A DNA stretch of 64,000 nucleotides from positions 4,974-68,973 of the forward strand of contig CAMHHL010000001.1 in NCBI GenBank assembly GCA_946184925.1, written 5' to 3'. Below are positions 1-64,000 of this stretch, one piece after another. Below the pieces are notes generated by a model, which did not search any database, was not told the origin of the DNA, and was given only the letters and a program-made list of their open reading frames with translations. The position numbers and the translations under genes are program-made. Positions within the stretch are counted from its first letter, which is position 1, and each line of letters opens with the position of its first letter. This stretch comes from an uncultured Clostridia bacterium. Lineage in GTDB: Bacteria > Bacillota > Clostridia > Oscillospirales > Acutalibacteraceae.

Positions 1-1045
1 TAACGTCCATCATAAGGTCGGCGTGCCACTTCTCGAGAGCCTCACCGAGAACGGTGTGGTTGGTGTAGGAGCAGGTCTTGCGGGCGATTTCAAACGCCTC
101 GTCAAAGTTGAGACCGTCCTTCATGAGAAGTCTTACGAGCTCGGGGATGGCGGATACGGGGTGAGTATCGTTGAGCTGGAAGGCGTAAACCTCGGCGAAC
201 TTGCTGTAATCGTTGCCGTAGTGAGCCTTGAAGTGGTTGAGGATATCCTGGAGAGAAGCGGAGCAGAAGAAATACTGCTGCTTAAGTCTCAGAACCTTGC
301 CATCGTAGGTGTTGTCGTTCGGATAAAGAACGCGTGAGATGTTCTCGGCGTCGTTCTTAGCCTTGACGGAGCTGTCATAGTGAGAGTTGTTGAACTCGTG
401 GAAATCAAAATCGTTTACAGCCTCAGCCTGCCAGAGACGAAGGGTGTTAATGTTGCTGGTATCATAACCGATAATAGCCATATCATAAGGAACAGCCTTG
501 ACGGTCTGACCCTTGAAATCTACATAAACGGTGAGGTCGTCGCGACGTACACACCACGGATCTCCCCACTTCTGCCAATCGTCAGCCATCTCAACCTGAT
601 AGCCGTTTTCGATAGCCTGTTTAAAGAGACCGTACTTGTAGCGAATGCCGTAGCCGTCGAGCGGAACCTCCTGAGTAGCCGCTGAATCGAGGTAGCATGC
701 GGCGAGACGTCCGAGACCGCCGTTGCCGAGAGCCGCGTCGTCAACTTCTTCGAAAACGTTGATGTCGATACCCTTCTTCTTGAGGAAGTCCTTTGCCTCA
801 TCGAGCATGCCGAGACAATAAAGGTTGTTGTACATCATACGTCCCATGAGGAACTCCGCGGAGAAGTAGAAGGCTCTTCTGCCCTGAGCGTGCTTCTTCT
901 TGCTTCTTACCCAGTTGTCGGCGATTTCAGACTGAATGTATCTGCCGAAAAGGTAATGAAGCTGAGCCGGAGAAAGCTCCTCGGGCTTTTTGCAATAAAG
1001 CGCCTTTGAGCTCTTTTTGAGCTCGTCCATGATTAATTTACCCAT
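1..1045 (-). CDS. glgP: Glycogen/maltodextrin phosphorylase, 3' end runs off the window
   Basis: Manual minus-strand translation (absent from ORF track because truncated): MGKLIMDELK...YFSAEFLMGR...DAALGNGGLGRLAACYLDSAAT...GYGIRYKYGLFKQ, the GT35 signature. Confidence 0.93.
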   Translation of the reverse strand, partial: MGKLIMDELKKSSKALYCKKPEELSPAQLHYLFGRYIQSEIADNWVRSKKKHAQGRRAFYFSAEFLMGRMMYNNLYCLGMLDEAKDFLKKKGIDINVFEEVDDAALGNGGLGRLAACYLDSAATQEVPLDGYGIRYKYGLFKQAIENGYQVEMADDWQKWGDPWCVRRDDLTVYVDFKGQTVKAVPYDMAIIGYDTSNINTLRLWQAEAVNDFDFHEFNNSHYDSSVKAKNDAENISRVLYPNDNTYDGKVLRLKQQYFFCSASLQDILNHFKAHYGNDYSKFAEVYAFQLNDTHPVSAIPELVRLLMKDGLNFDEAFEIARKTCSYTNHTVLGEALEKWHADLMMDV

Positions 1046-1157
1046 AGTAGTGTACCTTGCCTTTCCGCCTGCGAAAATAGGATTACAGACTTACCGCAGG
1101 CAGTATAAGCCGTAATGTTGGAATAGTATTATTGTTTATGTAAAATCAGTGTTTGCA

Positions 1158-2648
1158 CTAATCCTTGAGACGACCGTAAGTATCGGCGAGCCAGAGCAGA
1201 CGCTTTGCGATGTCCTCGGTGAGGGCGTCGGCGTCGATTCTCCAAACCCAGTTACCGCCGAGAGTTGAGGGCACGTTCATGCGAGCCTCGCTGCCGAGAC
1301 CGAGAATATCCTGCATCTGGATAACGGCGTAGTCAGCCTTGCTCTCGTACGCTGTGCGGATGAGTCCCCAGTTGAACTCCTCGTCATCGCCCATCTTGCA
1401 ATACTCTCTCGCGTACTTGACGTCCTCGGGCTTTGCTGTCGCGCACCAGCCCATGACGGTGTCGTTGTCGTGGGTTCCGGTGTAAACAACGCAGTTTCTG
1501 GTGTACTTGTGGGGGAGATAGTCGTTCTCTTCCTCGCTGTCGAAGGCGAACTCGAGAACCTTCATTCCCGGATAGCCGCTGTCCTTGAGGAGCTTCTCAA
1601 CGCCGGGGTTGAGAGTTCCGAGATCCTCGGCAACAATCGGGATATCTCCGAGGGCTTCCTTCATCTTATTGAAAAAGTCCATTCCGGGACCGTCCATCCA
1701 CTCGCCGTGAATCGCGTCCTCCGCAGGATACGGAATTGCGTAGTAATCGTTGAAAGCACGGAAATGGTCGATTCTTGTAATATCATAGAGGTTGGCGGCA
1801 GCCGCGATACGGTTGAACCACCAAACATAGTCTGTCTGCTTGAGATAAGCCCAGTCATAGAGCGGATTGCCCCAAAGCTGACCTGTGGCTGAGAAATAGT
1901 CGGGAGGACAACCGGCGACGCATACGGGAGCGTTCTTCTCGTCGAGCCAGAACACCTCGGGGTTAGCCCATGTGTCCGCGCTGTCCATTGCGACATAAAT
2001 CGGCATATCGCCGAGAATCCGGATTCCGAGGTCGTTGACATACTCGCGGAAGTCGTACCACTGCTCATAGAACTTGAACTGCAGCCACATCCAGAAGTCG
2101 ATGTCGTCGGCGAGTTTTTTCTTATATTTTCTTATGGCAGCGGGGCGGCGCATTCTGATTGCTTCGTCGGGCCACTCTGTCCACGCAACCATATCGAAGC
2201 TCTTCTTAACCGCCATATAGAGGGCGTAGTCGTCGAGCCAATGAGCGTTTTCCTTCTTGAAGTCCTCAAAAACATCGAGCTCGTAGTCCTCAATGTAGGT
2301 TTCATATGCCTTGCGAAGAACAACGAAACGGTTGTTATAAATCTTTTCGTAATCAACTTCGTTGGGGTTCTGTCCCCAGTCAATAGCGTCGAGCTGCTCC
2401 TTGGAAATCAACTCCTCTTCAACAAGGGTGTCGAGGTCAATCATATAAGGATTGCCTGCATAGGTTGAAAAGGACTGATACGGCGAATCGCCGTAGCTGG
2501 TAGGACCTGCGGGAAGAATCTGCCAGATTTTCTGCCCTGCTGATGACAAAAAGTCCGCAAATTCGCGAGCCTCCTTGCCTATTGTTCCGATTCCGTAAGG
2601 TGACGGTAAGGAGGTAATCGGCATTAATATTCCTGCCACTCGTGCCAT
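1158..2648 (-). CDS. malQ: 4-alpha-glucanotransferase (GH77)
   Basis: GILMPITSLPS, DSPYQSFS, GQLWGNPLY, RIDHFRAF, AEDLG, YTGTHDNDT; start reset to MARVAG after GGGAG RBS. Confidence 0.96.
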   Translation of the reverse strand: MARVAGILMPITSLPSPYGIGTIGKEAREFADFLSSAGQKIWQILPAGPTSYGDSPYQSFSTYAGNPYMIDLDTLVEEELISKEQLDAIDWGQNPNEVDYEKIYNNRFVVLRKAYETYIEDYELDVFEDFKKENAHWLDDYALYMAVKKSFDMVAWTEWPDEAIRMRRPAAIRKYKKKLADDIDFWMWLQFKFYEQWYDFREYVNDLGIRILGDMPIYVAMDSADTWANPEVFWLDEKNAPVCVAGCPPDYFSATGQLWGNPLYDWAYLKQTDYVWWFNRIAAAANLYDITRIDHFRAFNDYYAIPYPAEDAIHGEWMDGPGMDFFNKMKEALGDIPIVAEDLGTLNPGVEKLLKDSGYPGMKVLEFAFDSEEENDYLPHKYTRNCVVYTGTHDNDTVMGWCATAKPEDVKYAREYCKMGDDEEFNWGLIRTAYESKADYAVIQMQDILGLGSEARMNVPSTLGGNWVWRIDADALTEDIAKRLLWLADTYGRLKD

Positions 2649-2789
2649 AATGTCATCTCCCTTCAGATGAAAAAATATTATTTTTTGGAAAAGAGCACGC
2701 TTCTCCATGGTATCGGTTAAATTTTAACACAAAGCTCGTGATTTTTCAATACCTTACTGTAAACTTTGATGAAAAAAGCGGTCGGGTCG

Positions 2790-2820
2790 GGCTCGGTGCA
2801 TTTCCGCTGCATTAATTGCT
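2790..2820. repeat. Short remnant module of the composite intergenic repeat family
   Basis: ggctcggtgcatttccgctgcattaattgct resembles 53617-53645 and 33518-33539. Confidence 0.65.
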
Positions 2821-2822
2821 GA

Positions 2823-3362
2823 TTAATCCATCTCTCTGTAAAGCCAATAGAGCGCGGCGTCGGACGCAAGGCGACGGATTGTCTCGCGGTCGGGATTCTC
2901 GGCGTCGCCGAGAAGGGTTTTAAGAACCGATGTGCAGTTTTCGGAGCTGACTGCGATATAGACCAGTCCGACCGGCTTTTCCGCCGTGCCGCCGGTCGGT
3001 CCCGCGATTCCGGTTGTGGACACGCCGAAGTCCGCGCCGGAGAGCTTTCTCACGCCATCCGCCATTTGTGCGGCGGTCTCGGGTGATACGGCTCCGACAG
3101 TCGCGAGGGTTTCTTCGCTTACGCCGAGGACCTTGTGCTTGATGCGGTTCGCGTAGGAGCACACGCCGCACTCGAACACGGCGCTCGCGCCGCTGACCTC
3201 GGTTATGCGTTTGCTGACAAGCCCACCTGTACAGCTCTCGGCTGTGGCTGCCTTGAGCCCTCGTGACGCGAGCTTTTCGACAACAAGCTCCTGAAGGCTG
3301 TCGCGGTCGATTCCTTCGGCAGCGATTATATCAAGCAAAAATTTTGAATTCATTTCATACAT
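2823..3362 (-). CDS. CinA C-terminal domain / NMN deamidase (PncC-like)
   Basis: ATAESCTGGLVS, SANGVFE-like SGASAVFECG, STTGIAGPTGG...KPVGLVYI; GAGGTG RBS before ATG 3362. Confidence 0.88.
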   Translation of the reverse strand: MYEMNSKFLLDIIAAEGIDRDSLQELVVEKLASRGLKAATAESCTGGLVSKRITEVSGASAVFECGVCSYANRIKHKVLGVSEETLATVGAVSPETAAQMADGVRKLSGADFGVSTTGIAGPTGGTAEKPVGLVYIAVSSENCTSVLKTLLGDAENPDRETIRRLASDAALYWLYREMD

Positions 3363-3459
3363 TAATCTCACCTCAAAAAGTTTTAAAAATATTCTACCAT
3401 ATTTCTTCTGCATATTGCAAATTCCGTAAATTTTTGTTAAACTGAAAACGGTGAATAGC

Positions 3460-4188
3460 ATGGCGTGGTTTTTTACGGGTGAAGAGGTTTCCTCGGATAT
3501 ATATACAATTGAAAACGAAAACGCGCGGCACATCTCAAAAAGCCTGCGCATGAAGAAGGGCGAGGAGCTCACGCTCGTCACACCTTCGGGAATGCAGCTT
3601 GAATGCGAGATTGTGACGGCAGAGCCTGAAAGCGTAGTCGTTAACGTCAGGGAGCGCAAGCAGTGCGAGAACGAACCGGACGTCAAAATAACTCTCTATC
3701 AGGCGCTGCCCAAGGGCGACAAGATGGACTTCATCGTACAGAAATGCGTCGAGCTCGGAATCACACGGATTGTCCCGATGATTTCGGCGAGGTGCATATC
3801 GCGCCCGGACGCAAAGTCGCTCGCGAAGAAATGCACGCGATGGCAGAAAATTGCCGTAGAAGCCGCTCAGCAATCGCGCAGGGGAATTATCCCCGAGGTA
3901 GCTCCGGCGCTCAGCTTCAGGGAAGCCGTCGCGGACGCTAAGAAAAACAATCAGAACATAATCTTCTATGAGCTCGGCGGCGAAAGCGTCAGGAAAATCA
4001 TCGAAAATAAGCCTCTCAGCCTCGGAATGTTCATCGGCAGCGAAGGGGGCTTTGAGCCCGGCGAGGTCGAGACCGTTCTCGCCGAAGGCGGCAAAGCCGC
4101 AACGCTCGGCAGGAGAATCCTCCGCGCGGAGACCGCTCCGCTCGCGGCGCTTTCAGTGCTGATGTTTGAGACCGGGAATTTTGAATAA
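3460..4188 (+). CDS. rsmE: 16S rRNA m3U1498 methyltransferase
   Basis: HISKSLRMKKG, KGDKMDFIVQKCVELG, IGSEGGF, LGRRILRAETA. Confidence 0.95.
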   Translation: MAWFFTGEEVSSDIYTIENENARHISKSLRMKKGEELTLVTPSGMQLECEIVTAEPESVVVNVRERKQCENEPDVKITLYQALPKGDKMDFIVQKCVELGITRIVPMISARCISRPDAKSLAKKCTRWQKIAVEAAQQSRRGIIPEVAPALSFREAVADAKKNNQNIIFYELGGESVRKIIENKPLSLGMFIGSEGGFEPGEVETVLAEGGKAATLGRRILRAETAPLAALSVLMFETGNFE

Positions 4189-4200
4189 GGAGACGTATTT

Positions 4201-4899
4201 ATGATAGGTATCATTTGCGCAATGGCAATCGAGGTCAAAGGCCTCAAGGACAAGATGGACGGCGCGGCAACGGAAAGCTTTGCCGGACTTGAATTTGTAA
4301 AGGGCACAATCGGCGGCACCGGGGTTGTCGCGGTCGAGTGCGGAATCGGCAAGGTCAACGCGGCGATGTGCGCTCAGGTTATGATTGACCGCTTTTCGCC
4401 CGAGGTTATTATCAACAGCGGCGTTGCCGGCGCGCTCAACGAGGACATGAGAATCTGCGATATGGTGGTCGGCACCGAGGTTGTCCAGCACGATATGAAC
4501 ACCTCCGCCCTCGGCGACCCTATGGGCGAAATTACTTTCCCGGACGAGAACAGAACCTACTTCCCGTGTGACGAGACTGTATCCGAGAAAATCTTCGCGA
4601 TCTGCGAGAAATTCGACGATGCGCGCGCTCTCCGCGGCAGAATCGCCTCCGGCGACATCTTCATCAGCCGCCGCAGCAAGCGAACCGTAATCTCGAGAAG
4701 GTTCGACGCTCTCGCGTGCGAGATGGAAGGCGCGGCAATCGGTCATGTTTGCTTCCGCAACAAGGTTCCGTTCTGCGTTTTCCGAACGATATCGGACGAC
4801 TTCGACAACAGCAAGGGTATGGACTTCAAGATTTTTGCGGTTCACGCGGCAGAAAAATCAATCGACGTCATCACCCAATTCCTTGCGGAATATAAATGA
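4201..4899 (+). CDS. mtnN: 5'-methylthioadenosine/S-adenosylhomocysteine nucleosidase
   Basis: MIGIICAM..E, CGIGKVNAA, SGDIF, CEMEGAAI, RTISD. Confidence 0.92.
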   Translation: MIGIICAMAIEVKGLKDKMDGAATESFAGLEFVKGTIGGTGVVAVECGIGKVNAAMCAQVMIDRFSPEVIINSGVAGALNEDMRICDMVVGTEVVQHDMNTSALGDPMGEITFPDENRTYFPCDETVSEKIFAICEKFDDARALRGRIASGDIFISRRSKRTVISRRFDALACEMEGAAIGHVCFRNKVPFCVFRTISDDFDNSKGMDFKIFAVHAAEKSIDVITQFLAEYK

Positions 4900-4910
4900 G
4901 CATAAAATTC

Positions 4911-4941
4911 AATGGGCTGTCGCTGAGGCAGCCCATTGTTG
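4911..4941 (+). terminator. Intrinsic terminator after mtnN
   Basis: aatgggctg / cagcccatt inverted repeat. Confidence 0.6.
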
Positions 4942-4991
4942 TTAATTAAGCCGGCAAAACTCTTTAACGTTTTAATGCACTAAAATTTATG

Positions 4992-5020
4992 TTGACAATC
5001 GGGATAATATTGTGTAGAAT
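4992..5020 (+). promoter_or_regulatory. SigA-type promoter of ilvB
   Basis: TTGACA-17 nt-TAGAAT. Confidence 0.75.
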
Positions 5021-5072
5021 AAAACGAGTATCGTAAAAAACAAACAGTATAATATGGAATGGAGTCTTTAAA

Positions 5073-6746
5073 ATGCAGCTTACAGGCGCGGAAATCATCT
5101 GCGAGTGTCTTATCGAACAGGGCGTTGACACCGTTTTCGGTTATCCCGGCGGCGCGGCGCTCAATACATATGACGCACTGTACAAGTACAGCGACAAAAT
5201 CAAACATATCCTCACAGCTCACGAGCAGGGCGCCGCTCACGCGGCTGACGGCTACGCCAGAGCAACCGGAAAGGTCGGCGTTTGCATGACCACCTCCGGC
5301 CCCGGAGCGACAAACACCGTCACCGGTATCGCGACGGCAAATATCGACAGCATACCGATGGTTATCATCACAGGCAACGTCAACGTAAGCCTTCTCGGCC
5401 GCGACAGCTTCCAGGAGGTTGACATTGTAGATATAGTAAAGCCCATTACCAAGGGCAGCTACCTCGTCAAGAGAATCGAGGACCTCGCGCCGGCAATCCG
5501 CACAGCCTTCGCACTTGCGACCGACGGCAGAAAAGGCCCGGTACTCATTGACGTTCCCAAGGACATCACCGCCCAGACGACCGACTTCAAGCCGCTCGCT
5601 CCCCCGGAGCCGATGAAAAATGAAATCAGCTCGGTTTCCGACATCACCGACGCGGTTGAGGTCATCAACAACGCAAGATACCCGATTATATACGCAGGCG
5701 GCGGAATCATCAGCGCAAACGCCTCCGAGGAACTCCTCGAGTTCGCCGAGAAGATTGACGCTCCGGTATGCTGCTCGCTGATGGGACTGGGCGCAATTCC
5801 GGCGAGCCACAGGCTCAACATGGGCAACCTCGGCATGCACGGAACCTACGCTACAGGAATGGCAACCGAAAAGTGCGACCTGATTATCGCGTGCGGAGCG
5901 CGTTTCTCCGACCGAGTTGCAGGCGACCCGAACAAGTTCGGCAGTCAGGCAAAAATCATCCAGATTGACATCGACGAGGGCGAAATCGACAAGAACGTCA
6001 AGACCGACAACCACATCGTCGGCGACGTCAAGGACGTGCTCAGAATCCTCAATAACTATGTCGAAAAGCAGAATCACACCCAGTGGCTCGTTCAGCTTGA
6101 AATCTGGAAGGGCGAGCACGTTGCCCACAGGGAGAAGCTCGGCGAATATATGTCGGCTCTCGACGTGCTGCTCATGCTCAACAAGAAAAAGCGCCCGGGC
6201 GACATCGTCGCGACGGACGTCGGACAGCACCAGATGTGGGTTGCTCAGTACGCTGAATTTGAGGAGCCGAGAACCCTGCTCACCTCGGGCGGAATGGGAA
6301 CCATGGGCTTCGGTCTCGGCGCGGCAATCGGCGCTCAGTGCGGATGTCCGAACAAGAAGGTTTTCCTCGTTACGGGCGACGGAAGCTTCCACATGAACCT
6401 CAACGAGCTCGTAACCCTCAAGTCATATAACCTGCCGGTTGTCGTGCTTGTGTTCAACAATCAGGTGCTCGGTATGGTAAGGCAGTGGCAGAAGCTGTTC
6501 TACGGCAGCCGCTTCTCCCAGACGGATCCCAAGCGCGCGACCGACTTTGTCAAGGTTGCCGAGGCGTTCGGAATCCCGGGCTTCAGGCTCGACAAGGCCG
6601 AGGATGTCGAGGAAATCTTCGACAAGGCAATCGGTCTCAACGGCCCCGCGGTCATCGACTGCGTAATCAGCCCCGACGCGAACGTTCTCCCGATGATTCC
6701 TCCGGGAAAAACCGTCAACGAAATCGTAACGGAAATGCCGGGCTGA
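5073..6746 (+). CDS. ilvB: Acetolactate synthase large subunit
   Basis: FGYPGG, HEQGAAHAADGYARATG, TSGPGATN, RFSDRV, ThDP motif GDGSF...N. Confidence 0.95.
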   Translation: MQLTGAEIICECLIEQGVDTVFGYPGGAALNTYDALYKYSDKIKHILTAHEQGAAHAADGYARATGKVGVCMTTSGPGATNTVTGIATANIDSIPMVIITGNVNVSLLGRDSFQEVDIVDIVKPITKGSYLVKRIEDLAPAIRTAFALATDGRKGPVLIDVPKDITAQTTDFKPLAPPEPMKNEISSVSDITDAVEVINNARYPIIYAGGGIISANASEELLEFAEKIDAPVCCSLMGLGAIPASHRLNMGNLGMHGTYATGMATEKCDLIIACGARFSDRVAGDPNKFGSQAKIIQIDIDEGEIDKNVKTDNHIVGDVKDVLRILNNYVEKQNHTQWLVQLEIWKGEHVAHREKLGEYMSALDVLLMLNKKKRPGDIVATDVGQHQMWVAQYAEFEEPRTLLTSGGMGTMGFGLGAAIGAQCGCPNKKVFLVTGDGSFHMNLNELVTLKSYNLPVVVLVFNNQVLGMVRQWQKLFYGSRFSQTDPKRATDFVKVAEAFGIPGFRLDKAEDVEEIFDKAIGLNGPAVIDCVISPDANVLPMIPPGKTVNEIVTEMPG

Positions 6747-6768
6747 TTTGTAATCAACAAATTGAAAT

Positions 6769-6801
6769 AAAGGTGGCTGTCGCCGGACAGCCACCTTTTT
6801 T
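6769..6801. terminator. Bidirectional intrinsic terminator between ilvB and gtrA-like gene
   Basis: Perfect 13-bp stem aaaggtggctgtc / gacagccaccttt. Confidence 0.8.
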
Positions 6802-6804
6802 CGT

Positions 6805-7257
6805 TTATTTTTCCTTAAAGGCGAAGAATCGCTGACCGATATAGTTGCACGCCACGAAGGTTACAGCTCCGACCGCCCAGCTGAGGTTAGCCGCAAAGGA
6901 GTTCACGTCCATACCGAACATCGAAAGCCCCATCGCCTTGCTCGCCTCGCTGACTACAGTAGAGACGAGAACTCTCACAAGCAGGCATACAACAATATTC
7001 AGCGTGAACCTGAGCATCGGCTTGACGCCCTTTTCCTTGTTCTTGAAGGTGAAATACTTGTTGAGGAAATAGCTGACGACGCTGCCGATCACTGTTCCGG
7101 CAACCGCGGCCGCTCCGGCTCCCCATGCGAAGCTCTTCCACCCGATGACGTGAAGGCAAACCAGCACCACGCCCTCGCCGACCAGCGTGTTGAGCACGCC
7201 GACCAGAATGAACTTCCAGAATTTTATATCAAAAAACTTTTTCAAAAAATCTTTCAT
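6805..7257 (-). CDS. GtrA-family membrane protein (lipid-linked sugar flippase-like)
   Basis: KFILVGVLNTLV, SYFLNKYFTFK, NYIGQRFFAF; 4 hydrophobic segments. Confidence 0.88.
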   Translation of the reverse strand: MKDFLKKFFDIKFWKFILVGVLNTLVGEGVVLVCLHVIGWKSFAWGAGAAAVAGTVIGSVVSYFLNKYFTFKNKEKGVKPMLRFTLNIVVCLLVRVLVSTVVSEASKAMGLSMFGMDVNSFAANLSWAVGAVTFVACNYIGQRFFAFKEK

Positions 7258-7363
7258 TTTCTCAGAACCTTTCTCTGTCTCTTGAATTATACCAAAACGC
7301 AGGAAAAAAGTCCATATAATAATAAAAAAACAAAAATTTGCGACCTAATCTTTCAAAATTGTA

Positions 7364-7392
7364 TTTACGATAAAAAAATATTATGGTAGAAT
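7364..7392 (+). promoter_or_regulatory. Candidate SigA promoter of yfhO-like gene
   Basis: TTTACG-17 nt-TAGAAT with TG upstream of the -10. Confidence 0.55.
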
Positions 7393-7445
7393 AGGTATAT
7401 ATGCGCTGACAAAAGTGCAAATTCGCTTGAATAAGGAGCACCCTT

Positions 7446-10385
7446 ATGGCTAAGAAAAAACTAAAGAAAAAACGTCCCGCGGCTCAAACCTCTGCCGACA
7501 CGGCGGAGGCGGTCGAGAGCAGAAAGGTCTCTCTCTTTGAGGTTCCCGAGCAACCCATGCTGAGAACCGGAGGCTTCTTCCACCGCAACCTGTTCATTCT
7601 GCTGTCGTTCGGGATTCCGTTTCTGTTCATGTTCATCGCGTTCGCGATTAAGGGATGTCAGCCCTTCGGCACGAACCAGACGCTCGTCACCGACCTTTGG
7701 CACCAGTACTTCCCGTTTCTCGTCGATTTTCAGGACAAGCTCAAGGGCGGCGAATCGCTGTTCTGGTCTTGGACTCAGGGCGGCGGCACAAACTACTTCT
7801 CGCTGATTGCGTACTACCTCGCAAGTCCGCTGAACATCGTGACGATTTTCCTGCCGACGAGCATAATGTGGCTGAACATGTACCTCACGTTCTCGATTGC
7901 GCTCAAAATCGGTCTCGCCGGCTGCTTCTTCGCAATGTTCCTGCGCTACACCTTCAAGCGCGACGACATCAGCGTTATGCTTGCCTCTGTCGGCTTTGCG
8001 CTCTGCGCTCACTTCATGGGCTACTATTGGTGCGACATCTGGCTCGACACCGTAGCGCTGACGCCGCTTGTTGTGATGGGCTTTGTTGCGCTGATGAGAG
8101 AGGGCAAGTACCGCCTTTATGTAATCACACTCGCGCTCTCGGTGCTTGCGAACTATTACATCGGACTTTTCACCTGCGCGTTCATGGTAATCTGCTTTAT
8201 CGGCTATTCCGTGCTCAGCTGGGGCAAAGACGGCTTCAAGGCTGAAGCAAAGAAATTCGGTTTCAATCTCCTGAAGGTTTTCCTCTGCTCGGTTGTGGCG
8301 CTGATGATAACAGCAGTTCTGATTATTCCGGCGTACTTCGGTCTGCAAACAACCCACGCCGCCGGAAGCGCCTTCCCGACAGGCTATCAGATTAATATCG
8401 GCTCGACTGCCGACCTCTGGGGAACGCTCGACGCGCTCAAGCAGGTTGCCGGCAACACTATGGCTTTTGTCAAGCCGACCAACACCGTCGGACTGCCGAA
8501 CATTGCCTGCGGAATATTCTCGCTCGTGCTCGGAATTATGTTCATGGTTTCAAGAAAAATCAGACTCAGGGACAAAATCCTCGCCGGCGCGCTCATTCTC
8601 TTCCTCTGCATGAGCTTCATCATCCGTCAGCTCGACTATATCTGGCATGGCTTTCATTTTACAAACATGATTCCCTACCGCTTCAGCTATCTCCTCAGCT
8701 TCATACTTGTGCTGATGGCGTTCAAGGCATTCACCGTTATTCATGAAATCAACCTGCTCGACGTTCTTATCACAACGGTTGTGACCGCGCTGTTCATAAT
8801 ATGCTACGCAGGCTCTCACGCCGCGGACACGGATCAGATTACTTTAAAGCTCTTCGGAAACGACGTAATGATTTCCTACTTTATTCTTGCGCTCGTCGGC
8901 TCGATTATCCTCGCAGCGGCAACGCTCGCTCTGCTTGCGGTTTACTCGAAGAAGATAATCACAACCCCGGTGCTCTGCATCCTGATTTCCGCTGTTGTTC
9001 TGATTCAGGGCGGAATCACGGCATTCATCGGAGTTGAGGCGACAGGCGTAACAACCACTTATGACTATCCGCGCGGCGACAACGCTCTCACCACCGACGC
9101 CGACGGCAACAGCGTCACCGAAAACCACACCGCCAAGGTGGTAGAATACATGAAGGAGCGCGAGAAGAACACCCCCGAGCTCTGGAGAGGCGAATTCACA
9201 AGCACCCAGACGCTCTGCGACTCGGCGCTCAACGGCTTCAACGGCGTGTCGATGTTCAACTCGCTCACCAACGAAAGCATCACGCGCTTTGCCGAGAACT
9301 TCGGACTGATGGGCTGGCTCGCCGGCAACCGCTACACCTACGCCGAAAGCTCGCCCGTTACAGACCTATTCATGAACCTGAAATACATGATTGCGCGCGA
9401 CGGCAACCTCAACGACCTCGACTATTGGAATGAGATTTTCTCCGACTCCAGCGTCAAGCTCTTTGAGAACAAGTCGTATATTCCGATGGGCACGATAGCT
9501 AACTCTACACTCAAAAATTACGGCGGCGAAGAACCCGAGGATACCTACAATCCCTTTGACAATCAGAACGAGTTCTTCAAACTCGCGACCGGCGTCAAGG
9601 ACGACGTTTACACCAAGGTTGACATCAAGGACGTCGGACATACCGATATGACCGGGCACCCGGTTTACCGCCTTGACTACGGCTACTATCAATATAACTA
9701 TCAGGGTTTGGACGAGACGCCTGTTCTCAAGTTCAACTATGAGGCTCCCGAGGACGGTTATTACTACGCATATACCCTCATCAACGACGTTGACAACGTG
9801 ACTGTCTCGAAGAACGACAGCCCCAGAACCGGAACCTCGAGTTTCTATATCAAACGCCCCTACATCATGTCAATCGGACAGTATTCCAAGGGCGAGAGAA
9901 TCAACATTGACGCAACTCTCAAGCAGGGCGCCAGCGGCACAATGAGAATATACGTCAACAAATTCAACAGCGATGTGTTCGACAAGGGCGTTGAAGTGCT
10001 CAAAAAGAGCGTCATGACGACCACGAACCTCACCGGCTCGTCGATGGCAGGCACAATCGACGCTGACCGCGACGGACTGTTCCTGACCTCTATCCCCTAT
10101 GAATCGGGCAGAACGAAGAAAGACACCCTCATCGGAAAGCTTCTCGGAAGCGACAACGAGGGATGGACGGCGACAGTCGACGGCAAGCCCGTGGAAATCA
10201 AGCCGGTTGCCCACGCTCTCGTAGCCTTTGACATGACAAAGGGCAAGCACGAGGTGAGCATGAGTTATCTGCCGAAGGGCTTCATCAAGGGCACGATAAT
10301 CACCTGCACCGGTCTTGTTCTGTTCATCGGATACACACTGTTTGTCTTCATCAGAAAGAAAAAGGCGAAAAAAACCGCCGACTAA
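7446..10385 (+). CDS. YfhO-family GT-C membrane glycosyltransferase
   Basis: DLWHQYFPF, G.NY..LIAYYLASP, YQLDYIWHGFH..N.IPYRFSY, SIPYE.G...GWTATVDG; many TM helices plus large extracellular domain. Confidence 0.9.
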   Translation: MAKKKLKKKRPAAQTSADTAEAVESRKVSLFEVPEQPMLRTGGFFHRNLFILLSFGIPFLFMFIAFAIKGCQPFGTNQTLVTDLWHQYFPFLVDFQDKLKGGESLFWSWTQGGGTNYFSLIAYYLASPLNIVTIFLPTSIMWLNMYLTFSIALKIGLAGCFFAMFLRYTFKRDDISVMLASVGFALCAHFMGYYWCDIWLDTVALTPLVVMGFVALMREGKYRLYVITLALSVLANYYIGLFTCAFMVICFIGYSVLSWGKDGFKAEAKKFGFNLLKVFLCSVVALMITAVLIIPAYFGLQTTHAAGSAFPTGYQINIGSTADLWGTLDALKQVAGNTMAFVKPTNTVGLPNIACGIFSLVLGIMFMVSRKIRLRDKILAGALILFLCMSFIIRQLDYIWHGFHFTNMIPYRFSYLLSFILVLMAFKAFTVIHEINLLDVLITTVVTALFIICYAGSHAADTDQITLKLFGNDVMISYFILALVGSIILAAATLALLAVYSKKIITTPVLCILISAVVLIQGGITAFIGVEATGVTTTYDYPRGDNALTTDADGNSVTENHTAKVVEYMKEREKNTPELWRGEFTSTQTLCDSALNGFNGVSMFNSLTNESITRFAENFGLMGWLAGNRYTYAESSPVTDLFMNLKYMIARDGNLNDLDYWNEIFSDSSVKLFENKSYIPMGTIANSTLKNYGGEEPEDTYNPFDNQNEFFKLATGVKDDVYTKVDIKDVGHTDMTGHPVYRLDYGYYQYNYQGLDETPVLKFNYEAPEDGYYYAYTLINDVDNVTVSKNDSPRTGTSSFYIKRPYIMSIGQYSKGERINIDATLKQGASGTMRIYVNKFNSDVFDKGVEVLKKSVMTTTNLTGSSMAGTIDADRDGLFLTSIPYESGRTKKDTLIGKLLGSDNEGWTATVDGKPVEIKPVAHALVAFDMTKGKHEVSMSYLPKGFIKGTIITCTGLVLFIGYTLFVFIRKKKAKKTAD

Positions 10386-10409
10386 ATATCAAAGAAAGAA
10401 GGAAAAGAT

Positions 10410-11006
10410 ATGAGTTTTTGTCCTAACTGCGGAAATCAGGTTGAACAGGAGAGCAGCTTTTGCCCCAACTGCGGCGCCAAGCTGGCTCAGGAGAGCTTTC
10501 AACAGCAGAACCCCTATCAACAGCAGAATCCCTATCAGCAGCAGAATCCCTACTCTCAGCCTCAGAACTACGGACAGGTTCCGCCCTATCCCTACGGAAC
10601 ACAGCCTCAGGGAGTTTCCGCTTATCCCTACAGCACCAAAAAGACACCGGGAAAAGGTCTCGCGATCGCCGCGATGATTCTCGGTATAATCGGAGTTATC
10701 ATCGCGCTTTTCATGCTCGGAATAAAAACCTACGGCGCAGAGCTGATAAGGAGCGGAGCTATTTGGGCGTATATAGATAAATATCAATACAACTTCTACG
10801 ACCTCGAACAGCTCTACTTCTTTTTTAGCGTTGGAATCGGCTCGCTTCTTGCGTGCTTCTCAATTATCCCGATACTCTCGCTCATCTTCGGGCTGGTTTC
10901 GGTTTTCTCAAAGAAGTTTAAAAAGCCGCTCGGATATGTCGGTCTTATCGCCGGCTGCGCGGGATTTATCATCTTCATCATCATTCTGGTTCTTTGCTTC
11001 ATATAA
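10410..11006 (+). CDS. Zinc-ribbon membrane protein
   Basis: N-terminal CPNCG x2, Gln/Pro-rich linker, three TM segments. Confidence 0.8.
   Translation: MSFCPNCGNQVEQESSFCPNCGAKLAQESFQQQNPYQQQNPYQQQNPYSQPQNYGQVPPYPYGTQPQGVSAYPYSTKKTPGKGLAIAAMILGIIGVIIALFMLGIKTYGAELIRSGAIWAYIDKYQYNFYDLEQLYFFFSVGIGSLLACFSIIPILSLIFGLVSVFSKKFKKPLGYVGLIAGCAGFIIFIIILVLCFI
10500..10554 (+). repeat. In-frame 18-bp tandem repeat x3 (QQQNPY)
   Basis: aacagcagaacccctatc aacagcagaatccctatc agcagcagaatccctact. Confidence 0.8.
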
Positions 11007-11012
11007 CGAAAC

Positions 11013-11040
11013 GGGGCAGTTCACGCGAACTGCCCCTTAT
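11013..11040. terminator. Intrinsic terminator between convergent genes
   Basis: ggggcagttc / gaactgcccc 10-bp stem. Confidence 0.7.
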
Positions 11041-11151
11041 TATTTATACCAATATAACCAAGCGATTGTCCTGCATGCTGCCGGACGTCGCTTTTTTACT
11101 ATTCACGCAAAGAAACGCTTTCTTTACGTGAGCATATTTATTCAGTACACA

Positions 11152-13341
11152 TTATTTTACTTTGACTACGCATTTCATTGTAACGCCGTTTGATTTGACG
11201 GTTATTGTGGTCTTGCCCCTTTTGCGCGCCCTGACCTTGCCCTTGGAGTTTACCGTAGCTATTTTTTTGTTTGCGGATTTGAAGGTTGCTTTGCCTACCT
11301 TGCCCACAATTTTGATGGTGTAGGTATTGCCCTTTTTGAGCGTGAAGGTCTTTTTGGTGAGCTTGGGAGCGACGACGGTGACGGTGATTTTTGCGGTAAT
11401 TCCGCTTGAATTTGCGGTAACTACGGTCTTGCCTGCCTTCTTGCCGGTAATCACGCCCTTGCTGCTGACCGAGGCGATGCTCTTGTTCTTTGAGGTATAT
11501 TTTACCGAACCGCCGAAGTCGTTCGTAACCTTGCAGGTCTGCTTGACATAAAGCTTGACCGAGAGCTTGACTGTTTTCACCGTGGGAACCGGAACGTCCG
11601 GCTCCGGCTCGCTGTTGAGCTCCTCAAAACTTATGCCGTAGGACTTGGCGTAGCTCTCGGCAACCGAGCCCTTTTTGCCTTTCAGAGTAATATTGACGCA
11701 GCCCATGAACGCGTTCTTGCCGATTGCCGCTACAGTGTCGGGAACCAACAGCTCGCCGAGCGATTCACACCCCATGAACGCGGCGGATTCAATCCGCTTC
11801 AGGTTCTTGGGCAAGGTAACGCTCTCGAGCTTTGTGCAATTATAGAACAGCAGAGAAGGAACTTCTGTTATAGTGTCGGGAATAATAACGTTTTTCAGCG
11901 AGGTGTTGCCCGCGAGAAGGTTGCTGCCGAGTTCGGTGACGGTTTTCCCGTTAATCGTGTCGGGAAGGATAAGGTTTTCGTCTGAGGTTTCATATCGGAG
12001 AAGCTTAACGGTGCCGTCAGCCTTAACCTCATAGCTGTCGACTGACAGCGGAGCCTTGGGATTGTTGCCTGTCGGCTCGGGAAAATCTCCGCTCAGAGCA
12101 TAGATAACATCCATGTCGGAAGGGTTTTTCTTGATTGTAACGCGGAGCGTTCCGTCGAGCCTGAACGCCAGTCCGTAGATGTCATAATCGGTATTTTCCG
12201 GCTTTGTATAAATCGCCTCCGGCTTGGTGCTGCCGGGCTCGAGACGGTAGATGCTGTCGGTGTCGTTGAAATAAAAATACTTGCCGTCATAGGCGAGGTA
12301 ACAGTATGCCCTCTCCCAGAAAGCGCCGTTAGCCATGTCCGCAACCAACCAGCGCGCGGTGGTCATATACTGGGATTTGTTGGCGCCCGTGTCACGGTTG
12401 CGGCGCATAAGCGAGCCGTAGATGCTTGCAGAGTAGAGCTGGTCGATATAATAATCGCTGTCGCCGATTTTATATATAGCCGTACTGACATTTTTTACCC
12501 AGCTTTTGTCGTAAATTTTGCTGCCTGCCTTCGCCGAGCTCGCCCAGTCGTGATGTACTCCGCCGGAAGAAATCTCATTGTCACTGAGCAAAAACCACTT
12601 GTGCTCAACCCTGCCGAGGTTGTCGTTGCTCGGGTCGTCATAGGTAACATCGACGTGATAGATTTTGCCGTCTATATAAACCAGATTCCACGAATGGCGC
12701 ATCGGAAGACTCTGGATATAATGGGATTCAACGCCGACCTTCGAGAGCAGATGCTTGTACGCAAGGGTATAGCCCTCACACACCGCGTCGTTCATTACCA
12801 TAGCGCCGTAAGCGGTGAATATCAGCAAATCCTGGTTGAACTCCTCCATATCATACTCGCATGTGAGTACAAGCTTGTCGTGGAGATAGAGCGCCTTGTC
12901 ACAGTCGCTCCAATCGGGCGAGATTCCCTCGAGGTATTTTTCCGTAGCCTTGTCGAACTCGGCAACAGCGTCGGTGAGCGCGCTGCCCGTGAGCAGATAA
13001 TAAGGGCGGATTGAAATCAAATCGTTGGTCTCGACCCTGACAGTGGTTTCAAAATCGTGAGGATTTATATAGAAGATATCGGGATTCTCGCAGAGTACGC
13101 TGAAAAAAATCGAGTCGATATCCTTGACATTAACTCCGAAGCTCTCAACCGAAATATCCGTTTTATACTCCCGGAACTGCCCGGCGAGATAATCGCACAG
13201 TTCGGGATACAGCACCGTGATTTCGCTCGGAGAATGCTGCTTTAGAAGCTCGCCGCTGTTGATGGTATCCTCGGCGTTAGCCGTGACGCAGCAGGAGCAA
13301 AGCATAAGCATCACAAGAAGCAGTGCGGTAAATTTTTTCAT
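11152..13341 (-). CDS. Secreted transglutaminase-like protein with BspA-type leucine-rich repeats and C-terminal Ig-like (Big_2) repeats
   Basis: Signal peptide MKKFTALLL..ANA; Cys-His-Asp motifs VCEGY, HSWNLV, VDVTYDD; LRR IPDTITEV..LFYNCTKLESVTLP; SKNKSIASVSSKGVITGKKAG repeats; start reset to ATG 13341 (GGTGAG RBS). Confidence 0.85.
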   Translation of the reverse strand: MKKFTALLLVMLMLCSCCVTANAEDTINSGELLKQHSPSEITVLYPELCDYLAGQFREYKTDISVESFGVNVKDIDSIFFSVLCENPDIFYINPHDFETTVRVETNDLISIRPYYLLTGSALTDAVAEFDKATEKYLEGISPDWSDCDKALYLHDKLVLTCEYDMEEFNQDLLIFTAYGAMVMNDAVCEGYTLAYKHLLSKVGVESHYIQSLPMRHSWNLVYIDGKIYHVDVTYDDPSNDNLGRVEHKWFLLSDNEISSGGVHHDWASSAKAGSKIYDKSWVKNVSTAIYKIGDSDYYIDQLYSASIYGSLMRRNRDTGANKSQYMTTARWLVADMANGAFWERAYCYLAYDGKYFYFNDTDSIYRLEPGSTKPEAIYTKPENTDYDIYGLAFRLDGTLRVTIKKNPSDMDVIYALSGDFPEPTGNNPKAPLSVDSYEVKADGTVKLLRYETSDENLILPDTINGKTVTELGSNLLAGNTSLKNVIIPDTITEVPSLLFYNCTKLESVTLPKNLKRIESAAFMGCESLGELLVPDTVAAIGKNAFMGCVNITLKGKKGSVAESYAKSYGISFEELNSEPEPDVPVPTVKTVKLSVKLYVKQTCKVTNDFGGSVKYTSKNKSIASVSSKGVITGKKAGKTVVTANSSGITAKITVTVVAPKLTKKTFTLKKGNTYTIKIVGKVGKATFKSANKKIATVNSKGKVRARKRGKTTITVKSNGVTMKCVVKVK

Positions 13342-13356
13342 AATCTCACCTACTTT

Positions 13357-13440
13357 AGGCAACACCGCACAATTTACGGCGCACGCCTTGCTTGAATATT
13401 GTTCCGTCATGTTGCCCAAAAAAGTCTCGGCAAGGCGTCA
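13357..13440. repeat. 84-bp element, copy 1 (exact reverse complement of 61604-61687)
   Basis: Base-by-base comparison: 84/84 identical, mismatch immediately on both sides. Confidence 0.97.
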
Positions 13441-13519
13441 GCCTTACCTCGATTTTTTGTCCAACCTGACGAAAAATCTTACTTCGCAATCCGCACACCT
13501 AAATTATGCGGTATTGCCT
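13357..13519 (-). ncRNA. Candidate structured 5' leader RNA (not matched to any known family)
   Basis: Terminal 20-bp stem 13500-13519/13357-13376 with two U-G wobbles on the minus strand, two internal hairpins, starts 7 nt after a -10 box. Confidence 0.55.
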
Positions 13520-13526
13520 TTATTCT

Positions 13527-13555
13527 ATTTTATACCAAGGTAACGTTCTTGTCAA
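13527..13555 (-). promoter_or_regulatory. SigA-type promoter of the transglutaminase-like gene
   Basis: Minus strand TTGACA-17 nt-TAAAAT. Confidence 0.75.
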
Positions 13556-13659
13556 CGCAAATCTCGTGCACATTGCACAAAGAAGCGATAATTTTTCGAT
13601 GAATTTTTCCCGAAATGACCGCATATAAATGTACCAAATGATTATCCGGAGGGCTTTAT

Positions 13660-13926
13660 GTGAAAGGTATAGTGGAAGAAAGAGCCGCAATGCTCGGCGA
13701 ATACATAATCGAAAGCAAGGCGACAGTCCGCTCCGCGGCAAAAAAGTTCGGAATCAGCAAGAGTACCGTCCACAAGGATGTAAGCCAGCGCCTCAAGAGC
13801 GTAAATCCCGGGCTGTACAGGGAAGTCAGGGAAATCCTCGACACAAACAAGAGCCAGCGCCATATCCGCGGCGGAATGGCGACAAGGAACAAGTATCTGC
13901 TGAGAAAAGCGGAAAACCAACATTGA
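13660..13926 (+). CDS. spoIIID: Sporulation transcription regulator SpoIIID
   Basis: YII..KATVR.AAKKFGISKSTVHKDV.QRL...N...RHIRGG.AT. Confidence 0.95.
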   Translation: MKGIVEERAAMLGEYIIESKATVRSAAKKFGISKSTVHKDVSQRLKSVNPGLYREVREILDTNKSQRHIRGGMATRNKYLLRKAENQH

Positions 13927-13930
13927 AAAA

Positions 13931-13970
13931 GGGAAGAAAACGCGGCAGCTGCGTGCGTTTTCTTCCCTGT
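13931..13970. terminator. Bidirectional terminator spoIIID/glnS
   Basis: 13-bp stem gggaagaaaacgc / gcgttttcttccc. Confidence 0.7.
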
Positions 13971-13974
13971 TCTT

Positions 13975-15648
13975 TTATTTTTTCTTAAAGCTGTCTTTGA
14001 GCCCTACGCTGCGGTTGAACACAAGAGCTTCCGGGGTGCTGTCCTTGCTGTCGGCGCAGAAGTAGCCCTGACGCATGAACTGGAAGCGATCTTCGGGTTT
14101 TGCCGAGACGAGAGCCTTCTCTACCTTGCAGTTTTTGAGCACGACGAGCGACTCGGGATTGATGTAATCGGTGAAGTCGCCCTCCTCGCCGTCCGGGTCG
14201 GGAACCGTGAAAAGATTGTCATAAAGCCTTATCTCAGCGTTCGCGCAGTCCCGCGCGTTAACCCAGTGGATTGTACCGCGAACCTTGCGCCCGTCGGGAG
14301 TATTTCCGCCTCTTGTCTCGGGATCATACTCGGCATAAACCTCAACGACCTCGCCGTTTTCGTCCTTTTTGCAGCCTGTACACTTTACAACATAGGCGCT
14401 CTTGATTCTGACCTCGTTGCCGGGGTAAAGACGCTGATACTTCTTGAACGGCTCCTCCATAAAGTCGGTGGATTCAATATAGAGCTCACGCGAGAAGGTG
14501 ACGGTTCTGGTGCCCATCTCGGGATGATTGGGGTGATTTTCTATCTCGAATTCCTCGGTTTTGTCCTCGGGGTAATTCGTAATCACGAGCTTCACGGGAT
14601 CAAGCACAGCCATAGCACGCGCGGCGTTTTCGTTAAGGTCGTCGCGGAGACAGTGCTCGAGGAAGCTGTACTCAACGGTTGAGTTGACCTTGGAAACGCC
14701 AATCCGGTCGGTAAAGCTGCGGATTGAAGCCGGGGTGTATCCGCGGCGGCGCATTCCGCAGAGCGTGGGCATGCGCGGATCGTCCCAGCCGCTGACGAAG
14801 TTTTCCTCGACAAGCTGACGGAGCTTGCGCTTGCTCATGACGGTGTTGTTGATTCCGAGACGCGCGAACTCAATCTGACGCGGCTTTGACGGAGCTGAAA
14901 TGTTCTCAACAACCCAGTCGTAGAGCGGTCGGTGGGCTTCGAACTCGAGAGTGCACAGCGAATGAGTGATTCCCTCAATCGCGTCCTCAATCGGGTGAGC
15001 AAAGTCATACATGGGATAGATGCACCATTTGCCGCCGGTGCGGTGGTGATGCATATGATTAATTCTGTAGATTACCGGGTCGCGAAGGCTGAAATTGCCG
15101 GACGCGAGGTCAATCTTCGCGCGCAGCGTCATTCTGCCCTCCTCAAATTCGCCGTTTCTCATGCGCCTGAAAAGGTCGATGTTTTCCTTGACCGGGCGGT
15201 CGCGATAAGGGCTTTTTGCCGGGGTTGTGAGGTCGCCGCGATACTCGCGCATTTGCTCTCCCGTAAGCTCGCAAACATACGCAAGTCCCTTGTTGATTAG
15301 CTCCACGGCATAGTCATACATCTGCTCAAAATAATCGGAAGCGTAGTAGAACCTGTCCTCCCAATCGAAGCCGAGCCACTTGATGTCCTCTTTTATCGCG
15401 TCGACATACTCAACATCCTCCTTGGTAGGGTTGGTGTCGTCCATGCGAAGATTACACAGTCCGCCGAACTTTTCCGCGGTGCCGAAATCAACGCAAATCG
15501 CCTTTGCGTGACCGATGTGAAGATAGCCGTTCGGCTCCGGCGGAAAACGGGTGTGAACCCTTTTTCCGTAATATTCGCCGCCCTCGGAGATGTCCTCCGT
15601 AATAAAGCGGTGTATAAAATTTTCGTTAACTAATTTTTCATCTGCCAT
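13975..15648 (-). CDS. glnS: Glutamine--tRNA ligase
   Basis: [50 protein letters not shown]. Confidence 0.97.
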
Positions 15649-15662
15649 AAGAATACCTGCTA

Positions 15663-17114
15663 TTATAATTTTTTTAGTCCTTTTTCAAGTCTTCTGAGAC
15701 TCTCGTCGCGACCGAGAATGTCAAGAATCTCAATCGCTCCGCCCGGTGTGACGGTCTGTCCTGCCGCCGCGATGCGAACCGGCCACATGACCGTGCCGTT
15801 TTTGAGCTCCTTTTCCTGAGCCATATTAATAAGACAATCGTGGATGCTGTCGGCGTTCCACTCGGGGAGAGCCTTGAGCCTCTCGTACGCTTCCCTGAGA
15901 ATTGAGGGAACGTTGTCGAGGTTGGTTTTGCTCTTTTTATTGACAAAAAGCTCGGTGCCGTACTCGGGAAGCTCGGCGAAGAAGCGGAGCTTGTCGGGAA
16001 TGTCGGTGAACTTTTCGGTTCTCTTCTGCAAAATTCCGGCGAACTTTGCGTAATCCATCGGCTTATCGCCGAAAACCTCCTTGTAATAAGGCATGGCGTG
16101 CGCGGTGAATTCTTCCTCGGACATCGCCTTGATGTACTCGGCGTTGAACCAGAGCAGCTTGTCATAGTCGAACACCGCCGGGGATTTTGAGATACCCTCG
16201 ATGAAGAACGCCTGCTCGAGCTCCTTCATCGAGAAGATTTCCCGATTGTCCTTGGGGCACCAGCCGAGGAGCGCGATGTAGTTGATAATCGCCTCGGGGA
16301 GATAGCCCTGCTCAACCAAGTCCTCAAAGCCGGTCGCGCCGTGGCGCTTGGAAAGCTTGGAGACGGAGCCGTCCTCGTTCTTGCCCATAATCAGCGGCAG
16401 GTGAACGTAGGTCGGGATTTCCCATCCGAACGCGTCGTAAAGAAGATTATACTTCGGCGTGGAGCTGAGATATTCGCTTCCGCGGACGACGTGAGTAATT
16501 CCCATGGTGTGGTCGTCGATTACGTTCGCGAAGTTGTATGTCGGGTAGCCGTCGGTCTTGATAAGAATTTGATCCTGAAGCTCTGAGTTTTCGACGGTAA
16601 TCTCGCCGAACACGGCGTCCGAGAAGGTTGTGCTGCCCTCGAGCGGCATCTTCTGGCGGATTACATAGGGTGTGCCTGCGGCAAGCTGCGCGTCAATTTC
16701 CTCCTGAGAGAGGTCGCGGCAATGCCTGTCATAGCCGCCGAACTCTGAGTTCTCGGCAAGCTTTTCGAGCCTTTCCTTGGAGCAGAAGCAGCGGTAAGCC
16801 TTTCCGCTTTCGACAAGCTGCTCGGCGTAAGGCAGATACATATCCTTGCGCTCGCTCTGGACATAGGGACCGTAGTCGCCGCCCTTGTCGGGACCTTCGT
16901 CGTGGATTATTCCGGCTGTTTTCAGCGTGTTATAAATTACGTCAACTGCGCCCTCGACGTATCTCTCGCGGTCGGTATCCTCAATTCTGAGGACGAATGT
17001 GCCGCCGTTGGACTTTGCTATAAGATACTCATACAGCGCCGTGCGAAGGTTGCCGACGTGCATAAATCCCGTTGGCGAAGGCGCGTAGCGCGTGCGAACC
17101 TTTTTGATTACCAT
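15663..17114 (-). CDS. gltX: Glutamate--tRNA ligase
   Basis: [36 protein letters not shown]. Confidence 0.97.
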
Positions 17115-17148
17115 AAAAATCCCTCTTTGCTTTTAATATATCCGATAT

Positions 17149-17177
17149 ATTATATCATAAGAATATTAAGGTATCAA
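17149..17177 (-). promoter_or_regulatory. SigA-type promoter of gltX-glnS
   Basis: Minus strand TTGATA-17 nt-TATAAT. Confidence 0.7.
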
Positions 17178-17210
17178 GCATTTTTAATTTGGAGTTGATA
17201 GGTCGTATAT

Positions 17211-17414
17211 AATTAACAGTTAACAGTTAACAGTTAATAATTAACAGTTATGGTCGTGCAGACAGATTGCGCGATACTTACGTTTTGTTCCCGACAGAGT
17301 TTTTATGCTTGCTGCGCAAGCAGCATTTAAATCCGGTCGGCTATACGACGTTGTTTTCCTATTCGACCTATCTACTCGACCGAAACTGTTAATTATTAAC
17401 TGTAAACTATTAAC
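17211..17414. repeat. Composite repeat A: 130-bp core (17252-17381) inside inverted TTAACAG-type heptamer arms
   Basis: Arms 17219-17256 and 17377-17414 form a ~38-bp imperfect inverted repeat; core colinear with 25434-25563 and 53371-53500. Confidence 0.92.
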
Positions 17415-17416
17415 TT

Positions 17417-17440
17417 AAAAGCGCCGCTTTGTGCGGCGCC
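17417..17440 (-). terminator. Intrinsic terminator of the PBP gene, abutting repeat A
   Basis: Minus strand gcgccgc-acaaa-gcggcgc-tttt. Confidence 0.65.
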
Positions 17441-17442
17441 TT

Positions 17443-19512
17443 TCAGCTTGTTTTCTTATTCTTGAAATACTCGTCGAGGAGTGACTTTGCGACTCCCATG
17501 CTGAAACGTCCCTTTGCGCCGTGCTCAAGCACAACCGCGACAGCCACCTCGGGCTTTTCGTAGGGCGCGTAGCAGATGAATACGGTATGGTCGCTGCCGG
17601 AGTTCTCGGCTGTACCGGTCTTGGCGGCAACCTTAACCTTATAATTTCCGAAAACGCTGTAGGCGGTTCCGTATGGGGAGCTTACAACATTTCTCATAGC
17701 GCTTTGAACAGTCGCGAGATTATCCTTTGATACTCCCGAGGTGCTCAGCACCTCCGGCTTTGAGGAATTGTACTTATAGACTGTTTTCTTGCGCTCGTAG
17801 TTTCGGATTTCCTTGACGATATGTGTTTTCAGGCGAGTGCCGTTGTTGGCAATTGTCGCGACGTAGGTCGCGAGCTGAACCGGGGTGAACGCGTTATCCG
17901 ACTGACCGATTGCAGCCTGAACCGTGTTTCCCTCCTGCCAGGTTGTACTGTCACGTCCGGCGAGGAAGCCGGTGCTTTCGTCAACCTCGAGTCCGGTTTT
18001 CTCTCCCAGTCCGAATTTTTCGGCGTAGAGATACATAGTGTTGATGCCGAGCTTGCGTCCGGTTTCGGCGAAGAAGTAGTTACAGCTCTCGGTGATAGCG
18101 TCGTTGAGCCCGATTGAACCGTGAGTTCCCATGCACGCGACGGGGTTAGACGGATAATAGTCGTAGTACTTGGTGCAGGTGACGGTGGAAAACGGAGTTA
18201 TGGTTCCCTCCTGAAGCGCCGCGCACGCCACGCAGGGCTTAAACACCGAGCCGGGCGCGAACGAGCCGATAAACGCGCGGTTGTACATCGGAGCGGTTTT
18301 CGCCTCGGAGAGCGCAACATAATAGTCGCCGTACTTCGAATATTTATTGAGATCATAGGTCGGATAGCTCGCCGAAGCGAGAACCGAAAAGTCCTTTACA
18401 CTGAGCATAACAGCCGCGCCTGTCTCGCAGTCCTCGCCCTGACCTTCTCCCTCGGAGAGCATCTCGGTCTGACCGTTTGCCTTCGCCGCCTTGATCTGGG
18501 TTGCGAGAGCGGTGTTCGCGACCTTTTGAAGCTTGCTGTCGATTGTGAGATAGACGGTGTTGCCGGGCTTTGCCGCTTCGGACTGGACAAGCTTGGTGAT
18601 GTTACCCTCGGAGTTCTTCTGAACCATGCGCTCGCCGCCGACGCCCTTGAGCTCGTCCTCATAGGCAAGCTCTATGCCGAATTTTCCGATGCTGTCGTTG
18701 TAGCCGTAGTCCTTGCCCTCCTTGATTTTCGCCTCGTATTCCTCCTGATTGATGCTGCCGAGAGCACCGAGGATGTGCGGCGCGAGATTGCCGACGGGGT
18801 TGTAGCGCGTGAGGAAGGTCTGGATTTCAACTCCGCTTGTGCCCTGAGTATTTTCGCTGATTATGGCAACCATGTCGGAGCTTATATCCTGAGCAAAGAT
18901 ATACGGCGTTGAGTTGGAATAATAACAAAGCTCCATATTATAATGTATCGAAATCAAGTTTCTGAGATTAGTTTTGTTCTTGATTTTTCCGAGGTCATAG
19001 CGCTCGGTGAGAAGCTTGATGCATTTGTCGGCGGAGTCGCTGTTTTTGAGGTCGAGATAATCCTCCGACTTGAGTGTTTTGATGTCGTCGGCGCGGTTTT
19101 TCCTGAACTCAAAGCCGTTGTCGCCGAGCTTAATCGGCAGGGCGTCAATCCATTTTTCGCCGCGTGTGTTCATGAGCCTTATGAGCGAGAGCAGAGTTGA
19201 ATCAAGCTTGTCCTCATCCATATACAGCTTGTCAATCGCAACCCGGTAGCCGGTGCGGTTGACAGCGAGCCCGACACCGTTGCAGTCGAGGATTTCTCCT
19301 CTGGTAGCGTCGGTTGTGACTGAATAAGCGGTGGAGTTGCGGGCAATTTCGGAATACTCCTTACCGTCGGCAATCTGCCAAAAAAACAGCCGCACGACAA
19401 ATCCGCAGAAAATCACGAGTGTGATAATCACGCAGATTCCGACGCGCTTGCTGATGAATCTTTTCTGTTGTTCCTGTCTGTCCTTGTCTTCGTTCGGAAG
19501 CGTGAAAATCAC
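17443..19512 (-). CDS. mrdA: Class B penicillin-binding protein (PBP2/MrdA-like)
   Basis: N-terminal TM, RGEILD, SxxK (PGSVFK), SCN, KTGT; follows mreBCD; start codon uncertain. Confidence 0.88.
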   Translation of the reverse strand: MIFTLPNEDKDRQEQQKRFISKRVGICVIITLVIFCGFVVRLFFWQIADGKEYSEIARNSTAYSVTTDATRGEILDCNGVGLAVNRTGYRVAIDKLYMDEDKLDSTLLSLIRLMNTRGEKWIDALPIKLGDNGFEFRKNRADDIKTLKSEDYLDLKNSDSADKCIKLLTERYDLGKIKNKTNLRNLISIHYNMELCYYSNSTPYIFAQDISSDMVAIISENTQGTSGVEIQTFLTRYNPVGNLAPHILGALGSINQEEYEAKIKEGKDYGYNDSIGKFGIELAYEDELKGVGGERMVQKNSEGNITKLVQSEAAKPGNTVYLTIDSKLQKVANTALATQIKAAKANGQTEMLSEGEGQGEDCETGAAVMLSVKDFSVLASASYPTYDLNKYSKYGDYYVALSEAKTAPMYNRAFIGSFAPGSVFKPCVACAALQEGTITPFSTVTCTKYYDYYPSNPVACMGTHGSIGLNDAITESCNYFFAETGRKLGINTMYLYAEKFGLGEKTGLEVDESTGFLAGRDSTTWQEGNTVQAAIGQSDNAFTPVQLATYVATIANNGTRLKTHIVKEIRNYERKKTVYKYNSSKPEVLSTSGVSKDNLATVQSAMRNVVSSPYGTAYSVFGNYKVKVAAKTGTAENSGSDHTVFICYAPYEKPEVAVAVVLEHGAKGRFSMGVAKSLLDEYFKNKKTS

Positions 19513-19531
19513 CTCTTTCCATTAGATATAA

Positions 19532-20041
19532 TCAATCCCTCATGTTCTTGTAGAGGAAGCTGTTGAGGAAATATAGGATAACCTCGCAGGCTATTGTGTA
19601 GATGATCCGCGAGATATAGTGGTTAACAAAAAATCCGAGCGCGTTCCCCTTCCCCGCAATAACATAGAAGAAGAGGAAATACGCCAGAATCAGCGCGGTG
19701 GAAATCACCGCGGTGAACGCCATAACGTTGAGGAAGCTCGCGACGAGCTTGTCCCTGAAAAACATGCTCAGCCCAAAGCAAATCAGCGTGAGGGTGAACG
19801 TGAAGAAGCCCACGCCGTCGCCGTAGCCGAAATCGAGCATAAGTCCGCCGGCAAGACCGAAGAACATCGCCGGAAGCTCGGACTCCATGTATGAAATTGT
19901 CAGAACCGCCGGGAGAATCATCAGAGGCTTGCTGCCGAAGAGCTCCGGCATGAGGTTCGGCGTTGTCTGGAGCACAAAAAGCAGAATCAGCTCCAGCGAA
20001 TACGCAAGATATCTGAAAAATGTATATCTGTGTGCCATCAA
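19532..20041 (-). CDS. mreD: Rod shape-determining protein MreD
   Basis: Hydrophobic 169 aa, FGLAGGLMLD motif, position after mreC. Confidence 0.85.
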   Translation of the reverse strand: MMAHRYTFFRYLAYSLELILLFVLQTTPNLMPELFGSKPLMILPAVLTISYMESELPAMFFGLAGGLMLDFGYGDGVGFFTFTLTLICFGLSMFFRDKLVASFLNVMAFTAVISTALILAYFLFFYVIAGKGNALGFFVNHYISRIIYTIACEVILYFLNSFLYKNMRD

Positions 20042-20880
20042 CGGGCTCCCTTTGAAGAAGGCGTAATCTCGCCCTTGTTCTTGAAATCGGTGAGGACTGC
20101 AACGTTCGTCACATTCTTAATGTCCTCGTAGCTTTTGACCTCGGCGTACTTGGTCGCGTCGTATTCGTCGTACTTAATCGCCGTGACCTTGCCGATAATC
20201 AAATCCCTGGGATACACGCCGCCGATTCCCGAGGTTACAACCACGTCGCCCTTTTTCGCCTTTGCGTTCGCGTCAATCTTTGTGAGGGTGGTGCGGTTGT
20301 TGTCGCTGAGAAGCGCGTTTCCGGTGACTACTCCGCTGTCGGCGGTTCGCTTGACAAGCGCTCCTGCCTGAAAATCAGGCGAAAGCACTGTCGTTACTTT
20401 GCTGCTCGCGGCGTTGACGGAGCTGATGAAGCCAATCAGACCGTTTTCGGTCACAACCGGGTCGAGCTTCTCGATTCCGACAGCCGAGCCGGCGTCAATC
20501 GTAAAGGAATAGAAGTCCTCGTTTGTATCGCGGCGTATGACAGCAGCCGGGAAAAGCTGAAAGTCGGAATTCGACTTTTTGAGGTCATAATACTTCCAGA
20601 GCCTCGCGTTCTCGTCGCGAAGGTCATAGTAATCGACCAGCTGAGTGCGCAAGTCGGCAATCTCCTTGCTGAGCTGCTCGTTCTCGGCAAGGAGTTCGTC
20701 ATAGGTCTTTGTCTCGGTTGAGGCGGCAACCGCCGTAACCTGAGAAAGTCCCTTGGTTATGAAATTGAAGCCCGAGCTAATGAAGTTGTTCCCGGATGCG
20801 GAAAAAATCGCGAGTACAATCAAAACCGCGATTGTCACGGCGAACACCCTCATGCTCTTGTTTGAAAAAAATTCTCTCAT
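20038..20880 (-). CDS. mreC: Rod shape-determining protein MreC
   Basis: TM + coiled coil (ENEQL, ENARL), VVTENGLIG, VVTSGIGGVYP. Confidence 0.93.
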   Translation of the reverse strand: MREFFSNKSMRVFAVTIAVLIVLAIFSASGNNFISSGFNFITKGLSQVTAVAASTETKTYDELLAENEQLSKEIADLRTQLVDYYDLRDENARLWKYYDLKKSNSDFQLFPAAVIRRDTNEDFYSFTIDAGSAVGIEKLDPVVTENGLIGFISSVNAASSKVTTVLSPDFQAGALVKRTADSGVVTGNALLSDNNRTTLTKIDANAKAKKGDVVVTSGIGGVYPRDLIIGKVTAIKYDEYDATKYAEVKSYEDIKNVTNVAVLTDFKNKGEITPSSKGAR

Positions 20881-20914
20881 AATTTATACAAAGCGAGCCG
20901 CAGCGCGGCTCTGA

Positions 20915-21925
20915 TTACTCTCTGTTGTGCTTGTATTCGGCTCTCATTCCGCCGAGACGCGCTCCGGCGCCCTCAACTACGCAGTCGAGAGGACGTTCCG
21001 CAATGTGAACGGGCATGCCTGTCTCTTCCATGATGAGCTTGTCGATTCCGCGCAGCTGAGCGCCGCCGCCTGTAATCATAATGCCGTGGTCAATGATGTC
21101 GGCGGAGAGCTCGGGCGGAGTTTTCTCGAGTGTGTTGCGGATAGCCTCGACGATAACCTTGAGCGGCTCGGCGAGCGCCTCGCGGATTTCCTCGGCGGTT
21201 ATGGTGATGTCCTTGGGAAGCCCTGTCTCGAGGGAACGGCCTTTGACGAGCATGTCGTGCTCGTCCTTGTACTCATAAGCGGAGCCGATTGCTATCTTGA
21301 TTTCCTCGGCGGTGCGGTCGCCGATGAGAAGGTTGTATGTCTTTTTGATGTAAGTTGAAATCGCCTCGTCGAACTTGTCGCCGGCAACCCTTACGGAGCA
21401 CGCGGTTACAATGTCGCCGAGTGAGATTACGGCAACCTCGGAGGTTCCGCCGCCGATATCGACAACCATCGAGCCCGTGGGCTCGTCCACCGGAAGTCCG
21501 GCGCCGATTGCAGCCGCCATGGGCTCCTCAATCAGTGTGATGTTTCTGCTTCCGCTCGCCTGAACAGCAGCGTTCTCGACAGCTCTGCGCTCAACCTCTG
21601 TAACGCCGGTGGGCATGCAGATAATGATTCTCGGCTTGCTGAAAAGACCGGGCTTCGCCGCCTTGCGGATGAAGTGCTTGAGCATTGTGGCGGTGATGTC
21701 AAAATCGGCGATAACGCCGTCCTTTAGCGGACGAACCGCAACGATTGAACCCGGGGTTCTTCCTATCATCTCGCGAGCCTGTTCGCCGACAGCGAGAACG
21801 CTGTCGTTACGGATGTCAACCGCGACAACGCTGGGCTCACGCATAACGATACCCTTGCCCTTGATGCAGACAAGCGTATTCGCCGTACCTAAATCAATTC
21901 CGATATCCTTAGAAAAAGAAAACAT
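20915..21925 (-). CDS. mreB: Rod shape-determining protein MreB
   Basis: [50 protein letters not shown]. Confidence 0.97.
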
Positions 21926-22099
21926 ATTGAAACTCCTTTCGGACTGAAATTTCTGAATCGGGCTATAGCCTCATATTAAATTATAACTTATTAAAAAAAC
22001 TAAATCAATAATAATTTGTCATATTCGCTGTTTTGCAAAAGCAATTCCCTCAATTTGTCCGCACATCTATGCGATTTGCTAAATATAGCGACGGGAATC

Positions 22100-22537
22100 T
22101 TACCTCTTTCCGGTGGAACCAAAGCCGCCCTCGCCCCGGTCGGTGGAGCCGAGATCGTCCGTGAGAACTAAATCCGGAACGAACACGGGCGCAATCACCA
22201 TCTGCGCCACACGCTCAAGGGGCTCAACTGTGTAGCTCTCGCAGGAAACGTTGCAAAGTCCGACGCAGACCTCGCCGCGGTAGTCGCAGTCAACCACTCC
22301 GACGCCGTTCGAAAGGCATATTCCGTGCTTGACGCCGAGCCCGGAACGCGCATAGAGAAACGCCGCCGCGCCCTCGGGGACGGCAACCGCGATTCCGGTG
22401 GGAATTATCCTGAGCTCGCCGGGGGCGATTGTCACGCTCTCGTCAATACAGGCATAGAGATCCATGCCTGCCGCTCCGGCGGTTGAACGTGTGGGAAGCT
22501 TTGCATTCTCTCGCAGTAGTTTTATTTTCAGTTCCAT
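22100..22537 (-). CDS. dut: dUTPase
   Basis: AAGMDL, RSGL, GVVDCDYRGE, RVAQMV, RGEGGFGSTG. Confidence 0.96.
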   Translation of the reverse strand: MELKIKLLRENAKLPTRSTAGAAGMDLYACIDESVTIAPGELRIIPTGIAVAVPEGAAAFLYARSGLGVKHGICLSNGVGVVDCDYRGEVCVGLCNVSCESYTVEPLERVAQMVIAPVFVPDLVLTDDLGSTDRGEGGFGSTGKR

Positions 22538-22670
22538 TTTTATCTCCTAAACTTGCAAAAATACATTTTCCTTGCAATTATACAATATTTTTATAATTAT
22601 GCGCTCATTTATACAAAACCGACAAAATTCCGCGCCGGAATTATGCATATTTCCCAACAGGAAATTTTTC

Positions 22671-24743
22671 TCAGATTACTCCGCGTTTATAGAGCCCGTG
22701 GGTCTTTTCGCCGGATTCAAGGCATTTACTGGAAAAATCGTGTATGTTTTCCACGTTTTCCACATAGTTTTCCACAGAAAACCGCCACGACTCAAAATCA
22801 AGCGCCGGCGATGACGAAGCGAAGCCAAGCTCCTCGACAGGAACGGTGTTGAGCACCTCTGTCGCAAAACCGCCACACGTAAAAATGAAAGTTTTGCCCA
22901 GTCTATCCTTCATTTTTCCTCTGCCGCCGCAGTCCCGGCAGCTTATCCGAGCGCTCTTGTTCGGACAGTTCCGGGTGAGCATAAGCGGAAGATAGCCATA
23001 GCTGATTATGCCTCTGGGGAGCTTGCCGCCGAGTGTGTTGATCTGTTCCTCGCGAAGCTCAAAGCTCAGCTCGGCGTCGGCAAATCCGAAGCTCAAAGCC
23101 CATTCGAGGTCCGGCGTATTGGTGAAGTTCAGCCCGAAGCCGCCGTGAAGAACAAAGCCCTGCTCTCTCGCGAGATATACGGCTCCGTGGTTGTTGCAGA
23201 GCGCGTCGATTATGCCGAGTTTGTTTAATTCCGTCAGTTTTTTTCTTACCTTTTCTTCGCGCGAGAACAACGCCCGCGGAATTTCAACACCGAGCCTGAA
23301 CCCTTTTTTCAAGAGCTTTTTCAGCTCTTCCGGCTCGCTGTCGAGCGGCACAAAGCAGAGGTCAAGATCCCTGAAGCCGCTGCCGATTTTTGTAGAAGTA
23401 AATCTCGCGTAACGCTTGTGAGCGGACGCTTTGTGCGGCTCGAATTTTTCGGGTATTATTTCGTTTATTTCATACTTATTTATATTCGCGCTGCCTTCGT
23501 AGTAAAGCCCGAGCGCCTCGCGCCTGAGCTCGTTGATTGCGGAGAGCGGAAGGCTTACGTCCCTGCCGAGACGGATTTCGCACTCTGTAACATTATAGGG
23601 AGTTCCGCCCGTTTTTAACAGCTGCCTGCGGACTTTTTCCTCGTCGAGCGGTCTGTTTATCGCCTTTTCGCACACAACGCCCTTCGCCTGAGCCGTAGCC
23701 GTTGTTCCCGTTTCGCCCGTCACGCTCAGCGTCGGAGCTTTTCCGACCTCGGCGCTGAACAGCATGCTGATATTAACGCGTTTTTTCTCGTCCTTATAGC
23801 CGGCGCGGATTTCGGAAAAAAGCTTTTCCGTCGCGCTTACGACGTCCTCCTTCTTCCTGTAGCCGAACATTTCGTAACCGCGCTTAGAGGTGTAGTAGCC
23901 GTCGGTAAAGCCGGTGCGCGAAAAAACTCCGCTGAGCTGCGCGGCGGTTTTTTCGTCGACAAAGCCGTTGTCGCGCGACTGAACGCAGGCTTTGACGGCG
24001 GCGGCAACATATTCGGGACGTTTGAGCCTGCCCTCGATTTTTGCCGAGGTAACTCCGAGCGACTGCAAATCGCGCAGGCGGTCTATGATACTGTTGTCCT
24101 TGAGGCTGAGAGCGCAGCCCTTTTTGCCGCCGACCGAGAACGGCAGCCGACACGTCTGGGCACAGCGGCCGCGATTGCCGCTGCGCGAGCCGAGCATAGC
24201 GCTGAAATAGCACTGTCCCGACACGCTCATGCACAGCGCGCCGTGGACGAACACCTCGGTCTCTATCGGACAGCTTTCTGCTATTTTCTTTATTTCCTCG
24301 CGGTTGAGCTCACGCGCGAGAACCACGCGGCTGAATCCGAGCTCCCACATCAGCTTCGCGCCGCCCGGAGTGTGGATACTCAGTTGGGTTGAGGCGTGGA
24401 GCGGAAGGCTCGGAGCAATCCTCTTCGCGAGCATCGCGACGCCGATATTCTGGACAATCAGCGCGTCTACTCCTGCTCTCGCCGCCGAGGCTATGAGCTG
24501 CGCCACGCCCTCGAGCTCGCTGTCAAAAACTATTGTGTTAACCGTAAGGTGAACCTTCACTCCGCAGGCATGGCAGTATTTCACCGCCTGCACGAGCTCC
24601 TCGTCCGAGAAATTCTCGGCACCGGCTCTGGCGGAAAAGGTCTTTGCGCCCATATATACCGCGTCGGCTCCGCTGCGCACGGCGGCAATGACGGAATCAA
24701 TTCCGCCGCAGGGCGCGAGGATTTCTATCTTTTTGTTATTCAT
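22671..24743 (-). CDS. U32-family peptidase-like protein (RlhA/TrhP-type, DUF3656-like C-terminus)
   Basis: EILAP.G, GADAVYMG, EVFVHGALCMSVSGQC, NRGRCAQTCR, KIEGR. Confidence 0.9.
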   Translation of the reverse strand: MNNKKIEILAPCGGIDSVIAAVRSGADAVYMGAKTFSARAGAENFSDEELVQAVKYCHACGVKVHLTVNTIVFDSELEGVAQLIASAARAGVDALIVQNIGVAMLAKRIAPSLPLHASTQLSIHTPGGAKLMWELGFSRVVLARELNREEIKKIAESCPIETEVFVHGALCMSVSGQCYFSAMLGSRSGNRGRCAQTCRLPFSVGGKKGCALSLKDNSIIDRLRDLQSLGVTSAKIEGRLKRPEYVAAAVKACVQSRDNGFVDEKTAAQLSGVFSRTGFTDGYYTSKRGYEMFGYRKKEDVVSATEKLFSEIRAGYKDEKKRVNISMLFSAEVGKAPTLSVTGETGTTATAQAKGVVCEKAINRPLDEEKVRRQLLKTGGTPYNVTECEIRLGRDVSLPLSAINELRREALGLYYEGSANINKYEINEIIPEKFEPHKASAHKRYARFTSTKIGSGFRDLDLCFVPLDSEPEELKKLLKKGFRLGVEIPRALFSREEKVRKKLTELNKLGIIDALCNNHGAVYLAREQGFVLHGGFGLNFTNTPDLEWALSFGFADAELSFELREEQINTLGGKLPRGIISYGYLPLMLTRNCPNKSARISCRDCGGRGKMKDRLGKTFIFTCGGFATEVLNTVPVEELGFASSSPALDFESWRFSVENYVENVENIHDFSSKCLESGEKTHGLYKRGVI

Positions 24744-25230
24744 TGTCAAAAAGCGAAATTTGTCGCGAGGGTATATATCCCTTTTCTTCCTCGGGCTCCG
24801 CAGGCTTGGGCGAAGCCTCGGGCATACGCTCCGAAAGCTTCTTCTCCAGGTGCTTCTTTTGATCGGAGAGGGCTTTGAGCTCCTCGTTCTTCTTTTTGAG
24901 CTGTTCCTTCAGGGAGCGGATTTCATCGTCCTTTTTAAAGCCTTTTTCCTTGAGCTCTTTGAGCTGCTTGGACTGCCTGTCCGCCTGAGCAATGAGCGGC
25001 TTGGCGTTGGTCGCAAGGCTCTTGCTGCGCTCTATCTCCTTGTATTTGTCGTCGGCATAATCCAGGGCGCAGAGAATCGCCGCGCCGCGCCTGTCAAGGG
25101 TAGGGTTCTTCTCGGTGATTGCTTTTATCGCGTCATTTACCTCGGACGCAAGCTTCTGAACATAATCGTCCTTGTCCTCACTGAGAAGCACAAAGTGCTT
25201 TCCGGCAACATAAACCGTATGTCTGTTCAT
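24736..25230 (-). CDS. zapA: Cell division protein ZapA family with coiled-coil extension
   Basis: V.VAGKHFVL.S...DYVQKLA..VN...AAILCALDYAD; zapA-U32-dut order. Confidence 0.75.
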   Translation of the reverse strand: MNRHTVYVAGKHFVLLSEDKDDYVQKLASEVNDAIKAITEKNPTLDRRGAAILCALDYADDKYKEIERSKSLATNAKPLIAQADRQSKQLKELKEKGFKKDDEIRSLKEQLKKKNEELKALSDQKKHLEKKLSERMPEASPKPAEPEEEKGYIPSRQISLFDNE

Positions 25231-25365
25231 AATAGTCCTCCATTAAGAGCGTAATTAATCAGCGGATACTTAACCATAATAAGTATAGTATAATTAGATA
25301 TAATAAAAAAGCTTTGTTTTAGAATTGTGATTTATGTAACGAAATTGTCAACTATGGCAGGCGGA

Positions 25366-25789
25366 CAATTAGCAATGTGCAATGAGCAATTAATGTACAA
25401 GTTGTAAGTGGTAAGATGTAAGTTGTAAGTTGTTGTCGTGCAGACAGATTGCGCGATACTTACGTTTGGTGCCCGACAGAATTTTTATGCTTGCTGCGCA
25501 AGCAGCATAGAAATATTTTCGGCGCAGCGGCGTTGTTTTCCTATTCGACCTATCTACTCGACCATAACTTACAACTTCCTGCTTACAACTTACAACTTAA
25601 CAGTCGTTTGATAGGACAGCAACACACAGCTCAAACGTTACCTTTACAGACGTCGGATAGGAGCAGTTGTCACAGCCCAAACACAACATCGGATAGGAGA
25701 AGTCACGTAACAGGGTTGAGATAGTAAAAAAGGAGCACTCAAGCCAAAAGGGTAGAGAGAGAAAAAACTGCCGCGGAGTGCGGCAGTTT
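25366..25789. repeat. Composite repeat B: GCAATTA heptamers, TTGTAAG arms, 130-bp core (25434-25563), terminator-adjacent module and terminator
   Basis: Modules align by eye with repeats A, C and D. Confidence 0.92.
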
Positions 25790-25795
25790 GGGATG

Positions 25796-27379
25796 TTAAC
25801 TTTCGTCAGCCTGAAGCTTGATGGAGACCTTGTAGGTTTTGTCCGCGTCGGGGCGGTAGATTTCGAGCATAACCTCGTCGCCTGCCTTGTGCTTGGCGAG
25901 CGCGTTGTAAATATCGGTGAAGGTCTGGGTTTTTGTTCCGTCGAGAGAAACGATTACATCTCCCTCCCGAACGCCCTTTCCGTCGAGAGGTCCGCCCTCG
26001 CCGATTGTTTCGACCTGAATTCCGTAAATTTCTGCTTCTTCATTGTAGACGGCTCTTCCGGTTATACCGATTTTTACTCGTCCGCCTACGAAGCCGTTGC
26101 GGATGATGTCATCGGTGATTTCCTTGACGGTTTGGCTCGGAATAGCGAAAGCCATCGCCTCAAAATCATCGAGAACAATTTTTGAGGAAGTTATGCCGAT
26201 AACATAGCCGTACATATTGCAGAGCGGTCCGCCGGAGTTTCCGGGGTTGATTGCCGCGTCGGTCTGGATAAGCTTTGAAATGTTTGAAACAGAGGTCTCG
26301 CGGTCAATTGCGGAGATAATTCCCTTTGTGACTGAGTTCTGATACGCAAGGCTGCGCGGATTGCCGACAGCGATGACGTCTTCGGTTACTTTGTTCTGGG
26401 CGCTGTCACCGAACTGAGCCGGAGTGAGACCTTTCGCGTCGATTTTGAGCACGGCGAGGTCGGTTCGGTTGTCGAAGCCTACAACGCCTGCCTTGTACTC
26501 CTTGTTGTCGTTGGTGACAACCTTGATTTTGTACGCGGTGCGGCTGTTTGCGACAATGTGCGAGTTTGTAATGATGTAGCCGTCGGAGGTTGTGATTATT
26601 CCGGTGCCCATTCCCGTGTAGCTTGAGGTTGTGCCCTCCTGTCCGTCAACATAGCAGATTATTCCGACGACAGATTTCTCAACGTTTTCAAAGGCGTATT
26701 CGGCGCCGTATTTCTCAGAATCCTTTTTCTCGGGCTTTTTATTGAGACTTAGTCCGGTGTAGTTTTTATTTACTTTATCCTTGGCGTCCGACTCGGGATA
26801 ATTGCCGTTCCCGATTTCCGCGTCGGTTTCGGGCTGCGGAGTGGTGCTGATTTCGGTCGGGAGCTCAAAGTTGAATCCGCCGTTATCCCGGCTCTGCGAA
26901 TCCGCGCTCTTGGTGTCGTGATTCATAGCCGTAAAGGTTATGAACGCCGCGAGCGCCGCCGCCAAAATCGCAATCGCAATTGCGACGAACGCCTTTTGTC
27001 CGCCGGACATCGGCTGCTTCTGCGGAGCAGGTACGCCGTAGGTAATCCGGTAATAGTCCGGCTGCTCGTTCTGAGGAATGTAGGGGTTGCGGTTGTCGCG
27101 CGGAGCATACGGCGGCTGCGGAGGATAAGCAAACCCCTGCTGACGATAGCCGAACGGGGGCTCCTGCGGCGCCGGCTGAGGCACAGGCTGAGGCTCCTGC
27201 GCAGGCTCGGGCTGAGGCTCCGGGTACGCAACCGGCTGCTCGGGCATCGGGGGCACACTCGGAGTTTCGGGCTGGGTATAATTCATTGCCGGAGCACGGG
27301 GAGGCGTCGGAGGAGGAGTGGGTCTGCTCTCCGGCTCGGTTGATGTATTTTCATTTATATTATTGTTGAATTCGTCCAT
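25796..27379 (-). CDS. htrA: HtrA/DegP-like membrane serine protease with PDZ domain
   Basis: GTGIITTSDGYIITNSH, DLAVLKI, IQTDAAINPGNSGGPL, PDZ; Pro/Gln-rich N-terminus then TM; AAGGAG RBS. Confidence 0.92.
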   Translation of the reverse strand: MDEFNNNINENTSTEPESRPTPPPTPPRAPAMNYTQPETPSVPPMPEQPVAYPEPQPEPAQEPQPVPQPAPQEPPFGYRQQGFAYPPQPPYAPRDNRNPYIPQNEQPDYYRITYGVPAPQKQPMSGGQKAFVAIAIAILAAALAAFITFTAMNHDTKSADSQSRDNGGFNFELPTEISTTPQPETDAEIGNGNYPESDAKDKVNKNYTGLSLNKKPEKKDSEKYGAEYAFENVEKSVVGIICYVDGQEGTTSSYTGMGTGIITTSDGYIITNSHIVANSRTAYKIKVVTNDNKEYKAGVVGFDNRTDLAVLKIDAKGLTPAQFGDSAQNKVTEDVIAVGNPRSLAYQNSVTKGIISAIDRETSVSNISKLIQTDAAINPGNSGGPLCNMYGYVIGITSSKIVLDDFEAMAFAIPSQTVKEITDDIIRNGFVGGRVKIGITGRAVYNEEAEIYGIQVETIGEGGPLDGKGVREGDVIVSLDGTKTQTFTDIYNALAKHKAGDEVMLEIYRPDADKTYKVSIKLQADES

Positions 27380-27598
27380 AAGCTGCTCCTTAAAAGTCAT
27401 TGTGCTTTACCAATTCAAAAACCGTAATAATGTCAGATGATGTTTTTGAATTGTTCAGCAGATATTATTATAAAACTTTCGGACGATAAAAACAACAGAA
27501 AAAATTATTTTTTCTGTTTCGGTTGAAATTTTATGATTAATACGGCACAAAATATTAATTAATTTTACAAAAAATCCCATTCTGCAGCGCATACGGTA

Positions 27599-27627
27599 TT
27601 GCACTTTTGACAAATTTATGTTAAACT
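27599..27627 (+). promoter_or_regulatory. Candidate SigA promoter of fba
   Basis: TTGCAC-17 nt-TAAACT with TG extension. Confidence 0.5.
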
Positions 27628-27687
27628 GGATTTAAGCATACAGTCGCAGACGTGCGATGTGTGAAATTTTCATACGGAGGTTTTATT

Positions 27688-28554
27688 ATGCCATTAGTTA
27701 ACGCTAAAGAAATGCTTACAAAAGCAAAGGCAGGTCACTACGCAGTAGGACAGTTTAACATCAACAACCTTGAGTGGACAAAGTCCATTCTTCTCACCGC
27801 TGAGGAGCTCAAGTCACCTGTAATCCTCGGTGTTTCAGAGGGTGCCGGCAAGTATATGTGCGGCTACAAGACAGTTGTAGGTATGGTTACAGCTATGCTC
27901 GAGGACCTTAACATCACCGTTCCCGTAGCTCTCCACCTCGACCACGGTACATACGAAGGCGCAAAGGCTTGCATCGAGGCAGGCTTCAGCTCCATCATGT
28001 TCGACGGTTCTCACTATCCGATTGACGAGAACGTTGCAAAGACAAAGGAACTCGTAGCTACATGTAACGAGCTCGGTCTCTCAATTGAGGCTGAGGTTGG
28101 TTCAATCGGCGGCGAGGAAGACGGCGTTATCGGCGCAGGCGAATGTGCCGATCCTCAGGAGTGCAAGATGGTCGCTGACCTCGGCGTTACAATGCTCGCG
28201 GCAGGTATCGGCAACATCCACGGCAAATATCCCGAGAACTGGGCAGGTCTCTCCTTCGAGACTCTCGACGCTATCCAGCAGCTCACAGGCGATATGCCCC
28301 TCGTTCTCCACGGCGGCACAGGTATCCCGGCTGATATGATTAAGAAGGCTATCTCCCTCGGCGTTTCCAAGATTAACGTTAACACCGAGTGCCAGCTCGC
28401 TTTCGCGGCAGCAACAAGAGAGTACATCGAGGCAGGCAAGGATCTTCAGGGCAAAGGCTTTGACCCGAGAAAGCTCCTCGCTCCCGGCGCACAGGCAATC
28501 AAGGATACAGTTAAGGAGAAGATGGAGCTCTTCGGCTCTGTCGGCAAGGCTTAA
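27688..28554 (+). CDS. fba: Class II fructose-1,6-bisphosphate aldolase
   Basis: YAVGQFNINNLEW, ALHLDHG, SIMFDGSH, GIGNIHG, LVLHGGTG, KINVNTE. Confidence 0.97.
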   Translation: MPLVNAKEMLTKAKAGHYAVGQFNINNLEWTKSILLTAEELKSPVILGVSEGAGKYMCGYKTVVGMVTAMLEDLNITVPVALHLDHGTYEGAKACIEAGFSSIMFDGSHYPIDENVAKTKELVATCNELGLSIEAEVGSIGGEEDGVIGAGECADPQECKMVADLGVTMLAAGIGNIHGKYPENWAGLSFETLDAIQQLTGDMPLVLHGGTGIPADMIKKAISLGVSKINVNTECQLAFAAATREYIEAGKDLQGKGFDPRKLLAPGAQAIKDTVKEKMELFGSVGKA

Positions 28555-28574
28555 TTTCTTCCGCAATACACACG

Positions 28575-28604
28575 AACCGGCTCGGACTTCCGAGCCGGTT
28601 TTTC
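28575..28604. terminator. Terminator after fba
   Basis: aaccggctcgg / ccgagccggtt + T-run. Confidence 0.75.
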
Positions 28605-28617
28605 TGTATGCAATACT

Positions 28618-29514
28618 TTATATTATTTTCGCGCTGATTACGGTTTTGTTATCGCAGCTGTACTCCCCGTCGGAATCGAGCTCCCAGTTTTCTATTCTGA
28701 CCTTAGCTTCAAATACAAGCGTCTTCGTCGCGGTTTCGCCGTTTTTGAATTTTACCGTCACATCAACCGAGATATCCCTGAGGGCGACGTCTGCCTCGAG
28801 CTGATAGTAGCTGCGCGCCTCAGCCTCGGTTCTGAAGTTTTCACCGTGAGCAGCGTACACCTTCAGTTCATCCGAAACGTTCTCGCTCAGCATATCAATC
28901 CCTGTGGCGAGACAGATGTTAGGTTCCTCTCCGACATTCTTATTAATGTATCCGGGATCGACGGTGTATGAGGAATATGAGTTTCTCCACGCGTCATTGT
29001 CTGCCATAACGCCGTCGAGCTCCTCTGATCTTACAATGCCGCGGATACCTTTCTTATCAATAATCTTAAAAGCACAGTTATGCGCGGTGTAGGTGATTTC
29101 CTCAATGTTTTCTCCGAAGCAGTCAAGCGAGAAATCCATCAGTCGGAATATATAGTTTCTTATCAGGCTGTCATCATCATTATACTCGTAGAACTGTCCG
29201 CCTCCGTTCGTTCTGATTGTGCCTATCGGTTCAAAATCGTTAGTAAGCTCCCGCGTCTCGTCGGACGAAGCCGCCTTAGCGGTGATTGTGAACATATTTC
29301 CGGAGCCTCCGAGTATCTTTCCGCCGAAAAGCATACCTGAGCCGAGCACCGCCACAGCCATAACCGCTGCGGCAGCCTTTATCCACTTGAAACGAACAAC
29401 TCCCTTTCGGGCGGCGTTTTCCGCAGATACGCGAGCCACAATTGCATTTTTCTGCGCCTGTGTCAGCTTTAATTGATCATTTTCTGCTTTATAGGTTTTT
29501 ACGTCAAATTTCAT
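28618..29514 (-). CDS. Putative anti-sigma factor (single TM, extracellular domain)
   Basis: Directly downstream of ECF sigma gene; short cytoplasmic N-terminus, TM AAAAVMAVAVLGSGMLFGG. Confidence 0.6.
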   Translation of the reverse strand: MKFDVKTYKAENDQLKLTQAQKNAIVARVSAENAARKGVVRFKWIKAAAAVMAVAVLGSGMLFGGKILGGSGNMFTITAKAASSDETRELTNDFEPIGTIRTNGGGQFYEYNDDDSLIRNYIFRLMDFSLDCFGENIEEITYTAHNCAFKIIDKKGIRGIVRSEELDGVMADNDAWRNSYSSYTVDPGYINKNVGEEPNICLATGIDMLSENVSDELKVYAAHGENFRTEAEARSYYQLEADVALRDISVDVTVKFKNGETATKTLVFEAKVRIENWELDSDGEYSCDNKTVISAKII

Positions 29515-29517
29515 AGG

Positions 29518-29994
29518 TCATTCTCCTTTTTCCAAAATGCTTCTGAGCTTCTCCCGTCCTCGGGAGAGCCTGAGCTTAACCGCAGACTGAGAGATTCCGA
29601 GCGCGCGCGATATCTCGGAAATCTTCATATCCTCGTAATAAAAGAGATAGATTACTGCTGCGTACTTCGCCGGCAGAGACCTTACCGATTCAATCAACTC
29701 TCCTTCGCTATCCGGGGAGCTTAGATTCTCCGCGTTCTCAAGCGGAACACTGTTTTTCCGTCCCGGTGAACTCACAAGCGATTTTGATACGTTCACCGCC
29801 ACCCTTATCAGCCAAGCCTTGAGGTGCGCTTCGTCGCGGATTTTGTCTCGGTTCTTTATCAGTCGCAGAAACACCTCCTGACACACATCATACGCGTCGT
29901 GTCTGTTGCCGGTGATGTTCACGGCAATACGATAGAGCATATCCGAGTACACGTTCACCGCCTGCTCGATAAATCTATCGGATTCGGTATTCAT
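29518..29994 (-). CDS. ECF sigma-70 factor
   Basis: DAYDVCQEVF, KAWLIRVAVN, LPAKYAAVIYLFYYEDMKISEIS..LGIS.SAVKLRLSRGR. Confidence 0.93.
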   Translation of the reverse strand: MNTESDRFIEQAVNVYSDMLYRIAVNITGNRHDAYDVCQEVFLRLIKNRDKIRDEAHLKAWLIRVAVNVSKSLVSSPGRKNSVPLENAENLSSPDSEGELIESVRSLPAKYAAVIYLFYYEDMKISEISRALGISQSAVKLRLSRGREKLRSILEKGE

Positions 29995-30072
29995 AATCTC
30001 ATCTCCTTTCACCTATAAAACAATTCAGGCAAAGGAAAAGTTACATTTTTCAGAACTTTTTTACTGACTTCT

Positions 30073-30600
30073 CTAATCCACTATCTTCATAAACAGCTCT
30101 GAGGTTGTCCGCCTCAAGGTTTCCGCGTCTATGTTACTGTTGCGGATATGGGCGTGATAGGAGCCCTGAATCATAAAGGTCAGGATTATGTTCATCTCCG
30201 GCGTATTGCGGATTGAATCGCTGTTGGTGAAGATGTAATGCTTGAGCCTGTCCTCGAGCCGGTAGACAAAGCGGTTGTTGCCGGTGCCGTAGAGCGTTTC
30301 AATCTCCTCGCGGTGAAGAATAATCGCGCGGCTGAGGGTTTCGGCGAGGAGCCGGGTTTCCGTTTTGGAATAACGAAGCCGGAGATGCTTGATTTCGTCA
30401 ATAATGCTGTCAATCAGTTTTTCCTCGAGGGTTTCAGCCAAATCGTAGATATCCCTGTAGTGAAGATAGAAGGTCGCCTTGTTAATCATTGCGTGCTCGC
30501 TGAGCTCTCTGACGCTTATTTTTTCGATAGTTTTCTTTTTTCTAAGCTCGAAAAATGCGTTGTCTATGCTTTTTAACGTCTTTTTTACTCTTAAATCCAT
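30073..30600 (-). CDS. TetR/AcrR family regulator
   Basis: DLRVKKT...I..AF..L...ISVRELSEHAMINKATFYLHYRDIYDL. Confidence 0.92.
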   Translation of the reverse strand: MDLRVKKTLKSIDNAFFELRKKKTIEKISVRELSEHAMINKATFYLHYRDIYDLAETLEEKLIDSIIDEIKHLRLRYSKTETRLLAETLSRAIILHREEIETLYGTGNNRFVYRLEDRLKHYIFTNSDSIRNTPEMNIILTFMIQGSYHAHIRNSNIDAETLRRTTSELFMKIVD

Positions 30601-30796
30601 AATTTTCTCCTAAGATAATAGACATTGTTGCTATTATAGTAGCATAAACGACTAAATAAATCAAGTGACTATAGAAATATATATAAAATTATTGTATAAT
30701 TCTCTTATAAATATAGTAAAATGCACTAGGTGGCGGAAACGTCGTTCTTATGCACGCTATTATATTGAAATAACACGCTAGAAATGAGGCTTGGTT

Positions 30797-33169
30797 ATGG
30801 AAATTGATTACAATATGAGGAAACTTTTTAACGAGGAGTATCTCACTCAGGTTGCGTATATGTACAACAATATGCCCAGAGGTCTTCTCGGCCCGCACTT
30901 CACAGAGTACGGACTCAGAATCGCGGTTTATCTGCCGCAGTGCAACTCGGTAGAATTCGTCAACAAGGATACCGGCGAAACTCACCGCGCGTTCCTCGTG
31001 CATGAAAAGGGCATTTTTGCCGCAAACATTCACACCGACAGAGTATTCGACTACTACTATCGCGCATGGGACGAGGACGGCAACTACTATGAGAACGAGG
31101 ACGCAAACGCGTTCCCGATTCAGTTCACCGAGGTTGACGGCTATCTTTTCGGTCAGGGAACTCACTACGACCTGTACGAGAAGCTCGGCGCTCACAAAAA
31201 GACCATCAACGGCGTTGACGGCGTGCTCTTCAACGTATGGGCTCCGAACGCTCAGCGCGTTTCCGTTATCGGCAACTTCAACGACTGGGATCCTGCAATT
31301 CACATGATGAGCAAGGTCAGCGAGGTCGGCGTTCATGAAATCTTCATTCCGCGCATCGGCGAGGATGAAATGTATAAATTCCAGGTTAAGACTGTTGACG
31401 GCTTCTGTGTGGACAAGACCGACCCGTTCGGCTACACCCAGCAGATGCGCCCCGAGACTGCTTCGATCGTCAATGATTTGAGCAGCTATGAGTGGCAGGA
31501 CAACGCATGGATGGAGGACAGAAAGGTCTCCGACTACAACACAAAGCCGATGGCTATCTATGAGGTTCACCTCGGCTCATGGCGCCAGCACGAGGACGGC
31601 TCCTTCCTCAGTTACAGAGAGCTCGCTCCGCTGCTTGCTGACTATGTTGTTGACATGGGCTACACCCACGTTGAGCTCATGGGTATTCTTGAGCATCCGT
31701 TCGACGGAAGCTGGGGCTATCAGGTAACGGGCTACTTTGCTCCGACCTCGCGCTTCGGCAACCCCGAGGACTTCATGTTCTTTATCGACACACTCCACCA
31801 GAGAGGAATCGGCGTATTCCTCGACTGGGTACCGGCTCACTTCCCCAAAGACAGCCACGGTCTCGGTCGCTTTGACGGCACATGCCTGTATGAGCATCCG
31901 GATCCGAGACGCGGCGAGCACCCCGACTGGGGCACCTTCATCTTCAACTATGAGCGCAACGAGGTCAGAAACTTCCTCATCGCGAGCGGACTTTTCTGGC
32001 TCAACAAGTTCCACCTCGACGGTCTCCGCGTTGACGCGGTTGCCTCGATGCTCTATCTCGACTACGGCAAGTCCGACGGCCAGTGGCTGCCGAACATCTA
32101 CGGCGGACGCGAGAACCTCGACGCTGTTGAGTTCTTCAAGCACCTCAACTCCATGGTTGAGCAGTACGCTCCCGGCACTCTCGTTATCGCCGAGGAAAGC
32201 ACAGCGTGGGCAGGCGTCACAAAGAGCGTTCACCAGGACGGTCTCGGCTTCTCGCTCAAGTGGAACATGGGCTGGATGAACGACTTCCTCGAGTACATCT
32301 CCAAGGATCCCGTTTATCGTCAGTATGAGCACGGCAAGCTTACATTCTCCATGATTTATGCTTACACCGAGAAGTTTATCCAGGTACTCTCTCACGATGA
32401 GGTTGTATACGGAAAATGCTCGATGATTAACAAGATGCCCGGCGACGACTGGCAGAAGTTTGCTAACCTCCGCGTTGCCTATGGCTTTATGTATGCTCAC
32501 CCGGGCAAGAAGCTCCTCTTCATGGGACAGGATTTTGCCCAGTATGACGAGTGGAACGCAACAGTCGGACTGCAGTGGTTCCTGATTGACGACAACAAGA
32601 ACAACGCCGACATGCAGAAGTACTTCCGTGCTCTCCAGCATTTCTACAAGGACAACAGCGCGTTCTATGAGCAGGACTTCGACCCCGCAGGCTTTGAGTG
32701 GATGAGCTGCGACGACTATCAGAGCTCAGTTGTCAGCCTCGTTCGCAAGACCAAGAACGGCAAGAAGTCAATCCTCTGCATCTGCAACTTCACTCCTGTT
32801 CCGCGCGAGGACTACCGCGTAGGTGTTCCGAACCTCGGAAACTACAAGGCAGTGTTCAACTCCGATGACGCTGAGTTCGGCGGAACCGGCAACTACACTC
32901 AGACTGACAAGCGCGCTACACGCACACCGTGGAACTACAAGAAACAGAGCATCGTTGTCACCGTTCCTCCGCTTGCAATGATTGCTTTCGAGTATAACCA
33001 CACCATGCCTAAGCCGCAGATTGCTCCCAAGAAAAAGACAGTCAAAAAGGAAGAGCTCGTAAAGCCCGCCGGCAAGAAAATTGCCAAGGCAGCCAAGAAA
33101 AAACCCGCTCCGGCTGACGAGAAGCCTGCCGAAGTCAAAGAGGAAGCAAAGGCTGAGACAGAAGAATAA
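30797..33169 (+). CDS. glgB: 1,4-alpha-glucan branching enzyme
   Basis: VWAPNA, IYEVHLGSW, SWGYQ, LDWVPAHFP, DGLRVDAVASMLY, AEES, LSHDEVV. Confidence 0.97.
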   Translation: MEIDYNMRKLFNEEYLTQVAYMYNNMPRGLLGPHFTEYGLRIAVYLPQCNSVEFVNKDTGETHRAFLVHEKGIFAANIHTDRVFDYYYRAWDEDGNYYENEDANAFPIQFTEVDGYLFGQGTHYDLYEKLGAHKKTINGVDGVLFNVWAPNAQRVSVIGNFNDWDPAIHMMSKVSEVGVHEIFIPRIGEDEMYKFQVKTVDGFCVDKTDPFGYTQQMRPETASIVNDLSSYEWQDNAWMEDRKVSDYNTKPMAIYEVHLGSWRQHEDGSFLSYRELAPLLADYVVDMGYTHVELMGILEHPFDGSWGYQVTGYFAPTSRFGNPEDFMFFIDTLHQRGIGVFLDWVPAHFPKDSHGLGRFDGTCLYEHPDPRRGEHPDWGTFIFNYERNEVRNFLIASGLFWLNKFHLDGLRVDAVASMLYLDYGKSDGQWLPNIYGGRENLDAVEFFKHLNSMVEQYAPGTLVIAEESTAWAGVTKSVHQDGLGFSLKWNMGWMNDFLEYISKDPVYRQYEHGKLTFSMIYAYTEKFIQVLSHDEVVYGKCSMINKMPGDDWQKFANLRVAYGFMYAHPGKKLLFMGQDFAQYDEWNATVGLQWFLIDDNKNNADMQKYFRALQHFYKDNSAFYEQDFDPAGFEWMSCDDYQSSVVSLVRKTKNGKKSILCICNFTPVPREDYRVGVPNLGNYKAVFNSDDAEFGGTGNYTQTDKRATRTPWNYKKQSIVVTVPPLAMIAFEYNHTMPKPQIAPKKKTVKKEELVKPAGKKIAKAAKKKPAPADEKPAEVKEEAKAETEE

Positions 33170-33182
33170 TAAATAACCCACA

Positions 33183-33605
33183 AAACTGCCGCACTCCGCG
33201 GCAGTTTTTTCTTTCTCTACCCTTTTGGCTTGCGTGCTCCTATCCGATGTTTTGTTTGGGCTGTGACAACTGTTCCGAACCGACGTCAAAAGCCTTCCCT
33301 TGGGGGAAGGTGTCGCCGACAACTTGTTGGCGGTGACGGATGAGGGACTACGTTTTTGCAAGAAGTGCTTTTGATAAGGAGTATTCTTTACTCTATATCA
33401 CGGTTTCTGTTAAATGTTGGTTATTGTAACAATAAACTGAGATGTATCGGAAAAGTAGTCCCTCATCCGACCGATTCGCAAGCGAATCGCCCACCTTCCC
33501 CCAAGGGAAGGCTTTCACGTTTCCGCTGCGTTAATTGCTAATTGCTCATTGCTAATTGCTAATTAATTACGCATTACGAATTACGCATTACGAATTATGC
33601 ATTAC
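33183..33605. repeat. Composite repeat C: terminator + adjacent module, inverted pair of REP-like palindromic units, AATTGCT and ATTACGC heptamer arrays
   Basis: 33183-33287 matches rc of 25650-25789 with one deletion; 33291-33355 is the exact rc of 53555-53619. Confidence 0.92.
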
Positions 33606-33619
33606 CCCTGCCCCGATTA

Positions 33620-33648
33620 TTGACTTTTCCGCTGTTTTGCAGTAAAAT
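33620..33648 (+). promoter_or_regulatory. SigA-type promoter of FHA-SEDS/PBP operon
   Basis: TTGACT-17 nt-TAAAAT. Confidence 0.7.
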
Positions 33649-33709
33649 GTAATCTGTATAATTATGTGAGTATAATCGCAGGAATAAATTGCAGAAAGGA
33701 AGGGATAAA

Positions 33710-35386
33710 ATGAGCCTTATCATGGACATAGCGGTAGTCGCGCTGAGGGTTCTGATGCCGCTTTACGCGATTGTGATAGTGTATCAGTGCTACGCGTCGA
33801 TGCGCAGGCGCAGACGTCCCGAGCGTCCGCTCGTACTTCTGCAAAACGCCGAAACAGGCGAAAAAATCCCTGTTCTTTTCTGGGAGAACGCAATCGGCAG
33901 AGCCAGAGGCAGCGACATCTCGGTTGACGATCAGACTGTCTCGCGTAACCACTGCGTTCTTCTCAGGCGCAAGGAAGGCTGGTTCATCACCGACACCGGC
34001 TCCAAATCCGGAACCTATGTCAACGGCGAACCCGTCACCGAGCGCACTCAGGTTATGATTGACGACGTAATCACAATCGGTTCAACCGACTTCATTTTCA
34101 GGCGCGGCGAAGAGTTCCACGAGGAGCTCCGCTCGAGCTGGTTCTTCTCAAAGGTTGTGAACAAGCCGTCGGTTCAGCCATATAAAATAATGATACTCGT
34201 CTCGCTTTTCCACGTTTTCATGGGCGTTGAGGCGACCTTCTGCGACGACGGAAAGGACTTTGACCCGTTGATTCTCGCGGGCGTTATGGTTGCGGTCGAA
34301 TGGGTATTTTTCGCCGTTTCCTACTTCGCGCTCAAGAGGGTGGCGTTCGAGATAGAAAGCTTGTGCCTGTTTTTCACGGGCATAGGCGTCATACTGCTGG
34401 CGCGGCAGGTTCTGCGCTCGGCATACACTCAGCTCATCGCCGCCGTCATCGGAATGATAGTTTTCTGCATTGTCGTCAAGTTCATCGAAAACCCCGACAG
34501 AATCGGAAAATGGCGGCTTATAATCATGATTGCGGCAGTCGGGCTGCTTGCGGTCAACCTCGTCTTCGGAAAGGTTACAAACGGCTCGAACAACTGGATT
34601 CATATCGGCTCAATTACCATTCAACCCTCGGAGTTTGTCAAAATCGCCTACATTTTTGTCGGCGCTTCTACCCTTGACCGGTTGCAAACTAAGCAAAACC
34701 TCATCGAATTTATCATATTCTCCGCTGTATGCGTCGGCGCGCTCGCGCTGATGGGCGACTTCGGAACCGCGCTGATTTTCTTCGCGGCGTTCCTGCTTGT
34801 CTCCTTCACGCGTTCCGGAGACTGGAAAACCCTCATCCTCGCGCTCGCAGGCGCAGGCTTTGCCGGATTTATGGTTCTCAACGTCAAGCCCTATGTCAGA
34901 AAACGCTTTGAGGCGTGGGGGCACGTCTGGGAGCAGGCTCAAGACATGGCGTATCAGCAGGCAAGAACCCTGACCTACATCGCCGCCGGAGGTCTCTTCG
35001 GCGTGGGAATCGGCAACGGCTGTCTCAAATATCTCGCCGCGTCCGAGTCCGACCTCGTGTTCGGTCTTATGGCTGAAGAGATGGGCTTCATCATTGCCGT
35101 GACAATTGCCGTCGCGGTTGCGACCCTCTTCATCTACGCGCGCTCAGTCGCAACACGAAGCCGCAGCACCTTCTACTCGATTTCATCCTGCTGCGCGGCA
35201 GGAATGCTTGTTGTGCAGATGTCGCTGAATGTTTTCGGCGCGACGGACATCCTGCCCCTCACCGGCGTAACCTTCCCTTTCATCAGCGCCGGCGGCTCAA
35301 GTATTATCGCGTGCTGGGGACTTCTCGCCTTTATCAAGGCGGCAGACGAGAGAACCTACTCCAAAAGAATAAAAGAACGCGAATAG
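33710..35386 (+). CDS. FtsW/RodA/SpoVE (SEDS) protein fused to an N-terminal FHA domain
   Basis: FHA: IGR..SD....VSRNH..TYVNG; SEDS: NWI..G.ITIQPSEFVK, DFGTA, SDLVF...EEMG, PLTGVTFPFISAGGSS. Confidence 0.92.
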   Translation: MSLIMDIAVVALRVLMPLYAIVIVYQCYASMRRRRRPERPLVLLQNAETGEKIPVLFWENAIGRARGSDISVDDQTVSRNHCVLLRRKEGWFITDTGSKSGTYVNGEPVTERTQVMIDDVITIGSTDFIFRRGEEFHEELRSSWFFSKVVNKPSVQPYKIMILVSLFHVFMGVEATFCDDGKDFDPLILAGVMVAVEWVFFAVSYFALKRVAFEIESLCLFFTGIGVILLARQVLRSAYTQLIAAVIGMIVFCIVVKFIENPDRIGKWRLIIMIAAVGLLAVNLVFGKVTNGSNNWIHIGSITIQPSEFVKIAYIFVGASTLDRLQTKQNLIEFIIFSAVCVGALALMGDFGTALIFFAAFLLVSFTRSGDWKTLILALAGAGFAGFMVLNVKPYVRKRFEAWGHVWEQAQDMAYQQARTLTYIAAGGLFGVGIGNGCLKYLAASESDLVFGLMAEEMGFIIAVTIAVAVATLFIYARSVATRSRSTFYSISSCCAAGMLVVQMSLNVFGATDILPLTGVTFPFISAGGSSIIACWGLLAFIKAADERTYSKRIKERE

Positions 35387-35428
35387 AACTAACTAATTAT
35401 TAACTAAAAAGTAAAGGCGGTGTCTTGA

Positions 35429-36838
35429 ATGAAACGAATACTTCAGCGCTCATGGCTGATTTTTATCGTTGTAATCGCATTCCTCATCGGGATGGGATAT
35501 CTTGTTGCAGAGACCGTTTTTAACGCGTCAGACTGGGTTGACAAGCCCTACAACGGGCATGCTTCGGGCGCCGGCGGACTGCTGGACGCCGGAGAAATCA
35601 CCGACCGCAACGGCACGGTGCTCGCCAAAACAGTTGACAAGGAACGCGTATATAACGAAGACGAAGCCGTGCGCAGAGCGCTGCTTCACGTTGTGGGCGA
35701 CAATTCGCTCAATATTTCAACAGCTGTTCAGAGCCAGTTCCGCTCTCACCTCACGGGCTACAGCTTCATCTGGGGCATGGATATGCCCAAATCCTTCAGG
35801 GACGGCCGCGACGTAAAGCTGACGGTTGACGCGCCGACCTGCAAAGCAGCCTACAACGCACTCAGCGGCTATGACAGCGGCGCGTGCGTGGTATACAACT
35901 ACAACACCGGCGAAATTCTCTGCCAGGTCAGCGTAAAGAGCTATGACCCGCAGGCTCCGCCGGAAATCACAAAAGAAAACGAAAGCGAGTACGAGGGAGT
36001 TTACCTCGACAACGCGCTCTCCTCAACCTACACCCCCGGCTCCATCTTCAAGATCGTCACCGCCGCCGCGGCAATTGAGAATATCGACGACATCTGGGAG
36101 AGAACATGGGACTGCGAGGGGCGCGAGGAAATCGGCGGAAGTGACGTAACCTGCGTTGGCGTTCACGGTCACGTCAACCTCGAGGAAGCGTTCGGCGATT
36201 CCTGCAACATTGTGTTTGCGGAGCTTGCCGTCGAGCTCGGCGAGGACATCATGAACAAAACCGCAAAGCGGATGGGCATCAACGCTTCGTTCAGCATCAG
36301 CGGCGTTCCGACCGTCAAGGGACACTACAACGTCAAGGACGCCGAGACGAACTATCTCGCGTGGTCCGGCGTCGGACAGTACGACGACAAGGTGAACCCG
36401 ATGCAGATGGCGATTCTCTGCGGAGCAATCGCAAGGGAAGGCAAGCCGATGATTCCGTACCTCTTCAAGGGCGCTTCCGGCTCGATTCTCACCGACATGG
36501 GAATCTCGACAAAAGGCTCCGAGGGCGACGCGCTGATGAGCGAAAGTACAGCGAAAAGCCTCGAACGGCTGATGCGCTATGCGGTTGTCAATGATTACGG
36601 CGACGACATGTTCGGCGGCTTGACAATCTGCGCAAAGACCGGTACCGGCGAAACACTCACCGGCTCCGACACCGACAAGAACGACGGCTGGATGATAGGC
36701 TACTGCACCGATGACGACGTGCCGCTGGCATTTGCGGCTGTTGTGCGCGGAACAGACCAATACGGCTACTCAACCGCGGGACAGGTCGCGAAGGAAGCGA
36801 TGCTTGCGGCGGCTGAAAGCCTCAGAAACAGTAACTAA
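35429..36838 (+). CDS. Short class B penicillin-binding protein (transpeptidase)
   Basis: SxxK (PGSIFK), SCN, KTGT; N-terminal TM. Confidence 0.9.
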   Translation: MKRILQRSWLIFIVVIAFLIGMGYLVAETVFNASDWVDKPYNGHASGAGGLLDAGEITDRNGTVLAKTVDKERVYNEDEAVRRALLHVVGDNSLNISTAVQSQFRSHLTGYSFIWGMDMPKSFRDGRDVKLTVDAPTCKAAYNALSGYDSGACVVYNYNTGEILCQVSVKSYDPQAPPEITKENESEYEGVYLDNALSSTYTPGSIFKIVTAAAAIENIDDIWERTWDCEGREEIGGSDVTCVGVHGHVNLEEAFGDSCNIVFAELAVELGEDIMNKTAKRMGINASFSISGVPTVKGHYNVKDAETNYLAWSGVGQYDDKVNPMQMAILCGAIAREGKPMIPYLFKGASGSILTDMGISTKGSEGDALMSESTAKSLERLMRYAVVNDYGDDMFGGLTICAKTGTGETLTGSDTDKNDGWMIGYCTDDDVPLAFAAVVRGTDQYGYSTAGQVAKEAMLAAAESLRNSN

Positions 36839-36856
36839 TGAAAGGATAAGATATAA

Positions 36857-39706
36857 ATGAACCCATTGAAAGCACTTTTCGGCAACTACTCAAAGCGCGA
36901 GGTTAAGCGCGTTCAGCCAATTGCCGACAAGGTTCTCGCACTCAGCGATAAGTACGCTGCCATGAGCGAAAGCGAGCTCAAGCAGCAAACCGCAATATTA
37001 AAGGAAAGGCTCGCAAACGGCGAGACAACCGACGATATTCTTCCCGACGCGTTCGCCGTATGCCGCGAGGCGTCTCAGCGTGTGCTCGGAATGAAGCACT
37101 TCCCCGTCCAGGTCATCGGCGGTATCATTCTGCATCAGGGACGAATCGCCGAGATGAAAACAGGTGAAGGTAAAACCCTCGTGGCAACCCTTCCCGCTTA
37201 CCTCAACGGTCTCACCGGCGAGGGCGTTCATATTGTAACAGTCAATGATTACCTCGCACGACGCGACTCGGAGTGGATGGGCAAGCTCTACCGCTACCTC
37301 GGGCTCTCCGTAGGTCTTATTGTTCACGACCTCGACAACGACGAGCGCAAAAAGGCGTATGAAGCCGACATCACCTACGGCACAAACAACGAGCTCGGCT
37401 TTGACTACCTGCGCGACAACATGGTAGTTTACAAGGAGAACAAGGTTCAGCGCGGTCACGCGTTCGCAATTGTGGACGAGGTTGACTCAATCCTCATCGA
37501 CGAAGCGCGTACACCTCTTATCATCAGCGGCAAGGGCGACAAGTCAACCGAGCTCTACACTCAGGCGAACCGCTTCGCGAAAACCCTCAAGGTTCAGCGC
37601 TTTACCGAGCTTGACTCCAAGGAGGATATGGAGGAGTACTACAGGGAAAACGGCATCGACTATGTCGTTGACGAAAAGTCAAAGTCAGTAACCCTCACCC
37701 AGAGCGGCGTCAAGAAGGCTGAGGAATTCTTCAACATCGAGAACCTCACCGACCCCGAAAACCTCACAATCCAGCACCACGTCAATCAGGCAATCCGCGC
37801 CCACGGAATTATGAAGCGCGACGTTGACTACGTAATCAAGGACGGCGAAATCATCATCGTCGATGAGTTCACCGGCCGTCTGATGTACGGCAGACGCTAC
37901 AACGAAGGTCTGCATCAGGCAATCGAGGCGAAGGAAGGCGTCAAGGTTCAGAACGAGAGCAAAACCCTCGCGACCATCACCTTCCAGAACTACTTCCGTC
38001 TTTACAAAAAGCTCTCCGGTATGACCGGTACGGCGATGACGGAGCAGACTGAGTTCCAGGAGATTTACAAGCTCGACGTAGTTGAGGTTCCCACCAACAA
38101 GCCTCTCGCCAGAGTTGACCTTCCCGACTCGGTTTATCAGACAGAAAACGGCAAGTTCAACGCGGTTATCCGTCAGATTATCGCTGCCCATGAAAAAGGT
38201 CAGCCGGTGCTTGTCGGTACAATATCAATCGAAAAGTCCGAGCTCCTCTCAAAAATGCTCAAGCGCCGGGGAATCGCTCACAACGTCCTCAACGCAAAGC
38301 AGCACGAGAAGGAGGCTGAGATTATCGCTCAGGCAGGTAAGCTCGGCGCCGTAACCATCGCCACCAACATGGCAGGTCGTGGTACGGATATTATCCTCGG
38401 CGGTAACGCTGAATATCTCGCCAAGGCGCAGATGCGCAAGCAGGGAATCGAGGATGAGCTAATCGCCGAGGCGACAGGCTATGCCGAGACAGACGACGAG
38501 GAAATCCTCGAGGCGAGAAAAATCTTCGCCGAGCTCAACAAGAAGTACAGCGAGGAAATCAAGGAAGAGGCTGACAAGGTAAGAGAAGCCGGCGGACTCT
38601 TCATCATCGGCACAGAGCGCCACGAATCGCGCCGTATCGACAACCAGCTGCGCGGACGTGCAGGACGTCAGGGCGACCCCGGTACCAGCAAGTTCTTCCT
38701 CTCCACCGAGGACGACCTCATGAGACTCTTCGGCGGCGACAGAATGAAGATGATGCTCTCAAGGCTCAACGTCGATGAGGACATGCCGATTGAGAACAAA
38801 ATGCTCACCAACATCATCGAAAACTCTCAGGAGAAGGTTGAGCTGCGCAACTTCGGAATTCGTAAGGACGTTCTCCAGTATGACGACGTTCTCAACAAGC
38901 AGCGTGAGATTATCTACACCCAGCGTGACCAGGTTCTCGACGGCGAGAATCTCCGCGACACAATAGTCAAGATGATTGAGGACAACATTTCCGAATCCAC
39001 AAACCGCTTCCTGTCCGGCGATATCAAGGAAAACTGGAACATCACAGGTCTTATCGACACATATTACGACTGGCTCATCAAGGATCGCTCCAAGTACAAC
39101 TTCTCCGACGAGGACATCGAGAATATTGAACCCGACGAAATCAAGGATATGATTATCGAGGACGCGATGAACCTCTACGCAGAAAACGAGGAGCTCCTCC
39201 CCGAGGCAACAATGCGCGAGATGGAGCGCGTATATCTGCTCAGAAGCGTCGATACCCACTGGATGGATCACATCGACAACATGGATCAGCTCAAGGCGGG
39301 AATCCACCTTCGCTCCTACGGTCAGCACGACCCGGTTGTTGAGTATCGTCTCGAGGGCTTCGATATGTTCGATGAGATGATCGCGGCAATCCGTGAGGAT
39401 ACAATGAAGCTTGTGCTCACTCAGCCCCGACGCATATATGAACAGCAGAAGCGCAGAGAAGCCATTGCGGCAGCAAAACGCCTCGCGGCTCAGAAAGCAG
39501 CTGCAAATGCTTCCGATGACGACGAGAACGATGTGGTCGCAAAGGCGCTCAAACGCGAGCAGGTCGCAAAGCCCACCGCCACCTCCGGCGACGGAACCGA
39601 CACCGCGAACAAAACAATCCGCAAGGGTAAGAAGGTCGGCAGAAACGACCCCTGTCCGTGCGGCAGCGGCAAAAAATACAAAAAGTGCTGCGGACGCAAC
39701 GAATAA
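36857..39706 (+). CDS. secA: Preprotein translocase ATPase SecA
   Basis: [47 protein letters not shown] motif [19 protein letters not shown]. Confidence 0.98.
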
Positions 39707-39708
39707 CA

Positions 39709-39732
39709 AAAAGAGCCGGAAACGGCTCTTTT
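39709..39732 (+). terminator. Terminator after secA
   Basis: aaaagagccg-gaaa-cggctctttt. Confidence 0.8.
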
Positions 39733-39953
39733 TCGTTTGTATCATATGCTTTGCATGGAAGAACACCGAAAGACGAAGTGACAGGATACTGTTCCGATAA
39801 TAACTGTATTAGATAATACCTGCTGAGCAATTCAGTATACATTATATATTATATATTTTGCCTAAAGTTTGTATGTAAATTTTGTGAGAAAAATCAACTC
39901 ATAAATATTGCGTATTTGTGCGATTTGTGGTAAACTGTACACGAGGTAGTATT

Positions 39954-40691
39954 ATGAACAACGTTATTGTAGTAGCATCGGGAAAAGGCGGCACCGGAAA
40001 ATCAACCGTGTGCGTCGGACTTTCGGTTGCTTTGGTAAAACAGAACAACCGTGTGCTTTTAATCGACTGCGACTGCGGAATGCGCGGGCTTGACCTTTTA
40101 CTCGATGTTGAGGAGGAAATTCTCTTTGACTGCTCGGACGCCGTCCGCGGCAACTGCAAACCGACGGAAGCCGTCTACCGGAGCAAAAATCTCAGCGAGC
40201 TGTATCTTATGGCTGCTCCGTTTGATACCGACAACGAAATCAGCCCGTCTGTTTTTGCTCAGCTTGTCGGTGAGCTCAAGACTGACTATGATTACGTTAT
40301 CATTGATTCGCCTGCCGGAATCGGCTCCGGCTTTTCAACAGCGGCAGCTCCTGCCGACAGTGCGCTGATTGTCACCAACGCCGAACCTACAAGTCTGCGC
40401 GGCGCGGTTAAGATTCGCCGCAGGCTGCTTGAGCTCGAGCTCGAGAACATCAAGCTCGTCATAAACCGTTTCAGCGAGGAGCAGTTCGACAGGCTCGGCT
40501 GCTACGCCGACCTTGACGAGGTTATCGACAAAGCTCAGACTCAGCTTATTGCCCTCATTCCTAACGACATTCGCCTTTCCGCCATGATGCAGAACGGCGT
40601 CTACGGTCTTAACTGGAGCCCGGCGGTAACCGTATTTGACTGCCTTGCCAAGAGAATAAGCGGAGAAAAGGTTCCGCTTGCCTATAGATAA
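39954..40691 (+). CDS. minD: MinD-like ATPase
   Basis: SGKGGTGKST, IDCDCGMRGLDLLL, IDSPAGI. Confidence 0.8.
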   Translation: MNNVIVVASGKGGTGKSTVCVGLSVALVKQNNRVLLIDCDCGMRGLDLLLDVEEEILFDCSDAVRGNCKPTEAVYRSKNLSELYLMAAPFDTDNEISPSVFAQLVGELKTDYDYVIIDSPAGIGSGFSTAAAPADSALIVTNAEPTSLRGAVKIRRRLLELELENIKLVINRFSEEQFDRLGCYADLDEVIDKAQTQLIALIPNDIRLSAMMQNGVYGLNWSPAVTVFDCLAKRISGEKVPLAYR

Positions 40692-40736
40692 TACGAATGA
40701 TTTAGATTTTTGAGGATTAGATATCAGGAGGATTTT

Positions 40737-41132
40737 ATGAACATTGCATTAATCGCCCACGATGAGAAAAAGGAACTTATGATACAGTTCTGTATCGCGT
40801 ACTGCGGAATACTGAGCAGGAACAACCTCTGCGCTACCGGCACAACCGGAAAGATCGTCTCTGAGGCTACAGGACTTGAGGTGACAGGCTTCCTCGCCGG
40901 CTCACAGGGCGGCGACCAGCAGATTGCCGCACGCATCGCCTGCAACGAGATTGATATGCTCCTTTTCTTCCGTGATCCGCTCAACCCCAAGCCCAACGAG
41001 CCCAACGACATGAACCTTCTGAGGCTTTGTGATATGCACAACATTCCGGTCGCGACCAATATCGCGACTGCCGAGGTTCTCATCCACGGCCTTGAGCGCG
41101 GCGACCTCGATTGGAGAAACATCATCAAGTAA
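40737..41132 (+). CDS. mgsA: Methylglyoxal synthase
   Basis: [45 protein letters not shown]. Confidence 0.95.
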
Positions 41133-41222
41133 TTTTTTTAATAGCTGACTTTATGGGCGGCTCAGGCTGCCCATTAGTTGCGTATACAGGTATAAATATT
41201 TTTATGGAAAAGGTGTGATTTT

Positions 41223-42512
41223 ATGGGAGTAATCACAAAGAAAATCAAAGGAACCGAGGACGTATTGCCCAAGCAGAGCTATCGCTGGCAGTTCGTCGAG
41301 AATATCATGCGCGAGGAGGCGGCTAAGTTTGGCTTCAAGGAGCTGAGAACGCCGGTTTTTGAGCACACCGAGCTCTTCGCGAGAGGCGTCGGCGACACCA
41401 CCGACGTCGTCCAGAAGGAGATGTACACCTTCGACACCAAGGGCGGCGAGAGCGTCACCCTTCGTCCCGAGGGCACCGCAGGAGCGGCGCGCGCGCTGCT
41501 TGAGCATTCGCTCACAAACGAGGGCCTGCCGATTAAGGCGTACTACCTCACATCGTGCTATCGCTATGAAAAGCCCCAGGCAGGACGTCTCAGGGAGTTC
41601 CACCAGTTCGGAATTGAGGAGTACGGCACATCATCTCCCCTTGCCGACGCGGAGGTAATCTCGCTTGCGGACTCAATCTTCAAGCGCTTGCAGATTGAAA
41701 ATCTCCACCTCGAAATCAACTCCATCGGCTGTCCTGAGTGCCGTCCGAACTTCCACAAAGCACTCAAGGAATATTTCTCCGAATACAAGGACGAGCTCTG
41801 CGGCACCTGTCTCACCCGTCTCGACAAAAACCCGATGCGTATCCTCGACTGCAAGAGTCCCGTATGCTCCAAAATTGCCGAGGGCGCCCCGAAGATCACC
41901 GACTTCCTCTGCGAGGAATGCCGCGACCACTTCGCTCAGGTTCAGAATTATCTCAGAATCGCGGGGATCGACTTCAAGGTTAACCCCACAATCGTCCGCG
42001 GTCTTGACTATTATACAAAAACCGTCTTTGAGTTTGTCTCCGACGCAATCGGCAGTCAGGGAACCGTCTGCGGCGGCGGCAGATACGACGGACTTATTGA
42101 ACAGCTCGGCGGTCAGCACCTTCCGTCGCTCGGCTATGCGATGGGAATCGAACGCCTGCTGATGGTTATGGATAATCAGGGCATCGAAATCCCGGCTCCG
42201 GCTCCGTGCGCGATTTACATTGCCGGTCTCGGTGATAACGCCCAGACCAAGGCTTTCGAGCTCATTCAGGCGGTACGCTCGTGCGGACTTTCCGCCGAGA
42301 CGGACGTTGTCGGTCGCGGACTGCGCGCCCAGATGAAGTACGCCGACAAAATCGGTGCTCAGTTCAGCATGGTTATCGGCGACAACGAGCTCGATGAAAA
42401 CAAGGCGAAGGTCAAGAATATGACAACCGGCGAGCAGACCGAGCTGCCGCTCGACGAGAGCTTCGCGGAGCAGTTCAGAGCGCTTCATATGGCGGCTGAA
42501 TTTGCCGACTAA
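41223..42512 (+). CDS. hisS: Histidine--tRNA ligase
   Basis: RTPVFEHTELF, LRPEGTAG, YEKPQAGRLREFHQ, VRGLDYYT, GGGRYD. Confidence 0.98.
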   Translation: MGVITKKIKGTEDVLPKQSYRWQFVENIMREEAAKFGFKELRTPVFEHTELFARGVGDTTDVVQKEMYTFDTKGGESVTLRPEGTAGAARALLEHSLTNEGLPIKAYYLTSCYRYEKPQAGRLREFHQFGIEEYGTSSPLADAEVISLADSIFKRLQIENLHLEINSIGCPECRPNFHKALKEYFSEYKDELCGTCLTRLDKNPMRILDCKSPVCSKIAEGAPKITDFLCEECRDHFAQVQNYLRIAGIDFKVNPTIVRGLDYYTKTVFEFVSDAIGSQGTVCGGGRYDGLIEQLGGQHLPSLGYAMGIERLLMVMDNQGIEIPAPAPCAIYIAGLGDNAQTKAFELIQAVRSCGLSAETDVVGRGLRAQMKYADKIGAQFSMVIGDNELDENKAKVKNMTTGEQTELPLDESFAEQFRALHMAAEFAD

Positions 42513-42530
42513 TATAAGGGAGTAGAAAAT

Positions 42531-44312
42531 ATGGCAGAATTTATGACAGGTCTCAAGAGGACCGATATGTGCGGCGACCTCCGCATTTCCGACGTCGGAC
42601 GCGAGGTTACGCTTTTCGGCTGGGTTCAGCGTCAGCGCGACCTCGGCCAGCTGATTTTCATTGATTTACGCGACAGAACAGGCATTGTTCAGCTCGCGTT
42701 CAGCGACACCACCGACAAGGAAATTTTTGACAAGGCTTTCTCATGCCGCAGCGAGTATGTTCTCGGCGTGCGCGGAGTTGTTGCCGAGAGAAGCGCCAAG
42801 ACCGACAAAATCCCGACAGGCGACATCGAAATTCAGGTGACTGAACTTCGCATACTTTCCAAGGCGCAGACTCCGCCGTTTGAGATTGTTGACAAAACAA
42901 AAACAGCCGAGGAGCTCCGCCTGAAATACCGCTACCTCGACCTCAGGCGCAGACCGCTCCAGGAGAACATCATCCTCCGCAGCAAAATCGCCAAGGTCGC
43001 ACGCGACTACTTCTATGAAAACAACTTCATCGAGATTGAGACCCCGATGATGATAAAAAGCACTCCCGAGGGCGCGCGCGACTATCTCGTACCATCGAGA
43101 ATTCACAACGGCAAGTTCTATGCCCTTCCCCAGTCGCCGCAGATTTACAAGCAGCTTCTGATGCTTTCCGGTTTTGACCGCTACATTCAGCTCGCGCGCT
43201 GCTTCCGCGACGAGGATCTCAGAGCCGACCGTCAGCCCGAGTTCACTCAGATTGATATGGAGCTCTCGTTTGCGGATATGGACGAGATTATGGAAATCAA
43301 CGAGGGGCTTTTCAAGCGCATTTTCAGCGAGGTTCTCGGCAAGGAGCTCGAGACGCCGTTCATGAAGATGACCTACAAGGACGCCATGGAGCGCTTCGGC
43401 TCCGATAAGCCCGACGTGCGTTTCGGTATGGAGCTGCGGGACATCTCCGACCTCGTAAAGGACAGCGAGTTCGGCGTGTTCAGCTCTGCGGTTCAGAGCG
43501 GCGGTTCCGTTCGCTGTATTGTCGCGAAGGACGCGGCAAAAACCTACACAAGAAAAGAAATCGACAAGCTCACCGAGTATGTCCGCGGAATCGGCGCGAA
43601 AGGTCTCGCGTTCGTCCGCTGGGTTGATGACGAGCCGTCCTGCTCCTTCAAAAAGTTTATGAAGGAAGGCGAGCTCGAGAGCATCCTCTCGACCGTTGGA
43701 GCCGAGAATGGCGACGTGGTTCTCATCGTTGCCGACAAGAACAGCGTTACTCTCCCCGTTCTCGGTGCGCTCAGACTTGTTGTCGCCAAGCGCCTTGACA
43801 TTATCCCCGATGAATTCAAATTCGTGTGGATTGTGGACTTCCCGTTCTTCGAGTTTGACGAGGAGAGCGGCGAGTGGATTGCGATGCACCATCCGTTCAC
43901 AATGCCCCGCGAGGACTGTCTGCAATACCTCGACACCGACAAGGGCAAGGTTATCGCCAAGGCTTACGACCTCACCCTCAACGGCACCGAGCTGAGCTCA
44001 GGCTCAATTCGTATCACCGACTATGAGCTCCAACAGAAGATGTTCCGCGCGCTCAAGATGAGCGACGAGGAAATCGAGGCGAAGTTCGGCTTCCTCGTTG
44101 AAGCCTACAAGTACGGCGCTCCGCCGCACGGCGGAATGGGAATCGGTCTTGACCGTGTAGCGATGCTTCTCACCGGAGCGGATAGCCTGCGCGACGTCAC
44201 CGCCTTCCCCAAGGTTCAGAACGCCTCCGAGCTGATGAGCCAATGCCCGTCCGAGGTTGACGCGGAGAGTCTCGAGGTGCTCGGTCTCGAAATCAAAAAA
44301 ACCGACGAATAA
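42531..44312 (+). CDS. aspS: Aspartate--tRNA ligase
   Basis: EGARDYLVPSR, LPQSPQIYKQLLM, FRDEDLRADRQPEFTQID, HHPFT, GAPPHGG. Confidence 0.98.
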   Translation: MAEFMTGLKRTDMCGDLRISDVGREVTLFGWVQRQRDLGQLIFIDLRDRTGIVQLAFSDTTDKEIFDKAFSCRSEYVLGVRGVVAERSAKTDKIPTGDIEIQVTELRILSKAQTPPFEIVDKTKTAEELRLKYRYLDLRRRPLQENIILRSKIAKVARDYFYENNFIEIETPMMIKSTPEGARDYLVPSRIHNGKFYALPQSPQIYKQLLMLSGFDRYIQLARCFRDEDLRADRQPEFTQIDMELSFADMDEIMEINEGLFKRIFSEVLGKELETPFMKMTYKDAMERFGSDKPDVRFGMELRDISDLVKDSEFGVFSSAVQSGGSVRCIVAKDAAKTYTRKEIDKLTEYVRGIGAKGLAFVRWVDDEPSCSFKKFMKEGELESILSTVGAENGDVVLIVADKNSVTLPVLGALRLVVAKRLDIIPDEFKFVWIVDFPFFEFDEESGEWIAMHHPFTMPREDCLQYLDTDKGKVIAKAYDLTLNGTELSSGSIRITDYELQQKMFRALKMSDEEIEAKFGFLVEAYKYGAPPHGGMGIGLDRVAMLLTGADSLRDVTAFPKVQNASELMSQCPSEVDAESLEVLGLEIKKTDE

Positions 44313-44495
44313 TTATCAGGACAGCGTACGATTTGTGCGCTGTCTTTTCCACACTTATTTTTTGATTTTTAAGGATTTTTTAAAAGTTTTGTGCTATTAT
44401 TATGTTAGATTGGGGAAGTTTCTGTCAAACGAATTATTGCTTTTTCAGGCACTCAGACCCCGTCCGCAAAGCTCTTGAAATCAGGAGGAGATAGT

Positions 44496-47400
44496 ATGTT
44501 CAAAAAATTCACCGGGCTGCTGCTCGCGATGGCTCTTTTAGCAGGGATGTTAGTTTTTCCCGGCTCAACAGCTTCCGCGGAAACAACCGCCGAAAGCACA
44601 CGCCAGTTCGCTCAGTCTACGGTACGCGGAAGCGCGGTGCTGCACTGCTTCAACTGGTCGTACAAAGCGATAACCGAGAACCTCGCCGACATTAGAGCGG
44701 CAGGCTACACCGCGGTTCAGACCTCGCCCGTTCAGGCTCCGAAGGACTACAACTCCTACTGGACAGATTTAAACGGTCAGTGGTGGAAGATGTACCAGCC
44801 AATCGGACTGAGCGTTGCCGACGGCAATACCTGGCTCGGCACCAAGGCTGAGCTGAAAACCCTCTGCGATACGGCGGAGGAGTACGGCATTAAGGTCATT
44901 GTTGACATTGTCGCGAACCACCTGGCGAACAACGGCAGCGACGGCGGAACCTACTCCTACCTCAACTCGGGCGTTGAGTCCGACCTCAAAAACTCCTCAT
45001 ATTATCACACCAACAATATTTGGATTAACGATGACAGCCGATATAATATGACTCAGTATCATATCGGTATGCCCGACCTCAACACATCAAACAGCTATAT
45101 TCAGAAAAAGGCTCTCAGTCTGCTGAAGGAATGCGCCGACCTCGGCGTTGACGGCTTCCGCTTTGACGCGGCGAAGCACATTGAGCTCCCCACCGACTCG
45201 GGCTGCGCGAGCGACTTCTGGCCGACGGTCATAAACGGCGTCAACAGCTATAAGAGCGGACTTTTCTCCTACGGAGAAATCCTCGGCGGCGCAGGCACCG
45301 AAATCTCAAACTACACCAAATACATGGACATCACCGACAACTATACCGGCGAAAAAGTCCTCGACAAGGTCTACTACAATGCGCCGACCGAAGCCGCGGA
45401 CATAACATACTACAAGGGCGCCGGAGCGTCACACTCCGTGCTCTGGGTTGAATCTCACGACACATATATGGGGGAAACCGGCTCATCCGCGTTCAAAAAC
45501 ACCTCAGCGATATCCTCCGACATTCTCACGAGAGCATGGGCTGTCATCGCCTCGAGAGCTGATTCGACCGCGCTTTACTTCGCGAGACCGAACTCGACAA
45601 TGGGCAAGGCGAGCTCCGACACAAACTGGAAATCTACAGCCGTCGCCGAGGTCAACAAGTTCAAAAACTTCTTTGACGGCACCGAAGAATATCTCTCCTC
45701 AAGTTCAAGTAATTACTGCGTTTATAACGAGCGCTCAACCTCAGGCGTTGTAATCTCCAAGCTTAACGGCGGAGGAACGGTCAGCCTCACCGCCCACAAA
45801 ATGGCGGACGGAACCTACACCGATCAGGTCTCCGGCAACACCTTCACCGTTTCCGGCGGAAAAATCCGCGGAACCGTCGGCTCGACGGGCGTCGCCGTTG
45901 TTTATAACCCGGAGGATGACTCCGCGCTGAATCCGCTCAAGAACACCTATCTCCTCGGCGACTTCAACAGCTGGAGCGAGAGCGACAGCTCAAAAATGAA
46001 CGCCGACTCGGACACCGTGCTGAGCAAAACAATTACGCTGAGCAAGGGCACCTATGCCTTCAAGATAAAAATGTTCGACACCTGGTACGGCAACGACGGA
46101 ACAATCACTGACACAACCACCACAACCTCAACCCACGGCTGGGAATTTTCGGAAGCGGCGGACGACTGCACCTTAGACGCCACCGGCGGAAAATATACCT
46201 TTACGCTCGACACAAGCACTATGAAGCTCATCATCACGCGCGAAGAAACACCGACCGAAGCCACCACCAAGGCTCCCGGTATTTCGTACTATGTTGTCGG
46301 CTCGTTCAACGGCTGGAGCAATTCCACCGCAATCAGCGACGGCTATTCCGTCAACCTGAAAGCCGGAACCTACACCTTCAAAATCAAGGACAGCAACGGC
46401 AACTGGTACGGCAACGGCGGAAAAATTTCCGACACAACCACCACAACCTCAACCCACGGCTGGCAGTTCACCTCATCAGCCGGCAACTGTACACTTGTCG
46501 CGACGGGCGGCGTCTACACCTTTACCCTCAACACAAGCACAATGAAGGTCATAGTCACCCACTCCCAGGAAACAGTTGAGCCGCACGAGGTTTCTTACTA
46601 TCTTGTCGGCGATTTCAACAACTGGAGCAATTCCTCCGAAATCGGCGACGGTTACACAATTCACCTCGACAAAGGGAGCTATTTGTTCAAAATTATAGAC
46701 AGCGACGGCAACTGGTACGGCAACGACGGAACAATCGCCGACACAACAACAACCACCTCAACTCACGGCTGGCAGTTCACCCCGGAAGCCGGGGACTGCA
46801 CGCTGACCGCTTCCGGAGGAAGCTATACCTTCACCTTTAACACGGAAACTATGAAGCTCATAGTCACCTACGCGGAGGACGTTACGGAGCATGACTACAC
46901 CGTGAATTTCGTATACAAATATCACGTCTTTGATACGTCACAGGGGCTTGAATACGCTGACGGACGCGAGTCATCGGCTCTCAACACCTATACTGCGACA
47001 AGCACGTTAACCTCTGCCGAGCTCGACGACGCAAATTATGTCAATAGCCTTGCCAAGCAAAATACGCCGGATATTCTGAGCAATTACTATAATTACAGCT
47101 TTCCGGAAAGCGACGAGGATTATGTCGTCTCTGACGCGGTGAACGGCGTGGTCAATGTTACCGTCACACTCGAGAATTCTCCGAGAGAATACACTGTTTA
47201 TCTGCTCAGCGGCGAGAAGAACGGAAGCATAGTCAAGACCAAAACCTGTCACTATAACGAGAGCGTAACCTTCGACGCAAGCTCGGACGGCGAGTGTGAA
47301 GCAGAATTTGAGGACGGATTCATCTGGCATTACGGCAAAAAGAACTATAATCCGACTTCCGACACAGTGCTCTCGGTTAAAAAGTCGTTCTCATTCAAGG

Positions 47401-48011
47401 TTTTCAGCGAAAAAACCTATCTCTTTGTCGAGAAAAACGAGGATTATGCCGACGAGCTCACATCAAAGAAGCCGGCAAGCAATATTGCTCACGCTTATTC
47501 CGAGTATGTTTACGAGAATAATCAAAAAATGCTCGAGCAAAACTTTTATATTCAGGATATTATCAGCAGCTCTGACAAAGACGCCGGTAAGTTCATCGGC
47601 TCGGGCGTTGTGTATTATCTTTGGGACGATGACGCGGACGCGCCCAACGCCGCAGCCCTGAAGGCTTTGGATGATGTCGGAAAGGATTATGTGCTCGCTC
47701 AGCTCAACGCCCAAAAGGACGCTTTGGCTGACGCCGAGAATGAAAAAACAATCCTCAGCGGCTTTAACAACGTCAAGGGCTTGATTTGCAATCATTACAA
47801 AAAGCCTGACGGTGAAGCCGACGCGTCCGGTTTGCTGCGGTATTCTTCATCAAACGAGTATTACAACTTCATTCTGGGGTTAAGGATATCCGCAAACGTT
47901 GCCTACGCCAAATATTCCTACAGAGTGTATTCCTACATGATTTATCAGAACGACAACGGAGAAAACACCGTCGTAATCAGCCCGACCTGCGCCGAGGCTA
48001 AGTTGTTTTAG
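44496..48011 (+). CDS. Secreted multimodular GH13 alpha-amylase
   Basis: Signal peptide; LHCFNWS, WWKMYQP, DIVANH, GFRFDAAKH, YGEIL, WVESHD; Aamy_C; three ~95-aa repeats; uncharacterised C-terminal region. Confidence 0.93.
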   Translation: MFKKFTGLLLAMALLAGMLVFPGSTASAETTAESTRQFAQSTVRGSAVLHCFNWSYKAITENLADIRAAGYTAVQTSPVQAPKDYNSYWTDLNGQWWKMYQPIGLSVADGNTWLGTKAELKTLCDTAEEYGIKVIVDIVANHLANNGSDGGTYSYLNSGVESDLKNSSYYHTNNIWINDDSRYNMTQYHIGMPDLNTSNSYIQKKALSLLKECADLGVDGFRFDAAKHIELPTDSGCASDFWPTVINGVNSYKSGLFSYGEILGGAGTEISNYTKYMDITDNYTGEKVLDKVYYNAPTEAADITYYKGAGASHSVLWVESHDTYMGETGSSAFKNTSAISSDILTRAWAVIASRADSTALYFARPNSTMGKASSDTNWKSTAVAEVNKFKNFFDGTEEYLSSSSSNYCVYNERSTSGVVISKLNGGGTVSLTAHKMADGTYTDQVSGNTFTVSGGKIRGTVGSTGVAVVYNPEDDSALNPLKNTYLLGDFNSWSESDSSKMNADSDTVLSKTITLSKGTYAFKIKMFDTWYGNDGTITDTTTTTSTHGWEFSEAADDCTLDATGGKYTFTLDTSTMKLIITREETPTEATTKAPGISYYVVGSFNGWSNSTAISDGYSVNLKAGTYTFKIKDSNGNWYGNGGKISDTTTTTSTHGWQFTSSAGNCTLVATGGVYTFTLNTSTMKVIVTHSQETVEPHEVSYYLVGDFNNWSNSSEIGDGYTIHLDKGSYLFKIIDSDGNWYGNDGTIADTTTTTSTHGWQFTPEAGDCTLTASGGSYTFTFNTETMKLIVTYAEDVTEHDYTVNFVYKYHVFDTSQGLEYADGRESSALNTYTATSTLTSAELDDANYVNSLAKQNTPDILSNYYNYSFPESDEDYVVSDAVNGVVNVTVTLENSPREYTVYLLSGEKNGSIVKTKTCHYNESVTFDASSDGECEAEFEDGFIWHYGKKNYNPTSDTVLSVKKSFSFKVFSEKTYLFVEKNEDYADELTSKKPASNIAHAYSEYVYENNQKMLEQNFYIQDIISSSDKDAGKFIGSGVVYYLWDDDADAPNAAALKALDDVGKDYVLAQLNAQKDALADAENEKTILSGFNNVKGLICNHYKKPDGEADASGLLRYSSSNEYYNFILGLRISANVAYAKYSYRVYSYMIYQNDNGENTVVISPTCAEAKLF
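45946..46870 (+). repeat. Three intragenic direct repeats encoding putative glucan-binding modules
   Basis: Y(L/V)(L/V)G(D/S)FN.WS...GTY.FKI...WYGN.G.I.DTTTTTSTHGW(E/Q)F...GDC/GNCTL.A.GG.YTFT in each; near-identical DNA at ~46082, ~46402, ~46712. Confidence 0.9.
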
Positions 48012-48038
48012 TATTTGCGTTTTTGAATTTAACGCACG

Positions 48039-48069
48039 AAAACCCCCGACTCGATGAGCCGGGGGTTTT
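48039..48069. terminator. Bidirectional terminator amylase/guaB
   Basis: aaaacccccg / cgggggtttt. Confidence 0.75.
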
Positions 48070-48086
48070 AAGTAGACACTGATTAA

Positions 48087-49580
<1,494 letters not shown>

Positions 49581-49680
49581 TTATTTGTATTATTAGCTAA
49601 CATTATATCAAAATCGCGGATATTCTTCAAGAATTTTTTTCGTCATTTATATAGAATTTTTGATTTATTTTTCGTATATA

Positions 49681-49709
49681 TTGACAACGGTCGCTCTAAA
49701 AGTTAAAAT
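49681..49709 (+). promoter_or_regulatory. SigA-type promoter of lipoprotein gene
   Basis: TTGACA-17 nt-TAAAAT. Confidence 0.75.
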
Positions 49710-49750
49710 ACAATATGTATTATTGAACAAAGAAAGGCTCTGAAAACATT

Positions 49751-50479
49751 ATGAAGAGATTTGCTGCGCTTTTGCTTGCGGTGCTGACGCTCTGCTCGAC
49801 TGCCGCGCTGGGCTCTTGCTCAAACGATAAGAAGGAAGAAAAACCCACCGAGGCAACGACCGCCGCCGCTACAGAAAAGGAAACCAAGCCCGAGATTGAC
49901 AAAACCTCGCTTGAGGGCTTTTATCAGTCTACGCTCGAGGGCGACAATCCGCTCTATGGCGTGTGGGAAATCTCGACCCTCTCGATGATTAAGGTCATAT
50001 TCCGCAACGACGGTCTTGCCGAAACTGTCATCGGAACCGAAGGCGGCTTTGGAAAGCTGACAATCGACGAAAAGGAGAAAACCCTTGCCACTCAGCTTGT
50101 CGTCGGAATTGACGGTACCTATAAGTATTCCTTCTCTAAGGACAACAACACACTCACACTCAAGAACAACGACGGCACAATCAAACTCAACCGCATTGAG
50201 TACACAATGGTTCCGCTCGCTCCCAAGAGCCCGAAGGTTGACAAGAAGCTTGTCGGCTGGTGGAAGAACAAGGACGGCTTCATCTATAATTTCGGCGAGG
50301 ACGGACGTATGTACACCAACATGATTACCACCGAAACCTACTACACCTACTCCGCCTCGAACGGAAAAATCAAGGCTGTTTATGACTATGACGGCGACAT
50401 GGACGTGAAAATGACCTACAGCTTCAAGAAAAACAAGCTGACCATCGACGGCTCCGCGTGCGAGCCCTATAATCCGTAA
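49751..50479 (+). CDS. Lipoprotein of unknown function with two internal beta-rich repeats
   Basis: Lipobox-like ALGSC; repeats LYGVWE...FRNDG and LVGWWK...FGEDG. Confidence 0.7.
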   Translation: MKRFAALLLAVLTLCSTAALGSCSNDKKEEKPTEATTAAATEKETKPEIDKTSLEGFYQSTLEGDNPLYGVWEISTLSMIKVIFRNDGLAETVIGTEGGFGKLTIDEKEKTLATQLVVGIDGTYKYSFSKDNNTLTLKNNDGTIKLNRIEYTMVPLAPKSPKVDKKLVGWWKNKDGFIYNFGEDGRMYTNMITTETYYTYSASNGKIKAVYDYDGDMDVKMTYSFKKNKLTIDGSACEPYNP

Positions 50480-50568
50480 CAGCATAGCAAAGCCCAAAGG
50501 GCGACTCCAACAAAGGAGCCGCCCTGTTTTTGTTTAAGTCATAGTCAGAAAGTGTAAATCTTCCAAAT

Positions 50569-51306
50569 TTACCTGATAATAAATCCTCCGTTCACGCCCA
50601 GCACCTGCCCGGTGATGAACGACGCATTCTCCCCTGCAAGGAAAACCGCAGCATTTGCAATATCATCCGGCGTTCCCAGCCTGCCGAGCGGCGTTTCTTC
50701 CTTGAGTTCCCGGAGAGTTTCGTCGTCAAAGCTTTTCATCATATCGGTCATAATCACACCGGGAGCAATACAGTTGACTCTGATTCCCGAGGGCGCGACC
50801 TCCTTGGCGAGAGCCTTGGTTAGCCCGATTACCGCCGATTTTGCGGCGCTGTAGTGAACCTCACACGACGCGCCGACCTCGCCCCACATTGAGCTGATGT
50901 TGATTATCGAACCGCTTTTTCTGCGTATCATTCCGGGGAGCACCTCGCGCGAGCAGTAGAAAACTCCGTCGAGGTCAACACCCATCATCCTTCTCCACTC
51001 CTCGTCTGTAATATCGGTGAAGAGAAGCTGCGACGAAACCCCGGCGTTATTGACAAGTACATCAGGCGCGCCGAGCCTTTCTTCAACTGCCGCAACCATA
51101 TCTCTGACTGCCGCGCTGTCGGAAACATCACAACCGAAGGCTTCGCATTCCGCTCCGTATTTTTGCCTGAGCTCCCGGCAAAGCTCCTCCGCCTTTTCGT
51201 TGCCGGTATGATAGTTCACCGCGACGTTATACCCCGCGGCGGCAAAGGCTCTGCAAACGGCGGCGCCGATTCCGCGCGAGCCGCCTGTGACAAGCGCTGT
51301 TTTCAT
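50569..51306 (-). CDS. Short-chain dehydrogenase, FabG-like
   Basis: TGGSRGIG, LVNNAG, YSAAK, VNCIAPG, ITGQVLGVNGG. Confidence 0.92.
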   Translation of the reverse strand: MKTALVTGGSRGIGAAVCRAFAAAGYNVAVNYHTGNEKAEELCRELRQKYGAECEAFGCDVSDSAAVRDMVAAVEERLGAPDVLVNNAGVSSQLLFTDITDEEWRRMMGVDLDGVFYCSREVLPGMIRRKSGSIINISSMWGEVGASCEVHYSAAKSAVIGLTKALAKEVAPSGIRVNCIAPGVIMTDMMKSFDDETLRELKEETPLGRLGTPDDIANAAVFLAGENASFITGQVLGVNGGFIIR

Positions 51307-51387
51307 AAGAAATCACCTCAATTTAATGTCCTAATTATATCTCAAAGGGTACAATTTCGCAACAATTATCACAAAATGAAGGAAAAC

Positions 51388-51416
51388 TTGCAAAAACTAT
51401 CGTATAGTGGTATAAT
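51388..51416 (+). promoter_or_regulatory. SigA-type promoter
   Basis: TTGCAA-17 nt-TATAAT. Confidence 0.75.
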
Positions 51417-51470
51417 ATTCAATGAGGATTCAGCCGAAACCGGCTCCCCTCGACGATAGGAGGTTATGAA

Positions 51471-52709
51471 ATGAAACTGTTGAAAATATCGGCGAGCGTT
51501 ATGCTCGCGGCAATCATTGCACTGAGCTCGCTGTGCGCCTTTCCGGCATCCGCGGCAGGCACAACGGTCAAGGTGAAAACCATCCGCCGCTTTACCGAAA
51601 AAACATATGTTATGAAGAAATCGACAAAGCGCGAGTACAAATGCAAGGTAAAATACAACGACGGAAACTATATCAAAACATCTTTCAGTGATGACGGAAA
51701 AACTGCAAGCCTGAGCGTGTTCGCCAACAAGGTTCCGGAGAAGAGGCTTCCGGTTGTTAAAATCGTTTTCCGCGACAGCAAGAAAAAGCTCCGCGTCGCA
51801 AAAACTCTCAAGTTCAAAATCGAACCGGCAGGAAAACTTGATTTTGAGAATATGAACATCAACACCGGCACCGTGAAGGAGACTATCCTCGACAATCCCT
51901 TCGACCGCAACTACACTCTCAAGGCTTCAAACAGCAAGCTTGTTTCAATCAAGCAGGCATATCTCGCAGACCACAAGGAGCACTTCAACATCAAGGCGCT
52001 CAAGACCGGTTCAACCACTGTTTCTGTCTACATAAAATCAACCAAAATCGGCAGCTTCAAGGTAACAAACGGCGATTTTGAGACTACTATTCCCGAAAAA
52101 TATCAGAACCTCACGCTCTATTATAACTCACACGGCAGCAGCACGTACATGGGCTACAGCCACGTTGATATTTCCGACATTCTCGAGGACAAGAAGGCAA
52201 AAACAAAGTACGCTGTTTACGTCGAGGACGAGAGCGTGGCGAGCGTTATCAGCGCAAATCTTCTCTATTCAACAGGGCTCGGTAAAACCACCGCGGAGGT
52301 ATTCCAGAAAATCGGCAATCACCCCCGAACCTCTCTCGGCAAAATCAACATCACTGTCAAAAAAATCAGCATGGCATACGTCGTCCGCCAGAACGTCGCG
52401 TTCTACAATGACGGAATTTTCGGAAACGGCGATATGGTTGAGTTTCTTGACCTCAAGAAGAACAAAACTCTCAAGCTCGCCCCGACAATCAAGTCGAAGC
52501 TTCTGAACAATGACTACACCGGCTCCGCCTTCAAGTCCTCGGACTACAAGATAACCTACAAATCCTCAAACTCAAAGGTTGTCAAGGTTGATTCCGCCGG
52601 CAAGGCTACTGCCGTCAAGGCGGGCTTTGCTCGCGTCAGGTACACAATCACCTTCTCCGACAAGACAAAATACTCCGGTGTCTGCCCAATTGATGTGCAA
52701 AAAGATTAA
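51471..52709 (+). CDS. Secreted Lys-rich protein with Ig-like (Big_2-type) segments
   Basis: Signal peptide ..PASA; YKSSNSKVVKVDSAGKATAVKAG; VEDESVASV...GLGKTT. Confidence 0.7.
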   Translation: MKLLKISASVMLAAIIALSSLCAFPASAAGTTVKVKTIRRFTEKTYVMKKSTKREYKCKVKYNDGNYIKTSFSDDGKTASLSVFANKVPEKRLPVVKIVFRDSKKKLRVAKTLKFKIEPAGKLDFENMNINTGTVKETILDNPFDRNYTLKASNSKLVSIKQAYLADHKEHFNIKALKTGSTTVSVYIKSTKIGSFKVTNGDFETTIPEKYQNLTLYYNSHGSSTYMGYSHVDISDILEDKKAKTKYAVYVEDESVASVISANLLYSTGLGKTTAEVFQKIGNHPRTSLGKINITVKKISMAYVVRQNVAFYNDGIFGNGDMVEFLDLKKNKTLKLAPTIKSKLLNNDYTGSAFKSSDYKITYKSSNSKVVKVDSAGKATAVKAGFARVRYTITFSDKTKYSGVCPIDVQKD

Positions 52710-52816
52710 ATTTTTGTAATTCTTGAAAATAACTGTTGATTTTCTTCGACACAAGTATATAATATATGCAGGCGGGAAAATACTCACCGGCGGAAAACAA
52801 GAGGACGGATTTTTGT

Positions 52817-53191
52817 ATGGAATTTATTCAGGAAAACAGGGTGTTTTTAGTGCGCGGTCATGAGCTGCTCATGTTCAAGCACGACGACGAATATGACGGC
52901 GACAGCGTAAATATTGAGGACTACACAAAGCCTCAGTTCCTTCGTTATGTAGCCGCAAAGCGCAACGAGGACGGAATCAAGCAGATTTTCTATTACTTCA
53001 CCAACATCAGCGACCAATATATCACCCAGAGCGGAAAGTGGATTGACATCAGACACACAATAAAGTATCCGGCAAAGCCGCTTACGATGGCAGTGCTCAA
53101 CAACTACATCCGCGAGGGGCAGTATGACAACGAAATCAGATTCGGTGTAAAAAACGGCGAGAATGTCGAGTTCACCGCAATCACCTATTAA
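52817..53191 (+). CDS. Hypothetical protein
   Basis: 124-aa ORF, GAGGACGG RBS, followed by a strong terminator. Confidence 0.7.
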   Translation: MEFIQENRVFLVRGHELLMFKHDDEYDGDSVNIEDYTKPQFLRYVAAKRNEDGIKQIFYYFTNISDQYITQSGKWIDIRHTIKYPAKPLTMAVLNNYIREGQYDNEIRFGVKNGENVEFTAITY

Positions 53192-53198
53192 CGAAATT

Positions 53199-53234
53199 AA
53201 CCCGGCTGAGGCAAAGGCTTCAGCCGGGTTTTTT
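53199..53234 (+). terminator. Intrinsic terminator abutting repeat D
   Basis: aacccggctga / tcagccgggtt + tttt. Confidence 0.8.
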
Positions 53235-53645
53235 ATATCTCTACCCTGTTTTTTACTATCTCTATCCTGTTACGTGAGTGCTCCTATCAAAGGTTTGGCT
53301 TGAGCTGTGACAACTGCTCCGAACCGACGTCTGTTAAGTTGTAAGTTGTAAGTGAAAAGTTGTAAGTTGCGGTCGAGTAGATAGGCTGAATAGGAAAACA
53401 ACGTCGTATAGCCGACCGGATTTAAATGCTGCTTGCGCAGCAAGCATAAAAATTCTGTCGGGCAACAGGCGTGAGAAACTCACAATCTGTCTGCCCGACC
53501 TTTAATTACGCATTACGCATTACGAATTACGCATTAAAAAAGCACTTCTTTCAGAAACGTAGTCCCTCATCCGTCACCGCCAACAAGTTGTCGGCGACAC
53601 CTTCCCCCAAGGGAAGGCTCGGTGCGTTTCCGCTACGCTAATTGC
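53235..53645. repeat. Composite repeat D: terminator-adjacent module, TTGTAAG array, reversed 130-bp core (53371-53500), ATTACGC array, REP-like unit
   Basis: Each module matches repeats A, B or C. Confidence 0.92.
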
Positions 53646-54975
53646 AAATTTTTTCAGCGTTGTCGGACTTGACGATTGCCTTGTCGCGCCATTTTCCGCT
53701 TTTCCAGCGCAGGAGCATGAGCACTCCGCGGAAGCATTCGTCCGCCGCGAGCGCAATCCAAAGACCGTATATTCCCATTCCGAACACAACCGCGAGTAGA
53801 TATGACCCGAGCACGCTGATAACCCAGTTTGAAAAAACTGCGCACGCGGTCGGAAAATATACATCTCCGGAACCTCTGAGGCTTGCTATCAGAATCAGGT
53901 TTGTTGTTCTGCCTGCCTCGAGGAAAATGTTAATCAACAATATATTCGCGCCCAGCTCCAGAACCTCGGCGTTGTCGGTAAACAGACTGAGGAGCGGCGT
54001 CCTGAAGCAAATTCCCAATGCGCACGCCGCGGCAGTGATGCATAGTCCGAAGCGATACGCTTTCAGGCAGCTTCGGTATGCTTGCTCGGTTTCGCCGGCG
54101 CCGACAAGGTGTCCGGTTATAATCTGCGACGCCTGACCGATTGAAAGAGCGAAAATATAGAAGAACATCGTAATATTCTGGACATAGGTTTTTGTTATGA
54201 GCTCATTGTCCGTGAGGAAATTCAGCACGATTGAGGTTATCAGCAGCTGAGAAAGGTTGTAGAGAAAGGTTTCGAGCGCTGCCGGAATACCGATTTTGAC
54301 TATATTCTTTATGTCGCCGTGCGGAAACGGCTTGAGCAGCCTGAAAATCGAGAGCTTCTCCACCTTGCTGAACAAAACCGCCGCGAGCACCGTTGTGCCG
54401 ATTACGCGGCTGATGCTTGTCGCGATTGCGACGCCCTCCACGCCCATGTGCGGCACGAGCACAAGGTCAAGCGCCGTGTTGAATATGTTCATCCCCACGC
54501 TCACGAACATGGTCACACGCGTCATGCCGTGGTTGCGGATTATCACCGACATAGAGGTCATCAGCGCCTGCAAAAAAATCACGCCGCCGACAATCGAAAG
54601 ATACCGGCTTCCGAAGTCGAGAATCTTGCTCTCCGCACCGATAAACGTGAGTATCGGGCGGTTGAAAAGCAGAAAAATCACGCTGATAATCACACCGAAC
54701 ACAAAATGCAGCACAATCGACAGCGCCGCAATCCGCGAGGCGGACTGTTCCTTTTTGGCGCCGAGGTACTGCGAAATCATAATTGCGCTCGCGGACGAAA
54801 TAACGGTGAAAACTATGGTCGCGATTGAAACTGCCTGATTCGCCGTGTTCACCGACGAAGCGGCAAGCTCGTCGTACCTGCTGAGGATAATAACATCAAC
54901 GAACCCGAGCAGCATGAACAGCGCTGATTCGATGAAAATCGGCCACGCAAGGTTAAATAATTTGAGTTTTTTCAT
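53638..54975 (-). CDS. MATE family efflux transporter
   Basis: LFNLAWPIFIES, ~12 TM segments, VEGVAIAT, KIGIPAALE, ADECFRG. Confidence 0.93.
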   Translation of the reverse strand: MKKLKLFNLAWPIFIESALFMLLGFVDVIILSRYDELAASSVNTANQAVSIATIVFTVISSASAIMISQYLGAKKEQSASRIAALSIVLHFVFGVIISVIFLLFNRPILTFIGAESKILDFGSRYLSIVGGVIFLQALMTSMSVIIRNHGMTRVTMFVSVGMNIFNTALDLVLVPHMGVEGVAIATSISRVIGTTVLAAVLFSKVEKLSIFRLLKPFPHGDIKNIVKIGIPAALETFLYNLSQLLITSIVLNFLTDNELITKTYVQNITMFFYIFALSIGQASQIITGHLVGAGETEQAYRSCLKAYRFGLCITAAACALGICFRTPLLSLFTDNAEVLELGANILLINIFLEAGRTTNLILIASLRGSGDVYFPTACAVFSNWVISVLGSYLLAVVFGMGIYGLWIALAADECFRGVLMLLRWKSGKWRDKAIVKSDNAEKICN

Positions 54976-55020
54976 AGTATTGTTTGAGTTCTGTTTTGAA
55001 GTAATTGTCCTTTATTACAA

Positions 55021-55049
55021 CTAAAACCCGCCAATACGGCGGGTTTTAG
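55021..55049. terminator. Strong terminator after the small peptide gene
   Basis: Perfect 12-bp stem ctaaaacccgcc / ggcgggttttag. Confidence 0.85.
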
Positions 55050-55062
55050 GTTTCTGATTTTT

Positions 55063-55206
55063 TTAACCCTCATCATCCGGAAGAGTAATAGGCTGAGTGG
55101 GGTTCTCTGTAGGATTAGTAACGTCGGGGTTTGAAGTTGTTAACACATCTTCAGAAGCATACTTCTTTTCTTCAAACTCAGGACGGTTATAGGTTCTTTT
55201 CTCCAT
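55063..55206 (-). CDS. Unannotated 47-aa peptide with RiPP-leader-like N-terminus
   Basis: Manual translation MEKRTYNRPEFEEKKYASEDVLTTSNPDVTNPTENPTQPITLPDDEG*; AAGGAGGT RBS; below ORF-track cutoff. Confidence 0.85.
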   Translation of the reverse strand: MEKRTYNRPEFEEKKYASEDVLTTSNPDVTNPTENPTQPITLPDDEG

Positions 55207-55225
55207 TTCTTTACCTCCTTAAATA

Positions 55226-56653
55226 TTAACTTATATATGCCTTAGCGGAATCGCCGTACTTAATCATTGATTCCAACAAAAGGTTAAGCGAATCATATTG
55301 CGCCTCGCTGCCGTGATTATTCTTCATATTCGCGGCATAAGATTCTATGCTGTATCTCACAGTATTACTAACGGCAGTATCTCCGTTCTTGAGCGTTGCA
55401 TAAACAAGTGTTCTCATACTGGCGGCGTTCAAATCTTTAAAATATACATAATATGTATTGGCTGCGCCTGAGACAGGTACGAATTCACCGGACGGTATGG
55501 ATATTACAACACCGCCTGTCTTAATTTCGGCGCTGAGATTATCAAGATTCTCGGCAACAATTTTAAACCTAATGATTACGCTGTCTCCGAGATCAAGTCC
55601 CATAGAACTGAATGATGCCTCGGGATTCTCTATTTTTTCATACTCCTTATTCGAGTATGAATTCAGAGTAGGAGTTTCACTTGTTCCCCACGCCAACTGC
55701 TCGGCGCTCAGATCTTTGTTAACAAGATTATCGGTGTTATAGCCCTTATACATTTGAGCTGCTGCGCCGTAATTGAGCACATCAACAAGCAATGTACGCA
55801 GTTTGGCATATGCGTCTGTGTTGTACTTAGACAGCATATTGTTGCAATACTGCTTAACGCTGTATTCAACAGACTCGCTCCGCTTTTCAACACCTTTGTA
55901 GTTTGCGCATAAGGTTGCTGAAATTACGTCCCCCATCCTTTGCGGCGGTATGTTTTTGAGCGTATAAACATAGCGTCCCTTGTTGTCTACAGTATAGTCT
56001 TTAAGTTGAAATGTAAAACCGCAGAATTCAATCGAAAGATAAGGATCGGTATAGCCATTGTCAGTAATCACAGCCGGATTCACCTTGAAATCAACAGCAA
56101 GGCTGCTTGTGATAGTCAAAGATTTTGCCATTGTGGAGACATTAAGTTCCTCGGCAGGCTCAAAACTTTCGGATGGATTATCCAAATCCGCATAACCGCT
56201 GGTTACGGTTTTACCTGAAATTTTGTTGTAGTAGTAATATGGGGTATTGTTTGAACTACGTGCCTGGGAAGCAGTGTAGAACTCTGTGAACGAGCCCGAA
56301 ATCTTTGAAGGATCAAAGTTGCTGTTGTCAACATAAAATGTTACGCTTAAGACTGTTTTACCTTCTGTGAAATCATAAACATCTTTTGCATTTGTAAAGT
56401 TAAATTTGATTTCACCTGCAGCAGACTTGCTAATGCATTCGTCCGAGGCGTAATCTGACGAACAGCTGCTTACTCTCAAATCATTGCTCGGGTATGTAAT
56501 CAATCCTTGTGCGGCACAAATCGGAGCGTCGGCTTTAACAACAAACTCATAAGTGAAAGTGCCACCCGCAGCATTGACGACTCCCGAAGTGTAGAAACAA
56601 CCGAGTATCATAACAAGCACGAGTAAAACCGAAAAAGTTTTTTTCATTTTCAT
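55226..56653 (-). CDS. Secreted protein: cohesin-like domain plus two related C-terminal modules
   Basis: Signal peptide ..VNA; GEIKFNF....YDFTEGKTVLSVTF; repeat endings LLVDVLNYGAAAQMY and LLESMIKYGDSAKAY. Confidence 0.72.
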   Translation of the reverse strand: MKMKKTFSVLLVLVMILGCFYTSGVVNAAGGTFTYEFVVKADAPICAAQGLITYPSNDLRVSSCSSDYASDECISKSAAGEIKFNFTNAKDVYDFTEGKTVLSVTFYVDNSNFDPSKISGSFTEFYTASQARSSNNTPYYYYNKISGKTVTSGYADLDNPSESFEPAEELNVSTMAKSLTITSSLAVDFKVNPAVITDNGYTDPYLSIEFCGFTFQLKDYTVDNKGRYVYTLKNIPPQRMGDVISATLCANYKGVEKRSESVEYSVKQYCNNMLSKYNTDAYAKLRTLLVDVLNYGAAAQMYKGYNTDNLVNKDLSAEQLAWGTSETPTLNSYSNKEYEKIENPEASFSSMGLDLGDSVIIRFKIVAENLDNLSAEIKTGGVVISIPSGEFVPVSGAANTYYVYFKDLNAASMRTLVYATLKNGDTAVSNTVRYSIESYAANMKNNHGSEAQYDSLNLLLESMIKYGDSAKAYIS

Positions 56654-56819
56654 CACATTCATCCCCTTTTGGAATAAAATCAATTCAATTTGACTACAGG
56701 TTTACAATAACTTTAGCAAAGCTAACCGAATTAACCTTCTTTGATTTTCACAATAGCCTTAGCGTACTTTCTTGAAAAAATCACTAATGTGCTACCGCGC
56801 TTTTTAGCTTTACTTTATA

Positions 56820-56848
56820 ATTATATACTATTAACAAAACAATTTCAA
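56820..56848 (-). promoter_or_regulatory. SigA-type promoter of cohesin-like gene/peptide unit
   Basis: Minus strand TTGAAA-17 nt-TATAAT. Confidence 0.7.
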
Positions 56849-56901
56849 TATCTTTTTTAAGTTTCGTCAAACTTAATGTAAATTTAGTTTTTCAAAATGT
56901 T

Positions 56902-57738
56902 TTAGTTATCCTCAAAAAGCTCGGGGTGCATCCGGCTGTAATGGAAAATATACTGCTGAGCAATTCCGGCATATTCGCCAAAGCTTTCGGGCGTCATATC
57001 GGGGAACAGCTTTTCCATCGCGCGCTTCATCCATACGTCAACCGGGAACGCCTCGACGCGGTGAAGCCCGAAGAGGAGCGTGCAGTCGGCAACCTTTTTG
57101 CCGACGCCCTTGATTTTCATAAGCTCCGCTCTGGCTTCGTCATAGTCCGCCGTCCTGCACATCTCGAGATTGACCTCGCCGGAGCTTATCTTCCTTGCGG
57201 CGTCGATAATGTACTTCGCGCGGAAGCCTGCCCTCAGCGGAGTCAAATCCTCCGCCTCAAGCGCGGCGAGTCTCTCCGCTTCGGGAAAGGAAAAACCGCT
57301 GCCGACCGGTTCGCCGAAGCTCTCGCACAGTCTGGCGACTATTCCCTTGATTCGCTTGATGTTGTTATTCTGCGAGATAATGAATGTGCACAGCGCCTCC
57401 CACGGCTCCTGACGCAGAATTCTGATTCCCGGCGCATATTGTGCCGCCTCGGCGAGCACAGGGTGAAGCCTGCTTATTTCGGTGCGGATTGCTCCGTAGT
57501 CGAGCTCCAAATCAAGATACGGCATCCATATTTTTTCAAAATCCTCCGCCGTTGTGTTGTCGATATATAATGTATTGCCGTCAAGCCGCATTAAAACCTC
57601 GCGGTTGAACGCTATTCCTCTGAAACCGTCTCCGGTATCTGCCCAGCGGAAGCTCTGACCGCAGTCGAGCGTCTGGGCAAGGTCGAGGTCGGTGACGCCC
57701 TCAACCTTCACTCCTGTTTCTGTAATTTTATAATCCAT
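56902..57738 (-). CDS. 8-oxoguanine DNA glycosylase (HhH-GPD family)
   Basis: TLDCGQSFRW, LRQEPWE....FIISQNNNIKRI, IKGVGKKVADC, FPVDVW. Confidence 0.92.
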   Translation of the reverse strand: MDYKITETGVKVEGVTDLDLAQTLDCGQSFRWADTGDGFRGIAFNREVLMRLDGNTLYIDNTTAEDFEKIWMPYLDLELDYGAIRTEISRLHPVLAEAAQYAPGIRILRQEPWEALCTFIISQNNNIKRIKGIVARLCESFGEPVGSGFSFPEAERLAALEAEDLTPLRAGFRAKYIIDAARKISSGEVNLEMCRTADYDEARAELMKIKGVGKKVADCTLLFGLHRVEAFPVDVWMKRAMEKLFPDMTPESFGEYAGIAQQYIFHYSRMHPELFEDN

Positions 57739-57824
57739 ATTTACCTCAAAATCCCATTAACCTCTTGTTATGTAATCTCCAAATATGCTACAATATGCTT
57801 ATAATCTAAGTTGGAGGCTGACTT

Positions 57825-58514
57825 ATGAAAGAAAACATCACCACCATCCCAATCAACGACCTTTTCAAGCCGAAGGACGGCTGTCCGATTTGCCGAATGG
57901 AGGACATGCTCGAGAAAACCTACGTTGACTTCATCGTGGGCGACGCGATGATGGAACCGAACATCCGCATTGAAACAAACCGCAAGGGGTTTTGCCACAG
58001 GCACTACAGCAAGATGTTCGCCGCAGGTCAGAAGCTTCCGAATGCTCTGATTATGGAATCGCACCTGAAATCAATTATCGAGAACGTTCTTCCCGAAAAA
58101 CCCGGCTCAAAGCCCGACAAGAAGGCTCTCGAAAAAATCGAGGAGCTCAACCGCACCTGCTATGTCTGCGACAGAATTGACAGGGACATTCACCATCTGC
58201 TCTCAACCGTGCTGTCGGAATATGTCAAGTCGGACGAATTCCGTGAGCTGTACAGGGCTCAGCCCTTCCTTTGTCTAAACCACTATGCGCTGATTATGCG
58301 CGACGCGATGGGCAGGGGCGGAATCAAATCGAAGAACATGGCGGATTTTCACCGCGACACCTATAATCTCACCAAGAACTATCTTTCCTCGCTCAAGGAG
58401 GACACGACCTACTTCTGCTCAATGTTCGACTACCGCAACCGCGGCGGCGACTTCGGCAAGAGCAAGGACGTCATCGAGCGGAACATCGAATATCTCACCA
58501 AGGAAAAGCCCTGA
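57825..58514 (+). CDS. DUF6062-like protein with two CxxC...CxxH units
   Basis: CPIC...GFCHRH and CYVC...LCLNH. Confidence 0.7.
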   Translation: MKENITTIPINDLFKPKDGCPICRMEDMLEKTYVDFIVGDAMMEPNIRIETNRKGFCHRHYSKMFAAGQKLPNALIMESHLKSIIENVLPEKPGSKPDKKALEKIEELNRTCYVCDRIDRDIHHLLSTVLSEYVKSDEFRELYRAQPFLCLNHYALIMRDAMGRGGIKSKNMADFHRDTYNLTKNYLSSLKEDTTYFCSMFDYRNRGGDFGKSKDVIERNIEYLTKEKP

Positions 58515-60443
58515 TTACTTATAGTCATCCTCAATGCAGAAGTACGGAGCGATGATATCGGCGGCGTTAAGCTTGTAGAGCACGTTGTCATTCACAGGAA
58601 CCGCCTGCGGGTCACTCACTTCCTTTTCGTCTCCGTTTGAAAACTCAATCTGACTGTATAGATAACGGTTCACGGATATCTTATAGATTCCGTGGCCGTT
58701 TTCGTCTTTCTTGACGAAGGTCATCGGCACACCGTTCTGCTCGGTTTTTGCGGAACTGAGGTTCGCATACACCTTGTCCCAGTCCTTCGAGTTGGTGAAA
58801 TAGATTGTCACATCTCCGCGGTGATTGTAGGCTGAAAGCTCGGTGTATTCCTCAATAAGCCGACGGCTCCACTCCTCAGTGTCCTCAGCCTTGTCCGCTT
58901 CGGCTACGGTTTTCTTCAAACGCTGATAGCAGTCGTAAGAGCTGAGAGTGTACAGCTTGCCGAGCAGCTCCTTTGCTGCGCCGGCAAGATAGTCTGCAGA
59001 ACCGCTGTCGCCGGTTCTGCTCCCCGGGAAAATCACTTCGCTCTCAAAGGTCGCGAGGAATGCGGCTTTGTCGGCGAGCAGGTCGGGGATTTTTCTGACA
59101 GGCTCGGGCCTGCGTGCGGTGTAGGCACTGCGGCAGCCCTCCATAATATAGCAGGAAAGCGGATAAATCTTGTCGTGATAGAGATTCTCTCCGTTATATA
59201 TTATCTCGTCGTCGAACACCTGAACATAGTAGCCTTCCGTAAAATCCTTATACTCGTCACCTTGGCTTCCGACATAGCTGAGCTTGTGGGAGCTTTCGTT
59301 GATAATCGTAGGACAGCAGACGGAGCTGTTGTGAATCATATGGCATGCGGTATCGTTCATATTGGAATAGTTGTAGCCGTATTTGAACGCAATGTGGGTG
59401 TGCCCCGACATCCAGACCACCTTCGGGTGCGCCCGGAGAATATCGCGGAAGCGAACGGTCGATTTGTGCTTGACCGACAACGGCACATCATAATAATTAT
59501 TCTCGTCGTCGCCGGCGCCGTAGCTTTCAATCAAGGCATGCTGAACAACGTATATGTTCCTGCCCTTGTCGTAATACTTGTTGATTATTCCCTCGAACCA
59601 GTCGAGCTGCTCATCTGAAAACTCATCTTCATCATAGGGGTTGAAGTTGGTTTCCAGCGCGCAGAAAATGAAAATGTCGCCGCTTTTCGGCTCTTCTATC
59701 ATAAAATACGGTTTGTCACCCTCAACTCCCGTCGCTGACATAAAGGCGCTGAGCATCGACTCCGGCGTTCCGACGCGCAGCTCATGGTTGCCGTCGCTCT
59801 CATAAACCGGGTTGTTAAAATCGGAATCAGCGAGGATTTCCTGATATTTGTCAAATTCCTTCGCCGGGCCCTCTCCGTTGGTGATATTATCGCCGGAGGT
59901 GACGATAAAATCCGCTCCGCGCCTTGCGGCGGTTTCGAGCGCCTTTTGCCAGTGGAGCTCGCTGTGTCGGTAGAACACGCTGCTCGCCTCGTCGATGTGG
60001 ATATCCGAATAACTCATGAAGGTGTAGTTTATGTCCTTCGACGAATAGCCGAGCCGCTTTTCGGCAGGTATATCGTACACCGCCGCCGCGGAGGCAACGG
60101 TCGGATTGTTTTTATCCTTGCAGACTATCAGCTTTTCGGCGTCAACCGGGATTGCGGTGTGCTCGCCGAATTCAACCTTTGCAAAGCCGGATTTCACGTT
60201 CATTTCGGAAATTTCGTAATATCCGTCGAGCGCCTTTTCTCCGTTCGCCCAGAAGAGGAAATACTTTCCGTCGTCAAGCCCGGTGAGCGTTATTGTGCCC
60301 TCGGCGTAGCCCGGCTTGTTCTGTTCATCGCCGGAAAAGCTGTAGTTGATTTTCGCCGCAGCCGAAGTGTTGACAGCCGCAGCCGCTAGGAGCATCGCGG
60401 CAATACAGGTTACCGCGGTCAGTTTTTTCAGAAAAATTTTCAT
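58515..60443 (-). CDS. Secreted calcineurin-like metallophosphoesterase with C-terminal CBM26-like segment
   Basis: Signal peptide; SDIH, SGDIT, GNHE, GHTH motifs; C-terminal IYFTNSKDWDKVY...GVPMT...IYKI...IEFSNG. Confidence 0.82.
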   Translation of the reverse strand: MKIFLKKLTAVTCIAAMLLAAAAVNTSAAAKINYSFSGDEQNKPGYAEGTITLTGLDDGKYFLFWANGEKALDGYYEISEMNVKSGFAKVEFGEHTAIPVDAEKLIVCKDKNNPTVASAAAVYDIPAEKRLGYSSKDINYTFMSYSDIHIDEASSVFYRHSELHWQKALETAARRGADFIVTSGDNITNGEGPAKEFDKYQEILADSDFNNPVYESDGNHELRVGTPESMLSAFMSATGVEGDKPYFMIEEPKSGDIFIFCALETNFNPYDEDEFSDEQLDWFEGIINKYYDKGRNIYVVQHALIESYGAGDDENNYYDVPLSVKHKSTVRFRDILRAHPKVVWMSGHTHIAFKYGYNYSNMNDTACHMIHNSSVCCPTIINESSHKLSYVGSQGDEYKDFTEGYYVQVFDDEIIYNGENLYHDKIYPLSCYIMEGCRSAYTARRPEPVRKIPDLLADKAAFLATFESEVIFPGSRTGDSGSADYLAGAAKELLGKLYTLSSYDCYQRLKKTVAEADKAEDTEEWSRRLIEEYTELSAYNHRGDVTIYFTNSKDWDKVYANLSSAKTEQNGVPMTFVKKDENGHGIYKISVNRYLYSQIEFSNGDEKEVSDPQAVPVNDNVLYKLNAADIIAPYFCIEDDYK

Positions 60444-60558
60444 ATAATTCACCGCTTTTTTCAAAACTTTTGAAGCTGTATTAATTTTACAATGATTTTG
60501 TTTATTTTTCAATAAAAATCTGCCTTATATTGCGCATACTATCCTTGAGGTGAAAGCA

Positions 60559-60738
60559 ATGAAAAGATATCTTGATTATGACGAGGATTATCCTGTCTAT
60601 CCCGGGGAAGATAACCTCGGTTTTCCGGCGTCGTCATATGATATGACGGGGCTGATTCCCTCGGCGCCCGAAAGCGACGACGAGGCGCAGGCATATGAAG
60701 AAATTTACCCTTACGCTCCGGACGATATACAAGAGTAA
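60559..60738 (+). CDS. Small acidic hypothetical protein
   Basis: 59 aa, GAGGTG RBS, ASSYDMTGLIP...EEIYPY, followed by terminator. Confidence 0.7.
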   Translation: MKRYLDYDEDYPVYPGEDNLGFPASSYDMTGLIPSAPESDDEAQAYEEIYPYAPDDIQE

Positions 60739-60741
60739 AAA

Positions 60742-60768
60742 GCGGCTGTCACCTGAGTGACAGCCGTT
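60742..60768. terminator. Bidirectional terminator
   Basis: gcggctgtcac / gtgacagccgt. Confidence 0.7.
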
Positions 60769-60778
60769 GCTGCTTTAT

Positions 60779-61588
60779 CTATCTGTCAAAAAACCTTACA
60801 TCCCCGTAGTTGCACACGTATCGCTGAGACTCGTGGAAGTTCGAAATTCCGCTTGCCATCATCGTCGGATTATACATGTAGAGAATTCGGTGCTGAATCG
60901 CCGACTTGTCCATGTCGAAGATATACACAACAGCGTCCTTGACCGTCTGGGTAGCCGGGATGTCGGTTCTGCCGGTGTAGTGAAGCTGACTGATAATCGT
61001 AGCTACGTCATATATTCCGTAAGTCACCATATCGTCCCTGATTGCCTGAGCAATCATCGCCGCGCCGGTAAAGCCGCCGGAGCCGTACTCGCCCATACAG
61101 ATTCGCTCGAGCAAATCCCTGTTCTTGTCGCTGAGTTCGATGTGAACGCTTGAGTAGCTTGTGTCGGGGTTGTCAATCGCGACGAGGTAGCCTGCGTTCC
61201 ACTGAGCGTCATAGGACGCCTTGTTTTCAACCGGAGGAGCGGTGGCGAATTTGAGCGGTTCGGTCGTTTCGGATGCGGTTGTGGGTTGGGTGGCCTTTTT
61301 GGTTGAGGCTTTTGTTTTGGCGGAAGCTTTGGAGGATGTTTTTGAGGTTTTCTTAACACTGACAACCTTGGTCTCAACCTCGACCTCTGTGGGAGGTTCG
61401 GTTGTCTCGGTTTCCGTAACCGGCTCGGTGACAGCCTGAGTAACAGCCGCGGTTGTCGGCTCGGTCTCCGCCTGAGTTGAGGACTGACCTATGCCCTGAA
61501 CGGCGAGCGGAATCCCAATAGCGATGCATAGAGCCGCTATTGCGGAAATGAGTATTATGTTTATCCGTTTCTCAAAAATATTCTTCAA
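60779..61588 (-). CDS. Membrane-anchored SleB/Hydrolase_2-like cell wall hydrolase
   Basis: TTG start after AAAGGAAG; TM, Thr/Glu/Lys-rich linker, NRDLLERICMGEYG..G..GAAMIAQAI, terminal VRFF. Confidence 0.68.
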   Translation of the reverse strand: MKNIFEKRINIILISAIAALCIAIGIPLAVQGIGQSSTQAETEPTTAAVTQAVTEPVTETETTEPPTEVEVETKVVSVKKTSKTSSKASAKTKASTKKATQPTTASETTEPLKFATAPPVENKASYDAQWNAGYLVAIDNPDTSYSSVHIELSDKNRDLLERICMGEYGSGGFTGAAMIAQAIRDDMVTYGIYDVATIISQLHYTGRTDIPATQTVKDAVVYIFDMDKSAIQHRILYMYNPTMMASGISNFHESQRYVCNYGDVRFFDR

Positions 61589-61603
61589 AGTTAAACTTCC
61601 TTT

Positions 61604-61687
61604 TGACGCCTTGCCGAGACTTTTTTGGGCAACATGACGGAACAATATTCAAGCAAGGCGTGCGCCGTAAATTGTGCGGTGTTGCCT
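61604..61687. repeat. 84-bp element, copy 2 (exact reverse complement of 13357-13440)
   Basis: 84/84 identity; fills almost the whole DegT-hydrolase intergenic gap. Confidence 0.97.
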
Positions 61688-61690
61688 TTA

Positions 61691-62896
61691 TTATATCATG
61701 CTGTCGTAGACCTTCTTGAAGGTGTCGATAACATACTGAGCGTCATCGTCCGAAAGAGTTGAGTTCATCGGAAGCGTGAGCTGATTTTTGTGCATATTAT
61801 AGGCATAGGGGAAATCCTTGATGTCAAAGCCCTTGTTCTTATATGCGGAGAGCATCGGGAGCGGCTTGAAGTGAACGTTACACATTACGCCGTTCGCCGC
61901 CATCCTGTTGTAGAACTCGTTGCGGAACTCCGCGTCCTTGCCGAGAAAACGTACAAAATAGAGGTGTCCGTTGCTGCGGTGGTTCTCGCCGGTGTGCTTG
62001 AGCAGCTGAAGATCAAGATCCTTGAACGCTTCGTCATATCTTTTGATAAGCTCATGACGGCGGTCGAGCATTTCCTCATAGCGGTCAAGCTGAGCCAGAC
62101 CGACTGCCGCGAGAATATCGGGCATATTACACTTGTACTGGGTACTCACAACATCATACTCCCATGAAGCGCCGCGGTTTTTCGCGAGGGCGTCCTTGGT
62201 TTGACCGTGGAGCGACCAAAGCATGTACTGCTTATAGATTTTTTCTTCATCAATTCGTCCGCGGAGCCTGTGAACGGCAGCGCCGCCCTCGGCAGTCGTC
62301 ATATTTTTGACCGCGTGGAAGCTGAAGTTGGTGAAATCGGCAATCTCGCCGCACATCTGACCGTGCCAGCGCGCTCCGAACGAATGCGCCGCGTCGCTCA
62401 TTACGACAACCCTGCCCAGAAGCTCCTGGAGCTTGCCCTTGGGGCGGAACTTGTCACGCTGGTTGCGGACAGCCTCAAAAATCCTGTCGTAATCACACAC
62501 AATACCGGCGAGGTCAACCGGGATGATGACCTTGGTGTGCTCGTTAATCGCCGCCTCCATCTTGTCGTAATCCATCTCGAAGGTGCCGGGCTTGCAGTCA
62601 ATCATAACCGGAGTTGCTCCGACATGATAGACAATCGAGCAGGTTGCGGTGTATGTATACGCCGGGAGAATAACCTCATCCTGAGGTCCCACGCCGAGAA
62701 TTCTGAGCGTCATCTCCGCGCAAGAGGTCTGTGACGAAAGACAGACCGCCTGACCTGTGTGGCAGTATTCTCCGATTCTTTTCTCAAGAAGCTTGGTTTT
62801 GGGGCCGGTGGTAATCCAACCGGACTCCAGCACTTCCTTCACCGCGTCAATCTCGTGCTGACCAATATCAGGCGGTGAAAACGGAATATTTCTCAT
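61691..62896 (-). CDS. DegT/DnrJ/EryC1/StrS PLP-dependent sugar aminotransferase
   Basis: IPFSPPDIG, SGWITTGP, DAAHSFG, FSFHAVKNMTTAEGGA, YKCNM. Confidence 0.93.
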   Translation of the reverse strand: MRNIPFSPPDIGQHEIDAVKEVLESGWITTGPKTKLLEKRIGEYCHTGQAVCLSSQTSCAEMTLRILGVGPQDEVILPAYTYTATCSIVYHVGATPVMIDCKPGTFEMDYDKMEAAINEHTKVIIPVDLAGIVCDYDRIFEAVRNQRDKFRPKGKLQELLGRVVVMSDAAHSFGARWHGQMCGEIADFTNFSFHAVKNMTTAEGGAAVHRLRGRIDEEKIYKQYMLWSLHGQTKDALAKNRGASWEYDVVSTQYKCNMPDILAAVGLAQLDRYEEMLDRRHELIKRYDEAFKDLDLQLLKHTGENHRSNGHLYFVRFLGKDAEFRNEFYNRMAANGVMCNVHFKPLPMLSAYKNKGFDIKDFPYAYNMHKNQLTLPMNSTLSDDDAQYVIDTFKKVYDSMI

Positions 62897-63175
62897 CTAA
62901 AAATCCCCTCATTCATTTCTTATATGACAGGTTAAATCAGAAACGCGCACATCGCGCTTTCCTGTTTGTACAGAAGGTGTTCCTCCCATATCAAATGCTT
63001 GTGAAAATTCTTAACAACTATTTTTCCGCAGAACAATACAGATACATTATACTACTACACCCCCGAATTGTAAAGCCTTTTGTTTGTCGTTAATATTACA
63101 AGATTATAACCCTTGGCGGCTTACTTTGTCTGCAAAATGACAAAACCGCCGCACAAAACGCGCGGCGGAGTTAAT

Positions 63176-64000
63176 TTATGAAGCCCGGTCGAACTGGCTG
63201 TTGTAAAGCTCGGCATAGAAGCCGTTTTTCTCGAGAAGCTCATCGTGAGTTCCCTGCTCAATGATGTCGCCGTCCTTCATAACAAGAATGAGGTCGGCGT
63301 CCTTGATGGTTGAAAGCCGATGGGCAATGATAAAGCTGGTTCTGCCCTTCATCAGGTTGTTCATGGCGCGCTGAATGCGGCTCTCGGTTCTTGTATCAAC
63401 GGACGAGGTCGCCTCGTCAAGAATTAGAATCGGGTTGTCGGCGAGAATTGCCCTCGCGATTGTGAGCAGCTGCTTTTGCCCTTGGCTGACGTTGCTCGCG
63501 TCCTCGTTGAGCTCCATGTCATAGCCGTCGGGAAGCGTGCGGATGAAGTGGTCGGCATGGGCTGCCTTCGCGGCGGCGATAACCTCCTCGTCAGTGGCGT
63601 CGAGCCTGCCGTAACGGATGTTCTCCATAATCGTTCCGTTGAACAGCCATGTGTCCTGAAGCACCATTCCGAGAGCTTCCCTGAGCTCGCGGCGGTTGAA
63701 GTCCCTGACGTCGTGGCCGTCAATCTTCACTGAACCGCTGTTTACGTCATAGAACCGCATGAGCAGCTTGACCATAGTGGTCTTGCCTGCTCCGGTGGGG
63801 CCGACAATCGCAATTCGCTGACCCTTGCTGACCTTTGCGGAGAAATCGTGGATGATGATTTTGTCCTCGTTATATCCGAAACGAACGTGGTCAAACTCAA
63901 CGTCGCCCTGAACGGTGGTGATATCGACAGCGTTCTCGGTTGTCTGATCCTCTTCCTCTTCGTCGAGGAACTCAAACACCCTCTCGCCTGCCGCCGCCAT
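63176..64000 (-). CDS. ABC transporter ATP-binding/permease, C-terminal part (start outside window)
   Basis: Walker A GPTGAGKT, signature SQGQKQ, LILDEATSSVD, IAHRLST. Confidence 0.95.
   Translation of the reverse strand: MAAAGERVFEFLDEEEEDQTTENAVDITTVQGDVEFDHVRFGYNEDKIIIHDFSAKVSKGQRIAIVGPTGAGKTTMVKLLMRFYDVNSGSVKIDGHDVRDFNRRELREALGMVLQDTWLFNGTIMENIRYGRLDATDEEVIAAAKAAHADHFIRTLPDGYDMELNEDASNVSQGQKQLLTIARAILADNPILILDEATSSVDTRTESRIQRAMNNLMKGRTSFIIAHRLSTIKDADLILVMKDGDIIEQGTHDELLEKNGFYAELYNSQFDRAS

Follow-up and report, generated by a model that had tools for sequence, protein, structure and literature searches.

An 84-bp inverted repeat in an uncultured Clostridia bacterium very probably represents one intact and one single-armed copy of a non-coding mobile repeat family

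The window analyzed here is a 64,000-nucleotide stretch of contig CAMHHL010000001.1 (assembly GCA_946184925.1) from an uncultured Clostridia bacterium, and all coordinates refer to it. A gene on the minus strand (11152-13341) encodes a secreted or lipoprotein-like protein of 729 aa, and its divergent neighbor is spoIIID (13660-13926, plus strand; Pfam SpoIIID, E 1.4e-37). About 48 kb away, a gene for a DegT/DnrJ/EryC1-family aminotransferase (61691-62896, minus strand; Pfam E 7e-87) precedes a gene for a membrane-anchored protein of 269 aa (60779-61588, minus strand), which has a TTG start codon (61588-61586) and a ribosome-binding site, AGGAAG (61601-61596); the start (TTG/GTG) and N-terminus of this protein are conserved in approximately 25 orthologs. 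A previous sequence-only reading labeled the 729-aa and 269-aa proteins transglutaminase-like and SleB-like, respectively. Neither label was borne out by Pfam: only LRR_5 and Big_2 were found in the former, and the latter gave no match. The same reading described 13357-13440 (plus strand; copy 1) and 61604-61687 (minus strand; copy 2) as perfect reverse complements. This is correct (84/84); when up to 3 mismatches were allowed, 2 matches were found, whereas shuffled sequences predict 0. The 15-nt distances from copy 1 to the ATG at 13341 and from copy 2 to the TTG at 61588 were also right but are a coincidence. They are measured from opposite ends of the repeat: its outer end in copy 1, and in copy 2 the end broken at the apex.

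The sharp boundaries claimed for copy 1 did not hold, because the sequence runs approximately 79 bp further, to 13518, in every other genome holding it. When nine loci in six genomes were compared by BLAST, the match grew from 84 bp to 13354-13523 with 97-100% identity and unrelated flanks, and the nine genome matches to the 32-mer beside the apex all covered the full element. Copy 1 is thus a full-length MITE of 161 bp (13358-13518; GGCAAC...ATTGCC), 97-100% identical to copies at unrelated loci. It has no coding capacity (only mechanical open reading frames cross it), and no Rfam family matched it, even at E values of up to 10. The ends of this element are GGCAAYACCGCA, and its TIRs, starting with GGCAAYACCGCAYAATTTA at both ends, span 20-28 nt, or approximately 28 nt when transitions are counted. 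The left TIR (C-type; GGCAACACCGCACAATTTACGGCGCACG; 13358-13385, plus strand) pairs with the right TIR (T-type; GGCAATACCGCATAATTTAGGTGTGCGG on the minus strand; 13491-13518), and the two are the same apart from transitions and a single 1-nt indel; the outermost 19-20 nt are kept across all subfamilies.

The whole element folds back on itself (-86.5 kcal/mol, z -11). The apex (13418-13458) consists of A6, an 8-bp G+C-rich stem (13429-13436/13441-13448) with a 4-nt loop (13437-13440), and T6, with a 4-5-nt spacer from the stem to the T run. A scan gave a terminator-like match on the minus strand, and the apex folds at -15.7 and -20.9 kcal/mol (z about -4.6); its sequence varies by subfamily, while the hairpin is retained. 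Judged from these features, the apex resembles an intrinsic terminator whichever way it is read. Where the arms differ by transitions, G·U pairs are almost always preserved on one and the same strand, and this G·U/G·T asymmetry was found in every diverged subfamily, at positions specific to each.

Copy 1 is flanked by identical 4-mers, TTTA, at 13354-13357 and 13519-13522. Among 52 independent insertions, identical 4-mers (TTAA, TAAA, TTTA, and TATA) were present on both flanks in 35, while flank repeats at lengths of 3 and 5, in the register starting one base outside the element, were found in 3 and 0, respectively. Furthermore, the outer bases covary: CTAA..CTAA, TTAG..TTAG, and CTTA..CTTA. 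The TSD of the 161-bp element is therefore 4 bp, with TTAA as the usual sequence in the family and TAAA as the second commonest target. The previous statement that TIRs and TSD were absent was made because only the shared half had been examined; the real unit has both.

The element is very abundant among rumen and gut relatives of Ruminococcus. A scan for the TIR word detected 175 loci, 81 in GTDB genomes and 94 in metagenomes, and paired ends delimited elements of 38-58, 123-142, 161-163, 171-175, 208-220, 269, 310, and 440 bp. In four metagenomes, the depth over 13344-13528 was approximately 490-2500 against 3-21 in the flanks (in gut/rumen metagenomes, roughly 25-500 times the flanks); loose ends piled up at 13357 and 13518-13520, and many different flanks began exactly at the element ends. 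Near-identical copies (97-100%) were located at unrelated loci in many Ruminococcus/Oscillospiraceae genomes, beside unrelated genes in every arrangement, and truncated or internally deleted copies also occur elsewhere. Copy 1 is base-for-base the same as copies in Ruminococcus sp. JL13D9 and the metagenome-assembled genome bin.37, in spite of only 82% identity between the DegT protein of bin.37 and that of the window. These results confirmed the proposal of a mobile DNA element. They also essentially match an outcome that the sequence-only reading would have held against novelty, namely, many randomly placed copies of an already catalogued MITE: there are indeed many MITE copies at unrelated loci, but we found no published description of this 161-bp family. 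Approximately 2.1 Mb of fetched loci, viral contigs, and the surroundings of solo ends yielded neither an autonomous element nor a transposase with these ends, and no transposase was found in the intervals of up to 4 kb that separate paired ends.

Copy 2 (61604-61686, minus strand) is a truncated MITE with the C-type arm only, which extends from its outer end, GGCAAC (61686), to the apex, ...GGCAAGGCGTC(A) (61605/61604), and lacks the right arm and right TIR. The target 4-mer TAAA at its intact end (61687-61690, minus strand) lies immediately after the stop codon of degT (61691-61693). The truncation itself is genuine: independent Logan contigs contain the two junctions of copy 2 at the depth of the flanks, and an ENA assembly contains the whole stretch, confirming that the copy is not an assembly artefact. 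Empty sites, which the sequence-only reading had proposed to seek, were recovered in approximately 25 orthologs, in which the spacer between degT and the downstream gene (13-60 nt) is without the element; the spacer in the window minus the 84 bp is of normal length. Copy 2 probably entered a 17-18-nt spacer at TAAA, after which a deletion from the foldback tip to, or nearly to, the other end of the element would have left 83-84 bp with neither the hairpin nor the terminator-like apex, and with the native ribosome-binding site intact. Breakage at the center of the palindrome is the probable origin of this half copy; on the other hand, the deletion ends 0-1 nt from the expected element end, which is neater than random breakage predicts.

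Copy 1 is very probably an intact insertion with TTTA/TTTA flanks; it occupies the short leader preceding the LRR/Big_2 gene, within the spacer shared with spoIIID. A putative sigma-70-like promoter (13527-13555, minus strand; TTGACA-17-TAAAAT, 11/12, from a consensus scan alone) faces the 729-aa gene just upstream of the MITE and would place copy 1 at about +1 of this leader. A 161-nt hairpin of -86 kcal/mol at this position may affect the neighboring genes. An empty site for copy 1 was not recovered because the nearest relative has a different synteny.

The sequence-only reading regarded the 84-nt unit as a candidate for an undescribed regulatory RNA with pseudoknot topology, that is, a leader or riboswitch ahead of two cell-envelope genes. 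In favor of such a cis-regulatory function are the 15-nt distance of each copy to a start codon, the complementary words, which do occur as two pairs in the 84-mer, and the presence of MITE copies in metatranscriptome contigs (which carry neither direction nor local depth). However, the copies are oppositely oriented to their downstream genes, folding of the 84-mer is not superior to that of shuffled sequences (z +0.64 and -1.48), the helices show no covariation and are lost in other subfamilies without compensation, and neither the empty Rfam search, the unrelated genes beside other copies, nor the element-free orthologs of the copy 2 gene fit it. This explanation is already largely refuted and barely credible, and a structured RNA of the Rfam type was rejected on the same grounds. 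Gene conversion or recombination between the two loci, or an invertible or composite 48-kb segment, was suggested by perfect inverted repeats 48 kb apart, and ongoing conversion had been offered together with recent copying to explain their identity. Recent copying stands, but conversion is needless because the same 84 nt are equally identical in copies of other species; regarding inversion, both contigs of an independent assembly match the order of the window and break at other repeats near 53.4 kb, and no strand-changing joints were reported, although contig data are weak for this purpose. We consider both forms of this explanation extremely unlikely.

Two alternatives concern how the element moves. 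An origin in the IS630/Tc1-mariner lineage (like Correia or RUP), with duplication of TA, was suggested by a first tabulation in which TA/TA was the commonest flanking dinucleotide (39 of 52 matched); however, re-reading of the junctions gave a 4-bp duplication: the A and T first assigned to the element termini vary in concert with the flank outside the opposite end. This lineage is very unlikely, and a MITE derived from it with a 2-bp duplication was rejected. It is also conceivable that the half element is mobile in its own right, with the transposase taking the apex, ...CGGCAAGGC, as a cryptic second end and inserting a single arm into TWWA sites. Arm-only copies occur at three independent loci (the window, L026, and L110), with the same arm kept and ends within 5 nt of the apex and each other, and each is followed by a target-like 4-mer: exactly TAAA/TAAA in L026, TTAA versus TCAA in L110, and TCAA or AAAA versus TAAA in the window. 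Moreover, the apex word GGCAAGGC is similar to GGCAAYAC at the element terminus, and, of the final 11 nt, 6 are the same as in the true right end. Nevertheless, the flanking repeat is perfect in only one of the three copies, an exact search of JGI metagenomes for the truncated junction of the window gave no further copy, and the nine genome matches to the 32-mer next to the apex were all in full-length elements, as described above. The truncated end in L110 coincides with the absence of approximately 1.75 kb (two genes) relative to L113 and, therefore, points to deletion. Independent mobility of the half element is thus unlikely.

Collectively, copy 1 is very probably an intact MITE and copy 2 the same element minus one arm, both belonging to a non-coding mobile repeat family. 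The 84/84 pair is an ordinary mobile repeat and not a new regulatory RNA; the sequence of the family is new, while the kind of element is already known. The identity of the pair is attributed to two recent insertion events from a single, highly uniform master sequence, and the proximity to ribosome-binding sites to insertion into short AT-rich spacers. From TIRs and TSD alone, we infer that a DDE transposase with an IS5-like target preference would act in trans by cut-and-paste. Simple double-strand cut-and-paste does not account for the strand-asymmetric G·U pattern. Since this asymmetry is found together with a TTAA-type 4-bp duplication, no identifiable transposase, and base-identical copies across species, the family may move or persist via a strand-specific, single-stranded hairpin stage in which cutting of the tip yields one-arm copies; such an undescribed, horizontally spreading mobilization system in rumen/gut Oscillospiraceae is quite unlikely.

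Annotation of rumen and gut Clostridia genomes should mask the 161-bp units and fragments of them, or label them as MITEs, because short-read assemblies break at them and they may be misread as regulatory RNAs or as promoters or leaders. Identical copies shared between species with housekeeping proteins of approximately 82% identity mark recent exchange of DNA within the rumen community. Through intact copies, leaders and operon spacers acquire a hairpin with an approximately 80-bp stem and a tip resembling a terminator, which may alter the expression of neighbors; the neighbors here comprise a surface protein with LRR/Big_2 domains, the spacer at spoIIID, and a membrane protein linked to degT. 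The importance of the family would be greater if its parent transposase proved novel or the strand asymmetry arose from a single-strand mechanism.

Among known systems, PATEs derived from IS200/IS605 and REP/BIME are also strongly hairpin-forming, and the G·T/G·U asymmetry would suit a single-strand intermediate. However, these have neither TIRs nor TSD, and an IS200/IS605-derived PATE or REP, a type with subterminal hairpins that inserts 3' of a fixed tetra- or pentanucleotide, was rejected because both TIRs and TSD are present in this element. The piggyBac/IS1380 type shares TTAA as the dominant 4-bp duplicated target, but has ends of CCC...GGG; the present element also uses other targets, its ends are GGC...GCC, and no transposase was found. 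The ends of IS5 also begin with GG, and its eukaryotic relatives are PIF/Harbinger with Tourist MITEs. The tetranucleotide targets duplicated by IS5 conform to Py-T-A-Pu and include CTAG, CTAA, TTAG, CTTA, and others, as well as TTAA (PMC5493358). Those of the element overlap with them (TTAA, CTAA, TTAG, and CTTA), while TAAA, TTTA, and TATA are common and looser than Py-T-A-Pu; the element is set beside the IS5 group by its targets, and no IS5-family (DDE_Tnp_1-type) transposase with the element ends was present in the fetched loci. In general form, the element is the same as bacterial MITEs, with many near-identical intergenic copies, often by promoters and ribosome-binding sites, and the whole unit as one hairpin. 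Correia/NEMIS in Neisseria, RUP and SPRITE in S. pneumoniae, and ERIC/IRU in enterobacteria are similarly small and non-coding with TIRs and TSD. SPRITE has a terminator-like center, and MITE copies are co-transcribed with neighbors (PMC10969869); a comparable center is predicted here from the G+C-rich hairpin followed by a T run (8-bp stem, A6/T6). The element represents a sequence family different from all of these, found in Oscillospiraceae/Ruminococcus, and, in contrast to Correia and RUP, duplicates a 4-bp, TTAA-like target instead of TA.

The 84-nt inverted repeat of the window is real, and its explanation is ordinary: one intact copy and one half copy of an abundant, recently active MITE. 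Self-comparison of the window confirmed the exact match of 13357-13440 (+) and 61604-61687 (-), and a search allowing up to 3 mismatches returned these two sites only (0 expected from shuffles). Copy 1 was located between the gene for a 729-aa protein (-; ATG at 13341) and spoIIID (+; 13660), while copy 2 separates a degT-family gene (stop codon at 61691) from the gene for a 269-aa membrane-anchored protein (TTG start codon at 61588). Pfam confirmed the identities of SpoIIID and DegT; it yielded LRR_5 and Big_2 only for the 729-aa protein and nothing for the 269-aa protein, and, therefore, the labels "transglutaminase-like" and "SleB-like" of the sequence-only reading are unverified. The distance of 15 nt described between each copy and a start codon was correct, and is a coincidence because the two copies are oppositely oriented and face the start codons with opposite ends. 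Both loci were present base for base in an ENA assembly from the same sample, and Logan contigs of run X1 spanned the two junctions of copy 2 with the same depth as its flanks (~19-20), excluding copy 2 as an assembly artefact.

The actual unit is 161 bp (13358-13518), not 84. A 32-mer from the repeat had matches at 9 loci, distributed over 6 Ruminococcus/Oscillospiraceae genomes; at every one of them, the left boundary was the same as in the window, and the match extended rightward just as after copy 1. The common block defined by BLAST was 13354-13523 (97-100% identity, with unrelated flanks), the ends of which are inverted repeats, GGCAACACCGCACAATTTACGGCGCACG and GGCAATACCGCATAATTTAGGTGTGCGG (element ends also written GGCAAYACCGCA...TGCGGTRTTGCC), while the whole block is an imperfect palindrome. 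In RNA folding, the - strand formed a single hairpin of -86.5 kcal/mol (z -11), and the + strand gave -56.6 kcal/mol (z -6.7). Terminal inverted repeats (TIRs), previously considered to be absent because the shared 84 nt covers one arm only, are thus found at both ends of the block. The supposed lack of a target-site duplication did not hold either: tabulation of the junctions gave GGCAAY...RTTGCC as the element proper and a duplication of 4 bp, which borders copy 1 as TTTA at 13354-13357 and 13519-13522. Flanking 4-mers were identical in 35 of 52 independent insertions (TTAA was the commonest, followed by TAAA, TTTA, and TATA), and when a rare non-A/T base was located beside GGC or GCC, the outer base at the opposite end covaried (CTAA..CTAA and TTAG..TTAG, and CTTA..CTTA in metagenome loci). 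A 2-bp TA duplication of the IS630/Tc1 type was therefore ruled out once the flanking 4-mers had been tabulated.

The 20-nt end word AGGCAAYACCGCAYAATTTA was found at 81 loci of species-representative genomes, mostly rumen/gut MAGs of Ruminococcus, Oscillospiraceae, and Acutalibacteraceae, with Agathobaculum, Gemmiger, Allofournierella, and Acetivibrio ethanolgignens as further carriers (a few bins bear other taxon labels and may be contaminated), and also in 94 metagenome contigs. Elements with paired ends consisted of a main class of 161-163 bp, a second class of 171-175 bp, copies with an internal deletion (123-142 bp), minimal TIR-TIR elements (38-58 bp), and a few longer elements of up to 440 bp. 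Across 13344-13528, assembler depths of ~490-2500 were recorded in four metagenomes from gut and rumen, versus 3-21 alongside, and metagenome contigs with many differing flanks started or stopped exactly at 13357 and 13518-13520. The element is a highly abundant MITE of rumen and gut Oscillospiraceae. The plasmid and phage collections contained nothing closer than ~70%-identical relatives, located on a plasmid of Subdoligranulum and on five faecal phage contigs that lack annotation. Most of the metagenome matches (L244-L337, human gut metagenome contigs) were one orthologous 56-bp TIR-TIR mini element at a conserved locus in one common human gut species, which appears to be fixed, not polymorphic, and whose flanking 4-mers no longer agree (TTAA vs TAAT or GAAT).

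Ruminococcus sp. JL13D9 (CP162392) and MAG bin.37 contain copies that are identical to copy 1 from end to end, in spite of an identity of only 82% between the DegT proteins of bin.37 and the window. The element has thus moved recently and between species, and such movement explains the 84/84 identity in the window; among the two causes initially proposed for this identity, recent copying was retained, while local conversion is needless.

When the two arms were aligned, nearly all transition differences preserved G·U (G·T) pairs on one strand, namely that starting with the T-type end (the right TIR), and the other strand received C·A mismatches. The copy in the window scored 7:0, and copies of other subfamilies 10:0, 11:1, and 10:1; with the shared TIR positions set aside, eleven diverged representatives, which are not fully independent, gave ~54:11 in total. 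This asymmetry accounts for the difference of ~30 kcal/mol between the folds of the two strands, and could be caused by selection on, or C-to-T damage of, one particular single strand, or by inheritance from a master copy.

The 84-mer does contain the two word pairs behind the proposed pseudoknot, GGCAACA/TGTTGCC and ACGCCTTGC/GCAAGGCGT. The folding energy of the 84-mer was within the range of shuffles, and the pseudoknot segments pair with the opposite arm in the intact element. Helix 1 was kept in 11 and helix 2 in 16 of 29 diverse copies, those keeping them being essentially the 161-163-bp class of the window itself, and no compensatory changes were found among the 29 outside this class. 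Since the fold was no better than shuffles and the helices were not conserved, the pseudoknot and a regulatory RNA were rejected; the word pairs reflect the short motifs GGCAA and TTGCC repeated along the arms. Rfam searches of the whole window at gathering thresholds, and of 13250-13700 at E up to 10, returned nothing meaningful.

Empty orthologous loci, a check suggested together with the initial description, were found for copy 2: in ~25 genomes with a DegT 87-93% identical to that of the window and the same downstream gene (conserved N-terminus M-K/R-x-L/F-F/L-E-K-R), the element was absent from all of the degT-to-downstream spacers (13-60 nt). The spacer of the window minus the 84 nt is TAA-TAAA-AGGAAGTTTAACT-TTG, which has a normal length and an intact RBS. 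On the - strand, copy 2 (61604-61686) starts with an intact end, TAAA followed by GGCAAC, and ends with ...GGCAAGGCGTC(A), the loop of the central 8-bp hairpin, after which the host spacer begins; it is therefore a single arm of the element. An empty site for copy 1 was sought via the neighboring glnS, and the only close relative differed in gene order. In this relative (L164, MAG RGIG84; closest to 11152-15648 of the window), a convergently oriented homolog of the gene for the 729-aa LRR/Big_2 protein comes directly after glnS, and spoIIID does not intervene; thus, even 90% GlnS identity does not go together with a conserved arrangement of genes around copy 1.

A BLAST search with the 161-mer against all fetched loci revealed numerous further partial copies that break off at positions 23 to 52, and two additional arm-only copies (L026 and L110), in which the same arm was retained and the breaks were within 5 nt of the same apex (the foldback tip). 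The broken end in L110 abuts the stop codon of UDP-glucose dehydrogenase, and two genes (~1.75 kb) present in its relative, L113, are missing there, which suggests a deletion that began at the palindrome center. We give about an even chance to an origin of copy 2 in which the element would have broken at its center, followed by deletion. The L026 arm lies between two TAAA 4-mers, a setting also compatible with a half element that is mobile in its own right and inserts via a cryptic end; however, an exact search for the copy-2 junction of the window elsewhere found nothing (JGI metagenomes, 0 matches), and we regard this mobility as improbable. Breakage at the center is the favored of the two readings. 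Deletion mediated by direct repeats was rejected, since GCCTTA at the apex and right junction predicts a product that was not observed. A 220-bp copy in a metagenome contig (L255, JAEEGL013205932.1; 2795-3014) is interrupted, exactly within its apex loop, by ~58 nt of foreign sequence, another sign of the foldback tip as a preferred site of breakage or insertion.

A consensus scan detected a TTGACA-17-TAAAAT match (-; 13555-13527), which ends 4 nt ahead of the duplicated TAAA. Should this match serve as promoter for the 729-aa gene, the MITE would lie at ~+1 of a leader originally of ~15-18 nt, and a predicted 161-nt hairpin would now precede the RBS by 6 nt. The apex, an A6/8-bp G+C stem/T6 module, has the appearance of a bidirectional intrinsic terminator, and remains a hairpin in subfamilies with an entirely different apex sequence. 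Among the MITEs described so far, those with such features terminate transcription, are cleaved by RNase III, or alter transcript stability (PMC10969869). Copy 2 retains neither the hairpin nor the apex module, and its transcribed strand has no significant structure; it should therefore be nearly neutral inside the degT operon, which could account for the persistence of a truncated copy at this site. Element sequences were found inside longer contigs of two bovine metatranscriptomes, which shows co-transcription somewhere in the community, not for this genome. In other genomes, many copies end ~5-20 nt from an RBS or start codon; the T/A-rich tetranucleotide targets of the element are concentrated in short spacers, which places copies near RBSs, and insertions within genes are presumably lost. 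An orientation bias relative to the flanking genes (15:4 with loose ORF calls) became 9:6 (p 0.6) with stricter calls and is not claimed; accordingly, no RNA-level function is argued.

The window also contains other repeats. Three copies of a second family (17217-17421, 25399-25616, and 53318-53530) share a conserved core of ~135 bp (GGTCGTGCAGACAGATTG...CCTATCTACTCGACC) with short tandem 6-7-nt repeats on both sides, which vary by copy (AGTTAAC.., AAGTTGT.., TAATGCG..) and are mutually inverted between left and right; Rfam gave no match at E up to 1. A third repeat of ~82 nt (GCCTTCCCTTGGGGGAAGGTGTCGCCGACAACTTGTTGGCGGTGACGGATGAGGGACTACG), with two obvious hairpins, occurs at 33291-33372 and 53538-53619 (98% complementary) and has a diverged inverted partner at ~33455-33515, forming a large inverted pair around a spacer of ~80 nt at 33.3-33.5 kb; only a weak serC-leader match below the threshold (E 0.05) was found in Rfam. 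A fourth intergenic block (GACGTCGG.T.GGAGCAGTTGTCACAGC...; 25642-25798, 33174-33287, and 53249-53338; 84-92% alike) adjoins the second and third repeats and terminator-like hairpins (GCCGCGGAGTGCGGCAG), and the same three or four spacers seem to gather several different small repeats. Three to four direct repeats of ~309-321 bp follow one another in tandem at 46076-46879 (families D1 and D2; 74-77% identity) and are probably the coding sequence for a repeated protein domain.

No transposase was found among the ORFs within 3 kb of solo ends, in the long end pairs of L012 and L059 (two fetched loci), in metagenome loci or contigs with the element, or between relaxed TIR pairs with a spacing of 600-4000 bp and matching 4-mers, where all ORFs were housekeeping; IMG/VR gave 0 matches. 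In L012 (RUG394 contig ONLA01000077.1; 1848-4841), a segment of ~3 kb with TAAA/TAAA flanks is enclosed by a solo TIR-like end on one side and a 56-bp mini element on the other. It carries three small genes, two of which have XRE-type HTH domains, and may be a MITE-bounded composite or due to chance. No mobilizing enzyme is so far known for Correia elements either. The end words are not printed in the open literature and a large MITE census names Ruminococcus only in passing (PMC11602168), and, thus, the family appears to be undescribed. The suggestion of an undescribed regulatory or mobile element is upheld for mobility and, on the fold and helix evidence, dismissed for regulation by RNA. The missing transposase, half copies broken at the apex, and strand asymmetry are of moderate interest for specialists in mobile elements. 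Among known systems, IS5 has tetranucleotide targets that resemble those of this MITE: CTAG, CTAA, TTAG, and CTTA are listed, and TTAA is also used (PMC5493358). On the other hand, the target set of the MITE is more permissive than that of IS5.

Follow-up and report, generated by a model that had tools for sequence, protein, structure and literature searches.

A modular, high-copy intergenic repeat with REPIN/MITE-like features and heptamer arms in uncultured ruminant-gut Ruminococcus

A 130-bp repeat, present in three copies (designated A, B, and D) in the window, i.e., the whole stretch of 64,000 nucleotides that was analysed, belongs to a family of intergenic elements in which modules (arms, hairpin tips, central hairpins, and whole cores) are shuffled between copies. 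Judging from the collections, this family does not extend beyond a small clade of uncultured Ruminococcus from the ruminant gut. It is interpreted here, with a confidence evenly balanced between belief and doubt, as a high-copy, non-coding, non-autonomous REPIN/MITE-like intergenic repeat with STRR-like arms, which is mobilised in trans and homogenised by gene conversion.

The coordinates of the three copies and of adjoining features are listed in Table 1. The cores align without gaps, with pairwise identities of 88.5% (A-B), 89.2% (A-D), and 82.3% (B-D), which bears out the claim of the earlier note that the same 130-bp core occurs at these three places without indels (82-89% identity). The central hairpin TGCTTGC-TGC-GCAAGCA, also pointed out there, is found in A, B, and D without any difference. 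As to the proposed bounds GGTCG...CGACC, the start holds for A and D and the end for all three copies, copy B starting with TGTCG instead. Two core words, a 26-mer that spans the central hairpin and a 32-mer from the core 3′ end, each occur three times in the window, compared with 0 expected from 100 shuffles. The terminal 14-mer GGTCGnGnAGAnAG is inverted at both ends of A, B, and D and forms a terminal inverted repeat; the core ends supply six of its ten matches in the window, where 1.2 matches are expected. Such terminal inverted repeats (GGTCGnGnAGAnAG / CTnTCTnCnCGACC), a trait of MITEs, are present in A, B, and D and across the family. No fourth core or solo palindromic unit was detected in the window by nhmmer (E < 0.01).

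Table 1. Positions in the window of the repeat copies, their arms, and adjoining features
Feature	Position	Strand	Remarks
Promoter-like site of gltX, TTGATA-17-TATAAT	17149..17177	-	11/12, TG-extended; between copy A and gltX (15663-17114, -)
Copy A left arm, TTAACAG array	17211..17251	+	5.4 units, one irregular (TTAATAA); TRF 17213-17250
Copy A core	17252..17381	+	Degenerate palindromic unit 1, central hairpin, palindromic unit 2; nhmmer 103.9 bits
Copy A 5′ terminal inverted repeat GGTCGTGCAGACAG	17252..17265	+	Pairs with 17368-17381
Copy A central hairpin ATGCTTGCTGCGCAAGCAGCAT	17305..17326	+	Same in A, B, and D
Copy A 3′ terminal inverted repeat CTATCTACTCGACC	17368..17381	+	
Copy A right arm, inverted CTGTTAA-type array	17382..17419	+	Mirrored irregular unit TTATTAA; TRF 17384-17419
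Terminator-like hairpin GCGCCGC-ACAAA-GCGGCGC	17421..17439	-	A/T-run on each side; 3′ of the PBP2 stop codon (17443-19512, -)
Copy B left arm, TTGTAAG array	25399..25433	+	Separate CAATGAG array upstream, 25366-25390
Copy B core, 130 bp	25434..25563	+	Central hairpin 25487-25508
Copy B right arm, CTTACAA array	25564..25599	+	TRF; inverted repeat
Y module	25642..25798	.	Abuts copy B right arm; holds htrA terminator 25765-25789 (-); again at 33174-33287 and 53249-53338
Core-less mirror arrays (TAATTGC)n / (ATTACGC)n	33532..33605	+	Meet at AATTAATT
Copy D right arm, CTTACAA array	53335..53370	-	Homologous to copy B right arm; Y module next in both
Copy D core, 130 bp	53371..53500	-	Central hairpin 53426-53447; fold z = -4.3
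Copy D left arm, GCGTAAT/TCGTAAT array	53501..53536	-	Unmatched to partner arm

Beyond the window, an exact scan of genomes with the central 22-mer returned 17 loci, all of them in uncultured rumen or deer Ruminococcus MAGs; 14 lie in RUG14301, and RUG14301 together with two deer MAGs ("uncultured Ruminococcus sp.") accounts for 16 of the 17. The same scan gave 12 loci in metagenomes (11 true, with L023 being unrelated) and none in viral sequences. With an HMM of the core, 36 cores were found by nhmmer in 203 kb of rumen Ruminococcus MAG and metagenome DNA. The 22-nt central hairpin is the same in 32 of these 36 copies, an invariance that is partly due to ascertainment since most copies were retrieved by that exact 22-mer; four copies that carry a second version of the hairpin (TTCGCTTGCGCGAAGCGCAT), found by the HMM, indicate the scale of this bias. 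Palindromic units occur singly as well, and there are related families of units. A phage or plasmid origin was considered and set aside, as no core match was present in IMG/VR, INPHARED, or PLSDB; a single viral 16-mer match lies inside coding DNA and is attributable to chance. Weaker matches to the window sequence were seen in goat and bovine gut samples. In the literature searched, no description of repeats of this type in Ruminococcus was found.

In the source metagenome, a gut sample, the summed depth of core words reaches up to ~1660, compared with 19 in unique flanks, and the core-to-flank depth ratio in DNA runs from 40 to ~87, from which we infer a copy number on the order of a hundred per genome. 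Short-read contigs from this metagenome end within the element. The spacing of copies is regular, roughly one per 20 kb. Locus L016 of RUG14301 shows synteny to the window (~80-82% nucleotide identity), and the ~80% identity of coding DNA syntenic in the window and RUG14301 served as the yardstick for conservation. The nearest relatives of the window ZapA are 73% and <60% identical, so close strains of the window species are lacking. Related Ruminococcus genomes have no cores at the syntenic sites, where the neighbouring genes differ too.

The core is composed of two ~45-nt palindromic units placed around the 22-nt hairpin ATGCTTGCTGCGCAAGCAGCAT, with AT-rich spacers between them. In RUG-type copies, unit 1 follows the forward heptamer array and reads TGGTCGGGTAGACAG, a variable mini-hairpin, and GTCTCCCGACC; unit 2 reads GGTCGGGCAGAGAAG, a variable mini-hairpin, and CTaTCTGCCCGaC, and is followed by the reverse heptamer array. 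Such a copy is predicted to fold into three successive hairpins (-60.8 kcal/mol, z = -8.2), and its reverse strand folds equally well. Folding z-scores of the copies range from -2.6 to -8.9. Degenerate units occur in A, B, L006, and L010, the decayed units of A and B giving z-scores of about -2.6 to -3; among the window copies, unit 1 is best preserved in D (tip GTGAG-TTT-CTCAC).

In an alignment of 26 sequences, the three-hairpin model leaves 81.6% of cells paired, compared with 39-48% when it is slid. Its covariation score (0.137 vs 0.116) was reached by none of 500 shuffles, and 17 pairs are changed on both sides. A nested pairing of the core ends would also pair about 80.5-85% of cells; it shows no covariation and is therefore taken as a conserved terminal inverted repeat rather than a supported stem. 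The strand difference in folding energy is not significant (mean -1.9, sd 6.1 kcal/mol, n = 28), and G-U pairs number 91 in the plus orientation vs 67. The lack of strand bias in folding, together with the random orientation of copies described below, fits a DNA-level element.

The centre is the most conserved part of the core. Window-type and RUG-type copies have the termini, the CCCGAC/GTCGG feet, and the 22-nt hairpin in common and differ completely in their hairpin tips. The possibility that the window type is simply the RUG type with a flipped central hairpin was dropped, the spacer comparison being ambiguous. The GTAG motif is found only within the stem of RUG-type unit 1 (GGG-T-AGAC) and is replaced by GCAG in the window copies; no conserved unpaired GTAG/CGTC tag outside the stem was seen in the family copies.

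The cores are flanked by arrays of tandem heptamers that differ by unit and by block. Their polarity is directed toward a palindromic unit without exception, with (AATTGAn)n as the 5′ array and (nTCAATT)n as the 3′ array, and the outer array edge is regularly AATTG...CAATT. Of 94 period-7 arrays detected by TRF, 65 lie within 25 nt of a palindromic unit; among long arrays, about nine in ten touch such a unit and about six are independent. Solo palindromic units and another repeat, the X module, are bordered by arrays as well, and arrays occur without a core in the relative L036, which is core-free and in which the arrays adjoin terminators. Some heptamers are common across species: GCGTAAT/TCGTAAT is found in both the window and RUG14301, and TTAACAA/TTAACAG in a deer MAG. 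RUG-type copies carry two arm haplotypes, alpha (TTGAAAA..ATGAAAA) and beta (TTGACAA/TTGACAG), each of which is found on either side of the core. The earlier note had likened these arrays to cyanobacterial STRRs, a comparison strengthened by the TTAACAG array of copy A, which by itself matches (AACAGTn)n, a direct array on a plasmid of Gloeothece.

It had also been noticed that the arms match in A and B, with another heptamer in each, and do not match in D, and this description stands: the arms are complementary at 32/41 nt in copy A, at 31/41 nt in copy B (TTGTAAG/CTTACAA), and at 22/41 nt in copy D (GCGTAAT vs TTGTAAG). From it the earlier note had concluded that complementarity is kept through a swap of the heptamer, and hence that a dedicated mechanism exchanges matched arm pairs around a constant core. 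This explanation is now very improbable. In its favour are the matched arms of A and B and the irregular units mirrored in copy A, where TTAATAA/TTATTAA stands equidistant from the core on both sides, and in L012. Across 22 related copies outside the window, however, partner arms match no better than non-partners (mean score 16.9 vs 18.7, permutation p = 0.99), which is the randomness of arm type relative to its partner that the earlier note had itself named as contrary to its model. The partner arm ranks first solely in window A, window B, and L012, and given the arm types in the window, two matched pairs among three copies have a chance probability of ~1/3. Mismatched arms occur in copy D and in many RUG copies, the same arm haplotypes turn up on both sides of the core, arms stand alone or flank other elements, and at two orthologous loci arms persist around a core that has been flipped and replaced. 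The mirrored irregular units of A and L012 indicate occasional intrastrand (hairpin) templating between arms, a step that we infer.

The genes of the window are housekeeping genes (glnS, gltX, PBP2, mreBCD, dut, zapA, htrA, fba, glgB, secA, hisS, aspS, and others), as are the ORFs beside repeat clusters, and no tRNA or tmRNA was detected in the window. The whole family is intergenic, with zero copies lying inside or spanned by an ORF. Copy A is situated beyond the PBP2 terminator-like hairpin and ahead of the gltX promoter-like site, copy B beyond the htrA terminator and ahead of the zapA promoter, and copy D between convergent 3′ ends. The PBP2 hairpin was read from the sequence and is absent from the terminator scan, presumably because its T-run pairs with its A-run. 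Terminator hairpins adjoin many RUG copies as well. The gene arrangement is tandem or convergent at 13 of the 14 sites with both neighbours callable, and the orientation of the element relative to the upstream gene is random (~9 sense, ~11 antisense). An Xer-like tyrosine recombinase is encoded 239 nt from one copy; Xer-like recombinases are usually housekeeping enzymes. Two roles in transcription were examined and rejected: a promoter in the arms, for which TTGACA/GATAAT-like phasing in some arms fails for the TTGTAAG and GCGTAAT arms, and a terminator, the element hairpins being devoid of T-runs.

With regard to mosaicism, A, B, and D differ in two blocks of the core, D standing apart at positions 19-38 and B at positions 76-97; in the latter, B has 10 differences in 22 nt from A and D and none elsewhere. 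Copies B and D also share ~330 nt that comprise the core, the right arm, and the Y module. Recombination among A, B, and D was not accepted on this basis, as three sequences are insufficient and lineage-specific block replacement fits as well. In the wider family, unit 1 has the tip alleles a and c and unit 2 the tip alleles x and y, and each of the four possible pairings is found (L001 a,x; L008 a,y; L014 c,x; L020 c,y), which indicates recombination or gene conversion, because multi-nucleotide blocks cannot plausibly recur by mutation. The reading of the earlier note is borne out in so far as the element is modular and non-coding; its modules are shuffled between copies rather than swapped as matched arm pairs.

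Four orthologous locus pairs could be compared between RUG14301 and a rumen metagenome, with flanks 96-99% identical. L008 and L021 differ by two arm bases, and L014 and L020 by two core patches and an array block of ~50 nt. In the other two pairs, the flanks are 98-99% identical. The arms are retained between L006 and L024, and the core is inverted, of another subtype, and duplicated in tandem; between L017 and L025 the core is inverted and the central hairpin is different. The flipped cores are regarded as replacements rather than flips because their subtypes, and even the central hairpin, differ. All four comparisons, and with them every flip and replacement case, come from short-read assemblies, in which mis-threading through repeats is possible; the junction types involved (the alpha arm joined to either core end) recur on several independent contigs. 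Tandem dimers are found in L003, L022, and L024.

No target-site duplication was detected, either at the arm boundaries, where the best direct repeat in the flanks has a mean length of 1.6 nt vs 1.8 nt for mismatched flanks (25 copies), or at the core boundaries, where the best direct repeat is 1-2 nt. A candidate empty site is provided by a contig of a ~90% relative, of low depth and divergent, which is the single contig of this kind and joins L005 position 1706 to 1939 without the 232-nt arms and core; GAT(A)TTTT microhomology is present at both edges. For A and B, no clean empty site was seen in metagenome contigs of eight runs, and exact protein matches at the window loci returned the source contig and its fragments only, with no empty-site allele.

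The earlier note had stated that the responsible enzyme is not encoded in the window, and indeed no transposase or recombinase was found there among ~40 ORFs scanned with Pfam. Neither a RAYT, the single-copy Y1 transposase that its cognate REPs flank, nor any other Y1 transposase was seen in ~309 kb of carrier DNA; tblastn of these 309 kb with an IS200 TnpA query gave nothing significant, a search of low power. It had also suggested that longer versions with an ORF between the same arms might exist; neither such a version nor a parent IS was present among the nhmmer hits. We know of no protein that binds the element.

The following mechanism is proposed for the trans-mobilised, gene-converted repeat preferred here. 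A protein encoded elsewhere would recognise the conserved hairpin feet and the central hairpin; a hairpin-recognising transposase of the HUH/Y1 type or similar is a candidate, and this choice is a guess. It is the retention of termini and centre across species, around unrelated tips, that argues for a sequence-specific protein partner. Such an enzyme may copy or move the unit through a putative single-strand hairpin intermediate and make no target-site duplication, with insertion into untranscribed gaps just past terminators. After insertion, ectopic gene conversion and recombination would homogenise and reshuffle the copies. Flipped cores, mosaics, and tandem dimers could arise because a near-palindromic unit lets the donor pair in either orientation. 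The arms may be hypermutable STRR-like microsatellites subject to slippage and to gain and loss of blocks, and may occasionally be re-symmetrised when pairing within one strand (hairpin or cruciform) allows one arm to template the other. An extension of this scheme, in which the heptamer arrays are made or used by the same machinery as the palindromic units, e.g., as docking or homology arms for core exchange in either orientation, is speculative and rather improbable. If true, however, it would represent among Firmicutes what the STRRs are in cyanobacteria, and the polarity of arrays toward a hairpin would be the first anatomical handle on the origin of such heptamer arrays.

Several observations weigh against mobilisation in trans: neither a transposase nor a parent element was found in the searches above, the ~330 nt common to B and D resemble segmental copying rather than movement with fixed ends, and conservation is highest in the centre, in contrast to the spacers of REPINs. 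Ranked by weight, the competing explanations are host recombination only, a structured RNA, a BIME-like site, an invertible switch, and finally the exchange of matched arm pairs discussed above. Under the leading one of these, host nucleases would break hairpin- or cruciform-prone palindromes, and repair from ectopic copies through arms and units would generate a mosaic repeat with no enzyme of its own, a route that has been proposed for some mosaics of BIME/NIME type. The absent target-site duplication and unseen transposase, the block-wise mosaicism with all four allele combinations, the cores flipped or replaced while arms stay, the larger core, arm, and Y segment common to B and D, and the tandem dimers are all accommodated by it. 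It is nevertheless unlikely, since it leaves unexplained how arm and core units arrive at new non-homologous sites, and since the termini and 22-nt hairpin, kept despite unrelated tips, point to a sequence-specific protein. That the element is instead an invertible switch, whose core is turned over by a site-specific recombinase with the inverted arms as its targets, is scarcely credible. The differing core orientation at two of the four orthologous loci, the arm haplotypes found on either core side, and the nearby tyrosine recombinase would suit it; the flipped cores are of different subtype, even with another central hairpin, no convincing promoter is found within the core, copy A shows one orientation only in the source sample, and the recombinase is of the usually housekeeping Xer-like kind.

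A structured RNA, either a multicopy small RNA or a 3′-end stabiliser or terminator co-transcribed with its neighbours, is suggested by the strong predicted folds and hairpin covariation, the slight G-U excess in the plus orientation (91 vs 67), and the gene-downstream position of most copies. In three rumen metatranscriptomes, moreover, core words are present and the contig core has a depth of 7-90, with zero depth in the unique flanks. This core depth is indistinguishable from ~1x DNA carry-over, however, because the core-to-flank ratio in DNA is itself 40-85. Very high arm depths in the same metatranscriptomes derive from heterogeneous other contexts. Rfam gave no match at the gathering score in the window, and with L011 at E <= 10 only noise with E > 0.3; the core is not a known ncRNA, an identity that the earlier note had named as contrary to its model. 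Copies A and B further lie between an intrinsic terminator and the next promoter, orientation to the upstream gene is random (~9 sense, ~11 antisense), and folding energy has no significant strand bias, so that an RNA function appears quite improbable. A similarly small chance is given to a host-beneficial architectural DNA site resembling E. coli BIME-1, at which gyrase or a nucleoid protein would be bound between transcription units. Two units around a partly dyad-symmetric centre (ATGCT..TGCGCA..AGCAT) recall the PU-L-PU layout, and the regular spacing of ~1 copy per 20 kb and the placement between terminators agree with such a site. On the other hand, related Ruminococcus genomes are without the element at the same loci, and copies decay, as seen in the degenerate units of A, B, L006, and L010.

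The repeat family is of interest beyond its classification. It breaks short-read assemblies and sits at synteny breakpoints, and so matters for MAG quality and genome rearrangement. Structured intergenic repeats such as REP, BIME, Correia, and BOX have been investigated thoroughly in Proteobacteria and streptococci; for the uncultured Clostridia that prevail in the rumen, they have hardly been described. Through the strict polarity of the arrays, and likewise through the apparent exchange of cores while the arms stay, the origin of STRR arrays could be connected with REP-like hairpin movement in a testable way, and a cognate hairpin-recognising enzyme, if one exists, would constitute a new transposase-substrate pair.

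Among known systems, REP/REPIN and BIME elements (PMC3116915, PMC3733652) resemble the family in being high-copy extragenic imperfect palindromes that form a symmetric doublet with conserved ends, in the compensatory changes of their hairpins, in occurring as singlets and tandem clusters, and, for REP/REPIN, in lying mostly between tandem or convergent genes with no target-site duplication. REPs bear an unpaired GTAG or CGTC tag at one palindrome end (PMC3733652), which the family lacks; its units are longer (~45 nt vs 20-40 nt), its centre and not its ends alone is most conserved, mirror-image heptamer arrays flank its units, and its host is a Firmicute. In REPINs, two inverted REPs form one long hairpin across a variable spacer; in the family, the local hairpins covary, the complementary outer ends do not, and the central part is conserved instead of variable. 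Since the tag is absent, the units are longer, and the centre is conserved, it falls outside the strict definition of a REP. The Correia/NEMIS elements, which are MITEs of Neisseria, are likewise ~100-150 bp long, non-coding, and intergenic, with terminal inverted repeats, a conserved central site, and a copy number on the order of a hundred per genome. In contrast to them, the family has neither a target-site duplication nor a parent IS that was found, its ends are the feet of internal palindromes, and its arms are tandem heptamers; the lack of a target-site duplication sets it apart from classical MITEs.

BOX elements of Streptococcus pneumoniae and NIMEs of Neisseria are modular mosaic intergenic repeats. 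The family shares with them interchangeable modules, variable short tandem subunits, and complementary end modules; it has no sequence relation to them, and its 7-nt tandem module lies outside the conserved part, not inside. In the Foldback (FB) transposons of eukaryotes, the long inverted arms consist of short tandem subrepeats, and the subrepeat number varies between copies as it does here. They are far larger, and some carry genes, so that the likeness is an architectural analogy only. For the arms, a cyanobacterial parallel is at hand in the STRRs, of which STRR3 is CAACAGT. STRR and TAACTGA-type arrays (PMC4679880) are, like the arms, intergenic AT-rich tandem heptamers of variable number. 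Inverted pairs are rare among the TAACTGA-type arrays (1/170 sets; PMC4679880), and unlike the direct arrays of cyanobacteria, those described here occur in a Ruminococcus host as mirror pairs that point at a palindromic unit.

The core, the 130-bp non-coding intergenic repeat, and its flanking heptamer arms lie at places where gene order has changed. In the window, copies A and B bracket a conserved block comprising zapA, U32 peptidase, dut, mreBCD, and PBP2 (17443-25230). In five related genomes (L033-L037), the same block has other neighbours and no cores; thus, the core repeats coincide with synteny breakpoints. In L016, the syntenic locus of the rumen Ruminococcus genome RUG14301, the site of copy A is also rearranged. 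A candidate empty site is seen in a contig of a ~90% relative, from which 232 nt, comprising both arms and the core, are missing in comparison with L005 1706-1939, a comparison locus where the stop codon of gdpP comes from the first heptamer (AAT TGA).

Heptamer arrays also occur without a core. One case is 33532-33605 of the window, where a (TAATTGC)n array and an (ATTACGC)n array in mirror orientation join at AATTAATT; no core separates them, and the arm pair may be empty or may have lost its core. Very long arrays are found at two comparison loci (L011 7430-7563 and L005 2419-2501): an AGTGAAG array of 19 units adjoins a solo palindromic unit, the ~45-nt hairpin module of which each core has two, and an AGGTAAT array of 11 units has no such unit nearby. 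In rumen DNA and metatranscriptome contigs, words from heptamer arms (L011 2743-2823 and 2959-3012; L005 1728-1768) reach depths of 10^3-10^4, or 17-600x the core depth, and are found in many differing sequence contexts, indicating that the arrays are far more widespread than the core family.

Some arms resemble promoters. The left arm of copy A (17213-17254) gives scores for sigma-70-like promoters directed into the core (TTAACA-17-AATAAT, 10/12). In RUG copies with TTGACAA/TTGATAA arms, TTGACA and GATAAT are spaced 17 nt apart because the heptamer period is 7 nt; this promoter-like phasing is absent from the remaining heptamer types.

Several other repeats were detected in the window, two of which, the X and Y modules, lie beside core copies.

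Repeats other than the core in the window
Feature	Position	Length	Description
84-nt duplicate	13357-13440; 61604-61687	84 nt	perfect, inverted
Tandem repeats (n=3)	46076-46879	309-321 nt	74-77% identical; within amylase-like ORF 44475-48011 (1178 aa)
X module	33291-33520; half copy 53538-53619	~230 bp	inverted-repeat element; second element, unrelated to core
Y module	25642-25798; 33174-33287; 53249-53338	~90-160 nt	repeat; 84-97% identity

Each arm of the X module (GCCTTCCCTTGGGGGAAGGTG... on one side, ...CACCTTCCCCCAAGGGAAGGC on the other) contains a hairpin of its own, and the half copy of the module, 98% identical, adjoins the left arm of copy D. The Y module lies directly against the right arm in copies B and D, and includes, or comes after, the terminators of htrA, glgB, and ORF 52766-53191. 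Between a terminator and the Y module lies GTTTTTTACTATCTCTACCCT, a 21-nt sequence repeated in tandem (2.1 copies, 53228-53271). With regard to the 84-nt duplicate, one copy comprises the 5' UTR and first 21 codons of an LRR/Big_2 surface-protein gene (11152-13419, reverse strand), and the second, at a distance of 48 kb, is an orphan fragment. The repeats in the amylase-like ORF presumably represent repeated protein domains.

Kindred palindromic-unit families, sharing the motifs CCCGAC/GTCGGG and TCTGCCCGA, are present at two further comparison loci (L028 575-800; L017 4620-4700 and 4880-5010); among them is a 92-nt unit present in three or more tandem copies. At another locus, L012, a gene for a Xer-like tyrosine recombinase (2944-3933), which scores below the XerC/XerD equivalog cut-offs, is located 239 nt away from a core copy.
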